Shown here: positions 1-39,935 of the stretch, piece by piece | How positions within the stretch are numbered: the first letter of the stretch is position 1 | How the letters are laid out: the number at the start of each line of letters is the position of its first letter | Origin: a virus | Taxonomy: Duplodnaviria > Caudoviricetes | Direction: 5' to 3' (one strand) | Virus record (IMG/VR): IMGVR_UViG_3300037722_000246 | Span: 1 to 39,935 of that record | Length of the DNA stretch: 39,935 bases | Position numbers and translations under genes: made by a program | Notes under the pieces: generated by a model | The model's database searches: none | What the model was told of the DNA's origin: nothing | The model's input: only the letters and a program-made list of their open reading frames with translations

Positions 1-63
1 AGCATATTTTTCTGCTTACACTTTTGGGCTTTATGACTATGGGAAACTTTGAAGGAGAAAACC

Positions 64-492
64 ATGCCTGGGCCATTACCTAAACCGGCTTATTTACGGC
101 AGAGAACAAACAAAAGTGCCAGTCGCGCGATTTTGCAAGTGCGGGGCGGTGCATTGGATAAACCAATGTTGCCAGATGGTGATTGGCATCCGATGGCCGT
201 TGATTGGTGGGAAGATGTTTGGGCCTCTCCAATGAGTGCGGAGTTTCTACAAGGTGACGTTCCGGCCTTGTATCGACTGGTTTCGTTGGTTGATGTATGG
301 TGGAATGAGCATAAACTGGATGTGGCCAAAGAGATTCGGTTACTGGAGCGCGAGTTTGGCCTTACGCCATTGGCGCGGCGGCGGCTGGAATGGCAGGTGG
401 CCGTGTCTGAGGAAAAGAAAGAGCAGCATGGGATACGCCGTAGCAAGCGGGCGGTGATCGTGAATGGGGATGATCCGAGAAAGGCGTTATGA
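64..492 (+). CDS. terS: terminase small subunit
   Basis: ATG at 64 after RBS GAAGGAG. MPGPLPKP start and 'EIRLLEREFGLTPLARRRL' are typical of phage TerS. Overlaps terL (ATGA). Confidence 0.8.
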   Translation: MPGPLPKPAYLRQRTNKSASRAILQVRGGALDKPMLPDGDWHPMAVDWWEDVWASPMSAEFLQGDVPALYRLVSLVDVWWNEHKLDVAKEIRLLEREFGLTPLARRRLEWQVAVSEEKKEQHGIRRSKRAVIVNGDDPRKAL

Positions 493-2114
493 TTCTTACC
501 GTTCCCCCTTTCGATGAAAAAACCGCATGGCCTACTTTGGGACCGCAAGTTTGCGACTTCATAGAAAGTTACCTTGTGTTTGGGCCGGGGGATTTGCGCG
601 GGCAGCCTGTCATTTTAGACATAGAAAAACGGGCGCTTATTTACCGGATGTATGAAGTCTATCCGCAGGGACATGAGCAAGCCGGGCGGCGGCGGTTCAA
701 ACGTTGCGCTATTTCTCTGAGAAAGGGCACGGCAAAAACTGAACTTGCCGCCTGGATCGCGGCGGTTGAATTGCACCCATACGGGCCGGTTCGTTGCGAT
801 GGTTGGGATGCAAACGGGCAGCCGGTAGGTATTGGGGTGACTGATCCTTATGTGCCCATGATTGCGTATACCCAAGAGCAATCTGATGAGCTTGCCTATG
901 GCGCGTTGAAGATGATCCTTGAATACAGTCCGTTGGCTGATGATTTTGACATTGGCCTGGAACGTATTATGAGGATCGGCGGAGATGGCAAGGCCGTTAG
1001 TTTGGCGACTGCACCGGATGCACGGGACGGGGCGCGTACCACGTTTCAAGTTTTTGATGAGACTCACCGGCTTAATGCGCCACGTTTGAAGGCAGCGCAT
1101 AGGACAATGTTAGCCAATATTCCAAAGCGTATGTTATCCGATGCGTGGTCAATGGAAATTACGACTGCACCTGCACCAGGTGAAAACTCAGTGGCAGAGG
1201 ATACAATGGACTATGCGCGGCAAGTTCATGATGGCAAAATTCAGGATAGTCGTTTGTTTTTCTTCCATCGGCAGGCAGACGACAAGCACGATTTGACAAC
1301 ACAGGACGGAGTACGGGCGGCCGTAATTGAGGCCAGCGGACCGGCAGCGTCATGGTCAGACATCGACGGCATTGTAGAAATGTGGCGGGATCCGACAAGT
1401 GACAAAACGTATTTAGAGCGCGTTTGGCTTAATCGCCTAGTCCGTGCCTCAGAACGTGCATTCGATATAGAGCAATTCAAGGTCCTGGCAGATGAAGATT
1501 ACCGGCCAATGCCTGGGGCAATGATTACACTCGGCTTTGACGGGGCACGATGGCATGATGCAACGGCAATTGTGGCAACCGAGATTGTTACCGGATTCCA
1601 ATGGTTAGCGGGATTGTGGGAGCGGCCAGAATTGGACCTTGAATATTGGGAAGTTGACGCGGCTGATGTTGATGGTGTCATGGCGGAGCTAATGGATACA
1701 TACAAGGTCTGGCGGGCCTATTGTGACCCGCCATACTGGGAAACATCAGTAGCAGATTGGGCCGGGCGGTATGGCAGTGAACGAGTTTTGGAATGGTGGA
1801 CAAATCGGCCGAAACAAATGGCCTATGCAATCAAACAATTTAATACGGCCGTTACCTCTGGCGATTTGTTACATGATGGCAATCCTCATTATATCCGGCA
1901 CGTCGGTAATGCGGTTCGTAAAGTGTTGCGGATTCGAGATGAAGAAGGGCAGCCGCTATGGACAATTTACAAAGAGCGGCCAGATAGCCCGCATAAAATT
2001 GATGCGGCGATGGCTGGTGTTCTGAGTTGGGAAGCGCGAAACGACGCATTAACGGCCGGCGTTGGCAAGGTGCAACAGTCAGTATATGAGAGCCGGGGCA
2101 TTGTTGTCGCATAG
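489..2114 (+). CDS. terL: terminase large subunit
   Basis: Walker A-like RKGTAKTE, Walker B VFDETH, nuclease motifs LGFDGA and KIDAAMA; 541 aa. Confidence 0.95.
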   Translation: MILTVPPFDEKTAWPTLGPQVCDFIESYLVFGPGDLRGQPVILDIEKRALIYRMYEVYPQGHEQAGRRRFKRCAISLRKGTAKTELAAWIAAVELHPYGPVRCDGWDANGQPVGIGVTDPYVPMIAYTQEQSDELAYGALKMILEYSPLADDFDIGLERIMRIGGDGKAVSLATAPDARDGARTTFQVFDETHRLNAPRLKAAHRTMLANIPKRMLSDAWSMEITTAPAPGENSVAEDTMDYARQVHDGKIQDSRLFFFHRQADDKHDLTTQDGVRAAVIEASGPAASWSDIDGIVEMWRDPTSDKTYLERVWLNRLVRASERAFDIEQFKVLADEDYRPMPGAMITLGFDGARWHDATAIVATEIVTGFQWLAGLWERPELDLEYWEVDAADVDGVMAELMDTYKVWRAYCDPPYWETSVADWAGRYGSERVLEWWTNRPKQMAYAIKQFNTAVTSGDLLHDGNPHYIRHVGNAVRKVLRIRDEEGQPLWTIYKERPDSPHKIDAAMAGVLSWEARNDALTAGVGKVQQSVYESRGIVVA

Positions 2115-2121
2115 TCGTATA

Positions 2122-2150
2122 TTGCAATTAAGATGTTTTTGATTTAATAT
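2122..2150 (+). promoter_or_regulatory. possible sigma70-type promoter upstream of head genes
   Basis: TTGCAA-17 bp-TAATAT in an AT-rich intergenic gap. Confidence 0.35.
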
Positions 2151-2160
2151 GTAAGGCAAA

Positions 2161-2397
2161 ATGGAACTTACCTTGTGGCAAAAGCTATTTAATCCATATC
2201 CGCAACTGAGGCGGGCGATTGTGAACTTGAAAACGGGCACGGTATTTCGGGCTATTGTTTACCGAAGAACCGGGCCGTTTTTGGTTTTGCGGCAAGTCGA
2301 GATGCTATCAGATCGTGACAGTAAAATGGAGCCGCGCGTAACCAATGGTGAGGTACTGATACAAATGACTGATATTGATTTTATACAGGTAATCTAA
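2161..2397 (+). CDS. small hypothetical protein between terL and portal
   Basis: 78-aa ORF coupled to the portal start (TAATG). Confidence 0.6.
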   Translation: MELTLWQKLFNPYPQLRRAIVNLKTGTVFRAIVYRRTGPFLVLRQVEMLSDRDSKMEPRVTNGEVLIQMTDIDFIQVI

Positions 2398-4328
2398 TGG
2401 CAGTCATTGATACCGTTAATGGTTTGCAAATCACGCGGCAAAATTGGACACCGGGAATTATGCGCAGTAGCCTGCGTTTTTACGATGCTCATAATTATGC
2501 CTATGCGGAGCTTTACCGGTTACAGCCAAACGTGCGGACGTGCGTTGACTTCCTGGCGCGAAACATTGCCCAACTTGGTTTGCATTTTTTCCGGCGTGTT
2601 AGTGAAACGGATCGGGAGCGCTTGCGGGATTATCCCCCTGTCAATTTAATCAATCAGCCGTTACCAGCGCAGTACAAAATGACACGGTATCGGCTTATTG
2701 AAAGCCTGATGGCTGACCTGGGCATTTACTTCAATGCTTATTGGCTGAAAATCCGGCGTGATGGTGAATTATCGGCACTGCTACGCATTCCGCCTACGAT
2801 GGTTGAGGTTGAGGGCGGGTTGTTGATGACAAACTATAAAATCACAGTAGGGGGAAGTACAAAAGACTTTGCACCCGACGATGTGATCCATTTCCGGGGC
2901 TACAATCCGGAAAACCCGATAGAGGGCATGTCACCGCTTGAAACATTGCGGCGTATTTTGGCAGAGGAACACAGCGCGGGCACATACCGGGAAAACTTCT
3001 GGCAAAACGCGGCGCGGCAAAGTGGCGTTATCAAACGTCCATTGGCTGCACCTTCTTGGAGCGACACGGCGCGGGAACGGTTCATAGCTGAATTTGAAGA
3101 ACTGTACAGCGGGGAAGAAAACAGCGGCAAGACGGCCGTTTTGGAAGAGGGTATGGAGTGGGTTCCCAACACGTTTAATGCTAAAGACAGTGAATACCTT
3201 GCCGGGCGCAAACTGACACGGGAGGAATGCGCACGGGCTTACCATATTCCCCTTCCGATGGTTGGCATTTTAGATCATGCCACGTTCTCCAATATTTCTG
3301 AACAACACAAAAACTTGTACCAAGATTCATTGGGGCCGTGGCTGGCAATGATCGAGCAAGATATTGATTTGCAGTTATTGCCAGAATGGACAGATTCAAA
3401 TGGCGTATATTGTGAATTTAACATAGCGCAAAAACTACAAGGCGATTTTGAGCAGCAGGTTAAGAGTTTGCAAAGCGCAGTTGGACGGCCGTACATGACA
3501 GCCAATGAAGCGCGGGCCAAACTAAACTTGCCGTCAATGGCTGGAGATGCTGATCAACTGGTAACGCCGTTAAATGTTATCGTTGGCGGGCAGGCATCGC
3601 CGCGTGATAGCGCTCCAAAGATTAGGCAAGCAATACAAGGTCAAAACTCAAAAGCCGCTTCTTTTTCCTCATACAATCCCGACTTGCGTCGAAACCATGT
3701 ACAGAAATGGACTGAGATTTTCACGGCACATTATCGACGGCAGGAAAGCGCGATTGTCAGTCGCGTACCGAAAGGTCGGAAACTTGACATCGGTGGTGTG
3801 TGGTATGATGAGGAACGATGGAACCGGGAACTGGCAGAGGATTTGCTGAAGGCGAACCGCTTAACGGCCGTTGCCTGGGCCGAACTGATAGCAGAACAAA
3901 CGGGCATGGCGGCATCTGAAGATATTATGATGGCCTGGCTGATTGAACATAGCCGGGTGCAATCTGAAAATATCAATTTTGCTATGCGTGTGAAATTGAC
4001 AGAGGCACTAGCCAAACCGGATGCAGATGAGGAAGTACGCGATCTATTTAGGCAGGCGATTACCGTTTGGTCACAGAATGACGCGGAAACAGCCGTTACC
4101 ACTGCTAGTCAATTTGGTGCAAATGAGGCGGCGCGTGCCGGTGGTTTGCGTATGAAAACATGGCAGACGAATAGCGGCAATCCGCGTGCCAGTCATGCTG
4201 CGCAAAATGGAATGACAATACCAATTGGTGATACGTTCCCGAATGGGCAAAAGTGGCCGGGCGCGCCTGCTGTACCTGCTGAGGTTGCGAACTGTCAATG
4301 TAGTGTGTCATTTTCGAGAGGTGAATGA
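2397..4328 (+). CDS. HK97-family portal protein fused to a C-terminal MuF/minor-head-like domain
   Basis: Portal motifs VIHFRGYNP, GMSPLE, ARAYHIP, MTANEARAKLNLP. C-terminal KTW...RASH...WPG...NCQC is the MuF signature. Confidence 0.9.
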   Translation: MAVIDTVNGLQITRQNWTPGIMRSSLRFYDAHNYAYAELYRLQPNVRTCVDFLARNIAQLGLHFFRRVSETDRERLRDYPPVNLINQPLPAQYKMTRYRLIESLMADLGIYFNAYWLKIRRDGELSALLRIPPTMVEVEGGLLMTNYKITVGGSTKDFAPDDVIHFRGYNPENPIEGMSPLETLRRILAEEHSAGTYRENFWQNAARQSGVIKRPLAAPSWSDTARERFIAEFEELYSGEENSGKTAVLEEGMEWVPNTFNAKDSEYLAGRKLTREECARAYHIPLPMVGILDHATFSNISEQHKNLYQDSLGPWLAMIEQDIDLQLLPEWTDSNGVYCEFNIAQKLQGDFEQQVKSLQSAVGRPYMTANEARAKLNLPSMAGDADQLVTPLNVIVGGQASPRDSAPKIRQAIQGQNSKAASFSSYNPDLRRNHVQKWTEIFTAHYRRQESAIVSRVPKGRKLDIGGVWYDEERWNRELAEDLLKANRLTAVAWAELIAEQTGMAASEDIMMAWLIEHSRVQSENINFAMRVKLTEALAKPDADEEVRDLFRQAITVWSQNDAETAVTTASQFGANEAARAGGLRMKTWQTNSGNPRASHAAQNGMTIPIGDTFPNGQKWPGAPAVPAEVANCQCSVSFSRGE

Positions 4329-5449
4329 TGAGCAAAGTCAAATGCGAGTGTCAATATTGTGGCAACGATTTTATGACTTGGACTTCTCGGATAAAGAGGG
4401 GTGCTGGTAAGTATTGTTCGCGTGAATGTACTGATAAAGGCAAGCGTGTAAATGGCACTTATGATAAATTGGCTGAAGAAATGAGGGAAGGCGAGTATCG
4501 TAAATGTGAAGTTTGTGATACAGAGTTTTATGCTGATAGGTATCGTATTGAGTTGGGGCAAGGCCGATTTTGCAGCCAAGCTTGTTCTGCTAACAATCGA
4601 TCTATTGGGAAACCCCGCGAGTTGATGACTATTAAGTGTGCTTGGTGTGAATGTAACTTTGAAACATATAATGCCAATCGCAAGTATTGTCATTATGATT
4701 GTTTTGTGGAATCTAGAAAACATGGGGAATATAGAAAGTGCGAAACTTGTGATGAAGAATTCTATGTTCAGAAAAATCAAATCGAATCTGGAAATGGAAG
4801 ATATTGTAGTCGAGTGTGTTTTTCAGAAGCAATTAAACAAGGTAAATATCCTAATTTGGGAGCTGATCGTGGTGGAGAATATCGGAATTGTTTAATTTGT
4901 TCAGCAGAGTTTTATTTATCACCAAGTAGAATTGAAAGTGGATATGGTTATTATTGTAGTCGAGAATGTGCTCATGCCGGGCAACGCAGGGGAGATATTT
5001 TTGAGTGTCTTGTTTGTGGAAATGAGTTTTATTTACCGCCTAGTAAAATTGCTGAGGAAAGGAAATATTGTAGCCGTAGTTGTTATATGAAGGATGAAAA
5101 CAAAAAGCGATGGGAAAGCGGTACGTATGATGGTGTCTTCCAATCTCCGACATCAATTGAAATTGCCACAGCAGAAGCCTTAACAGGATTTGAGCTAATC
5201 TATAAGCAAGAATATCGCCCAGATGATTATAGCAGGCCGTTTGATTTTCTTGTTGGAGAAAACTTACTTATAGAAGTGCAAGGTGATTATTGGCATAATC
5301 GGCCAGGCGCAAGAGAGCGCGATGCGGAAAAAGCACAGTGGGCACAGGAAAATGGGTATCAATTAGTAGAGTTTTGGGAATATGAAATTCATGATATGGG
5401 TGCAACCGAATTGATTAGAGAAAGAGTTATTCCTCTGGTAGGAGATTGA
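4325..5449 (+). CDS. Cys-rich Zn-finger-repeat protein with C-terminal DUF559/Vsr-like endonuclease (homing-endonuclease-like)
   Basis: Six CxxC...F...YCSxxC-type repeats; C-terminal PFDF...IEVQGDYWH PD-(D/E)xK-type motif; visibly AT-richer DNA. Confidence 0.75.
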   Translation: MMSKVKCECQYCGNDFMTWTSRIKRGAGKYCSRECTDKGKRVNGTYDKLAEEMREGEYRKCEVCDTEFYADRYRIELGQGRFCSQACSANNRSIGKPRELMTIKCAWCECNFETYNANRKYCHYDCFVESRKHGEYRKCETCDEEFYVQKNQIESGNGRYCSRVCFSEAIKQGKYPNLGADRGGEYRNCLICSAEFYLSPSRIESGYGYYCSRECAHAGQRRGDIFECLVCGNEFYLPPSKIAEERKYCSRSCYMKDENKKRWESGTYDGVFQSPTSIEIATAEALTGFELIYKQEYRPDDYSRPFDFLVGENLLIEVQGDYWHNRPGARERDAEKAQWAQENGYQLVEFWEYEIHDMGATELIRERVIPLVGD

Positions 5450-5450
5450 T

Positions 5451-6053
5451 ATGAAAACAAAGATATTTTCGGCTCCATTAGAAGTTAAGGCAGACGAAGG
5501 TAATGCACATACTTTTGAAGCTATATTTGCCCGTTTTAATGTTATCGATCATGATGGAGATGTTGTATTGCCTACTGCCATTGAAGATGGAGCTAAAGTT
5601 CGTATTTCTTATTGGGGGCACAGATGGCAAGACCTTCCTATTGGACGAGGGGTTATAACCGTTGATGAGGAAAAGGCTAAAGTATCAGGAGTTTTTTTTG
5701 ATACCGAGGGTGGACGGGAAACATATGAGACACTGAAGGGTCTTAATGATTTGGCTGAATTCTCATATGGTTTTGATGTGCTTGAGGCAGAGCGAGGAAC
5801 GTTTAGAAATGAGGATGTGCAGTTTCTCAAAAAGTTAAAGTTATTTGAGGTAAGCCCGGTCATGCTTGGGGCAACACCTGATACTGCTTTATTAGCAATA
5901 AAAAGCATGAAAAATGATGATATTGGCGATGGTGATGAAGGCGAGATCGAAGATGATAAGCCGAGCGAACCGGATGCTAATCTGATGACTGAAATAACAA
6001 TAGTAGAAATCGGAGTGATAGCACTCGGAGGATTATCAAATGAAAAAGAGTGA
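5451..6053 (+). CDS. HK97-family prohead protease
   Basis: DHDGDVV, H..LPIG, FSYGF, LFEVSPV..GA motifs; directly upstream of the capsid gene. Confidence 0.9.
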   Translation: MKTKIFSAPLEVKADEGNAHTFEAIFARFNVIDHDGDVVLPTAIEDGAKVRISYWGHRWQDLPIGRGVITVDEEKAKVSGVFFDTEGGRETYETLKGLNDLAEFSYGFDVLEAERGTFRNEDVQFLKKLKLFEVSPVMLGATPDTALLAIKSMKNDDIGDGDEGEIEDDKPSEPDANLMTEITIVEIGVIALGGLSNEKE

Positions 6054-7350
6054 AAAGCTCATTGCAGAAATGCAAGGTAAATGGAAAGAAATTGAAGGCA
6101 TCCGTGATGCCGTTGTCAAGGATGAACGCGAATTTACGGCCGATGAAAAGGCGCGTGTTGAAGCGACTCTTGACGAAGTGCGCGGTATCGAAGTCCAGGT
6201 GAAGAAAGAGAAAGAGAATGAGGCGTTGGTTGACCAAATCAATGGCTTTAACGATTTGTTTGCTCCCCCGGCCGGTGGCCAGAAAAATGATCAACCTGAC
6301 AATGGTGATCGTCGAGAACGCAAACAACAGGCGATGGCCTTGGGTGAACAGTTTGTCAAGTCTGATGTTTGGCAAAACTGGATGAAACAATTCAACGGCC
6401 GGATTCCTGATAGTGCGCGTGGCCTTTCTTCTCCGCCTGTGGAAATCAAAAACCTGATGCGCAAAACGCTATTGACTGGAACCAGTGACACAAGCGCCGG
6501 GGCATTTGTCCAAACGGACTATACCGGCATCTATGAACCGCTTGGCCGGTACATGTTGTCATTGCGCAATCTGGTAAGCGTTCGCAATACAACGAGTGAC
6601 ACGGTGGAGTTTGTACGCCAGGTAACGCAAGTTACTCAGGCGGCAACTGTGCCAGAATCGAACGTGACTGATTATACCGGCGCGACTGGTGAAGTCAGTG
6701 GCGAAAAACCCGAAGCGGCCATGACGTTCCTGAAGGTTCAGGAAACCGTCAAAACCATTGCTGTCTGGATTCCTGCAACCAAACGCGCCCTGTCTGATGT
6801 TGCTCAATTGCGCGGCTTGATTGATGACGAGTTACGCGCCGATCTGAATGAGGAACTGGAAAACCAGATGCTCAACGGCGACGGCGCGGGCGAAAACTTC
6901 ACTGGCTTGAACAATGTGTCTGGTGTCCTGGCTCAGGCGTTTACGACCGACCTTGCAACGACAGCACGTAAGGCCATTACCAATTTGCTTATTAATGGCA
7001 AGCAAATGCCGACGGCATGGCTGTTGAATCCGCAGGACTGGGAAGCTTTCGACCTGATGACTGATACCAACGGACGCTACTACTGGGGCGGCCCGATGGC
7101 AATGGGGCCGCGTACCCTTTGGGGCGTTCCTGTTGCTCAAAGTTTCTTCCAGACGCAAGGCACGGGTTGGCTTGGTAACTGGACTAAAGCCGTTTTATGG
7201 GATCGTGAACAAGCAAATATCTCGGTAAGCGATTCTCATAGTGACTTCTTTATCCGCAATATGGTTGCAATCCTTGCTGAGTTGCGGGCGGCCTTCGGGA
7301 TTATACGTCCATCAGCATTTTGTGAAGTAGACCTTGAATCTGGTAGCTAA
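6040..7350 (+). CDS. major capsid protein (HK97 fold, N-terminal coiled-coil delta domain)
   Basis: KTIAVWIPATKRALSD, MLNGDG, LWGVPV, FIRNMVAILAELR; RBS GGAGG. Confidence 0.95.
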   Translation: MKKSEKLIAEMQGKWKEIEGIRDAVVKDEREFTADEKARVEATLDEVRGIEVQVKKEKENEALVDQINGFNDLFAPPAGGQKNDQPDNGDRRERKQQAMALGEQFVKSDVWQNWMKQFNGRIPDSARGLSSPPVEIKNLMRKTLLTGTSDTSAGAFVQTDYTGIYEPLGRYMLSLRNLVSVRNTTSDTVEFVRQVTQVTQAATVPESNVTDYTGATGEVSGEKPEAAMTFLKVQETVKTIAVWIPATKRALSDVAQLRGLIDDELRADLNEELENQMLNGDGAGENFTGLNNVSGVLAQAFTTDLATTARKAITNLLINGKQMPTAWLLNPQDWEAFDLMTDTNGRYYWGGPMAMGPRTLWGVPVAQSFFQTQGTGWLGNWTKAVLWDREQANISVSDSHSDFFIRNMVAILAELRAAFGIIRPSAFCEVDLESGS

Positions 7351-7353
7351 TCG

Positions 7354-8862
7354 ATGAATGTAAATGTGCTGGTCAGGAACCTAAACGAAGATCGAGTGAT
7401 TCCGCGTTTTGCCGGGTATCTTCGGGATGGTCTTGGCTGGCACATTTCAAATAAGCCGGTCAAGGGAATGGATGCATATTACCTCAGTCTGTACCTTGAA
7501 TGGAGTTTTATGCAACCACTCCCCGACCGGCCTGTCATGGCTTACTTTTCACACCGAGAAGAAAACCCGGTAAATGGGCCAAAGTCCCGACTATTTGACA
7601 ACGTGGCGAGCTTGGTAGATCTGCGCATAGTTACAGCGGGGATGTATCGTGATATGTTGGCTGATTGCGGGCCTACCGTGCAGATACCTGCACCGGTTGA
7701 ACGAGAACGGTTCACAATTCCTGGAAAACTTTCTGGTAGAAAGGCTCTTACAGCCGGTTTCTCTGGTTATGTCTACGGAAATAAACGAAAAGGGGAAGAT
7801 TTAGCCAGCCGATTGGTGAATTATTATCCTGCTGTTTCCTGGCGAGCGAGTGGGCGCGGCTGGCCTGCATTGACGCGGCGATTTACGTGGGCAGAGATGC
7901 CAGCGTTTTATCAGTCGCTGGATGTCCTGGTAATTACGGCACGTGTCGAAGGCGTCCCGATGCCAGCATTAGAGGCGTTGGCTTGTGGCGTATCGGTAGT
8001 CATCCCGCGCGGTGTTGGACTATTGGATGAACTGCCAGACATGCAAGGCATACACCGATATGATCGCGGCAATGCGCAGGATTTAATACGCGCCTTCGGA
8101 GAGGCAATACATACAAGGTCATGCACCAGCCGTGAAACATTGCGGGCAGTGACGCAACCATACACAATTGAGGCATGGATACAAGGTCATAAATCCGCAA
8201 TCGAACGAATTAATGAGGAACCTATGGAAAAAATAATCACTGGTCGGGATGATAAAATTATGAAAACCATCCGGCAGTCATGGCCCGAGGTTGACACCGT
8301 TTTGAAATGGACGACCAAATACATCCCCAAAATCAAGCGACAAGTAGCTGAATATCAAGGCGCGATCCTGGCGTACTATGCACACACGTATAACAAACCT
8401 GGGGCGCGGTTTCTTGAAATTGGCACGGCGCTTGGTTACTCGGCTTGTGTCATGGCAACGGCTGCACCGATGGCCAGAATCACGACCTTGAATCCTAAGG
8501 ACGGCGAATATCAGAAAGCCGTCAAAAATTTGTCAGTTCGTTCTAACGTCCGAGTTGTAAAGCAAACATCGGAAGAATTTTGGCATAGTGACAACGGTCA
8601 ATACGATATGATTTTTGTGGACGGCGATCATCGGTATGCGATGGTGCTACATGATGCACAGTTTTTCAACCGATTGAAACCAGGCGGCCTGATTATCTTT
8701 CATGACTATTCGCCTGATGGTAGTGACCGGCCAAGTGATGGCAGCTACAAGGCGCTTAATGATTTGGCAGAAAAGCATAGGCCATTTGACGTGAAGGTGA
8801 TCGGAACTGGTAACGTTGGCATGGTTGGTTGGATTCGCCAGTCGGGGGAAGAGTGGGCATGA
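7354..8862 (+). CDS. GT-B (GT4-like) glycosyltransferase fused to a class I SAM methyltransferase
   Basis: EGVPMPALEALACG (E-x7-E of GT4); LEIGTALGYS and IFVDGDH...GGLIIFHDY (Methyltransf_24-like). Confidence 0.85.
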   Translation: MNVNVLVRNLNEDRVIPRFAGYLRDGLGWHISNKPVKGMDAYYLSLYLEWSFMQPLPDRPVMAYFSHREENPVNGPKSRLFDNVASLVDLRIVTAGMYRDMLADCGPTVQIPAPVERERFTIPGKLSGRKALTAGFSGYVYGNKRKGEDLASRLVNYYPAVSWRASGRGWPALTRRFTWAEMPAFYQSLDVLVITARVEGVPMPALEALACGVSVVIPRGVGLLDELPDMQGIHRYDRGNAQDLIRAFGEAIHTRSCTSRETLRAVTQPYTIEAWIQGHKSAIERINEEPMEKIITGRDDKIMKTIRQSWPEVDTVLKWTTKYIPKIKRQVAEYQGAILAYYAHTYNKPGARFLEIGTALGYSACVMATAAPMARITTLNPKDGEYQKAVKNLSVRSNVRVVKQTSEEFWHSDNGQYDMIFVDGDHRYAMVLHDAQFFNRLKPGGLIIFHDYSPDGSDRPSDGSYKALNDLAEKHRPFDVKVIGTGNVGMVGWIRQSGEEWA

Positions 8863-9599
8863 ACCGAGGGATTTACTGCGTAGCATTTGGCGATCCGGCG
8901 CGGGCGTGTGCCGTTGACATGATGAAAAGTGTCAAACAGTTTTTGCCGGATATTCCAATTGCGTTGGCAGCCGATAAACCGATTGGCATTGAAGATATTT
9001 TCATCAGCCAACCGGACAAGGACATTGGCGGCCGGTCGGTAAAACTCATGGCCTATGATTTGACGCCGCCTGAGTGGGGCGCGGTGCTATATTTGGATGC
9101 TGACACGGAAGTGACTTCTCCCGATGTGCAATTTTATTTTGATTTGATTAGTGACGGTTGGGAGTTTGTTATCTGCAAAGACCCGATGCGGGAGGACGTG
9201 GCGCAATTGCCGCGTCACAAATATGATGCGGCGGAATTGGTGGAGATTGAGTCTGTTTTAGGGACCTTGCATACGCTCATGTTAAATGGTGGCGTGTGGG
9301 CATTTGCGAGGAACGAAAACGTCAAAGCGTTTTTCGATTCCTGGCAGGTTGAATGGGCAAAGTACGGGCGGCGCGATCAGGGCGCTTTGCTGCGGGCCTT
9401 GTATACTCATCCGCTTAGGATGTACGTGCTAGGCAATGAGTGGAATTATTTCCCGGCGTACAGTTCAAAGATTACTGAACCGGCTGGCCTGATGCATTAT
9501 CCAGGCAAGGCGCGGCGGTGGGGCGGACAGATACCGGGACGGCTGGACAGTCCGATAGCATGGCAGAAGGTAAAACAACACCAGGGCGGGAAGCGATAA
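8859..9599 (+). CDS. GT-A (GT8-like) glycosyltransferase
   Basis: YLDAD (DxD), NGGV, DQGAL, WN motifs; ATG at 8859 overlaps the upstream stop. Confidence 0.8.
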   Translation: MNRGIYCVAFGDPARACAVDMMKSVKQFLPDIPIALAADKPIGIEDIFISQPDKDIGGRSVKLMAYDLTPPEWGAVLYLDADTEVTSPDVQFYFDLISDGWEFVICKDPMREDVAQLPRHKYDAAELVEIESVLGTLHTLMLNGGVWAFARNENVKAFFDSWQVEWAKYGRRDQGALLRALYTHPLRMYVLGNEWNYFPAYSSKITEPAGLMHYPGKARRWGGQIPGRLDSPIAWQKVKQHQGGKR

Positions 9600-10051
9600 T
9601 GGATGTGCTGAACATTGGCTGTGGCAATCGAATGATTGAAGGTGCTGTACATCATGACCGGGTGAAGCACCGTCCTGAGATTGATGTGGTTCACGATTTG
9701 AACGTATTGCCTTGGCCATTCGATGGCAAGTCATTTGATAGAATCGTGGCCTTGTCTGTGTTGGAGCATTTAGACATTGATCTTGTTGCCAGCCTGAATG
9801 AATGTCACCGGATTCTAAGACCGGGCGGGCAGGTGGTAATCAAGTTGCCGTTGTGGAATGCAGAGCGATCATATGATGATCCGACTCATCGCTGGGTTTA
9901 CTCCCTGCGGGCGCTTGACCAGCTTTGTCCTGACACAGAACGGGGTAAGGAATACTCATTCTACACGCCGTACAAATGGAAGTTTGTGGAGCAGCCGCAT
10001 CCGAATGAAGAAAAAACATCACTCTGGGCTACATTGGAGGCACTGCCATGA
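9599..10051 (+). CDS. class I SAM-dependent methyltransferase
   Basis: LNIGCG, VLEHL, RILRPGG, DPTH motifs; TAATG coupling. Confidence 0.85.
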   Translation: MDVLNIGCGNRMIEGAVHHDRVKHRPEIDVVHDLNVLPWPFDGKSFDRIVALSVLEHLDIDLVASLNECHRILRPGGQVVIKLPLWNAERSYDDPTHRWVYSLRALDQLCPDTERGKEYSFYTPYKWKFVEQPHPNEEKTSLWATLEALP

Positions 10052-10659
10052 CGTGGGGCATTTTGCTATTGGGGCGTGATGACATAATCAAAAGTCGGGC
10101 GAAACGGTATAAAGTGGCCTTGAATGTGGGCGATGCTCCTACCCTGCCATTTGACAGAACACTCATCACCAAGCCGGGAACGGCCGTTCCGTGGGAGTTG
10201 TTACCGGCAGCTTGGGAATTATTGGATAAATGGGATGCGGCTGTACCCTTTTGGGAGTATACCGAAACGGCCGTAAACGTTGGCAGTCATGAGGATCGGA
10301 AACGGACACAGGACGTTGTACGCGATTTGCGAGTTTTGTTACATGCGACTGAGTTGGTTTTTGTGAAAAAGAATCAAATGGGTATTGACCTTGTATCGTG
10401 CTGGCAAGATGAAATGATACAGGGTGGAGATGAACGGCTTGCATTTCTGAGAGCAACATACAAGGTCAAACCGCGTTTGTGCATCCTGCCAACCTCATGG
10501 CTAAATGCGCGGCGCGTGGTAGTGACTGCATTGCCACGTCAACCGCGGAATGCAGACAAGCCGCTGATTCGTGTTGAAATTCAGCCGGGCCGTTTTGTGA
10601 AATGTCACGAAGGTGATGAAAAAATGGTATTGGCTATGATGGATAGAGGACGGAGGTAG
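10048..10659 (+). CDS. hypothetical protein, possibly a degenerate GT-A-like fold
   Basis: 'W..EM..GGDERLAFLRATY' parallels 'W..EW..RDQGALLRALY' in the GT8-like gene; no clear DxD. Confidence 0.55.
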   Translation: MTWGILLLGRDDIIKSRAKRYKVALNVGDAPTLPFDRTLITKPGTAVPWELLPAAWELLDKWDAAVPFWEYTETAVNVGSHEDRKRTQDVVRDLRVLLHATELVFVKKNQMGIDLVSCWQDEMIQGGDERLAFLRATYKVKPRLCILPTSWLNARRVVVTALPRQPRNADKPLIRVEIQPGRFVKCHEGDEKMVLAMMDRGRR

Positions 10660-10661
10660 AT

Positions 10662-11057
10662 ATGGCTATTGTAAGTAAGAAAAGTTTTTCGATTGATGAT
10701 CAGAAAGCGCGACAGAGTAAGGGGCCGTTAATTCGTGTGGAACTGCGCCCGGGCCAATTCGTTAAAATGTATGAGGCCGATGCAATCGCGGCCGGGCACA
10801 TCAAACCAAAAACCGAACTGGCACAAAAGTCGATGCCAGCGCAAGAAAACAAAATGCGACTGCCTGAAACTGAGAAACAGGAAACGGCCGTTCCCCCTTC
10901 CCCTGATGACTTTGGGGAAATTGAAGGCGTGGGGCCTGCTACGGCGCGGCGGTTGATTGCGCAGGGCATTACCACGTTTGACGAGTTGCGAAATGCCGAC
11001 TTGTCTTTCTTGAACGACAAACAACGCGGTGCAATTGAGGAATGGCGGAATGGCTGA
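10662..11057 (+). CDS. helix-hairpin-helix domain protein
   Basis: DDFGEIEGVGPATARRLIAQGITTFDEL HhH motif; RBS GGAGG. Confidence 0.7.
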   Translation: MAIVSKKSFSIDDQKARQSKGPLIRVELRPGQFVKMYEADAIAAGHIKPKTELAQKSMPAQENKMRLPETEKQETAVPPSPDDFGEIEGVGPATARRLIAQGITTFDELRNADLSFLNDKQRGAIEEWRNG

Positions 11058-11655
11058 TTTTTGCACGGTTGACGATGTGGCGAGTTTCCTGCAGGTGTCA
11101 ATCACGACAGCGGCGCAAATTGCAGCGGCTGAACGTGCTGTTACCGAAGCAGCGGCAGCGATACGTAACTATACGAACCAGTATCTTGAATTGGTAGAGG
11201 ATGAGACAATCATGCTGGATTCACGCGGCGGCACGCGGTTGTTTTTGCCTGAGTTGCCAGTCACTGAGGTGACTGAAGTAGTTGAGGATGATGACACGTT
11301 AGTTGTCACGACTGATTACAAACTCGGACAATGGGGCATCCTGCACCGGGTAGGCGGCGCAAAGTGGGATAAAGGAATCCAGATTATTGAAGTCACATAC
11401 TCACATGGCTATGCTATACTGCCTGATGACATTATAGCGATTGCTACACGCGCGGCGGCGCGGGCGTATCAGGCGGGCCTGCGGGCGGCTGAGGGTGATG
11501 CGATTCCTGGTATATCATCACGGGCATTAGGTGATTTTAGTGTTAGCTATACGGCTGAAACTGGAGGCGGAGTAAGTGAAGGTGTTCTTGGTGCATCGGC
11601 AGCAAGGTTGCTGCTATTTTCTGAGAGGGATATTCTGAATGCATACAAGGTTTGA
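11050..11655 (+). CDS. head-tail adaptor
   Basis: MADFCTVDDV start, LPELPV, VTYSHGY, ALGDFSVSY; position after the head module. Confidence 0.8.
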   Translation: MADFCTVDDVASFLQVSITTAAQIAAAERAVTEAAAAIRNYTNQYLELVEDETIMLDSRGGTRLFLPELPVTEVTEVVEDDDTLVVTTDYKLGQWGILHRVGGAKWDKGIQIIEVTYSHGYAILPDDIIAIATRAAARAYQAGLRAAEGDAIPGISSRALGDFSVSYTAETGGGVSEGVLGASAARLLLFSERDILNAYKV

Positions 11656-11671
11656 GGCAATGAGTGGGAAA

Positions 11672-11701
11672 ATAAAAAAGTCCAATTATTCATTGGACTT
11701 T
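11672..11701 (-). terminator. intrinsic terminator, best on minus strand (possibly bidirectional)
   Basis: AAAGTCCAAT-TATTC-ATTGGACTTT stem; the A-run at 11674-11679 is a U-tract on the minus strand. Confidence 0.65.
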
Positions 11702-11703
11702 AT

Positions 11704-11768
11704 CCATGCCGGGCCTCGCCTCGCCGTACCTGACCCCGCCTTGCCTGGACATACCAAGCCATGCCGGG
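11704..11768. repeat. 13 tandem 5-bp units, 12 of the form CCNNN
   Basis: ccatg ccggg cctcg cctcg ccgta cctga ccccg ccttg cctgg acata ccaag ccatg ccggg. Confidence 0.85.
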
Positions 11769-11780
11769 AACATGAAATAA

Positions 11781-11789
11781 ATTATACCA
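11781..11789 (-). promoter_or_regulatory. extended -10 promoter (TGgTATAAT) on minus strand
   Basis: + strand ATTATACCA reads TGGTATAAT on the minus strand, pointing into the pentamer repeat; -35 is weak. Confidence 0.5.
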
Positions 11790-11808
11790 TGCCTATTGTG
11801 GAATTACC

Positions 11809-12162
11809 ATGACAGTCTTTGAATCACTCCTGAACAATGCCGGAACTGTTTACCGGCGTACTCGCACAAGCGACGGGCAAGGCGGATGGGAAATTGATTA
11901 TGCCTTGCACATAACAATACAAGGTCGTATTCGACCGGCTGGTAATACTGAACGCGACGTGGCCATGTTGGAAAATCGGCGCGTCACTCATGTGCTTTAC
12001 GTAGTGGCTGGCACTGACATCCAACGTGGCGATAGGGTGTACATTGGCGATTTGGTAGTGGACGTGGAAGCGATTAGAGAACCATCATTGGCAAATGAAC
12101 ATTTGGAAATTGATTGCATCGAATATCAGGTGGAAGCGGCAAATGTTGTAAGTGGCTCATGA
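11809..12162 (+). CDS. head-closure (head-tail joining) protein
   Basis: DGQGGW, DIQRGDRV, HLEIDC motifs; synteny. Confidence 0.8.
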   Translation: MTVFESLLNNAGTVYRRTRTSDGQGGWEIDYALHITIQGRIRPAGNTERDVAMLENRRVTHVLYVVAGTDIQRGDRVYIGDLVVDVEAIREPSLANEHLEIDCIEYQVEAANVVSGS

Positions 12163-12521
12163 TAATCAAAAAGTGGAATCCGCGAAAGGTAAAAGAAGAA
12201 ATTAAAGCCAACTTGGAACGCAATGGCGAGGCCGTTGGTGCATATGTACGGCAGGATGCACGGCGGCGTTTGCTGAGAATTGAGGAACCCGAATGGGGCA
12301 AGAAGTACCGGCGTGGGATAGTGGCTAATTTAATCGACTATGCCATTGATACAAGGTCCAATGAAGTTGACATTATCCTTACTGTAAAACCATCGCCTGA
12401 CACACGACATCATGGGTTTTATATCGAGACTGGCAGTCGAACGCACGGACCTCAGCCGTTTTTAAGACCGGCCGTTTTTGAGAACGGCAAAATTATTGTG
12501 AAACTCTTGGAACGCGGATGA
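12159..12521 (+). CDS. HK97 gp10-like neck/tail-completion protein
   Basis: IETGS..HGPQPFLRPA motif; ATGA overlap. Confidence 0.75.
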   Translation: MIIKKWNPRKVKEEIKANLERNGEAVGAYVRQDARRRLLRIEEPEWGKKYRRGIVANLIDYAIDTRSNEVDIILTVKPSPDTRHHGFYIETGSRTHGPQPFLRPAVFENGKIIVKLLERG

Positions 12522-12937
12522 GTATTTTAACGGCAGCAATCTACCAGAAATTAGCCAGCGATGTGACACTAACTGATATGCTGGCAACGTTTGGCGATGA
12601 ACCGGCAGTCTTTACGACCGATCCGGTTCCTGGCAGCGCTGAATTGCCTTATGTAGTATCGACTGGTGAAGTTTCACAGTCGCCATTTGATACCAAACAA
12701 ACGCGGGGCCGGTCGCTTATTCGTGACGTGCGTTGTTACGCGGCGGCGGATGGCAGTGCGGTTTTGATTGAAGCAATCGCCGAACGGGTGCGGGCATTAC
12801 TGCACCGGCAGGCGTTGACGATTAATGGTTATAGCTGGATGCTCTCGGATGTCACCGGGCCAATCGTGGCCGATGATGATGAGGTATACGGCAGAATAAT
12901 TAGTGTAAATATAGTAGTTCAACAAACGGAGGTTTGA
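12518..12937 (+). CDS. tail terminator (DUF3168-like)
   Basis: AIYQKL, LPYVV, IAERVRALLH; precedes the tail tube gene. Confidence 0.75.
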   Translation: MSILTAAIYQKLASDVTLTDMLATFGDEPAVFTTDPVPGSAELPYVVSTGEVSQSPFDTKQTRGRSLIRDVRCYAAADGSAVLIEAIAERVRALLHRQALTINGYSWMLSDVTGPIVADDDEVYGRIISVNIVVQQTEV

Positions 12938-12938
12938 C

Positions 12939-13361
12939 ATGGCTGATAGTGACGCTGGTGTAAGTGGCGCAAGATTTTTAGTATTGGTAAACACGGGAAC
13001 GCCTACGGTTCCGGTGTACACGGCCGTTGGTAGCCAACGGGACGCGACGATTGATGAGGCCAGTGACAATGTAGATTACTCCTCAAAAAATAGTCGGGCG
13101 CAGCGGGTAGGATATGGCCGGTATTCGACTACGTTGTCATTCGATCATCTGTACATCGAAGACGACGCTGGATATTTGGCCTTGAAAGCGGCCAATCGCA
13201 ATGGTGACATGATCCTGGTAGCCCGCGAATTGGACGATGTGGCACTGGAAACTGCAAATGCAAAAGTTGATTCGCTTGGTGAATCCTATCCCGATCAGGG
13301 TGAAAGCGTTGTCTCCTGTTCAATGACGGTTGATGGCGAGTGGACTGAGGTAGGCACATAA
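12939..13361 (+). CDS. major tail tube protein (TP901-1-like)
   Basis: VGSQRDATI...DYSSK, 140 aa, RBS GGAGG. Confidence 0.8.
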   Translation: MADSDAGVSGARFLVLVNTGTPTVPVYTAVGSQRDATIDEASDNVDYSSKNSRAQRVGYGRYSTTLSFDHLYIEDDAGYLALKAANRNGDMILVARELDDVALETANAKVDSLGESYPDQGESVVSCSMTVDGEWTEVGT

Positions 13362-13684
13362 TGGCGGCACGGGGTGAAGGGATTATCGTAGGGGAAGGCC
13401 AGGAAGTGAATGTGCTGTTCACTAATCGGACAATTGGCCGGGCTGAATCCCAGATCGGGAAAAGCATTAAAATTATTATCAGCAATGGTCTTCAAGAATT
13501 GGGTATGTCCGAATTGGCCATTTTCTTGCGAGTGGGTATGCAAGAGGCTGCCGATAAAAATATCAGTTTAGATGATGCGTATGATGTAATTGATATGGCT
13601 GGTTTTTTGTCTGTAAATAATGTCATTACAAAATGTTTGATGTCAGTTCTGAGTTTTTCTCAAAACAGTGATGACCCAAACTGA
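13361..13684 (+). CDS. tail assembly chaperone (gpG-like)
   Basis: Lies between tail tube and tape measure; ends in the in-frame slippery heptamer C CCA AAC. Confidence 0.8.
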   Translation: MAARGEGIIVGEGQEVNVLFTNRTIGRAESQIGKSIKIIISNGLQELGMSELAIFLRVGMQEAADKNISLDDAYDVIDMAGFLSVNNVITKCLMSVLSFSQNSDDPN

Positions 13685-14034
13685 GTCATGAGATTGTCAT
13701 CATACGTGATTTAGACAATCTCATGATTCAGGCATTGCGTTGTGGTTGTACTGTTTCTGAATTTTGGAGCATGACACCAGTTGAGGCATACAAATTTATT
13801 GAGGCGACTAATTGGCGTCATAAACAATTGGAGCAACGTGAGATAACAATGGCTTGGTTAACGGCGGCATTGACACGTACTAAACGATTACCAAAATTAA
13901 AGCCATTATTGGCACAAACAAAACGGCCAAAAAAATTAACTGGTGAACAGTTGCAAGAACGGCGGCGAGAGTTTAAGGAATTGGCTACGCCTGAGAAATT
14001 AGCACGGATAAATGAGGCCATGAAACGCAAATGA
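13675..14034 (+). CDS. tail assembly chaperone -1 frameshift extension (gpGT-like)
   Basis: -1 frame is open from 13675 through ORF 13723..14034, which has an FWSMTPVE motif; 13-bp hairpin follows the slippery site. Confidence 0.75.
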   Translation, partial: PKLSHEIVIIRDLDNLMIQALRCGCTVSEFWSMTPVEAYKFIEATNWRHKQLEQREITMAWLTAALTRTKRLPKLKPLLAQTKRPKKLTGEQLQERRREFKELATPEKLARINEAMKRK

Positions 14035-16472
14035 GCAGCCAATTAGGTGAAGCATTCGTCCCGATCCGGGCAACGCTAGACAAGCTCGATAAGGATATGG
14101 CTCAGGCTAGAAATAAAATAGATTCTGGCTTGAAAAAATCCGAATCATCAGCAAAATCATTTGGGTCTGTTTTGGGCAAACTGGCGGCTACAGGCGCCTT
14201 GCTGGAAATCGGCAGGCAGGCGCTTAGACTAGGCAAGGCCAGTATTGAAACTGCATCAGACATAGAAGAAGCTGCATCAAAATTCAATTATGTTTTTGGC
14301 CCTGCTGCTGAAAGCACTGGAAACAGGCTAGATGATTTTGCTGAGGCTGCTAATCGTAGTCGTTTTGAAATGCGGTCAATGGCTGCCGATGTGGGGGCGC
14401 TTACTGAATCTACATTGGGTAGCAAGGAAGCTGCGGGGGAAATGGCAGTAGCTGTTTCTGAGTTGGCTGTTGATCTGGCCAGTTTCAATAATGTTACTGA
14501 AGATGAAGCGTTAACTGCGTTAAAAGCCGGGTTGATTGGTGAAGCCGAACCTATGCGGCGGTTTGGTGTTTTGTTGTCTGCTGCCGCTGTTGAATCTCGT
14601 GTATTAGCTGATGGCATGGCAAATAGTAAATCAGAAATAACTGATGCTATGAAAGTCCAGGCACGCTATAACATTATTATGGAGCAAACAGCGACAGCGC
14701 AGGGCGACGCTATTCGTACATCTGATAGTTACGCCAATGTCAGTCGAGGGTTAGAGGCAGCAACTCAAGAACTATTAGCAGCGATTGGTCAAGGTTTGCT
14801 TCCAGCGGCAACAGAGACAAAAGAGGTTATGACTGATTTAGTTCGTCAGTTTACTGATTTTGTGAAAATCGCTAGTACTGGAGCCGATCAAGTGCGTGAA
14901 TCTGCTGATGCTGGTATGGAGCAAGCAGAAACATTTGATGAGGTTGCCGATAGATTGGCGCGTGTTAATGAATCATATCGACTATCAAGAACATTACTAG
15001 GTCGATTTACTGGCACACAAGATGAGGTACATGATGCATTAGAGGATACCATTAAATCATTAGTTGCTACGTCTGACAATTATGAAACATTTATTAAAGC
15101 AACAGAGGAAGCTGGATTAACTACAACAGATGTTGCAAATATTATGAATTTGTTTGAATCAGATTTACATGGCAATACTGAAGCGTGGTATGAATTGGCG
15201 GCAGCTCAGGCAGAAGTAATTAAGGCTGGCGAGGAAGTTGGTATTGTTGATCAGAATTTAGCGAATTATATATCTGATACAACTACAGTAACGGACGAGC
15301 TTGTTGATTCGACTGTTTCGATTAGCGAGGCGTGGAGTCATCAACCAACCATAATTGAACGGTTGAATAGTCGGTATAAAGAATTAAAACAGAATGCCGA
15401 AAACCAACGAATTGCAAATGAGGGATTGCTTGAATCTTATCAAGATATTTTAGATGGTAACACTTTATTAATTAGTAGTTACGATAAACTTGGTGAACAA
15501 TTTTATACTGTCGGAGGAAGAACGGCCGATCAAAATGAAAATTTAGAAGAACTCAGAAAAGAATACAATAATGTACAAGAGAGCATTCGTAGTTTGCAGG
15601 GAGGAACTGCCAGTTTAGGATTAACTGAAGACGAACTAAATGAAAAGTTAGCCAAGCAACAGGAGCGTGCTAATGAATTAGTTATGGCAATGGCTCCGCT
15701 CGAAGCCATAAAGGGAGATGTTGCTTCTCGTGATATTGAGCTTGCTTTCAACATGGAGGCTGTTAATCAGGCCATGTATGATGCTGCCGTACAAGCTGGT
15801 GCAGATGTTGAGGCAATCGCACGGCTTGATATTGCACGAGGCAATCTAACAAAAACACAGGCAGAGGCGATTTTGATGGAGGCAATGGTTCGCGGGGAGG
15901 CCGAACGACTAGGCCAAGCATACGCCGATGGAACGATTACTGTTCAGGAAATGGATGCTCAAATGCAAGACTTCATCACGACGCTGATGAGTACGCCTCC
16001 CGATGTGTCAACAAAAGTTAGTGTTGAGACGGCGGAAGCTCATGACAAATTAGATAAGTTAATTAGGAAGTTGGTTAACTTCGATGGCAAAACATTTCGA
16101 GCTAGGGCAGAGGTAACAACAAGTGGCAGCGTTCCTGGAGACAGTGGCGGCAGCGATGGAAAGGGTGACAATAAAAACAATAATCATGCGACTGGAACAA
16201 ATGGATGGCTAACCGTTCCGTCTGGATTTGCAAATGATAGCTATACAGTTGGATTAAGTAGCGGCGAAATGTATGCAGTTATTCCCGATGGTATGTCATT
16301 CGCAACACAAGTTATCGAGAGAGGATCGCCTAATATTGGGGCCGGGGTGACAATTCAGGTGGATGCAAGGGGCAGCACTGATCCGCGTGAAGTTGAGCGG
16401 CGTGTAGAGAGCGCGGTTGATCGCGCATTGAAACGGGCAGGCCTGGATGCGGACCGTAGGATACGAACATGA
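14031..16472 (+). CDS. tape measure protein
   Basis: 813 aa, Ala-rich and helical; DLASFNN, GEAEPMRRFGV, AQGDAIRT motifs. Confidence 0.9.
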   Translation: MSSQLGEAFVPIRATLDKLDKDMAQARNKIDSGLKKSESSAKSFGSVLGKLAATGALLEIGRQALRLGKASIETASDIEEAASKFNYVFGPAAESTGNRLDDFAEAANRSRFEMRSMAADVGALTESTLGSKEAAGEMAVAVSELAVDLASFNNVTEDEALTALKAGLIGEAEPMRRFGVLLSAAAVESRVLADGMANSKSEITDAMKVQARYNIIMEQTATAQGDAIRTSDSYANVSRGLEAATQELLAAIGQGLLPAATETKEVMTDLVRQFTDFVKIASTGADQVRESADAGMEQAETFDEVADRLARVNESYRLSRTLLGRFTGTQDEVHDALEDTIKSLVATSDNYETFIKATEEAGLTTTDVANIMNLFESDLHGNTEAWYELAAAQAEVIKAGEEVGIVDQNLANYISDTTTVTDELVDSTVSISEAWSHQPTIIERLNSRYKELKQNAENQRIANEGLLESYQDILDGNTLLISSYDKLGEQFYTVGGRTADQNENLEELRKEYNNVQESIRSLQGGTASLGLTEDELNEKLAKQQERANELVMAMAPLEAIKGDVASRDIELAFNMEAVNQAMYDAAVQAGADVEAIARLDIARGNLTKTQAEAILMEAMVRGEAERLGQAYADGTITVQEMDAQMQDFITTLMSTPPDVSTKVSVETAEAHDKLDKLIRKLVNFDGKTFRARAEVTTSGSVPGDSGGSDGKGDNKNNNHATGTNGWLTVPSGFANDSYTVGLSSGEMYAVIPDGMSFATQVIERGSPNIGAGVTIQVDARGSTDPREVERRVESAVDRALKRAGLDADRRIRT

Positions 16473-17803
16473 CAGCACGGGTAACAAAGATTACTGATGG
16501 CACAACGACAGTTGATTTTGAAAGCACAACCAGTGGCTATGTGATTTTGCGGCATAGATTGGCGACGGCGCAAAGAGATGAAACCAGTCCCGAGCTATGG
16601 ACGCGGGTTGATGAGGTGTTGGAAATCTCAGTAGAGGGCAGTACTCAAACCGAACTGGCACAACGACTAGAACGGCTGACACAACTCATTGAACAGGCGC
16701 GGCGGTTGATGCGCGGTGAAAACGTCACGCCGGTTATTTTTCAATATCGCATTGATGATTCGGCATTGGCCGATCCGCTTCAGTCACTAATTGTCGGACC
16801 GGCTGAATCAGGCGACGTGTTGACGTTACCAGATTCGTTTGACAACTATACGCAACTAAAGACAGGAGACGCGGGCGATCCGGTGGTGTGGCAATTCAGG
16901 CGACGGGGCGCATTACTAGGAGATGAGGAAACAAGAAGTCGCACAAACGGAACAATTAACAATCCAGGCGTGATGACACCATCTAGCAATTTTACGGACA
17001 CGCTTACAGTTCCATCACCGTATATATTTTCTTTTACGCTCAGTCCGGCAGTCGGGCAAAAAACGGACGGATTGTTACTATGTGCAAAAAGTAGCTCTTT
17101 CCTAAAATTACTAGAGGGCGAGGATGGGAGTGGAACGAATTTTAGTTCGGAGGCTCTGGCTACTACGGAAAGCGATAGCCATGTTGGGCGCTACTCGCCT
17201 GCCGATGCTAATCCGAATGCAATTGAATGGACAATTACCGGCCTTGATACCAGCGTGCGACGATTGGGGGTTGTAATTAATCTGCAAAATCATAGCAGTA
17301 CGATTACATATAAAATTAGAGCGAGATGCGAAACCGGCGCGTACAGTCGAATGAGGATTGTTGGAACCAATGATAATAATCCTCAGGCGTTTTTGTACGG
17401 CATAGTAGCATCTTCCTACAGAGCGATCACTACACTGACCATTGAAATAACTGCCGGCGCAATAGGTGCTGGCGGGAATGAATTGGATATTGATACCATT
17501 GGTATAGTTGCACTCGATAATGATGCCGGAAATATCATTGCACTGAGGGACTTAGGAATAACGGCAACGGACCCGATAATTGATCATGCGTCTTTGACTG
17601 CACGGCGTCCGATTGTGCGCGACAATGGCAATAACGGGAAGTCGTACAGCGGCAATGCTTACCTGTCAAGTCTGGGCAATACGGCCGCATTTTTGATGTT
17701 GGCAAACACACTTGGTGAGTGGAATATTACGGACGGGGCAGGGACGCGGGTAGCCGTTGGATTTTCAATGACGCGTCGCCCCGCCTACCTGATACCACGA
17801 TGA
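16469..17803 (+). CDS. minor tail protein (distal-tail-like)
   Basis: Directly after tape measure; beta-rich, 444 aa. Confidence 0.55.
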   Translation: MTARVTKITDGTTTVDFESTTSGYVILRHRLATAQRDETSPELWTRVDEVLEISVEGSTQTELAQRLERLTQLIEQARRLMRGENVTPVIFQYRIDDSALADPLQSLIVGPAESGDVLTLPDSFDNYTQLKTGDAGDPVVWQFRRRGALLGDEETRSRTNGTINNPGVMTPSSNFTDTLTVPSPYIFSFTLSPAVGQKTDGLLLCAKSSSFLKLLEGEDGSGTNFSSEALATTESDSHVGRYSPADANPNAIEWTITGLDTSVRRLGVVINLQNHSSTITYKIRARCETGAYSRMRIVGTNDNNPQAFLYGIVASSYRAITTLTIEITAGAIGAGGNELDIDTIGIVALDNDAGNIIALRDLGITATDPIIDHASLTARRPIVRDNGNNGKSYSGNAYLSSLGNTAAFLMLANTLGEWNITDGAGTRVAVGFSMTRRPAYLIPR

Positions 17804-19323
17804 CACTATCACTACAGATTTACGCAGACTATACAAGGTCACAACTCCTTGCCGATTACAGCGAGTACCCGTTTCGCTTTTCCACAAACGCACATGGGTT
17901 CGCAAGTTTAGAAGTGCCGTTCGTGCCTGAGAGTTTGCCGGATGCATTTGCCGTTTACGATTGGCCGGGAACACCGTGGGCAGTCGTCACTGGTGACGAT
18001 GGTACGGCCTGGGAGGGGCGGCTTGAGGACATTACCATTGTGCCGGGCGGGGTGCAATTGGCGGCGCTGGGCGCGTGGCGGGCGCTGGGGGATGTGCCGT
18101 ATACGGCGCTATGGTCAAAAACGGGGATGGCTGATTGGCGGGAAATAAAATCAACTGACATTGCAGGCATTTTTGAAAAAATCTTTTCTGTTGACAATAA
18201 CAACCGGATTTATATAACGACAAAAAAAGGCAAAACATACGCAGCCGGGCTGCGTGTTGGTGGCATGGTCTACGATGCACCACACCTGAGCATACGGGAT
18301 ATGGTACATGTGTCATTTGATTACGTATTTAATGCGCCGGCTAATTATACAGCGACCTGTACTGCATACAATGGATTTGCTAGCGGTGTCAGTGTGTGGA
18401 GTTTGACTAGTACTGGTGCGCTATTATCCGGTAGTGTATCTCAGGCATTTACTGGCCGGCAGCAGCTATTATTTCATATGACGGTTCCGCTGGCGACAAC
18501 AGAAACGGCCGAGGACGGCGCTAATTATTTACGTATCACCAATCTCCGCATAAAAACAACATCCGTTGCCACCGTCCTGGCCTCCAACATCGCCACCGCG
18601 TTAGTCGGCTACGTCAACGGCGTCAACCCCGGCCAACTCAGCAGCAGCACGGCATTAATCGAGGCAACGACCGACGATTTGCAAGATGAGATTTATGAAG
18701 ACATCTATCCAGCCGATATCCTGGATCGGCTGGCATTTCTGCACGGATACGAGGTCGGGGTTTGGGAAAATCGCCAACTCTATTTCCGGCCAAAAGGCAG
18801 CGCCGGGCGGCATTGGTATGTTGATGTGACAAAAATCCTTAACCTACAGCGCAGCCTGGAGAATATCCGCAATAGTGCCTATGGCATTTATCAGGATGCA
18901 AATGGGCGCACACTGAGAACGGCCGTAGCTGATGATGCTGATAGTCAGGCGCGGCTTGGCATCGTCCGCCGTGCGCCGGTTGAAGTGAGAACGACAAGCG
19001 CAACTCAGGCGGAGACGCATCGGGATGTGTTTTTGACTGACCGGGCGAATTTCCAAACGCGGGCGGAGATTGAATTTGAGACATTGGAAGATGAAGCTGG
19101 CGCGGAATATCCGCTTTACATGATGCGGGCCGGTGACACGGTGACAATGCGAAATTTGCCGCCGGTACTATCAGAGGCGATTGACAATATCAGAACATTC
19201 TTAATTGGTGAAACAGAAATACAGCACATACAAGGTCAACCGCTTTCTATCAGCATGAAACCAGAAACACCAGTGCCAACATTGGTAACATTAGTGGCCC
19301 GGCGCGATGCGGGATTAAAGTGA
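17800..19323 (+). CDS. minor tail / tail-tip hub protein
   Basis: WEGRLED, MRAGDTV motifs; ATGA overlap; synteny. Confidence 0.6.
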   Translation: MTLSLQIYADYTRSQLLADYSEYPFRFSTNAHGFASLEVPFVPESLPDAFAVYDWPGTPWAVVTGDDGTAWEGRLEDITIVPGGVQLAALGAWRALGDVPYTALWSKTGMADWREIKSTDIAGIFEKIFSVDNNNRIYITTKKGKTYAAGLRVGGMVYDAPHLSIRDMVHVSFDYVFNAPANYTATCTAYNGFASGVSVWSLTSTGALLSGSVSQAFTGRQQLLFHMTVPLATTETAEDGANYLRITNLRIKTTSVATVLASNIATALVGYVNGVNPGQLSSSTALIEATTDDLQDEIYEDIYPADILDRLAFLHGYEVGVWENRQLYFRPKGSAGRHWYVDVTKILNLQRSLENIRNSAYGIYQDANGRTLRTAVADDADSQARLGIVRRAPVEVRTTSATQAETHRDVFLTDRANFQTRAEIEFETLEDEAGAEYPLYMMRAGDTVTMRNLPPVLSEAIDNIRTFLIGETEIQHIQGQPLSISMKPETPVPTLVTLVARRDAGLK

Positions 19324-19331
19324 GGTAAAAA

Positions 19332-19631
19332 ATGATTAGTGGACAAATCACAGTGACGACAGCAGGAACGGCCGTGGCGGGGCCGTCAACTCCATCAGGT
19401 GCTATGTTTGCGCTTAAGGCGCATCCCGATAACACTGATACCGTTTGGGTTGGCAATGACGGCGCTGATGATGTGACAAATGCGAATGGATTCCCACTTG
19501 ATCCTGGCGAGGGTATTGTTGTATATACCGGCCGGGGGCGGTTAGGGAATGGCGAATTTAATCTAAGTGGATTTTACTTCGATGCTGACAGCAACGGCGA
19601 TAAAATTTGTTGGGCACGGTTGCAACCATGA
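19332..19631 (+). CDS. small putative virion protein
   Basis: RBS GAGG; KAHPDNTDTVWVG...GFPLDPGE; lies in the tail module. Confidence 0.55.
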   Translation: MISGQITVTTAGTAVAGPSTPSGAMFALKAHPDNTDTVWVGNDGADDVTNANGFPLDPGEGIVVYTGRGRLGNGEFNLSGFYFDADSNGDKICWARLQP

Positions 19632-20788
19632 TCGGGCCTGGATTATTAAATAGCGGACTCTTGGGTCAGTCGCCTTTTGGGAGTGCGGTGGCAAAGCGAG
19701 GGTTAGCCGCTCCCGACGCCCCAACCGACCTGACGGCGACGCAGGTTAACGCTAACGTCCTCCTCGAATGGACTGACAACGCCACCAACGAAACCGGCTA
19801 CAAAATATACCGTTCTGACGGCGTGACGTATGCGCTGTTGGACACGATTGCGGCGGATAGTGTGGTGTACACGGATGTCGCGCCGGGGAATGGCGATTGG
19901 TGGTATGAGGTCGCTGCCTACAATGCGGCTGGCGAAACACTGAGCGATGCGGCTACAGTGACGTTGGCTAATTTATTATTCACGGCAGATCAGGCAACCA
20001 TCACGCCGGCAATCACGCTGTCAGGCGGCGCACCCGCTGCCGATTGGCTAGTGACCGAAACAGGCGGCGGGACGTTTGAGTACACCACGGCCGGATTTAC
20101 GCATAATCGTGTGACGGCTGGGCCGATGACAGTGGAACTGCGAAATTCTCCGGCAATAAAATCATTTGTGACACTCATCAATTTCAACGGTGATGGTATT
20201 ACATCGTCATTCCACGATTTGCATGTGGATCAATTTACGGCATTGACGATTCTGAGAATTTTCGAGAACTCGTTTACTGGAGATTTAAGCGGCTGGTCGC
20301 CTAAATCGCCTCTGACTGAGTTGAGGATATACACAAATTCGCTCACTGGAGATTTGAGCGGCTGGACTTTCCCGGCATCTTTGATGGGTCTATTCATTTT
20401 CGGAAATTCGTTTACCGGCGATTTGAGCGGATGGACACTTCCGGCTGCCATGACGTACGCATGGGTGTACGGCAATGCGTTTAGCGTCGGACCGCCACTC
20501 CCGGCAAGCAGCGCCATGACGGATTACCGAATTGAGGGGAATGCCATGTTGCAGGCTAGCGTCAACGCAACATTGCTCGGCATTTACACCAATTCACCGA
20601 CGCGCACCGCCACAGGTGGCACAATCAATGTAGGCACTACGAATCAAGCCCCGTCCGGCACGTTCCAGGCGGCGGCATCGTGCCCGGTGACGGCGGCGAC
20701 GCCGGGGAAAGAGATTGCGCACGAGTTGATCAATGATACGTGTGATGCTTTTGCGAACCATTGGAGTACTGTGACAATCACAGCGTAG
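19628..20788 (+). CDS. fibronectin type III + LRR-like repeat protein (putative receptor-binding/tail protein)
   Basis: APTDLTA..LEWTDN..GYKIYRS..YEVAAYN (Fn3); three 22-aa repeats NS(F/L)TGDLSGW. Confidence 0.7.
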   Translation: MIGPGLLNSGLLGQSPFGSAVAKRGLAAPDAPTDLTATQVNANVLLEWTDNATNETGYKIYRSDGVTYALLDTIAADSVVYTDVAPGNGDWWYEVAAYNAAGETLSDAATVTLANLLFTADQATITPAITLSGGAPAADWLVTETGGGTFEYTTAGFTHNRVTAGPMTVELRNSPAIKSFVTLINFNGDGITSSFHDLHVDQFTALTILRIFENSFTGDLSGWSPKSPLTELRIYTNSLTGDLSGWTFPASLMGLFIFGNSFTGDLSGWTLPAAMTYAWVYGNAFSVGPPLPASSAMTDYRIEGNAMLQASVNATLLGIYTNSPTRTATGGTINVGTTNQAPSGTFQAAASCPVTAATPGKEIAHELINDTCDAFANHWSTVTITA

Positions 20789-20792
20789 AACT

Positions 20793-21422
20793 ATGGCAAC
20801 GATACTACCAACTCAACAACCGGCCTTCTGGCTGGTAAAAGAAACCGGTGACACGGGGCAAACGTTTATCGGTGAACTGACCGGAGTGTCAAATTCGTTG
20901 ACGGCCGTATTTGCCGAGGGTGAGCAGCCGTTCCTAGACGCCGTTGTCACCAGCGGCGCAACGTTTTCCCCACTGCCCGAACGCGGCACAGAACTGACAC
21001 AGGGCCAGATTTACAGCTACGGCAGCGACCTGCTCATGGTCAGGCAATCGCACGCACGCACGGAACACGATCCGGCAACCGTTCCCGCGCTGTTTCTGAT
21101 TTGGCGCGAAAATGCAGATGAGGTGCTGGAGTGGATTGTCGGTGAAAAGGTGGACGTAGGGACAAGGCGAAAGTTCGACGGCAAGGTTTATGAAGCGGTT
21201 CAGGCGCACGCGACCCAGGCGGACTGGACGCCTCCCGCTACGCCTGCGCTGTGGCGGGAGGTAATTATCACGCCGCCAACGGCCGAATGGCAGGCAGGCG
21301 TAGCCTACAAAGTTGGCGATGAAGTGACATACAAAGACAAGTTGTACCGGTGTAGACAAGCACACACGAGCATCGTCACCTGGGAACCGCCAAACGTTTT
21401 GGCGCTGTGGTTGCCGCTATGA
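20793..21422 (+). CDS. carbohydrate-binding protein with CBM5/12-like repeats
   Basis: Repeated 'Y..GD.V.Y....Y...QAH....W.PP...ALW' units. Confidence 0.75.
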   Translation: MATILPTQQPAFWLVKETGDTGQTFIGELTGVSNSLTAVFAEGEQPFLDAVVTSGATFSPLPERGTELTQGQIYSYGSDLLMVRQSHARTEHDPATVPALFLIWRENADEVLEWIVGEKVDVGTRRKFDGKVYEAVQAHATQADWTPPATPALWREVIITPPTAEWQAGVAYKVGDEVTYKDKLYRCRQAHTSIVTWEPPNVLALWLPL

Positions 21423-21508
21423 TGGATTTACTCATTACCATCCTCGCCCTCATCGGCTTCGCCGTTCTCATGGTGGTAGCGGTGGTAGTGGTAATAATGA
21501 ATATTTAA
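21419..21508 (+). CDS. small single-TM protein (below ORF-track cutoff)
   Basis: MMDLLITILALIGFAVLMVVAVVVVIMNI*, starting with an ATGA overlap at the upstream stop. Confidence 0.45.
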   Translation: MMDLLITILALIGFAVLMVVAVVVVIMNI

Positions 21509-21524
21509 TTTCTGGAAAAACAAC

Positions 21525-21963
21525 ATGAATGATGAAACATTGCTGCAAGAAATTTTGGTGGAACTCCGCGCAATGCGGGAGGAAAACCGCGTAAATAAAT
21601 TTCGCTACGTCCGAAGATCTGGAGGCGGTGCAGATACGGCAAGCACGCTATGGCGAGCGTCTGGACAAAATCGAGGCACGACTGGAAACCATTTGGAACG
21701 AATTAGTCAACCGGCAACAGCAACCATACAAGATCCAATCACCACACGACCAACTCTATGACCTGATGGATAAATCGCTTAATGATGAGGAGGTACAAGA
21801 TTTGTGTTTTACACTTAAAATCGACTGGGAGAGTCTACCCGCTCAGTCAAAGCGCGGGCGCATCAGGGAGGTGATCCGGCAAATGCAACGCGAGTCGCGC
21901 ATCTATCAATTAATAGATTATTTGCAACGAAAACGGCCACAGATTGAATGGCCGTCATTATAA
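21525..21963 (+). CDS. coiled-coil + EAD7-like (effector-associated domain) protein, apparently split by a frameshift near 21592-21600
   Basis: C-terminal LYDLMDKSLNDEEVQDLCFTLKIDWESLPAQSKRGRIREVIRQMQRESRIYQLIDYLQRKRPQIEW fits my recollection of the EAD7 pattern. Removing one TAAA copy joins ORFs 21525 and 21628. Confidence 0.6.
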
Positions 21964-21983
21964 TAGGAAAGGTGAATAAAAAA

Positions 21984-22172
21984 ATGAAACGTAAACTATT
22001 AGAACTAAACGAATATCAGGCGCAAATTATCACGGCTATTATTGGCGCTGCGATTATGGTGCTGGTACAGGTTGTACCAGCACTTGTACCATATCAAGAT
22101 GTGCTTTTAGAAATTGATTTGATTATTGCTGGTCTAATCATTGGCCAGTCGGTTCAAAAAGCCAACCGATAA
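21984..22172 (+). CDS. putative holin (2 TM)
   Basis: Two hydrophobic segments, basic ends, last gene of the late operon. Confidence 0.55.
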   Translation: MKRKLLELNEYQAQIITAIIGAAIMVLVQVVPALVPYQDVLLEIDLIIAGLIIGQSVQKANR

Positions 22173-22196
22173 TTTAGTCTACCCTCCTCCCCCTTG

Positions 22197-22250
22197 AATG
22201 GACCTTGTATCCTCTGCATGATAGCACGATACAAGGTCCATTTTCTTTTC
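22197..22250 (+). terminator. hairpin built from inverted ATACAAGGTC copies, followed by a T-tract (38-bp element, copy 1)
   Basis: AATG-GACCTTGTATC-ctctgcatgatagcac-GATACAAGGTC-CATT then TTCTTTTC. Confidence 0.7.
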
Positions 22251-22278
22251 CCCTAATCAATTTCCAAAATCGAGAAAG

Positions 22279-22330
22279 TTTTAAGGTTCGATACCTTGAA
22301 TGTATGATATAATTGTATCAAGTTGATACA
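22279..22330 (+). promoter_or_regulatory. promoter TTTTAAGGTTC-N18-TATAAT with adjacent palindromic operator TGTATCAAGTTGATACA
   Basis: Extended -10 TGaTATAAT (TATAAT at 22308-22313); palindrome 22314-22330; RBS GAGGAGG downstream. Confidence 0.75.
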
Positions 22331-22347
22331 CATGAGGAGGTGATGAT

Positions 22348-22533
22348 ATGAAAACTAAAACCTGGAAGTTACGTGTACTGATTGATGAAGGCAGTTTACT
22401 TGCCAGCGCGATCCGGCAAGAAGCAAAAGAAACGGGATTCAGTTTTGCGGAAATTATCCGCAATCGACTGATGAACTCTTATAATGTAGAAAAGGAGACC
22501 AATGAGCAAGATAAATCCAGTAACGGCCGTTAA
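22348..22533 (+). CDS. small ribbon-helix-helix-like DNA-binding protein
   Basis: Alternating strand KLRVLI followed by helix 'AIRQEAKETG.SFAEIIR'; first gene behind the operator. Confidence 0.55.
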   Translation: MKTKTWKLRVLIDEGSLLASAIRQEAKETGFSFAEIIRNRLMNSYNVEKETNEQDKSSNGR

Positions 22534-22744
22534 CATCGGCAGGCATCCAAACGGTTCAATGTTGTTTGTTGATGTCTATCGCGGACTCAATGACGATAAA
22601 GCCACATTCAACAAAATGCATACATACTATATGTTTACCTGGCGTAATACTTCGTTACAAGCCGAGCGCATTTTAAGACGCGCTCGTCTGATGCAAGATA
22701 TTTTATTTAGCGAGATTGAATTTAAGGAGAGTGTCAATGAGTGA
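22502..22744 (+). CDS. hypothetical protein
   Basis: RBS AAGGAG; 80 aa. Confidence 0.6.
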   Translation: MSKINPVTAVNIGRHPNGSMLFVDVYRGLNDDKATFNKMHTYYMFTWRNTSLQAERILRRARLMQDILFSEIEFKESVNE

Positions 22745-23075
22745 ATCTTTGAAACGGTATGCGCAGCTTCAAATGGAACTGTTGGAAATCCAGGACGAAC
22801 TACGCGGCCTGGAAAAACAAATCCAGCTTGAAGTTGAGCAAAGCGGGAACTCAATCGAGGCGGTTGGTTTTGTAGCACGAATCAAACCGGGCCGGATGCA
22901 AACCGATCACCTACAAGCTGCATTGGATGCAAACGCATCTGAGGCGGTTATTCAAAAATATTCAACCACCAAAACGACAGTTGCTTGGGCCAAAGTCACA
23001 AAGGAACTCGGATGCAATTTGCAACCATACACGGTACAAGGCCCGGCAACATTGGAAATTAAACCCATAATTTAG
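22737..23075 (+). CDS. hypothetical protein (N-terminal coiled coil)
   Basis: RBS AAGGAG before ATG 22737. Confidence 0.6.
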   Translation: MSESLKRYAQLQMELLEIQDELRGLEKQIQLEVEQSGNSIEAVGFVARIKPGRMQTDHLQAALDANASEAVIQKYSTTKTTVAWAKVTKELGCNLQPYTVQGPATLEIKPII

Positions 23076-23085
23076 GAGAAACAAA

Positions 23086-23922
23086 ATGACAGATAACATT
23101 TTCGATGTAGAAATGGATGAACCAGTTGGCCAGTTGCAATTTGGCGAAATCAAAATCATTGACGCTTTCATCGGCATCATGACCTATGACGTTGACGACG
23201 TGAAAGGCTGGCAGCAATACGACCAGGAATATGAACCACATCAAACGGCATTGGCTACACCAAAAAACGGCCGGGCGCGGCAAACCAGTCGGGTTTTCCA
23301 ATTACAAGATTTTCCCATCGGTGTGCAATTTGATACCTGGGTAAACGATTATCCAATCTGGAGTGACGATTGGAAAATGTTTGAGAAATCAATGGCAACC
23401 TTGCATGGGTTGAATCCATATGAAACCGAAGAGTACACGGATCAGTACGGCATCAACCGGAAACGGCCAACGGCAAAAGCGCGAGCAGATTACAAAACAC
23501 TTTATGAAACCCATATGCAAGCGTTGAAAAACGGTCAGTGTTTTTTTGCATATGAAAAACCAATCACGCGTACCTATCCCAAAGCGGATGGTACTACCGG
23601 CAACATTCGCGGCACGGTTGTCATTAAGCAGTTTGCTAGTTTAAAGGAGTGCAAGGCCGCACATACTGAGTACAATGGTTCGGTTCCTGTGCCCGAAGGC
23701 AGCAAAATGGATACGCCGAAAGTCGAGGCACTGCCGTTGGCGCAGGCTATCGGCTTTGCGGAAACGTTGACGCGCCAGGCCATTGGCAGTGACAACAAAG
23801 TGGACTTGGACAAACTGACTGCCTCATTCCAAGCCATGCCGATGTTGGCAGAATTGAAAGTGGACTTGCCAGAAGTGCAAGCAATCATCAGCAAGGTTGA
23901 AAAAGAATCGCTTCCTTTTTAG
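23086..23922 (+). CDS. hypothetical protein (recombination/replication module)
   Basis: RBS AGGAG; 278 aa; ends in LPF like SSB tails. Confidence 0.6.
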   Translation: MTDNIFDVEMDEPVGQLQFGEIKIIDAFIGIMTYDVDDVKGWQQYDQEYEPHQTALATPKNGRARQTSRVFQLQDFPIGVQFDTWVNDYPIWSDDWKMFEKSMATLHGLNPYETEEYTDQYGINRKRPTAKARADYKTLYETHMQALKNGQCFFAYEKPITRTYPKADGTTGNIRGTVVIKQFASLKECKAAHTEYNGSVPVPEGSKMDTPKVEALPLAQAIGFAETLTRQAIGSDNKVDLDKLTASFQAMPMLAELKVDLPEVQAIISKVEKESLPF

Positions 23923-23939
23923 TTTAGTGACGTTGGGGT

Positions 23940-23983
23940 TTTGACCTTGTATCCTCTGCATGATAGCACGATACAAGGTCAAA
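23940..23983. repeat. 38-bp hairpin element, copy 2 (core identical to 22201-22238)
   Basis: TTT-GACCTTGTATCCTCTGCATGATAGCACGATACAAGGTC-AAA. Confidence 0.9.
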
Positions 23984-24000
23984 CTATTTTCAGGAGAACA

Positions 24001-24207
24001 ATGGACAAGGAATTTATTGAAATACGAACGGGGGTATGGTTGAAGATTGCTAACATAGAATCATTTGAAACTCGCAATGATTATTATGAAATCCGCATGA
24101 CAAGCGGAATGATACACTCAACAACATGGCGAGGTGTTTACCAATGGTTTGCAGAAGAAACCTTTAGACCAGGGGAAACCGATGAACGGCACAATAATAA
24201 CGATTGA
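24001..24207 (+). CDS. hypothetical protein
   Basis: ATG 24001 after RBS CAGGAG. Confidence 0.55.
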   Translation: MDKEFIEIRTGVWLKIANIESFETRNDYYEIRMTSGMIHSTTWRGVYQWFAEETFRPGETDERHNNND

Positions 24208-24874
24208 TTCAAACGAACACTCCCACCATCCCGAACACTTTACTCAATTAATGAAGCGCGGCGCGTTGTGTCAAGTGAAGCCGTTGCCTTATGATTTTGA
24301 GGTGATGTGTTCTGATGGTGATGTACTGGCAATCGAACGCAAGACGCCGCGGGACTTTCTGGAGAGCCTAAAAGACCGGCGCCTATTTAATCAGGTGGCT
24401 GACATGGTGAACAAAACGCCGTGGTGCTATCTGGCAATCGAGGGCATGCTTATGTGTCAGGCTGACTATGTTTCCATTATTGACGGCAAACATGACTGGC
24501 AATATACACAATGGACGTGGGCAAGCATACAAGGTTCCCTTCTCTCAATTCAAGAACTTGGCTGCGCAGTCGTTTACGATCCCGACTTCTACGGCGCAAT
24601 TGAGCGCCTTGTGTCCCGTTCCCGTGCCGATGTCAAAATCGCCCAGCGGCGGGAACCGTATATCTTCTCGCCGGCCGAAACTATCATGATGAGTTTGCCG
24701 GGCATCGGCAGCAAGAAAGCTCAAGAGTTTTTGAAACTATTTAACAATAACGTGGCGCTGGCTTTGACTGCCCTGACCGCACCGTGTGACAACAGCATAC
24801 CGGGTTGGAAGCAAAAGTCACGCGATAATTTAATCGAGGCACTAGGGGGAACATTGGAGATGAAAAATGAGTGA
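24182..24874 (+). CDS. ERCC4/XPF-family nuclease with HhH
   Basis: IDSNE, IERKTPRDF (ERKxxxD), SLPGIGSKKA (HhH). Confidence 0.85.
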   Translation: MNGTIITIDSNEHSHHPEHFTQLMKRGALCQVKPLPYDFEVMCSDGDVLAIERKTPRDFLESLKDRRLFNQVADMVNKTPWCYLAIEGMLMCQADYVSIIDGKHDWQYTQWTWASIQGSLLSIQELGCAVVYDPDFYGAIERLVSRSRADVKIAQRREPYIFSPAETIMMSLPGIGSKKAQEFLKLFNNNVALALTALTAPCDNSIPGWKQKSRDNLIEALGGTLEMKNE

Positions 24875-25613
24875 CGAAAAGGCACTAGCCATACAACAGA
24901 TGACAGTAAATGATTTGATTACACTTGCCAATGCTTGCAGCAGATCGCAAGTCGAGACGGCCAAAATCATGAGGAAAATGCTTTATGCTCATGACAACGG
25001 CCTGCCTCTGAGTTTGGCCGTTACTGGCGGCCTATTTATTGCCAGTGAAAAAACCGGGGCCGTTGGGATTGAAAGCAAGCCACTGAAAAATCGCATAGCT
25101 AATGATCCAAATTATCATATCGAAGTCACCAAGTCGGATAGCACAATTTGTGAAGGTGACATCTATCGCCGGGCATCATACCTGTGGCCATACAAGATTT
25201 ATGGTGACAGCATCCAAGACGGCGACTGGGTAAAAATCGGCAGTACATCATTTACGATTGACGATGCCAAGCGAATTAAAATGCATGATGGTGGTGGATT
25301 TAAGCCGTTAGCAGATAGAGACACGTACAAAAATACACCACAACAAATGTTACATTATCGTTGGGTGCAGAAAATTGTCAGCCTGTACGGTGATGGTATT
25401 TTTGGCAATCCTCCACAATTGCCGGGCGAGATGAATGATGATGCAATTGTTATCGAGGGCGAGCTGGTTCGCACACCGACGCTACAAGAGATTATCGAAG
25501 AGTACGGCCATGACGCCGTGCTTAAGGCCATTAATGAAACGGGTGACAACCCGGCAAAAATCGTGCAATGGTTACAGGAGAATGAAGATGAGACAGTCAT
25601 CAGCCAGGATTGA
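24867..25613 (+). CDS. RecT-like single-strand annealing protein
   Basis: FTIDDAKR...YKNTPQQMLHYR resembles the RecT-like core; adjacent to a nuclease. Confidence 0.55.
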   Translation: MSDEKALAIQQMTVNDLITLANACSRSQVETAKIMRKMLYAHDNGLPLSLAVTGGLFIASEKTGAVGIESKPLKNRIANDPNYHIEVTKSDSTICEGDIYRRASYLWPYKIYGDSIQDGDWVKIGSTSFTIDDAKRIKMHDGGGFKPLADRDTYKNTPQQMLHYRWVQKIVSLYGDGIFGNPPQLPGEMNDDAIVIEGELVRTPTLQEIIEEYGHDAVLKAINETGDNPAKIVQWLQENEDETVISQD

Positions 25614-26451
25614 ACACAAACCGGATGGGCTACATTTTTTCAGCAGCTATGACGCGAGTTTAGTTGCCGCTATGAAAGGTAATATCAACTCAGTTGATCG
25701 TGCCTGGAATGGCACAAAAAAATGTTGGGTAGTGGCTCCTCAACACCTTGACGAATTGGTACGCATATGCGAACTGTACCTAAATGTTACGCCGTCAATT
25801 GTTGGGGCAAGCATACAAGGTCAATCCTCAGTTACTCAGGAGTTATTTCGCGTAGAGTACATCGGTGGTATCAAGGATCGCGGCGCTGGGGAAATGTCGG
25901 CATTTGGGGCAACACAAGGCAAGCAACCGGGTTTGTTTGGTGCTGATATTGTTAGATTTGATTGGCCAATCATTTTCCCTGAATCCGTCTTGAAAGATTG
26001 GTTTCAGGGCGATAGCAAAAAAGAAACGGTAAATCAATCGACCTTGTATGCTGTGCTTGCAATCAAACAGGCAGCTAGTCAGGATGACATCAAGGCAGCA
26101 TGGCGCAAACAGGTGAAACGCTTCCATCCTGACATCAATTCAGATGAGGACGCGGGTTGGATGACAGTTCAGATCAACCATGCGTATGAGGTGCTGCGCA
26201 ATCCAATGACGCGGCGCAAATATGACGCGGGCCTGAAACTGGCAGCCGGTATACAAGGTCAAAAACCAAAACGATGTAATGACTTCATGTTGCCCGTTCG
26301 ATGTGGCCTTATCATGTGTAGCGGACAATACAAGGTCGGCCGTTTCGTAGTATCTGAGATTCTGCAATGGCATGACATCGTTGAAGGCGGCCGTACGCTG
26401 GTGACATCGTGGGACACGGGCACAAATTCATTAGTGAGGAATTGGATATGA
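25588..26451 (+). CDS. J-domain (DnaJ-type) protein with N-terminal HARP-like segment
   Basis: LYAVLAI...DDIKAAWRKQVKRFHPD...INHAYEVL...RRKYD; N-terminal RAWNGTKKCWVV. Confidence 0.8.
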   Translation: MRQSSARIEHKPDGLHFFSSYDASLVAAMKGNINSVDRAWNGTKKCWVVAPQHLDELVRICELYLNVTPSIVGASIQGQSSVTQELFRVEYIGGIKDRGAGEMSAFGATQGKQPGLFGADIVRFDWPIIFPESVLKDWFQGDSKKETVNQSTLYAVLAIKQAASQDDIKAAWRKQVKRFHPDINSDEDAGWMTVQINHAYEVLRNPMTRRKYDAGLKLAAGIQGQKPKRCNDFMLPVRCGLIMCSGQYKVGRFVVSEILQWHDIVEGGRTLVTSWDTGTNSLVRNWI

Positions 26452-26768
26452 CATTTAATATAGATGAGTTTTTGCTTGAACGAAAGGCTGCGCTTTTGAG
26501 CATGGATGAAGCTACGATTCGTTCATTCTTCAAAAAATGGAACCATTACGATATGTCTGACAATATATCTATCTTTTGGATGTCGGTTCACAAAGCGCGT
26601 ACAGCCGATAAATCATTGCCAATGTTTGAACGGGCTGCTAGTAAACATTGGTTGAATCAGCGCAGCCTTGAATCTATGGATGATGGTGATGTTTTGCCAC
26701 CAATTGAGAAATCAGAGGCCGCAAAATATTTTAATCGGATTGAGGAATTTGAGGAAACCAATGAATAA
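26448..26768 (+). CDS. hypothetical protein
   Basis: ATGA overlap; 106 aa. Confidence 0.55.
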   Translation: MTFNIDEFLLERKAALLSMDEATIRSFFKKWNHYDMSDNISIFWMSVHKARTADKSLPMFERAASKHWLNQRSLESMDDGDVLPPIEKSEAAKYFNRIEEFEETNE

Positions 26769-27324
26769 TCAAATCGTAATCGGTAGCCAACAAGACATAG
26801 CCAACCGACAAAATATCAGTCTGGCGGAAAGTTTCTTAAGTGCTGAGATTGTCATCCTCTTTGACAACAGCGGGTCAATGGCAATGCATGACACGGCGGA
26901 CGGGCGATCCCGCTTGGCAGTGGCAGAGGAACACTTGACAACCATACAAGGTAAACATCCTGGCAAGGTTGCTTTGATTTGCTTTGCCGACAGGGTGCAG
27001 TATGCGCCAGGCGGACGGCCGGTTGAAGTGGGCGCGTTGACTGACCTTGTATGTGGTTTGCAGTTTGTGAAAGTGGCTGATGACTGCGGCTTGAAGATTG
27101 TCGTTGTCAGTGATGGTGAACCGAATGACAAGGACGCCGCCTTGAGGGTTGCCAAACAATTCACTTCTAAAATTGATGTGGTGTTTGTTGGGCCTGAGAA
27201 TGACTATGCGGGTGGCCGTAAGTTTTTGCAGCAGTTAGCCAATGCAACGGGCGGCCGGTTCTTTCAGGCCGATCAGCCGGGCATGTTGGCGGATAGTGTG
27301 GAAACATTATTACTCGGAGGATAA
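26761..27324 (+). CDS. von Willebrand factor A domain protein
   Basis: MIDAS motif DNSGSM...T...SDGEP; LANATGGRF. Confidence 0.85.
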   Translation: MNNQIVIGSQQDIANRQNISLAESFLSAEIVILFDNSGSMAMHDTADGRSRLAVAEEHLTTIQGKHPGKVALICFADRVQYAPGGRPVEVGALTDLVCGLQFVKVADDCGLKIVVVSDGEPNDKDAALRVAKQFTSKIDVVFVGPENDYAGGRKFLQQLANATGGRFFQADQPGMLADSVETLLLGG

Positions 27325-27393
27325 CCAAATGGAATATCATGAGTTTTTGGAAAGCAAAAAAACAATCGTGCAACCGGAAGCGCAATTGAAAAA

Positions 27394-28257
27394 ATGAACA
27401 CATTACAACAAGTGGCAATGTCCTGGCTTGACCGGGGCATTGCCTCATTGCCCATTTCTTACCGCTCAAAAAGGCCGAACTTCTCAGCACTTACCAAAAC
27501 TGGCGACATTGACGAAAACGGCCGGCCAACGTGGGAACGGATGAAAACCGAACTGCCAAGTGAATCTGACCTTGTATTGTGGTATGGCAGTGGCATATCA
27601 AATATTGGCATTGTGACCGGACATCAAAACTTAGTAGTCGTTGACTTTGACAACTGCCATGCATTTGATTTGTGGATGGCAACCTATGGCAGCCGGTATG
27701 CAAGCACATACAAGGTCACCAGCGGGCGCGGCTGGCATCTCTACTATTATATAGAGGACATGCCAGTATACACCATGTCATGGATTGGAGGTGAGATAAA
27801 ATGCTCAGGCTATGTCTTGGCTCCGCCGTCTATCCATCCATCCGGCAAACCGTACCGGGCCGCGTCAAGTGACGTTGACATCATGACCATTAGCTCCATC
27901 TACGACATCCTGCCTGAGAGTGTATTTTTCAAGCAAGAAGAGTTTGGACCTTGTATCGTTGCCAAGCATGATGTTTGGAATCCTGCGATACAAGGTCAAG
28001 GCAACGGCTATTTCAATGCCAAGCAAGAGGTAAGCATCCTGTCACTCTTCCCAACGGCGCGGCATACTGGCAACGGCTGGTATTCGGTGTCATGCCCATT
28101 CCACAACGACAACCATAATAGCGGTTGGATAAACACGAACAAAAACCGCTACGGGTGTTACGCCTGCGTCAATGGCTCATTATCAGTTGTTGATGTCTAT
28201 ATGCGGCTGCATTCCTGCGACTTGGAAACGGCCGTTAACCAGTTGAGGAATTTATGA
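27394..28257 (+). CDS. bifunctional primase-polymerase (Prim-Pol) with C-terminal CHC2-like Zn finger
   Basis: NIGIVTG..LVVVDFD, SGRGWHLYY, YVLAPPSIHPSG; CPFHND...CYAC. Confidence 0.9.
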   Translation: MNTLQQVAMSWLDRGIASLPISYRSKRPNFSALTKTGDIDENGRPTWERMKTELPSESDLVLWYGSGISNIGIVTGHQNLVVVDFDNCHAFDLWMATYGSRYASTYKVTSGRGWHLYYYIEDMPVYTMSWIGGEIKCSGYVLAPPSIHPSGKPYRAASSDVDIMTISSIYDILPESVFFKQEEFGPCIVAKHDVWNPAIQGQGNGYFNAKQEVSILSLFPTARHTGNGWYSVSCPFHNDNHNSGWINTNKNRYGCYACVNGSLSVVDVYMRLHSCDLETAVNQLRNL

Positions 28258-29021
28258 ATATTGAACGTATTGTTATTTGGTTTTCTTCCGGTGTCACCAG
28301 TGCAGTAGCTGCCAAAATCACCGTAAATAAATACGCGGGAATTTTGCCAGTTCATCTGGTCAATTGTGACACCGGCAGCGAGGACGATGACAACTGGCGA
28401 TTCGCTCATGAGGTATCGACGTGGGTTGGCTTGCCGTTGGAAATTATCAGGAATGAGAAATATGAGGACACGATAGCGGTTTACCGCTCCTCTGGATTTA
28501 TCAAGAGTGTGCATGGTGCAAAATGCACCTACGAACTTAAAAAACTCCCCCGCCGCCAGTACGAAAACCTCGCCACTGACTTACAGGTGTTTGGTTATGA
28601 TGCGGACGAGAAAGGTCGGGCGCAACGATTCAACGAAAACAATCCAGAGGTGGCGACGTGGTTCCCGCTTATCGAAGAGGGCATCACCAAAACGGACGCC
28701 CGGCAGATTCTCGCCCAGGCTGGCATACAAGAGCCGTTGACCTACTCGCTCGGATTCAAAAACGCCAACTGCCTGAAGGCGGGCTGCGTCAAGGGCGGCA
28801 TGGGCTACTGGAATCATATCCGCAAAGTATACCCGGCCGTATTTTGGAACATGGCCAAAGTTGAACGAGAAATAGGCCATGCCATTTGCAGTTCAGAGAG
28901 GCAGGGCGAGAATGGCGAACGGATAAAAATACCGGTCTATTTGGATGAGTTGCCGCCAGATGCCGGGAATTACGACAGCGAGCCGGCGTTTCAATGCGGT
29001 TTGTTTTGCGGACAATATTGA
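28254..29021 (+). CDS. PAPS-reductase-like adenine nucleotide alpha-hydrolase
   Basis: WFSSGVTSA PP-loop-like motif, CTYELKK, FPLIE, NANC..GCVKGG.YW. Confidence 0.75.
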   Translation: MNIERIVIWFSSGVTSAVAAKITVNKYAGILPVHLVNCDTGSEDDDNWRFAHEVSTWVGLPLEIIRNEKYEDTIAVYRSSGFIKSVHGAKCTYELKKLPRRQYENLATDLQVFGYDADEKGRAQRFNENNPEVATWFPLIEEGITKTDARQILAQAGIQEPLTYSLGFKNANCLKAGCVKGGMGYWNHIRKVYPAVFWNMAKVEREIGHAICSSERQGENGERIKIPVYLDELPPDAGNYDSEPAFQCGLFCGQY

Positions 29022-29041
29022 GGAACCTATGAAAATCAAAA

Positions 29042-29230
29042 ATGATTAGATACCAGCCGCGTGACTGCGAAATATGCCGCCGCCAAACTATCTGGTACTA
29101 CATCGGCCAAACGGCATTTCATGAAATTGGCCTTGTGTTGGAGTTTTATCAATGTGGAAGATGCGGGGCGTCAATGAGTAGAGAGGGTATACAAAATGGT
29201 GGGAATCTGGTAAAATGTAGGGGCGAATAA
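29042..29230 (+). CDS. small Zn-ribbon protein
   Basis: CEIC...CGRC. Confidence 0.45.
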   Translation: MIRYQPRDCEICRRQTIWYYIGQTAFHEIGLVLEFYQCGRCGASMSREGIQNGGNLVKCRGE

Positions 29231-29330
29231 CAGACTAGCCTGAACAATAAAATAAGCTATTATTAGACAAAACGTCTTGACCGTCTGTTATTCGCAATCC
29301 CAGGCACGTCAAGGCGTTTTTGCTTTGAGG
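29208..29330 (+). promoter_or_regulatory. extended -10 promoter plus structured leader (attenuator/antisense-like)
   Basis: TGgTAAAAT; 29223-29235 is complementary to 29283-29295; stem 29269-29281/29308-29320 ends in a T-run. Confidence 0.55.
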
Positions 29331-29335
29331 TAAAA

Positions 29336-29707
29336 ATGAACATAAAAGAATATATCATATCGGGAATCTGGAGCGATAATCCATATTTGGTTATTCCGCC
29401 AAATCAACCGGGAAGCGTTGCCAATAGTGCGCATAAAAAATGTCAATTATGCCAGGAGGTGAAATTCACAGTTGAGTATCTGGATAACGATCAATTCATC
29501 GATAAGAAAATACCAGTTTGTACTGATTGTCTAAAAATGCATGATGGTAAGGGCCGCCAAATCGTAAACGACACTAGTAAGACAATGGAATGTGTTAAGT
29601 GTGGACAACAAAAGTTACTTGGTGCGTTTCAAATAAATGCTGGCAGGAATATTTTGGATAATCGCTGTTTGGATTGTGAAAGGACGCGATTGAAGAAACT
29701 TAGATAG
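29336..29707 (+). CDS. Cys-rich (four CxxC) protein
   Basis: CQLC, CTDC, CVKC, CLDC; RBS GAGG. Confidence 0.6.
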   Translation: MNIKEYIISGIWSDNPYLVIPPNQPGSVANSAHKKCQLCQEVKFTVEYLDNDQFIDKKIPVCTDCLKMHDGKGRQIVNDTSKTMECVKCGQQKLLGAFQINAGRNILDNRCLDCERTRLKKLR

Positions 29708-29766
29708 CATAATGCACGCAGATTTAAGCGTCTTTAATATGGTACTGGATAGACAGGACATTTTTC

Positions 29767-30243
29767 ATGGATAAATCGCCAGGACGTGACGGCAGTCTAA
29801 TCGTTACCAAAAGTAACGGGCACGATACAGACGTTGAATTGGCCACAGCTACCATTTTTCTACATTATGAGCTTGGAAGTTATGGCAAAATCGTCAATTT
29901 GTTTGGTGGCAGTAAGGCCATGTGGTGGAAAATAGCCAATGAAGGCATGAGATCGGGACGTGGGCGGAAGCTGCTGGGACTTCCTCATATGATTGAAGTC
30001 TTATCGTGTCCAACTTGTGGAGAAGTCCATACGCAAAAGACATGCCAGCATACAAGGTCAAAAGATCCGCGTTATCGTCTGGCATTGGAATTTGAAACGC
30101 GGGAGGAACAATTAGAGGCGCGTGATTTGATAGAGGAATTGGGGGCAACACGGAAGGGACAATCGACTTATTTAGTTAGCGCTCTGAAATCCCACCTCAA
30201 AGGTCTGGCGGAAAACGACTTTCCCCAATCCCCAATATTTTAA
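29767..30243 (+). CDS. hypothetical protein (CPTCGEVH Zn motif)
   Basis: 158-aa ORF; start uncertain. Confidence 0.55.
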   Translation: MDKSPGRDGSLIVTKSNGHDTDVELATATIFLHYELGSYGKIVNLFGGSKAMWWKIANEGMRSGRGRKLLGLPHMIEVLSCPTCGEVHTQKTCQHTRSKDPRYRLALEFETREEQLEARDLIEELGATRKGQSTYLVSALKSHLKGLAENDFPQSPIF

Positions 30244-30291
30244 GGTTCATTTGGCGTATTCTATGGTATAATTGTATCAAGTTGATACAAT
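30238..30291 (+). promoter_or_regulatory. promoter TTTTAAGGTTC-N18-TATAAT with palindromic operator ATTGTATCAAGTTGATACAAT
   Basis: Second copy of the 22279 promoter/operator; TATAAT 30267-30272, palindrome 30271-30291. Confidence 0.75.
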
Positions 30292-30328
30292 AAATGAGAC
30301 AGCCGGATAGACGGTAAAGGTAAATAAA

Positions 30329-30595
30329 ATGGAATACAACAGAAAAAACCCGCAGTATATTGTTACTAAAGAATATGATGGCGGGTGCAGGGGCGGCCAT
30401 CATTGCTTGTGCGGCAGACAGATACGATATATCTTCGAGGTTGAACGCTCTAACAATCTTGGGGCTAGCGACAAATTTCCTGCGCAGCTTGGGAGCGAAT
30501 GCTCTGGAAATTTGTTATCGGAACGGGTGCAAAAGCTACTCGCCACCCACTTTGAAAAATACCCAGAAACGGTTTTTAGTCCTCTCCCGTTCTAA
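30329..30595 (+). CDS. hypothetical protein
   Basis: First ORF behind the promoter; CLCG...GSEC. Confidence 0.6.
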   Translation: MEYNRKNPQYIVTKEYDGGCRGGHHCLCGRQIRYIFEVERSNNLGASDKFPAQLGSECSGNLLSERVQKLLATHFEKYPETVFSPLPF

Positions 30596-30635
30596 CCCCC
30601 CGCCGGTGGCATCGTAACCGGCAAAAGGAAACCAA

Positions 30636-30974
30636 ATGACAACCATCACTTTTAGACAGCAAGACGAAAAGTATTCAGTTTATCCGGCAACCGTTCGGGA
30701 TCGCCTTAACGTTTTTATGTACGGTATTATGAATCTCAAAATGAAAAATTTGGCGCGTGACATGGTAACGAAAGACGATGCCGTTGAACGTTGCCATGAT
30801 TGGCTCAGTCACGAGATGCGGCGCTTGTGGAAAGCATCGTATGAGCGGGATGCTAACTCGGAAATTTACGAGCGCATGGGCCAGGAAATGTTGGGGGAGA
30901 TTGCGGACCTTGTATATGGTGCTGATGCGTTCGATAAATTGTTTGGCATTGTGAAATTGGAAGAGGCGGTTTAG
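30636..30974 (+). CDS. hypothetical protein
   Basis: RBS AAGGA preceded by a small hairpin. Confidence 0.6.
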   Translation: MTTITFRQQDEKYSVYPATVRDRLNVFMYGIMNLKMKNLARDMVTKDDAVERCHDWLSHEMRRLWKASYERDANSEIYERMGQEMLGEIADLVYGADAFDKLFGIVKLEEAV

Positions 30975-31166
30975 CTTCTAATATTGGCCGTTCCCGGCAG
31001 CGGGAGCGGCAGCCACAGTTGAGCGGGGAACTGGTGCCGGATGAGAGGCCGGTTATTGAGCAGTTGAATGAGATTGTGGCTGCCTTGCGGGTGATAACGG
31101 GACGGCCGCTATCAGCGCGTGAGCAGTTTTTAATTGAGCAGATTCATAGTTTGACGGAGGTTTGAA

Positions 31167-31361
31167 ATGATGAATTGTCCTGTTTGCGAAAGCGAGAATG
31201 TAATGGAAATCAGTAACTTGCACGTGATTTGGAAGTGCTTCGATTGCGGACACGAGGGTGATGGAGAAGTCTTTGATGCTCGCGAGACCGATCCGTTCTG
31301 CGTGCCAGGAATTCAATCTGGTGACTTCGACGTTTCAGGATACGAAGCACAATTTGCTTAA
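31167..31361 (+). CDS. small Zn-ribbon protein
   Basis: RBS GGAGG; CPVC...CFDC. Confidence 0.6.
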   Translation: MMNCPVCESENVMEISNLHVIWKCFDCGHEGDGEVFDARETDPFCVPGIQSGDFDVSGYEAQFA

Positions 31362-31391
31362 CGGCCGTTAACGGCAAAGGGAAAAGACCTG

Positions 31392-31679
31392 ATGGCTGAC
31401 TTTGAAGAATTCTTGCGCCAAATAGCTGACATAGCCTCTTTCGAGGGTGACAGCATGGGAGTGGTAATCCGCGAACCAAAGCCGCATCCGGCCCAAACAC
31501 CCGCCCTGACCTGTGATGTTTGCGATTATGTAGACGATACGGCCGCGAAAACGGCCGTTTCCGAAGACGAAGATGGTGTGATCCGCTGCCAGGTTTGCCG
31601 AAAGAAAAAGCAGCAGGGAACAAGCGGATACGTACATATCCCCCGGCGACGCCGGGGCAAAGGAGACAAGACCCCATGA
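31392..31679 (+). CDS. hypothetical Zn-binding protein
   Basis: CDVC...CQVC. Confidence 0.5.
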   Translation: MADFEEFLRQIADIASFEGDSMGVVIREPKPHPAQTPALTCDVCDYVDDTAAKTAVSEDEDGVIRCQVCRKKKQQGTSGYVHIPRRRRGKGDKTP

Positions 31680-32101
31680 GTGACATTTATTTCCCCAATC
31701 CCAAACGCGGCTGTGGCACGAAAGTGCCCGGCGGCTTCTATGCCGAAACCGAGATGAGCCGGGGCGGCGTGCTGAACCTGTGGACGTGGCTCCTGGGCGA
31801 CGGACTGGAAGGCGGGATCAACTGCCTGCTGAACATTCCCCCGCGCCGGGCCATTTATGGCAATCTGGCCGCATCCCTGGTGATAGGCGAGTTTGTGGGC
31901 GCTGACGTGCCGATGGAAGGCATCGGTATCTTTGACGCCTTGCATGAGATGTTTGACGGGCTGCGCGGCCGTACGGCTGACATCGCCCTCTTTGACCACG
32001 TAGGCAGCCAGTATTACACGCCCTGGTCATTTGCCCAAGAGGTAATGGCCTACGGTCCCAGCCGCCGCATTCCCCCGGCATTGGCCAGGGTGAGACTATG
32101 A
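31676..32101 (+). CDS. hypothetical protein
   Basis: RBS AAGGAG, ATG 31676; KRGCG motif; visibly GC-richer DNA. Confidence 0.55.
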   Translation: MSDIYFPNPKRGCGTKVPGGFYAETEMSRGGVLNLWTWLLGDGLEGGINCLLNIPPRRAIYGNLAASLVIGEFVGADVPMEGIGIFDALHEMFDGLRGRTADIALFDHVGSQYYTPWSFAQEVMAYGPSRRIPPALARVRL

Positions 32102-32322
32102 CATTACTCGAAAAATTGTACCGAATAATCGCACGTGACAATTGCGGCATGACGATCACAGAAGGCCACGATCCGCGCTTTGGCACAATCACATATCACG
32201 ATGTGCAAGGCACGGATACATACAAGGTCGAATATTTTGACGGCAGTCCGCAGCGCATCAGCCGGGAAATTGGCGGCCGCTGGCGGCATTTGACAAACGG
32301 GGATGCGGTTGCACCCTGGTGA
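32098..32322 (+). CDS. hypothetical protein
   Basis: ATGA overlap. Confidence 0.5.
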   Translation: MTLLEKLYRIIARDNCGMTITEGHDPRFGTITYHDVQGTDTYKVEYFDGSPQRISREIGGRWRHLTNGDAVAPW

Positions 32323-32326
32323 AACT

Positions 32327-32545
32327 ATGATCACAAATACTACTCAATTCCATCATGCCGTACGTGGTGCTGGTTATGTCCAGGTACTGCGCACAAAAGG
32401 CAGCAGGCCACTTTTGCAAATAATGGCAACGGGCCAAACGTTTGAGATGTCGTTTGCTTTGTATCGTGACCTTGTATCCGCTGGCAACATCATAGAGGTG
32501 CGGCAAAGCAAAACGGCCATAGCCTGTGATGTGGTTTGTACTTAG
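32327..32545 (+). CDS. hypothetical protein
   Basis: ATG 4 nt after the upstream stop. Confidence 0.5.
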   Translation: MITNTTQFHHAVRGAGYVQVLRTKGSRPLLQIMATGQTFEMSFALYRDLVSAGNIIEVRQSKTAIACDVVCT

Positions 32546-32555
32546 GGGTGATTAA

Positions 32556-32849
32556 ATGTTATATGCTATGTTTGGCATTTTGCTATTTGTATTCTTGTTG
32601 GTTGCTATTGGTATAGCCAAAAACAACAAAGAGCAACAACGTCAAGACGATTATCGAAAAAATAATGGTGCCTATCGTAATGGCGTTTGGGAACACAATA
32701 ATTTCTTAAACCAGGAACGCAATCAAGCTCGCTTTCAAGAACAGCGCGAAAGGCAAAAAGAAATCACCAGGGAGAATAAAAGACGGCAGGAAAAAGAAGA
32801 GGATACCCGGTGGGGACGCAAAAACGGCAGATGGTTTTGGGATGAATAA
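32556..32849 (+). CDS. membrane-anchored hypothetical protein
   Basis: N-terminal hydrophobic helix followed by a charged coil. Confidence 0.55.
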   Translation: MLYAMFGILLFVFLLVAIGIAKNNKEQQRQDDYRKNNGAYRNGVWEHNNFLNQERNQARFQEQRERQKEITRENKRRQEKEEDTRWGRKNGRWFWDE

Positions 32850-33014
32850 CGGCCGTAGCGTGTGACGTTGTTTGTGCCTGATTTTCATACCCCCCTACTG
32901 AGGACCTTGTATCTTGTGTGTGGTGGTTTGAACCAGGCACACCACTACCGGACACCACTAGGGCTACATATTTTATGGATATGTACGCCTATTTTACTGT
33001 CTAACTCCATGGTG

Positions 33015-33043
33015 TTGAAACAGGTGGGGGAGTTTGGTATAAT
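33015..33043 (+). promoter_or_regulatory. strong sigma70-type promoter
   Basis: TTGAAA-17 bp-TATAAT with extended TG. Confidence 0.8.
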
Positions 33044-33049
33044 GTGCCT

Positions 33050-33211
33050 TGTAGCGGTGTGGCAACCGCGTCAGGCAGTAGAAAATAAAATATTTCTAAA
33101 GCGAAAGACCGCTTTAGTCTCTGGCTTACCTGTAAGCCGTAAGTCCTGACGAATTGCCACATTCATATCTGGCGATTGGTAGGCTAGAGACTAAAGCGGT
33201 TTTTATTATTT
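33050..33211 (+). ncRNA. structured leader RNA upstream of the helicase (C4/CI antisense-like or attenuator)
   Basis: 23-bp stem 33108-33130/33178-33200 with two G-U pairs and a U-tract. Loop CCTGACG-aa-TTGCCACA is complementary to upstream TGTGGCAA-ccg-CGTCAGG. Confidence 0.6.
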
Positions 33212-33229
33212 ACAACGTATAGGTGAAAT

Positions 33230-34591
33230 ATGCCAAGCGCAAAACTGCGAAACTTGTACATCAATGCAGCGCCGGATCACTCAGGCCATGCAGAATGTTT
33301 GATAGCAACTCATCCAAACAAATTCAAATATACTGATACGCATGGATGGTTTGTTTACAACGGGAAGTTTTGGGATAACGAATCGGGGAAGGTAAAAGTT
33401 ATCCAGTCGATAAGAGAAGTTTTGCGGGAGCGCCAGAAAATAGCCGGCCAAAGGAACGATAAAAAACTAGAGAACAAGTCATGTGCCGATCAATGGACAA
33501 TAAACGGCGTGTTGGGTGTCTTGCAGACGTGGCCTGATATTTATGCCACTATTGATGACTTCGATGATTATCATCACCTGTTGAATTGTGACAATGGAGT
33601 GCTTGACCTTGAATCTATGCGTTTGTCCAGTCACTCGCCAATGGATTCATTTACCTACTGTCTTCCTATTAAATATGATCCCGATGCCGACCAAACCGAA
33701 TGGACTTACTTCCTAAGAAATTGCGGACTTTCAAATGAGATACTCGACTTCCTTCAGGAGTTTTTTGGCTACTGCTTGACTGGTGCAACCTCTGAGGAAA
33801 TATTGTTATATTTCCGGGGCAAGTCCAGATCGGGAAAGGGTGTTATCACTGAAACGTTTTTAGAACTTATGGGGCCATTGGGCCAGGGCGTCAACTTTAG
33901 AATGTTCACAACCGACAGGGGGGCCGATACTCAAAACTTTGACATGGCTCCGCTTAAGGGGAAACGGTTCATTGTTGCCGGTGAACAAAACCGCAAAGAC
34001 GGATTGAACGAAGCGACAGTTAAAATGATAACGGGTGGGGATTCTATCTACTGCGCATTCAAGCACAAAAACCATTTTTCGTACAGACCACAATACAAGG
34101 TCGTATTGACTTCTAATCACATGGCTTGGGCCGATCCTGCGGATGAGGCCGTTTGGGGACGGCTGCGCATTGTGCCATTTGAAAAGTCGTTTTTGGGCAA
34201 AGAGGACAAGACACTTAAGGCCAGACTAAAGGAACCTGAAAACATTCAAGGCGTTCTGGCCTGGGCAGTGGCTGGCGCGTATCGTTGGTATACAAATGGC
34301 ATGTCCTATCCAAAAATAATGAAAGATGAATTGGACAAAAGCCGCTCCTCTGCCAGCACGGTAATCGCATTTGTTGAGGATGAATGCAAGTTTGATCCGG
34401 CTGGTATGGTCGAGGTGACAACCTTGTATGATAATTACAAGACGTACTGCGCAGCCGAAGGCTACGGATCGTTGGGGCGGCCGCGTTTCAAGGAAGAAAT
34501 AGCAACTATTTACAAAATATCTGAGGAAAGAAAACGTCTCATCCCCAACGGAAAATTGAAACGCGTTTTCACTGGAATTTTGAAAGTGTGA
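33230..34591 (+). CDS. P4/D5-family helicase (D5_N + SF3 ATPase), no primase domain
   Basis: LNCDNGVLDL, Walker A GKSRSGKG, KMITGGD, LTSNH, AVWGRL. Confidence 0.9.
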   Translation: MPSAKLRNLYINAAPDHSGHAECLIATHPNKFKYTDTHGWFVYNGKFWDNESGKVKVIQSIREVLRERQKIAGQRNDKKLENKSCADQWTINGVLGVLQTWPDIYATIDDFDDYHHLLNCDNGVLDLESMRLSSHSPMDSFTYCLPIKYDPDADQTEWTYFLRNCGLSNEILDFLQEFFGYCLTGATSEEILLYFRGKSRSGKGVITETFLELMGPLGQGVNFRMFTTDRGADTQNFDMAPLKGKRFIVAGEQNRKDGLNEATVKMITGGDSIYCAFKHKNHFSYRPQYKVVLTSNHMAWADPADEAVWGRLRIVPFEKSFLGKEDKTLKARLKEPENIQGVLAWAVAGAYRWYTNGMSYPKIMKDELDKSRSSASTVIAFVEDECKFDPAGMVEVTTLYDNYKTYCAAEGYGSLGRPRFKEEIATIYKISEERKRLIPNGKLKRVFTGILKV

Positions 34592-34694
34592 CAACTGTGA
34601 CAAATGTGACAGGTTTTTATAATTATTAGTTCTATACGCGCGTGTATTGCAAGTACAATAAGGAAAAGTTGTCACATTTGTCACACTGGTCACA
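34587..34694. repeat. putative replication origin: three TGTGACA iterons, AT-rich spacer, three inverted iterons
   Basis: TGTGACA at 34587, 34596, 34605; (T/G)GTCACA at 34670, 34679, 34688; 9-bp period. Confidence 0.75.
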
Positions 34695-34708
34695 AAAAGG
34701 ATGAAATT

Positions 34709-35164
34709 ATGAAATTCGATCCATTCAAAATTAATAATAATGATAGTTGGAAAAATGCACCTCCATATCCGAATTGGGCTGATAAAAAACGCTATTATGC
34801 TGAATACCTCTTGTCAGAAGAATGGGCAGAAAAACGACAAGAACTTATAAACCTTGTTGGATACGAATGTGAAGTGTGTCGATCAAGAAACGCATTACAA
34901 GTTCATCATTTGTGGTATAAAAATTTATATCATGAGCCAATGACCGATCTTGTTTTATTATGTGTTAGGTGTCATGAGGCAGCAGATAAGTCCAGAAAAG
35001 AAGGACGATTACAATCAGAACTTGCGCATTGGGCAATATCTAATGATTGGAGATCGGCAGGATTATCATTGAAAGAGACATGCAAAAGGTTTGCACTTTA
35101 CAAGTTCACCACTGGTACGCGACCATTTATAATCGGTTGGATATTTGGAATTGATTTTGAGTAG
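34709..35164 (+). CDS. HNH endonuclease
   Basis: CEVC...LQVHHLWY...DLVLLCVRCH. Confidence 0.8.
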   Translation: MKFDPFKINNNDSWKNAPPYPNWADKKRYYAEYLLSEEWAEKRQELINLVGYECEVCRSRNALQVHHLWYKNLYHEPMTDLVLLCVRCHEAADKSRKEGRLQSELAHWAISNDWRSAGLSLKETCKRFALYKFTTGTRPFIIGWIFGIDFE

Positions 35165-35210
35165 CAATAACCCAATATTTTAAGGTTCACTCAGGCGATA
35201 CAAGGTCAAA

Positions 35211-35831
35211 ATGTATTTAAGCGCAACGACTGCACAATTCTTTCAACGTCCTGATATTTATGGTTGCATGTTTTCGTATCGAAAGACTGGCCGCCAGGAT
35301 GAAGCGCTAAAAACTGACTGCAAGTGGATGCTTGACAATGGCGCATATACCGGAAATTTCGATGATGAGAAGTGGATTCGATGGCTAATTGACATGTGGC
35401 CATACCGCAAAAATTGCATAGGCATTGTAACGCCGGATGTCCCCTATAGTGCCTTTGATACCATCCGTCGGTTTTTCGCCTATTATCGTTTCCCTCAGTT
35501 ATTAGGCTACCCGGTTGCCTTTGCTACTCAGGACGGCATGATGCCCGGCATGGTTCCCTGGCCGCTGTTTGACGTGTTGTTTATTGGTGGCAGTGATGGA
35601 CACAAACGGGGATATGAGGCGAATGTTTTAGCCGATGAAGCCAAAAAACACGGAAAATGGGTACATGTTGGGCGCGTATCATCACCAAATGCCTGGGGCA
35701 AATACTGGACATGGGCAGATTCGTTTGATGGAACAACGTTTGCCCGTGGCGATTCTGTAAAAAAGTTTCACCAATTTTCGGCAGCCCTGAGTAATCATGG
35801 ACAATATCTAGCACGGAGGTTTGAATTATGA
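35211..35831 (+). CDS. TGT/DpdA-like (guanine transglycosylase-like) TIM-barrel protein
   Basis: LDNGAY, PDV, QDG, LFIGGS, HVGRV, ADSFDGT motifs. Confidence 0.6.
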   Translation: MYLSATTAQFFQRPDIYGCMFSYRKTGRQDEALKTDCKWMLDNGAYTGNFDDEKWIRWLIDMWPYRKNCIGIVTPDVPYSAFDTIRRFFAYYRFPQLLGYPVAFATQDGMMPGMVPWPLFDVLFIGGSDGHKRGYEANVLADEAKKHGKWVHVGRVSSPNAWGKYWTWADSFDGTTFARGDSVKKFHQFSAALSNHGQYLARRFEL

Positions 35832-35865
35832 TTTACTGGTCACTGATTTTAATAAAGCGTGAAAG

Positions 35866-35900
35866 TTTTAAGGTTCATTCAGGCGGTTCCATGATACAAT
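35866..35900 (+). promoter_or_regulatory. promoter TTTTAAGGTTC-N18-TACAAT
   Basis: Same upstream 11-mer and spacing as at 22279 and 30238; extended TG. Confidence 0.65.
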
Positions 35901-36042
35901 GAAGTTGATGGACCTTGTATGTGTGCTTTTAACTTTTGAATACCCGGCGTGTCTTGCCCCCACAATACAAGGTCCAAAACTCTTATCAGTTATGTGTCAT
36001 CAAACAAAAGGAGAACTTTGGAGATGACATGTTTTTTGTAAA

Positions 36043-36270
36043 TTGGGGTTCATAATGCGAAAAGGGCAGCATGAGAGTAAGCAGATTGCGATACGCGATA
36101 TGGTGATTTTCATCATGGCTAAATGGCTGCAATGCGGCCGGGCGTATAATCCTATTCTCATGTTGCCTGATTTGGTAAAACATTTTGAAAAAAGTGAGTC
36201 AACTATGCGGGCCTGGATTAAGGAAGCGAAAGCGGCCGGTATTCTACCTGAGATAAAGGAAGCAAAATGA
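36043..36270 (+). CDS. small HTH-like protein (start uncertain)
   Basis: LPDLVKHFEKSESTMRAWIKEAKAAGIL. Confidence 0.5.
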   Translation: MGFIMRKGQHESKQIAIRDMVIFIMAKWLQCGRAYNPILMLPDLVKHFEKSESTMRAWIKEAKAAGILPEIKEAK

Positions 36271-36581
36271 CGAAAAACGACAAGAAGAAGAAACTTGAAA
36301 AATTGTATGATGCAGTTGATGAATACTGTAGTACCAGCGTCAATGGCAAAACTCCAGTTCCGGAAAAATATTGGAACCGGGTAGTATCTGCTTGGCAAAA
36401 AGCAAAGGAGGATAAGAATGACACGGGGAAATAAACGATGTTGTAAATGTGGAATGCCTAGTTACAACGGATTAGACGGCCGTTGGTATTGTAATGAGCA
36501 TTTCCAACAGCTAAAAGCTGATCCGAATGTGCATTGGGGTGCAATCAAATTTGATGGCAAGCGGAAAAAGGCGCAAGAAAA

Positions 36582-36776
36582 ATGACTGAATGGCTAATCA
36601 CCCTCCAGTCGTATTCTGAATTTTGGATATGGTGGGGGGTGATTGGCTGGTTGGTTGCATTTAGGCTTATGTGGGTTTTGCCGTATGTCAGCCGACAACG
36701 ACGGGAAATTGTAAGAGCACTATACAAGGTCAAAAAATTAAATGGACGGGCCAGGCTTAGGAAGAAGCGTACATAA
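36582..36776 (+). CDS. small membrane protein
   Basis: One Trp-rich TM helix, basic tail. Confidence 0.45.
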   Translation: MTEWLITLQSYSEFWIWWGVIGWLVAFRLMWVLPYVSRQRREIVRALYKVKKLNGRARLRKKRT

Positions 36777-37392
36777 TACTGATTTTCAATCATTCGTATT
36801 GCGTCATGCCTGGAACGTTGCGTTTTATTCATTTTTCGGCATGTTTGGTTTGGCGCTGGGCGGACTAACCATTGTACGTGTTTTTGATGCCAGGGCCTGG
36901 GGAAATACCACACTGGATTGGCAATCAGTTTTGATAATCGCATTTGCGGCCGGGTTGGCATGGATGGCATTTGGTGGCGTTGTGTCACTTGGTTTGCGAG
37001 TGCGGGCCTGGGAAGCGTTCAAGCTGGAACAATTTGAATTGGCACATGCGCACTTGAACACCAAACCAGAACCAGTACAATCAATAACAAAATCGCAAAC
37101 CTCCCGCGAAGTGACTATAAAAACCATACGAGGTACGGCTGTTATTGTACAACCACGTGCTGGTGCATTTGCCTCTTGGCTGCGTGATGTCCTGAATCCA
37201 GACACGAAAACAATGTTTTCCAAAAATGAGGCCAAACGACGGGAATGGGAGAATTGGCAATACATTAATCTTGTAGCGCAGCTTAAAGATATTGGTTGGC
37301 TGCATGAGCAGCGGACGTTCAACGGATCGCCTGATTTGGACGGTCAAAATGTTGAGGAAATGCGGACGTGGTTAAACACACCGCTATTATGA
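36742..37392 (+). CDS. membrane protein (2 TM + soluble domain; start uncertain)
   Basis: Two long hydrophobic segments. Confidence 0.6.
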   Translation: MDGPGLGRSVHNTDFQSFVLRHAWNVAFYSFFGMFGLALGGLTIVRVFDARAWGNTTLDWQSVLIIAFAAGLAWMAFGGVVSLGLRVRAWEAFKLEQFELAHAHLNTKPEPVQSITKSQTSREVTIKTIRGTAVIVQPRAGAFASWLRDVLNPDTKTMFSKNEAKRREWENWQYINLVAQLKDIGWLHEQRTFNGSPDLDGQNVEEMRTWLNTPLL

Positions 37393-37402
37393 GGAGATTA
37401 AA

Positions 37403-37597
37403 ATGAGTGGACCAGACTGGGTTTTAGGATTGTTGGGAATTGAACCGGAAGATGTTCCGATGGCCGTTTTTGATAATGATAATAATTTTGTGTGTACTGT
37501 CAGTTATGATGAATATCATGGTATTATCGAAGGCGAATATCAGGTGAACGACGGGCCTGGTATGCCATACAGCAATACATTGGAGAAAAAACAATGA
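37403..37597 (+). CDS. hypothetical acidic protein
   Basis: RBS GAGGAG. Confidence 0.55.
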   Translation: MSGPDWVLGLLGIEPEDVPMAVFDNDNNFVCTVSYDEYHGIIEGEYQVNDGPGMPYSNTLEKKQ

Positions 37598-38088
37598 TTG
37601 GGTTAAATATCAAAATAGTTAGTCAAATTGAGAAGAAATTTATTGTCAATAAAATGCCAGGCGGTTCGTTGGACAAAATTCCAAAATCGGCAATAGCTGC
37701 TGTTACTGCTGCAATTGTGGTAAGCCAAGAAAGAAGATTATTTGCAAGCATTGATGAAGCAATAGCGGGCGCTGTTGAAGGAGTTGAAACCATGAAAGCA
37801 TTATCAATCAAACAGCCCTGGCATTGGGGCATTACTGAATTCGATCACCTTCGTTCTATGGGAGTTCTCATATCCCATCATCAAGTGAAAAAGGAACTGA
37901 AGAAAATCGCCACGCGGCGGAATTGGGGCAGGGCGCGGAAGGTGTCACACAAACGGCCGTCACCTCAGTTGTCACGGCATGACCTTGAACTGCTAAAAGT
38001 TCAGGCCATATTTAACGCATCTACGAAGCGGAATCGAGAAACCATCATCGCAATAGGAGAGGCGTTCTTGCCGCGTGTGGGGATATGA
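37594..38088 (+). CDS. hypothetical, probably mosaic protein containing an ASCH-like start motif
   Basis: Internal RBS GAAGGAG + ATG 37792 encoding MKALSIKQPW. Confidence 0.5.
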   Translation: MIGLNIKIVSQIEKKFIVNKMPGGSLDKIPKSAIAAVTAAIVVSQERRLFASIDEAIAGAVEGVETMKALSIKQPWHWGITEFDHLRSMGVLISHHQVKKELKKIATRRNWGRARKVSHKRPSPQLSRHDLELLKVQAIFNASTKRNRETIIAIGEAFLPRVGI

Positions 38089-38269
38089 AACAGCTTCAAT
38101 TTGAGATGATTGTTTGGGATAAGGCTTGGAAAACTTGCCATTGGTGCAAAAACGACGATAGAAAGCGCCCTGGCTGTCTGTGTTGCCTTGGAAAAAGCGA
38201 CAAATGAGGTGCTTATGCAAGCCAAACAAACATTAGAGGACAAACATTAATTATCTTAGGAGATGACAC

Positions 38270-39457
38270 ATGTCTACTGGTTTTTTGGGTTTCCACATGC
38301 AAGGCGCAGTCCAAAATTGGCCAAATGCGATTAAACTTTTACCGGCCGGCACATGGTGTAAGTCGTTAAACGATCAACACCTATGTCGAGACTTAAAAGC
38401 TGTCAATCCTGGTATCAAAACAGTTTTTCGATATGAGTTCAACCGACATCAAAACCTAGTTGGCAATTACAAAGATTTGGCGCGGGATTTCTTCAGCCGG
38501 TTCATTGACGGCACGTTCTGGGAACAAAAATTATACCTATACATTGACGCCATAGAAGAGTGGAATGAATATCTTGCCAATAGCCAATCATCAGTTGAGC
38601 GTATGAATTGGCTTAATTGGTGCAAGGCTGTGAACGATGTTTGGTCAATGGAATATCGCACAAAGCCAGAATTGAAACATATCCGACTGGTTAGTTGTAA
38701 TACGGCGATTGGTAATGACATCCCGCCGGCGTTTGCTGAGGTAGTGGCAGCGCATGATGGCATACTCGGATACCACAATTACACCAACGTCTATGATAAG
38801 CAAGTCAGGCCGGAAGATTGGCAATATTACTCAGGCCGATGGGTAACAATGGACACCACATACAAGGTCAACGGCACTCAGGTTGAATGGCTATTTACCG
38901 AAGGCGGGCCGACGATCATGGGCACATTCGACGGCCAGCATTATGGTGGCGTTACTGAAGGCTGGCGACATAATAAGTGCTATAATGGCGACATTGATGC
39001 CTATGTCAATGGCACAATTCAGTATCAATTGGATAGGATCGCGGCATGGAATAAAACCAACAATAACCGATGCCTGGGCGGTGTCCTCTTCACCTCGGAA
39101 AATACTAAAGATAGCATCTGGAAAAACTTCCATTTGTTTGAATCCGAGATGGTGAAAGTTGCGCAAAAGGCAGCTTCGTATGTTCCTGTTACGCCTTCTG
39201 CTGAACCGCCTCCGGGTGATTGGCAACAGGCTGCATGGAACAAGTCGATCGAGATGCAAATTAGTAACGGCATTATGCTAAATGCTAAGGCAGCTATACA
39301 AGGTCAAATACTCTCTGATGGCTTCATCCCAGTCCAAAATGAGTTTCAGCACGAAGGGCGAACGTATCAGGCGGCCGAAACGCTTGACAATAGTAAGTCC
39401 CGACGACTATACTGGTGGACAGTTAGTGATGGTGTTAATTGGTTTCCCAAGCCATAG
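38270..39457 (+). CDS. glycoside-hydrolase-like TIM-barrel protein, candidate endolysin
   Basis: Clan GH-A-like WNE, GYHNY, FTEGG; Pro-rich linker before a small C-terminal domain; RBS AGGAG. Confidence 0.6.
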   Translation: MSTGFLGFHMQGAVQNWPNAIKLLPAGTWCKSLNDQHLCRDLKAVNPGIKTVFRYEFNRHQNLVGNYKDLARDFFSRFIDGTFWEQKLYLYIDAIEEWNEYLANSQSSVERMNWLNWCKAVNDVWSMEYRTKPELKHIRLVSCNTAIGNDIPPAFAEVVAAHDGILGYHNYTNVYDKQVRPEDWQYYSGRWVTMDTTYKVNGTQVEWLFTEGGPTIMGTFDGQHYGGVTEGWRHNKCYNGDIDAYVNGTIQYQLDRIAAWNKTNNNRCLGGVLFTSENTKDSIWKNFHLFESEMVKVAQKAASYVPVTPSAEPPPGDWQQAAWNKSIEMQISNGIMLNAKAAIQGQILSDGFIPVQNEFQHEGRTYQAAETLDNSKSRRLYWWTVSDGVNWFPKP

Positions 39458-39483
39458 AATCCATTTTGTTTTCCTGATGAGAC

Positions 39484-39519
39484 AAGAGGCCCCGGTTGTG
39501 TACCGGGGTCTTTTGTTTT
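39484..39519 (+). terminator. intrinsic terminator after the lysin candidate
   Basis: AGAGGCCCCGGT-tgtgt-ACCGGGGTCTTT followed by TGTTTT. Confidence 0.75.
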
Positions 39520-39532
39520 AAAATGTATCCAT

Positions 39533-39892
39533 ATGAGAGCAGCGAGAGTTTGTGCCCGACGTGGGTGTATCAATTTAGTAAACGGCAATGGTAGCATGTG
39601 CCTAGAGCATACAAGGTCAGCACGTCGCCAACGTGATGCCACTAATACCCGTCCCTCTACTGCCCAGCGTTATGGCCCGAAGTGGCGATTCATCCGAGCG
39701 CAGTACATCAAAAGATACCCATCATGTGCAGTATGTGGCAAGCTAGCAAAGCAAGTCGATCACATCATTCCTTATGAAGTTTGCAAGTCTCATGCTTGGG
39801 ATAACTTGCAATCGCTGTGTCACTCTTGCCATAGTCGAAAGACGGCAAAATATGATGGTGGATTTGGAAATGCCAGGGTGCAGCATGGCTAG
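39533..39892 (+). CDS. HNH endonuclease (HK97 gp74-like, packaging-associated)
   Basis: CAVC...VDHIIP...NLQSLCHSCHSRKT; immediately upstream of terS if the genome is circular. Confidence 0.9.
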   Translation: MRAARVCARRGCINLVNGNGSMCLEHTRSARRQRDATNTRPSTAQRYGPKWRFIRAQYIKRYPSCAVCGKLAKQVDHIIPYEVCKSHAWDNLQSLCHSCHSRKTAKYDGGFGNARVQHG

Positions 39893-39935
39893 GGGTATGC
39901 GGGATCGGATCGCTGCGTATGCGCGTTTTGCGCAG

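Follow-up and report, generated by a model that had tools for sequence, protein, structure and literature searches.

The 10-mer ATACAAGGTC, which occurs 36 times in the 39,935-nt stretch of phage DNA analysed here (the window), is phage-specific and conserved, has a flank that is polar with respect to the strand, and varies in spelling between clades of an accompanying enzyme. The evidence points to a phage primase-polymerase (27394–28257), a candidate that was absent from a preliminary description of this DNA. The copies are probably template sites on single-stranded DNA at which this enzyme initiates primers, on either strand.

Occurrence and authenticity of the 10-mer

The positions listed in the preliminary description were reproduced exactly (25 copies on the plus and 11 on the minus strand, 1700–39618), and its five one-base variants were all found as ATTCAAGGTC (1475–33614; 1475 on the plus strand, 1635, 7330, 8484 and 33605 on the minus strand). 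The window holds 14 one-mismatch words vs. the 36 exact ones. Markov models of order 0–3 predict 0.05–0.08 copies by chance, and shuffling of the codon order gave a mean of 0.05 and a maximum of 2. The enrichment also persists in the codon-preserving control that had been suggested, as synonymous resampling with all proteins kept provided a mean of 0.53 copies and a maximum of 4 in 1000. Most copies lie in genes and every one of the six described readings occurs (YKV 8, IQG 9, TRS 5, DLV 5, TLY 2, PCI 1). The ORF set used places 30/36 copies inside genes, albeit 28 is the safer count because the copies at 23943 and 23971 precede the likely true ORF start (24001). The density is 0.47/kb in 1–21500, the head-tail half, vs. 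1.41/kb in 21501–39935. At 14 exact window sites, 18/56 amino-acid positions agree with the consensus of relatives vs. 0.43–0.80 gene-wide, in a hand count in which forced changes and variable columns look alike.

The copies are real. An assembly artefact is ruled out by the contigs of run X1, possibly the source run, which span 20000–39935 with no altered letter in their long pieces, and by two independent relatives (L184 and L186, 85% nucleotide identity) in which 4/4 aligned ATACAAGGTC sites as well as the variants at 1475 and 1635 are intact. Strain-level relatives are present in the read data of three or four other studies.

Association with a fused primase-polymerase

ATACAAGGTC is one member of a word family (ATACAAGG, CAACAAGG, ATACAGGG, ATACTGAG, ATACCGAG and CTACTGAG) found at saturating density in phages that encode a pRN1-like primase-polymerase with a fused DnaG-type zinc-binding domain. 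In the window this protein (27394–28257, plus strand) comprises a Prim-Pol (AEP) domain (PF09250), a flexible linker (aa 181–202) and a CHC2/DnaG-type zinc-binding domain (PF01807), and is the predicted reader of the word. The catalytic domain matched the fold of the pRN1 ORF904 primase (E 9e-9) and the zinc domain that of DnaG (1d0q); NrS-1 was also matched. The catalytic motifs are intact (DxD 84–86, H115), and DxD and RGxH are retained in 59/59 aligned proteins. These relatives were found by an alignment-based search, whereas a single-protein search returned no matches.

The association holds in both directions. A family word was present in 45/59 labelled non-redundant loci encoding the fused protein, while 14 of 59 loci of ≥10 kb encode a protein with intact catalytic motifs and carry no strong word; G573 has no word at all despite the fused protein, and G575–G577 show at most a two-fold excess. 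The clades of G573–G577 are high in GC. Conversely, a search by DNA pattern alone provided 134 loci, of which 12 (11 records) were word-rich. The full fused protein was found in 7/11 of these records, among them each of the 6 with a completeness of 60% or more, vs. 0/33 other, word-poor records searched. Among relatives by head genes, 0/28 encode the fused protein and none of the 12 counted has a word number clearly above its control; across 160 head-gene loci the word is seen only in L184, L186 and L001, and once in L024. A 16-base pattern of the window type retrieved 63 loci, none of them word-rich, so that no further close relative was found. The pattern of paired sites (see below) gave 7 chance-level loci in viral contigs with no further word copies, and no relative was found in the cultured-phage collection.

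The spellings cluster on the primase tree, with 14 changes vs. a minimum of 22 and a mean of 25.8 in shuffles. The trees do not distinguish the primase from its neighbours, as the vWA, J-domain and ERCC4 trees account for the spellings no worse than the primase tree does (7 vs. 8, 6 vs. 6 and 4 vs. 5 changes, respectively). Within the zinc hairpin, an Arg ahead of the conserved Trp accompanies T at word position 5 in 33/33 cases and other bases in 4/12. This apparent association, which is confounded by kinship, is a lead.

The genes in question form a co-inherited cassette (23086–27324, plus strand) of a putative SSB-like protein (23086), an ERCC4 nuclease (24134), a putative annealing-like protein (24867), a J-domain protein (25435) and a vWA protein (26668). 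The ERCC4, SSB-like and annealing-like genes occur in every near-complete word-bearing record checked. The vWA and J-domain genes are absent from G578 and G579; G583 is not counted as lacking several cassette genes, as its contig ends there. The likely partner of the primase is a D5/P4-type SF3 helicase (33230–34591, plus strand). Relatives that share the words can have a VirE/VapE-like or RepA-like ATPase in its place, so that helicase type varies while the word does not. No separate DNA polymerase gene was found in the window. The RHH (22348), HhH (10662) and HTH (36043) proteins earlier put forward as binders are not common to word-bearing phages.

Four ATACAAGGTC sites lie inside the primase gene itself (27568 and 27947 on the minus strand, 27708 and 27988 on the plus strand), two of them as a back-to-back, putatively origin-like pair in the codons of the linker (27947–27997). 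Across 32 primase genes, which are related and not independent, 71 sites were counted vs. 23.5 expected (three-fold), with at least one site in 31/32. A site of the phage's own spelling falls in the linker region (aa 175–203) of 27/39 primase genes, although the spelling differs. For the other cassette genes the numbers are 19 vs. 14.5 (ERCC4), 13 vs. 12.7 (annealing-like) and 12 vs. 10.6 (SSB-like); an enrichment is seen for the J-domain gene, too (29 vs. 16.8, p 0.004).

These data bear on the possibility that the ERCC4, annealing-like or SSB-like protein reads the word as a phage-private, Chi-like loading, cutting or recombination site. Such genes were found together with that of the primase in each near-complete word-bearing record examined, the spellings are explained no less well by their trees, and both strands are used without a switch. 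Still, their own genes are not enriched in sites and that of the primase is, the one-sided 8-nt flank (see below) has the geometry of a primer, and these three families are not generally known to be sequence-specific. We regard this alternative as unlikely. The two-way association, the clustering on its tree and the sites kept in its gene make the primase a candidate determinant of site specificity, with the trees of neighbouring genes fitting equally.

Flank, orientation and host distribution

Each copy in the window is preceded by a T-poor 5′ flank of 6–8 nt. In the six bases directly 5′ of ATACAAGGTC, T was found 14 times in 216 vs. 55.2 expected, and 0/10,000 draws were as low. In 16 relatives the bias is confined to about −8 to −2, where C reaches 0.32–0.55 vs. 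a background of about 0.22–0.27. It is seen alike for copies in sense orientation (207), for those in antisense orientation (152) and for copies between genes (40), and is hence independent of the coding strand, and the 3′ side of the word is unbiased except in palindromic spellings. The favoured bases vary by clade (C-rich, T-poor or G/A-rich), and the flank is biased in composition but not conserved base by base. The window combines an AEP primase with intact motifs and an asymmetric site whose biased 5′ flank, an indirect sign of a primer template, has approximately the length of a primer.

Both strands are interspersed in complete genomes, and no replichore-like strand switch was found; the switch at origin and terminus that lagging-strand (Okazaki) sites would display is absent. 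A mild sense-strand bias exists (25:11, p 0.03 in the window; 207:152, p 0.004 in the relatives). The sites are spaced only slightly more evenly than at random (combined p 0.018), with mean per-strand gaps of 0.9–3.3 kb and largest gaps of 2.9–11.8 kb, the 11.8-kb gap being on the minus strand of the window. Okazaki priming sites are spaced by ~1–2 kb.

The window contains five back-to-back pairs vs. 0.49 expected (four independent, p 0.002). Besides the pair in the primase linker, these are a 38-bp element (22201–22238; minus site, 18 nt, plus site) that lies behind the last late gene and is terminator-like, being a hairpin with a T-run downstream of it, its identical second copy after ORF 23086–23922 (23943–23980), a pair with a gap of 61 inside ORF 10048–10659 (10387–10467), and an intergenic pair with a gap of 44 (35911–35974). 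L243 shows an excess of pairs as well, which the ATACTGAG clade does not; pairing is therefore no rule across the family, nor is a preference for pairs general among relatives.

A second alternative, sites of a phage repressor that block transcription genome-wide in the manner of stoperators, would account for an asymmetric word with 20–60 copies per genome, and phage-specific spellings might serve as immunity types. Many relatives encode an integrase and are temperate, and two of the pairs form terminator-like hairpins. The positions speak against it: stoperators are intergenic and oriented with transcription, whereas 28–30 of 36 copies here are intragenic and 152/359 intragenic copies in the relatives are antisense. 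Nor was a cognate repressor found in every carrier, as no HTH or RHH family was common to the word-bearing records among the 21 compared, a comparison in which remote homologues could be missed. The window itself shows no integrase, and a separate palindrome stands at two of its gene heads. We consider such a role rather improbable.

Conservation is relevant to a third alternative, in which a replication- or repair-linked drive of a phage enzyme writes or restores the word without any benefit of its own. Aligned sites were intact in 77/122 cases vs. 27.9 expected from same-frame neighbours, across 17 pairs that are related and not independent; conservation alone does not separate selection from restoration. 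Sites also turn over, as L001 (74% nucleotide identity) keeps 0/5 orthologous sites and has one copy elsewhere, and the lower density in the head-tail half can be read in the same way. The idea parallels proposals for uptake sequences or iterated palindromes. Against these points, function is the better fit to a flank that is biased yet varies by position and to a site that stays in the primase linker whatever the spelling, and no mechanism of writing is known for such a drive. It is given little weight here.

The preliminary description inferred a binding site for a host or phage protein. A DNA-level, frame-independent protein site that shapes the proteome is retained, but its host-signal options (uptake, Chi-, KOPS- or matS-type) fail because no enrichment was observed in the host genomes searched. 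In 301 Chloroflexota genomes at most 14 copies per genome were found vs. ~900 per Mb in the phage, and 160 genomes of the likely host family, rich in ACGGCCGT, held at most 13. No GTDB genome was rich in back-to-back pairs, with 73 scattered matches. At prophage borders the contrast is direct, the word ending at the host border in two prophages. The phage contig of G446 has TACAAGGC 22 times in 17 kb and ATACAAGG 11 times, the latter being absent from two host contigs (40 kb); in G246, 56/59 TACTGAG copies of 140 kb fall inside a 39-kb prophage; and in G230, 23/44 genome-wide copies lie within ~29 kb around the primase gene.

ATACAAGGTC is therefore phage-specific and not a host signal. That it serves a host lineage not represented in the collections, as an uptake sequence, Chi or nucleoid-protein site, is very improbable and already largely refuted. 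The word does look like an uptake sequence, being a non-palindromic 10-mer on both strands, in genes and as inverted pairs in terminators; thousands of chromosomal copies were not found in the hosts searched. Nor does it fit a highly iterated palindrome (HIP-type), being non-palindromic and absent from the hosts searched. The window carries a separate palindrome of that host type (ACGGCCGT, 18 copies), and the ACGGCCGT-rich head-gene relatives L169, L192, L204 and L223 lack ATACAAGGTC. Lastly, self-marking by a phage DNA-modification system is barely credible, for although a PAPS-reductase-like gene (28254) adjoins the primase gene, neither it nor the other candidate (35211) has homologues in 20 other records compared, including those with the nearest spellings.

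Predicted priming sites and known systems

For the preferred reading, priming by the fused enzyme, the following sequence of events is proposed. A helicase or a recombination intermediate would expose single strands. The zinc domain, probably together with the catalytic domain, would read the word of 8–10 nt, which stays uncopied, and the AEP domain would copy the 5′ flank into a primer of ~8 nt on either strand, genome-wide; this copying would explain why only ~8 flank bases are biased. A host polymerase could then extend the primer. As a long site does not arise by chance, selection would have to write the word every ~1–3 kb per strand, even in coding sequence. A copy or back-to-back pair kept in the primase gene may be an origin travelling with the gene.

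More tentatively, and with some doubt on our side, these elements could constitute a private replication code. A primase whose zinc reader is swappable would prime only at its own long word, the genome being rewritten to carry it about every kilobase on both strands, and diverging spellings would let each Chloroflexota phage replicate its own DNA and not that of the host, of co-infecting relatives or of parasites; the paired enzymes and words would amount to a naturally occurring code for the recognition of single-stranded DNA. Primase sites known so far are of two kinds, triplets, for which enrichment is not needed, and long sites that occur singly at an origin. If the proposal is true, a long site written genome-wide, reshaping proteins and following the enzyme in its spelling, would represent a novel means of keeping replication private. 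How the DnaG zinc motif contributes to sequence recognition, a question stated as not settled (PMC6163395), would become testable with dozens of natural zinc-domain variants, each paired with a readable word. Sequence-selective enzymes for primer-free amplification, and the use of the word to mark prophage borders in Chloroflexota genomes, are conceivable spin-offs. Nothing on ATACAAGGTC, on ATACTGAG in connection with a primase, or on such phages was found in the literature searched, which covered few subscription papers.

The word is none of the motifs named in the preliminary description (DNA uptake sequences, stoperators, Chi/KOPS/matS). Like the DNA uptake sequence dialects of Neisseriaceae (PMC3630211), it is a 10-mer on both strands and in genes whose dialects follow the tree of a binding protein, but those are a host-genome feature with thousands of copies, whereas ATACAAGGTC is confined to phages and absent from the hosts searched. 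Stoperators of cluster A mycobacteriophages share tens of asymmetric, phage-specific sites with lineage variants; they lie in short intergenic spaces, are oriented with transcription and bound by a repressor (PMC9283540), none of which holds here.

Primases provide closer parallels. RSF1010 has ssiA and ssiB, primed by RepB′ (as described in PMC4234260), i.e. a replicon-private AEP primase with adjacent opposite-strand sites and extension by host enzymes, albeit with two long hairpin sites at one origin instead of genome-wide words. DnaG/T7-type primase sites are read by a zinc-binding domain (PMC6163395) of the same fold (1d0q) and support repeated priming at dispersed sites, but they are trinucleotides served by a TOPRIM catalytic domain, in contrast to 8–10 nt, an AEP domain and both strands here. 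The NrS-1 primase-polymerase starts its primer 5′ of the 8-nt template site TTTGGTTA (PMC8718748). It likewise is a phage AEP enzyme with an asymmetric site by the primase gene and a D5-type helicase partner; it differs in its fused helicase and helix-bundle domain, and no family of spellings is described. As a positive control for saturation NrS-1, which has the one 8-nt primase site characterised, was negative: a single copy of TTTGGTTA is present in its 37-kb genome, so genomes are not in general saturated with sites of this kind. The pRN1 ORF904 primase, the closest solved catalytic fold, makes 8-nt primers that start directly 5′ of an uncopied GTG motif (PMC2034472), which matches the flank geometry observed here. 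Its motif has 3 nt and needs no enrichment, and a helix-bundle domain recognises it where the present enzyme has a DnaG-type zinc domain; pRN1 also has one stem-loop origin (PMC4234260), as opposed to dozens of long sites.

The word in phage and host genomes

The 25 plus-strand and 11 minus-strand copies of the 10-mer ATACAAGGTC claimed in the preliminary description were each recovered at the exact position, as were five ATTCAAGGTC variants, and all six readings of the word were found. The Markov expectation is 0.05–0.08 copies in the window. The enrichment also withstood the codon-preserving comparison proposed there, as synonymous resampling with the proteins kept gave a mean of 0.53 and a maximum of 4 copies in 1000 resamplings, versus 30 observed in ORFs. 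The window is a 39.9-kb siphophage, whole or nearly so, with every gene on the plus strand; neither an integrase nor a separate DNA polymerase was detected among the 63 ORFs scanned. At about 900 copies per Mb, the ATACAAGGTC signal is real, phage-specific, under constraint, and tied to one replication cassette.

The likely host group is the family of G254, presumably Promineifilaceae/Ardenticatenia. This assignment is based on a second word, the palindrome ACGGCCGT (18 copies in the window, e.g. 3132–3139 and 31361–31368, versus 1.8 under synonymous resampling), and on a close primase relative on the phage contig of family member G446. Saturation with this palindrome was seen in only one of 401 Chloroflexota genomes, G254 (956 AAACGGCCGTTT); the palindrome also saturates the host contigs of G446. 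A host origin of ATACAAGGTC is made very improbable by copy numbers at or below the reversed-word control, both in 301 Chloroflexota genomes (at most 14 per genome) and in 160 genomes of the likely host family (at most 13), with 0 copies in G254. These tallies include five unpublished genomes (G042, G149, G231, G276 and G551), all as null rows, and none of the conclusions depends solely on these five. Words in host contigs are confined to the phage part: 56 of 59 family-word copies in G246 fall inside 229.4–268.4 kb (of 140 kb read), 23 of 44 genome-wide copies in G230 lie within the phage part, and G446 has 11 ATACAAGG in its 17 kb phage contig versus 0 in 40 kb of host contigs. Back-to-back pairs, searched for across all GTDB contigs, yielded 73 scattered matches. 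A Saccharibacteria contig (L110/L111, G003:C20 5584–7237) holds three copies of a ~55-bp palindromic repeat with ATACAAGGTC in its arms; the repeat is local and looks unrelated.

Several other features of the window were recorded. A gene for a zinc-repeat nuclease-like protein, located between those for portal and protease (4325–5449), is missing in the viral locus L186, has low GC and zero copies of ATACAAGGTC, and probably entered recently as a mobile insert. Glycosyltransferase and methyltransferase genes, placed between the capsid and the head-tail genes (7354–10659) and common to dozens of head-gene relatives, possibly serve virion glycosylation. No relative was found of a small EAD7-domain protein (21628–21963) encoded where the late region ends. 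A 15-bp palindrome centred on a G occurs in two identical copies (22315–22329 and 30274–30288), one before each of the ORFs at 22348 (RHH-like) and 30329; the first copy adjoins an extended -10-like TGATATAAT (22305). The palindrome is probably the real operator of the early genes.

Association of the word family with the primase

Taken together, the words are probably template sites of the predicted Prim-Pol/zinc-domain enzyme encoded at 27394–28257 (+). Among 160 loci retrieved for their similarity in capsid or terminase, ATACAAGGTC occurs in the closest relatives only, and the fused protein in 0 of 28 such relatives. Loci fetched with the Prim-Pol alignment carry related words of their own spelling: ATACAAGGCC in L321 (64% identity), TACAAGGCC in the G446 contig, GCAACAAGGG in L243, ATACTGAG in 31 non-redundant loci (12–44 copies per whole record), and further ATACAGGG/ATACCGGG, ATACAGAG, ATACCGAG and CTACTGAG. 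For 59 of 88 non-redundant proteins a label was assigned (45 with a word, 14 from records of at least 10 kb without), leaving out 29 short loci without a call; on the primase tree the spellings cluster with 14 changes versus a minimum of 22 in 300 shuffles. The family pattern was defined after the data were seen, an ascertainment that is escaped by the reverse test starting from the DNA pattern alone. The latter returned 134 loci, 12 of them word-rich, from 11 records. A protein check on 50 of these loci covered 44 records, and the full protein was encoded by 7 of the 11 word-rich records versus 0 of 33 others; the four word-rich records lacking it are 20–57% complete. The enzyme occurs without a strong word in 14 long loci. 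Divergent primase clades show weaker words, TC(A/G)AGGC (37 versus 9.3 in G579, 16 versus 2.8 in L385, about two-fold in G575–G577) and TTGCCGTC (L253/L349).

Within the cassette (23086–27324), the ERCC4, SSB-like and annealing-like genes are present in every near-complete record, and trees of neighbouring genes fit the spellings as well as the primase tree. The vWA and J-domain genes are missing in the records G578 and G579, and the helicase type switches (D5, VirE/VapE-like, RepA-like) while the word stays. No regulator common to word-bearing records was found. What singles out the primase is a site excess in its gene (71 versus 23.5 expected, 32 records) together with a site kept across genes: 27 of 39 primase genes hold an own-spelling site in codons 175–203, the low-confidence linker of the predicted structure. 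The J-domain gene has 29 sites versus 16.8 expected, and site counts in the seven other gene families are not above chance. The predicted structure matches pRN1 ORF904 (E 9e-9). It also matches, at an rmsd of 1.8, the DnaG zinc domain 1d0q, a domain said to mediate template recognition (PMC6163395). Architectures that join an AEP to a zinc domain, with interchangeable helicases, have been described in outline (PMC5862659).

The conserved cassette was noted in G564–G584, G246 and G230 as well as in the window; of the primase loci, 57 have a J-domain gene and 70 a vWA gene next to the primase. Phage replication might involve the recruitment of a chaperone. The window's two modification-like genes, with zero homologues in 20 other records, are a PAPS-reductase-like gene (28254–29021) and a member of the unnamed family phrog_15826 (35211–35831), presumably TGT-like. 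Neither is common to word-bearing relatives, and DNA modification is a possible role.

Putative primer signature, pairs and strand use

The pRN1 enzyme produces an 8-nt primer copied from the bases directly 5' of an uncopied motif (PMC2034472), and the NrS-1 enzyme likewise starts its primer 5' of the site (PMC8718748). In 16 pooled relatives, C reaches 0.32–0.55 at positions -8 to -2 and has returned to background near -10. The pattern is the same for sense (207), antisense (152) and intergenic (40) copies; preferred flank bases vary by clade. The 3' flank is flat except for palindromic ATACT(G/C)AGTAT spellings, which have a mirror G-rich flank. In the window, positions -8 to -2 are T-poor in sense, antisense and intergenic copies (14 T of 216 versus 55.2 expected). 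Mismatches per base amount to 0.22–0.33 in the flank versus 0.07–0.14 in the core, as expected of a compositional preference, and the word is unbroken at 77 of 122 aligned sites versus 27.9 expected (17 pairs, not independent).

Five minus copies are each followed by a plus copy within 80 bp, versus 0.49 expected; the plus-then-minus order within 80 bp is absent from the window. These minus-plus pairs fold into long hairpins, and two identical 38-bp pairs stand after stop codons with a T-run at the end. Any terminator function may be secondary. Primers laid down 5' of each word in a pair would give two crossing strands, as an origin needs; the pRN1 stem-loop origin and RSF1010 offer a comparison (PMC4234260). 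The ATACTGAG clade shows no such pair preference. Both strands are used and no origin-terminus strand switch was seen, which does not agree with simple priming of a lagging strand from a single origin; forks in both directions must hence be assumed, and these could be recombination-started, for example. Site spacing is weakly even, with an 11.8-kb gap on the window minus strand.

Comparison with known systems

ATACAAGGTC fails the defining tests of a DNA uptake sequence (PMC3630211), of a stoperator (PMC9283540) and of an iterated palindrome. For other phage and mobile-element primases, PMC12205980 and PMC11724360 give short or no stated sites. No description of family words or of genome-saturating primase sites was found in the literature covered (main texts outside subscription papers). 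In NrS-1 itself (L463), the top enriched 8-mer is ATAGACAA, with 15 copies versus 2.0. The NrS-1 enzyme has an 8-nt site that occurs once in the genome, about 150 bp after the primase gene, whereas here sites saturate the genome. Hence the nearest precedent has an origin site instead of saturating ones; this difference weakens the analogy and, by the same token, makes the present case new.

Follow-up and report, generated by a model that had tools for sequence, protein, structure and literature searches.

The window analysed here is a whole virus record (G000) of 39.9 kb, 98% complete, whose head and tail genes lie on the plus strand. Between the genes for the head-tail adaptor and the head-closure protein Hc1 it carries, on the opposite strand, a short cassette made of a promoter-like site, a run of pentamers and a terminator-like hairpin (Table 1). 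The letters that the initial annotation had read at this place were all found again: the extended -10 site, TGGTATAAT, stands on the minus strand at 11789-11781, the 13 pentamers at 11768-11704 agree with it letter for letter, and the stem of the 10-bp hairpin (11701-11677) is followed by a run of T. The same annotation had described a self-contained antisense unit, and this holds for the arrangement of promoter-like site, repeats and terminator-like hairpin, while the promoter activity is a prediction.

Table 1. Positions of the cassette, its neighbouring genes and the related guide loci discussed in the text
Feature	Record	Position	Strand	Remarks
Inserted solo-vrRNA cassette, 153 bp	window	11656..11808	minus	between head-tail adaptor and head-closure genes
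Extended -10 promoter-like site TGGTATAAT	window	11781..11789	minus	read from sequence
Guide tract, 13 YNNGG units	window	11704..11768	minus	read from sequence and decoding
3′ tail, 10-bp hairpin and T-run, terminator-like	window	11672..11701	minus	fold z = -5.19
Head-tail adaptor gene, flanks cassette	window	11029..11655	plus	phrog_442, E = 5e-33
Head closure Hc1 gene, flanks cassette	window	11809..12162	plus	phrog_25, E = 1.4e-4
Stand-alone cassette, 19 units and hairpin	L223	~2925-3100	minus	antisense between terL and portal
Stand-alone cassette, promoter-like site and hairpin	L262	~280-430	plus	
Stand-alone cassette, promoter-like site and hairpin	L263	~7940-8110	plus	
Array unit	L224	8000-8065	plus	VIPR-positive locus of another Vipr clade
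G006 VIPR locus: HNH, vipr (5499-6077, minus), staggered guides, 93-aa ORF, more guides	L155 (G006:C1)	4870-6381	minus	
Second G006 VIPR locus, with vipr	G006:C1	37421-37957	plus	
G006 Neck1-directed guide, 17 units	L256	tract start 12073	minus	

The first letter of the pentamers is a pyrimidine in 13 out of 13, which is the defining GGY/NN signature of VIPR and is absent from the initial annotation. Twelve of the units end in GG and one in GT, and the variable NN letters, in transcript order CC, AT, TT, AT, CA, AA, GG, CA, AC, GA, GA, CC and AT, comprise eight different dinucleotides. This is the sole period-5 GG tract in the window: a pattern of eight GG pairs, with one mismatch allowed, gave six overlapping matches, all of them in the guide tract, and 0 in 100 shuffles, and the binomial chance of such a tract over the window is ~1.5e-11. 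The tail hairpin is unusually stable (z = -5.19; equally stable shuffles, 0 of 200), and the fold of the repeat tract by itself is unremarkable (z = -0.12). An Rfam search of the window returned no match. Upstream of the extended -10 site, a scan for the sigma-70 -35 consensus found none. The cassette unit is likely to be transcribed, with a predicted RNA start near 11774-11773. TGnTATAAT occurs at six sites in the window, two of them on the minus strand; the second of these, at 5234-5226, lies inside an HNH gene after the portal gene and has no repeats downstream.

The cassette is missing from the closest relatives, L001 and L002 (adaptor 88 and 85% identical), in which the adaptor stop abuts the next ATG, and the gap between adaptor and head-closure genes does not exceed 54 bp in any of the 27 distinct contigs of the family with both genes (31 rows, from which four duplicates were removed), versus 153 bp here. 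We therefore regard it as an accessory insertion. In contigs from two other studies, position 11483 or 11486 is joined to 11806 through ~160 different letters, consistent with an adaptor end that has diverged and carries no cassette, and a 207-bp contig of a third study spans 11717-11923 with six differences.

Several other regions of the window were recorded as side observations. Directly 3′ of the major capsid gene, at 7354-10659 (plus strand), there are glycosyltransferase and methyltransferase genes, possibly for virion or DNA glycosylation, and the same arrangement is present in G005 and G006. An HNH-like gene at 34709-35164 (plus strand) is kin of HNH genes that in many members of the target clade immediately precede vipr; here the next gene is an unrelated 206-aa ORF (phrog_15826) rather than vipr. 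An EAD7-domain protein with one near-identical database match is encoded at 21628-21963, and a PAPS-reductase-family gene at 28254-29021, both on the plus strand. As to the host, the ESM Atlas gave viral clusters only; of 401 genomes from the phylum to which L219 (a Chloroflexota record) belongs, two held TerL relatives at 55-57%, a count made with no control phylum compared, and the vipr target matches in genome bins fall in six unrelated groups.

Assignment of the repeat tract to the VIPR guide RNAs

The preprint text on VIPR describes its guide RNA, vrRNA, as 9-16 YNNGG repeats with variable NN and a structured 3′ tail, in which the NN letters pair with DNA while each third target base is skipped and the skips fall on wobble positions, and it presents Vipr as a RAMP protein that represses transcription (10.64898/2026.04.26.720920). 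As stated in a second preprint text, Vipr polymerises on the vrRNA with one protomer per repeat, and residue H17 of SUSP1 Vipr contacts G1 of the GGY motif (10.64898/2026.04.26.720927); a further VIPR preprint is available (10.64898/2026.10.21.760802).

Tracts of ten GG pairs at period 5 were found at 136 loci in 2 of the 64 parts of IMG/VR, corresponding to an estimate of ~4,400 stretches overall. Once 20 low-diversity runs (simple satellites and poly-G; 14 loci) had been dropped, position 3, which follows the GG, was a pyrimidine in 94% of 3,402 units (358 diverse tracts, 114 IMG/VR loci). The gene most commonly adjoining such tracts was Vipr, at 46 loci, as identified by the SUSP1 structure PDB 36PP with E = 9e-27 for one member and E = 4e-44 for a 39-sequence profile (A2) composed of 38 of the 46 Vipr sequences (170-260 aa) and the Vipr of G006, a VIPR-positive relative of the window phage.

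With 13 units, the tract in the window lies within the published range of 9-16, and the hairpin provides a structured 3′ tail; hairpin-like tails, judged by eye, also follow the native tracts of the target clade at L148, L150 and L162. At the level of sequence, the cassette unit matches a form of the VIPR guide RNA rather than a sponge for a host protein. The suggestion of an RNA type not yet described, made before this comparison, was not borne out, the type having been described in 2026 as the vrRNA.

A solo or orphan vrRNA is one with no vipr on its contig or within 20 kb, and it spares its own genome. The profile searches, from which this status is known, gave 0 vipr matches in the 39.9-kb record: a 46-sequence Vipr HMM run on six frames of the window reached a best E of 1.7 on stop-to-stop and 0.38 on read-through translations, and profile A2 had 0 matches, while finding both vipr genes of G006 used as positive control. 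Unannotated ORFs of suitable size at 35211, 10048, 23086 and 24867, considered as candidates for an in-genome Vipr, were rejected with an hhalign probability <1% each, and no vipr or vap remnant was found by profile search of the window. Because the vipr gene is absent by these searches, which a very divergent Vipr type might escape, the cassette is a solo guide and not a complete VIPR system, which holds vipr and vap at one locus. Against its own genome the guide has a best site of 17/26, the modal value of 200 shuffles; self-targeting was rejected on this ground, and in this respect too the guide behaves as a solo vrRNA.

The decoded target and related guides

Decoded with a one-base skip, the guide falls in frame on vipr codons ~15-27, with the skips on wobble positions, and spells the P-x-x-M-H-N-G-Q-T-x-D-P motif of vipr genes. 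Since they decode in this way, the NN letters are taken as a target code and not as spacer filler. In an untailored test on 140 collected loci, the eight best sites (19-21/26) all spelled P-x-x-M/C-H-x-G-x-x-A-D/N-P. Run untailored on both strands of 46 vipr genes, the guide had a maximum of 21/26, and six genes scored at least 19, all in frame. Among 1,000 base shuffles none reached this maximum, and among 1,000 unit shuffles one did; sites of at least 19/26 appeared at most once per shuffle across 2,000 shuffles, versus six genes for the real guide. Skips of 0, 2 and 3 bases on the same genes gave 19, 15 and 18, versus 21 with the one-base skip.

A vrRNA target was defined by an NN match of at least 80% under the one-nucleotide skip and not under other skips; the values obtained here were 21/26 untailored, 22/26 in G006 and 24/26 at best. 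Of the 26 guide letters, 21 were kept in a search pattern that was relaxed at five positions after the vipr matches were known. It retrieved 18 viral, 52 metagenome and 6 genome loci, and all of these 76 loci, a number that includes duplicates, lie in frame in vipr. They score 21-24/26, mostly from vipr codons 13-17 onward, and represent 51 distinct sites, so that the wobble alignment is found both in the six untailored genes and in 76/76 tailored matches.

Exact-pattern scans of three collections found no perfect 26/26 target, the best being 24/26, and unit 10 (GA) is mismatched at 51/51 distinct target sites, 50 of which have GC, the letters that the guides of L223 and L224 also carry at this position. 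As there is no perfect target and unit 10 is always mismatched, the guide has perhaps drifted, or its real target is unsampled. Exact scans with part of the guide gave no better target: units 6-13 had six matches of 18-20/26, none of them the vipr motif, and units 1-9 had a single match, outside any vipr gene, with 21/26 in full. When all 13-unit windows of 121 other tracts were run on the 46 genes, one tract reached 21 and two reached 20; given this tract and the one non-vipr site, a score of 21 alone is within the reach of chance.

The His of the target motif aligns with H17 of SUSP1 Vipr, and the guide footprint covers its codon. Since the footprint spans the codon of a residue aligned to the G1-binding H17, mutational escape is likely to be costly.

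The VIPR-positive relative G006 (L155; 40.5 kb, 100% complete) belongs to the same family as the window phage, with identities of 77% for TerL, 62% for portal, 52% for capsid, and 66% each for adaptor and tail terminator. In this genome the guide scores highest at vipr codon 15, with 22/26; its next site scores 17, and 0 of 500 shuffles reach 22; on the second G006 vipr the guide scores 14. The VIPR locus of G006 that carries the matched gene is also antisense, between the head-closure and Neck1 genes, one gene further on than the cassette of the window. One of the guides of G006 is directed, on decoding, at Neck1 in the relatives L241, L236 and L229, with 27/34 each (shuffle maximum 24, n = 300), and scores 22/34 on its own Neck1 and at most 19/34 on that of the window, which makes VIPR conflict within the phage family likely. 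The Neck1 gene decoded by this guide directly adjoins the G006 VIPR locus. Among 2,672 guide windows, none aimed at the window phage scored above chance (best 18/22).

A search for the same target code in guide form returned 2 + 2 loci (L223 and L224; L262 and L263). Cassettes of the promoter-repeat-terminator form, which the initial annotation had proposed to look for in other phages, do occur: L223, L262 and L263 each have a promoter-like site, a guide and a hairpin. L223 comes from the same phage family (TerL 72%), has TGATATAAT where the window has TGGTATAAT, and its guide scores 31/38 on the G006 vipr from codon 15, a score reached in 0-1 of 300 shuffles on the 46-gene set. The guides of L262 and L263 decode to L-M-H-N-G-Q-L-x-D-P-L, with 22/28 and 24/32 on the 46 genes and 0 of 300 shuffles each, and L262 has a GT deviation after an AT unit, the same unit as in the window. 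The L223, L262 and L263 records, which are 10%, 9% and 72% complete, respectively, yielded no vipr. The L224 unit, in contrast to these stand-alone cassettes, is part of a VIPR-positive locus; it targets the MHNGQTADP clade, with 22/26 on the G006 vipr versus 15/26 on its own vipr.

Possible action on VIPR-positive phages and alternative explanations

The reading that we consider probable is that the RNA would be made from its own promoter-like site, loaded in trans by the Vipr of a co-infecting or resident VIPR-positive phage, and would direct this Vipr to the vipr gene of that same phage, leading to its repression. With no detectable partner gene here and a guide that spells the start of vipr, it is likely that a rival's weapon is turned on the rival. 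As a side effect, each RNA would also tie up some Vipr (about 12 protomers), and the window phage and the VIPR-positive phage would have a host in common. The partner of the RNA is thus most likely the phage protein Vipr and not a host protein of the TRAP or CsrA type. Of the partner proposed in the initial annotation, the oligomeric RNA-binding nature is retained, as Vipr assembles with one protomer per repeat, and the host origin is given up, as the guide decodes to vipr genes and the unit has 2 GGA and 2 GAG; its interpretation as a whole is partly supported.

The four stand-alone cassettes, in the window, L223, L262 and L263, have different insertion sites and common core units. We tentatively suggest that portable promoter-guide-terminator cassettes of ~150 bp pass from phage to phage, across unrelated groups, and serve as a broad anti-VIPR module; in the same reading, held with equal reserve, the target of each cassette would be the conserved N-terminal motif that binds RNA throughout a Vipr clade, and the rival's Vipr would shut its own gene.

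That the RNA would act as a sponge for Vipr only, titrating the rival's protomers while its inherited vipr-matching code no longer matters, appears unlikely. Binding of one protomer per repeat, the consensus-like extended -10 site and the 2-4 mismatches to the better vipr sites (21-24/26 overall) would suit such a role, but the same target motif is kept in four separate stand-alone cassettes; moreover, as reported in the preprint text on solo guides, 2 of 4 REP-targeting solo guides blocked VIPR in E. coli relative to a non-targeting guide, so that targeting mattered there (10.64898/2026.10.15.759431).

We hold it as quite improbable that the cassette was left behind by a lost VIPR locus and is now drifting, or is passively carried with no present effect. 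Its GT unit, the constant mismatch of unit 10 and its absence from close relatives would be expected of a relic; against this, the promoter-like site, the 13/13 pyrimidines and the hairpin are all intact, L262 has the same deviation at the same unit, the window holds no vipr or vap remnant detected by the profile search, and the 207-bp contig from a different study shows only six differences over 11717-11923. Very improbable, in our judgement, is a solo guide with some other, unsampled target for which the vipr match would be secondary: the exact-pattern scans of three collections did lack a 26/26 site, but all 76 loci that match the 21-letter pattern are vipr, and the exact matches of units 1-9 and 6-13 (one and six) do not extend beyond 21/26.

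The two remaining explanations are hardly credible. CsrB/RsmZ sponges present many GGA motifs, and TRAP-binding RNA has (G/U)AG triplets every 5 nt. The roles first proposed, sponging of a host protein (an RNA-binding ring or one of CsrA type) or folding as a G-quadruplex, would account for G pairs at period 5 in a self-contained unit, but the unit contains 2 GGA, 2 GAG and 0 TAG, and such roles leave both the 13/13 pyrimidines and the decoded vipr match unexplained. A leaderless mRNA for a 27-residue peptide, from an ATG at 11773, 7 nt after the -10 site, through an open frame to a TGA in the hairpin loop, would have to contend with open frames in 9 of 15 family tracts versus 8.3 expected (p = 0.44, a small test) and with the missing equivalent start in the L223 cassette.

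Relation to known systems

Compared with complete VIPR systems, as these are described in the preprint text, the window cassette is alike in its number of YNNGG repeats within 9-16, variable NN, structured tail and one-base-skip code on wobble positions, and differs in that its genome has no detectable vipr or vap and holds a guide only (10.64898/2026.04.26.720920). Solo vrRNAs without vipr in the carrier are known in phages and satellites of Enterobacteriaceae; the text that describes them reports that vipr-targeting orphan guides address early vipr codons and are ~90% wobble-aligned, leaves out 291 carriers lacking homology to any VIPR-positive genome, and states that the fitness value of vipr-targeting solo guides is still open (10.64898/2026.10.15.759431). 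The window guide shares with them the vipr-null carrier, the GGYNN tract, the wobble-aligned predicted footprint in early vipr and the low self-match, here 17/26. The Enterobacteriaceae guides that this text treats in detail are from SUSP1 relatives, were left after a vipr-vap1 deletion and have a SUSP1-type pseudoknot tail, whereas the window guide is part of an antisense promoter-guide-hairpin cassette inserted in the morphogenesis operon of an unrelated phage family, is aimed at a different Vipr clade (that of the MHNGQTADP motif), and ends in a single plain hairpin rather than in the SUSP1-clade pseudoknot. The main text of the same preprint does not apply the words promoter, terminator or antisense to such cassettes (10.64898/2026.10.15.759431). 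Inserted antisense cassettes in non-enterobacterial phages are undescribed in the VIPR preprint text covered here; the preprints' supplementary tables may list such cassettes or this Vipr clade.

Surveys of vipr-targeting solo guides have so far been limited to phages of Enterobacteriaceae; the comparison adds an uncultured phage family, and indicates that solo guides arrive as small inserted cassettes, not only as leftovers of a deleted locus. RNA anti-CRISPRs, which are solitary repeat units, and mini-arrays redirect host effectors. The cassette resembles them as a small phage RNA exploiting another party's RNA-guided effector, and differs in the effector family and code, in the viral origin of the exploited effector, and in that its guide is predicted to be a working one and not a dummy. 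The window guide and the Vipr of G006, whose gene the guide matches, form a ready test pair; if the preferred reading is true, a clade of Vipr proteins could be switched off by an RNA of ~100 nt, which would be of use should VIPR become a tool for gene control.

Guide tracts of other forms were also seen among the collected loci. At L009, 640-1162 (minus strand), there is an unusual guide array with a near-regular spacing of 114/124 bp, and L032, at 1501-2200 (plus strand), and L094 hold phase-locked guide tracts of ~700-800 nt.
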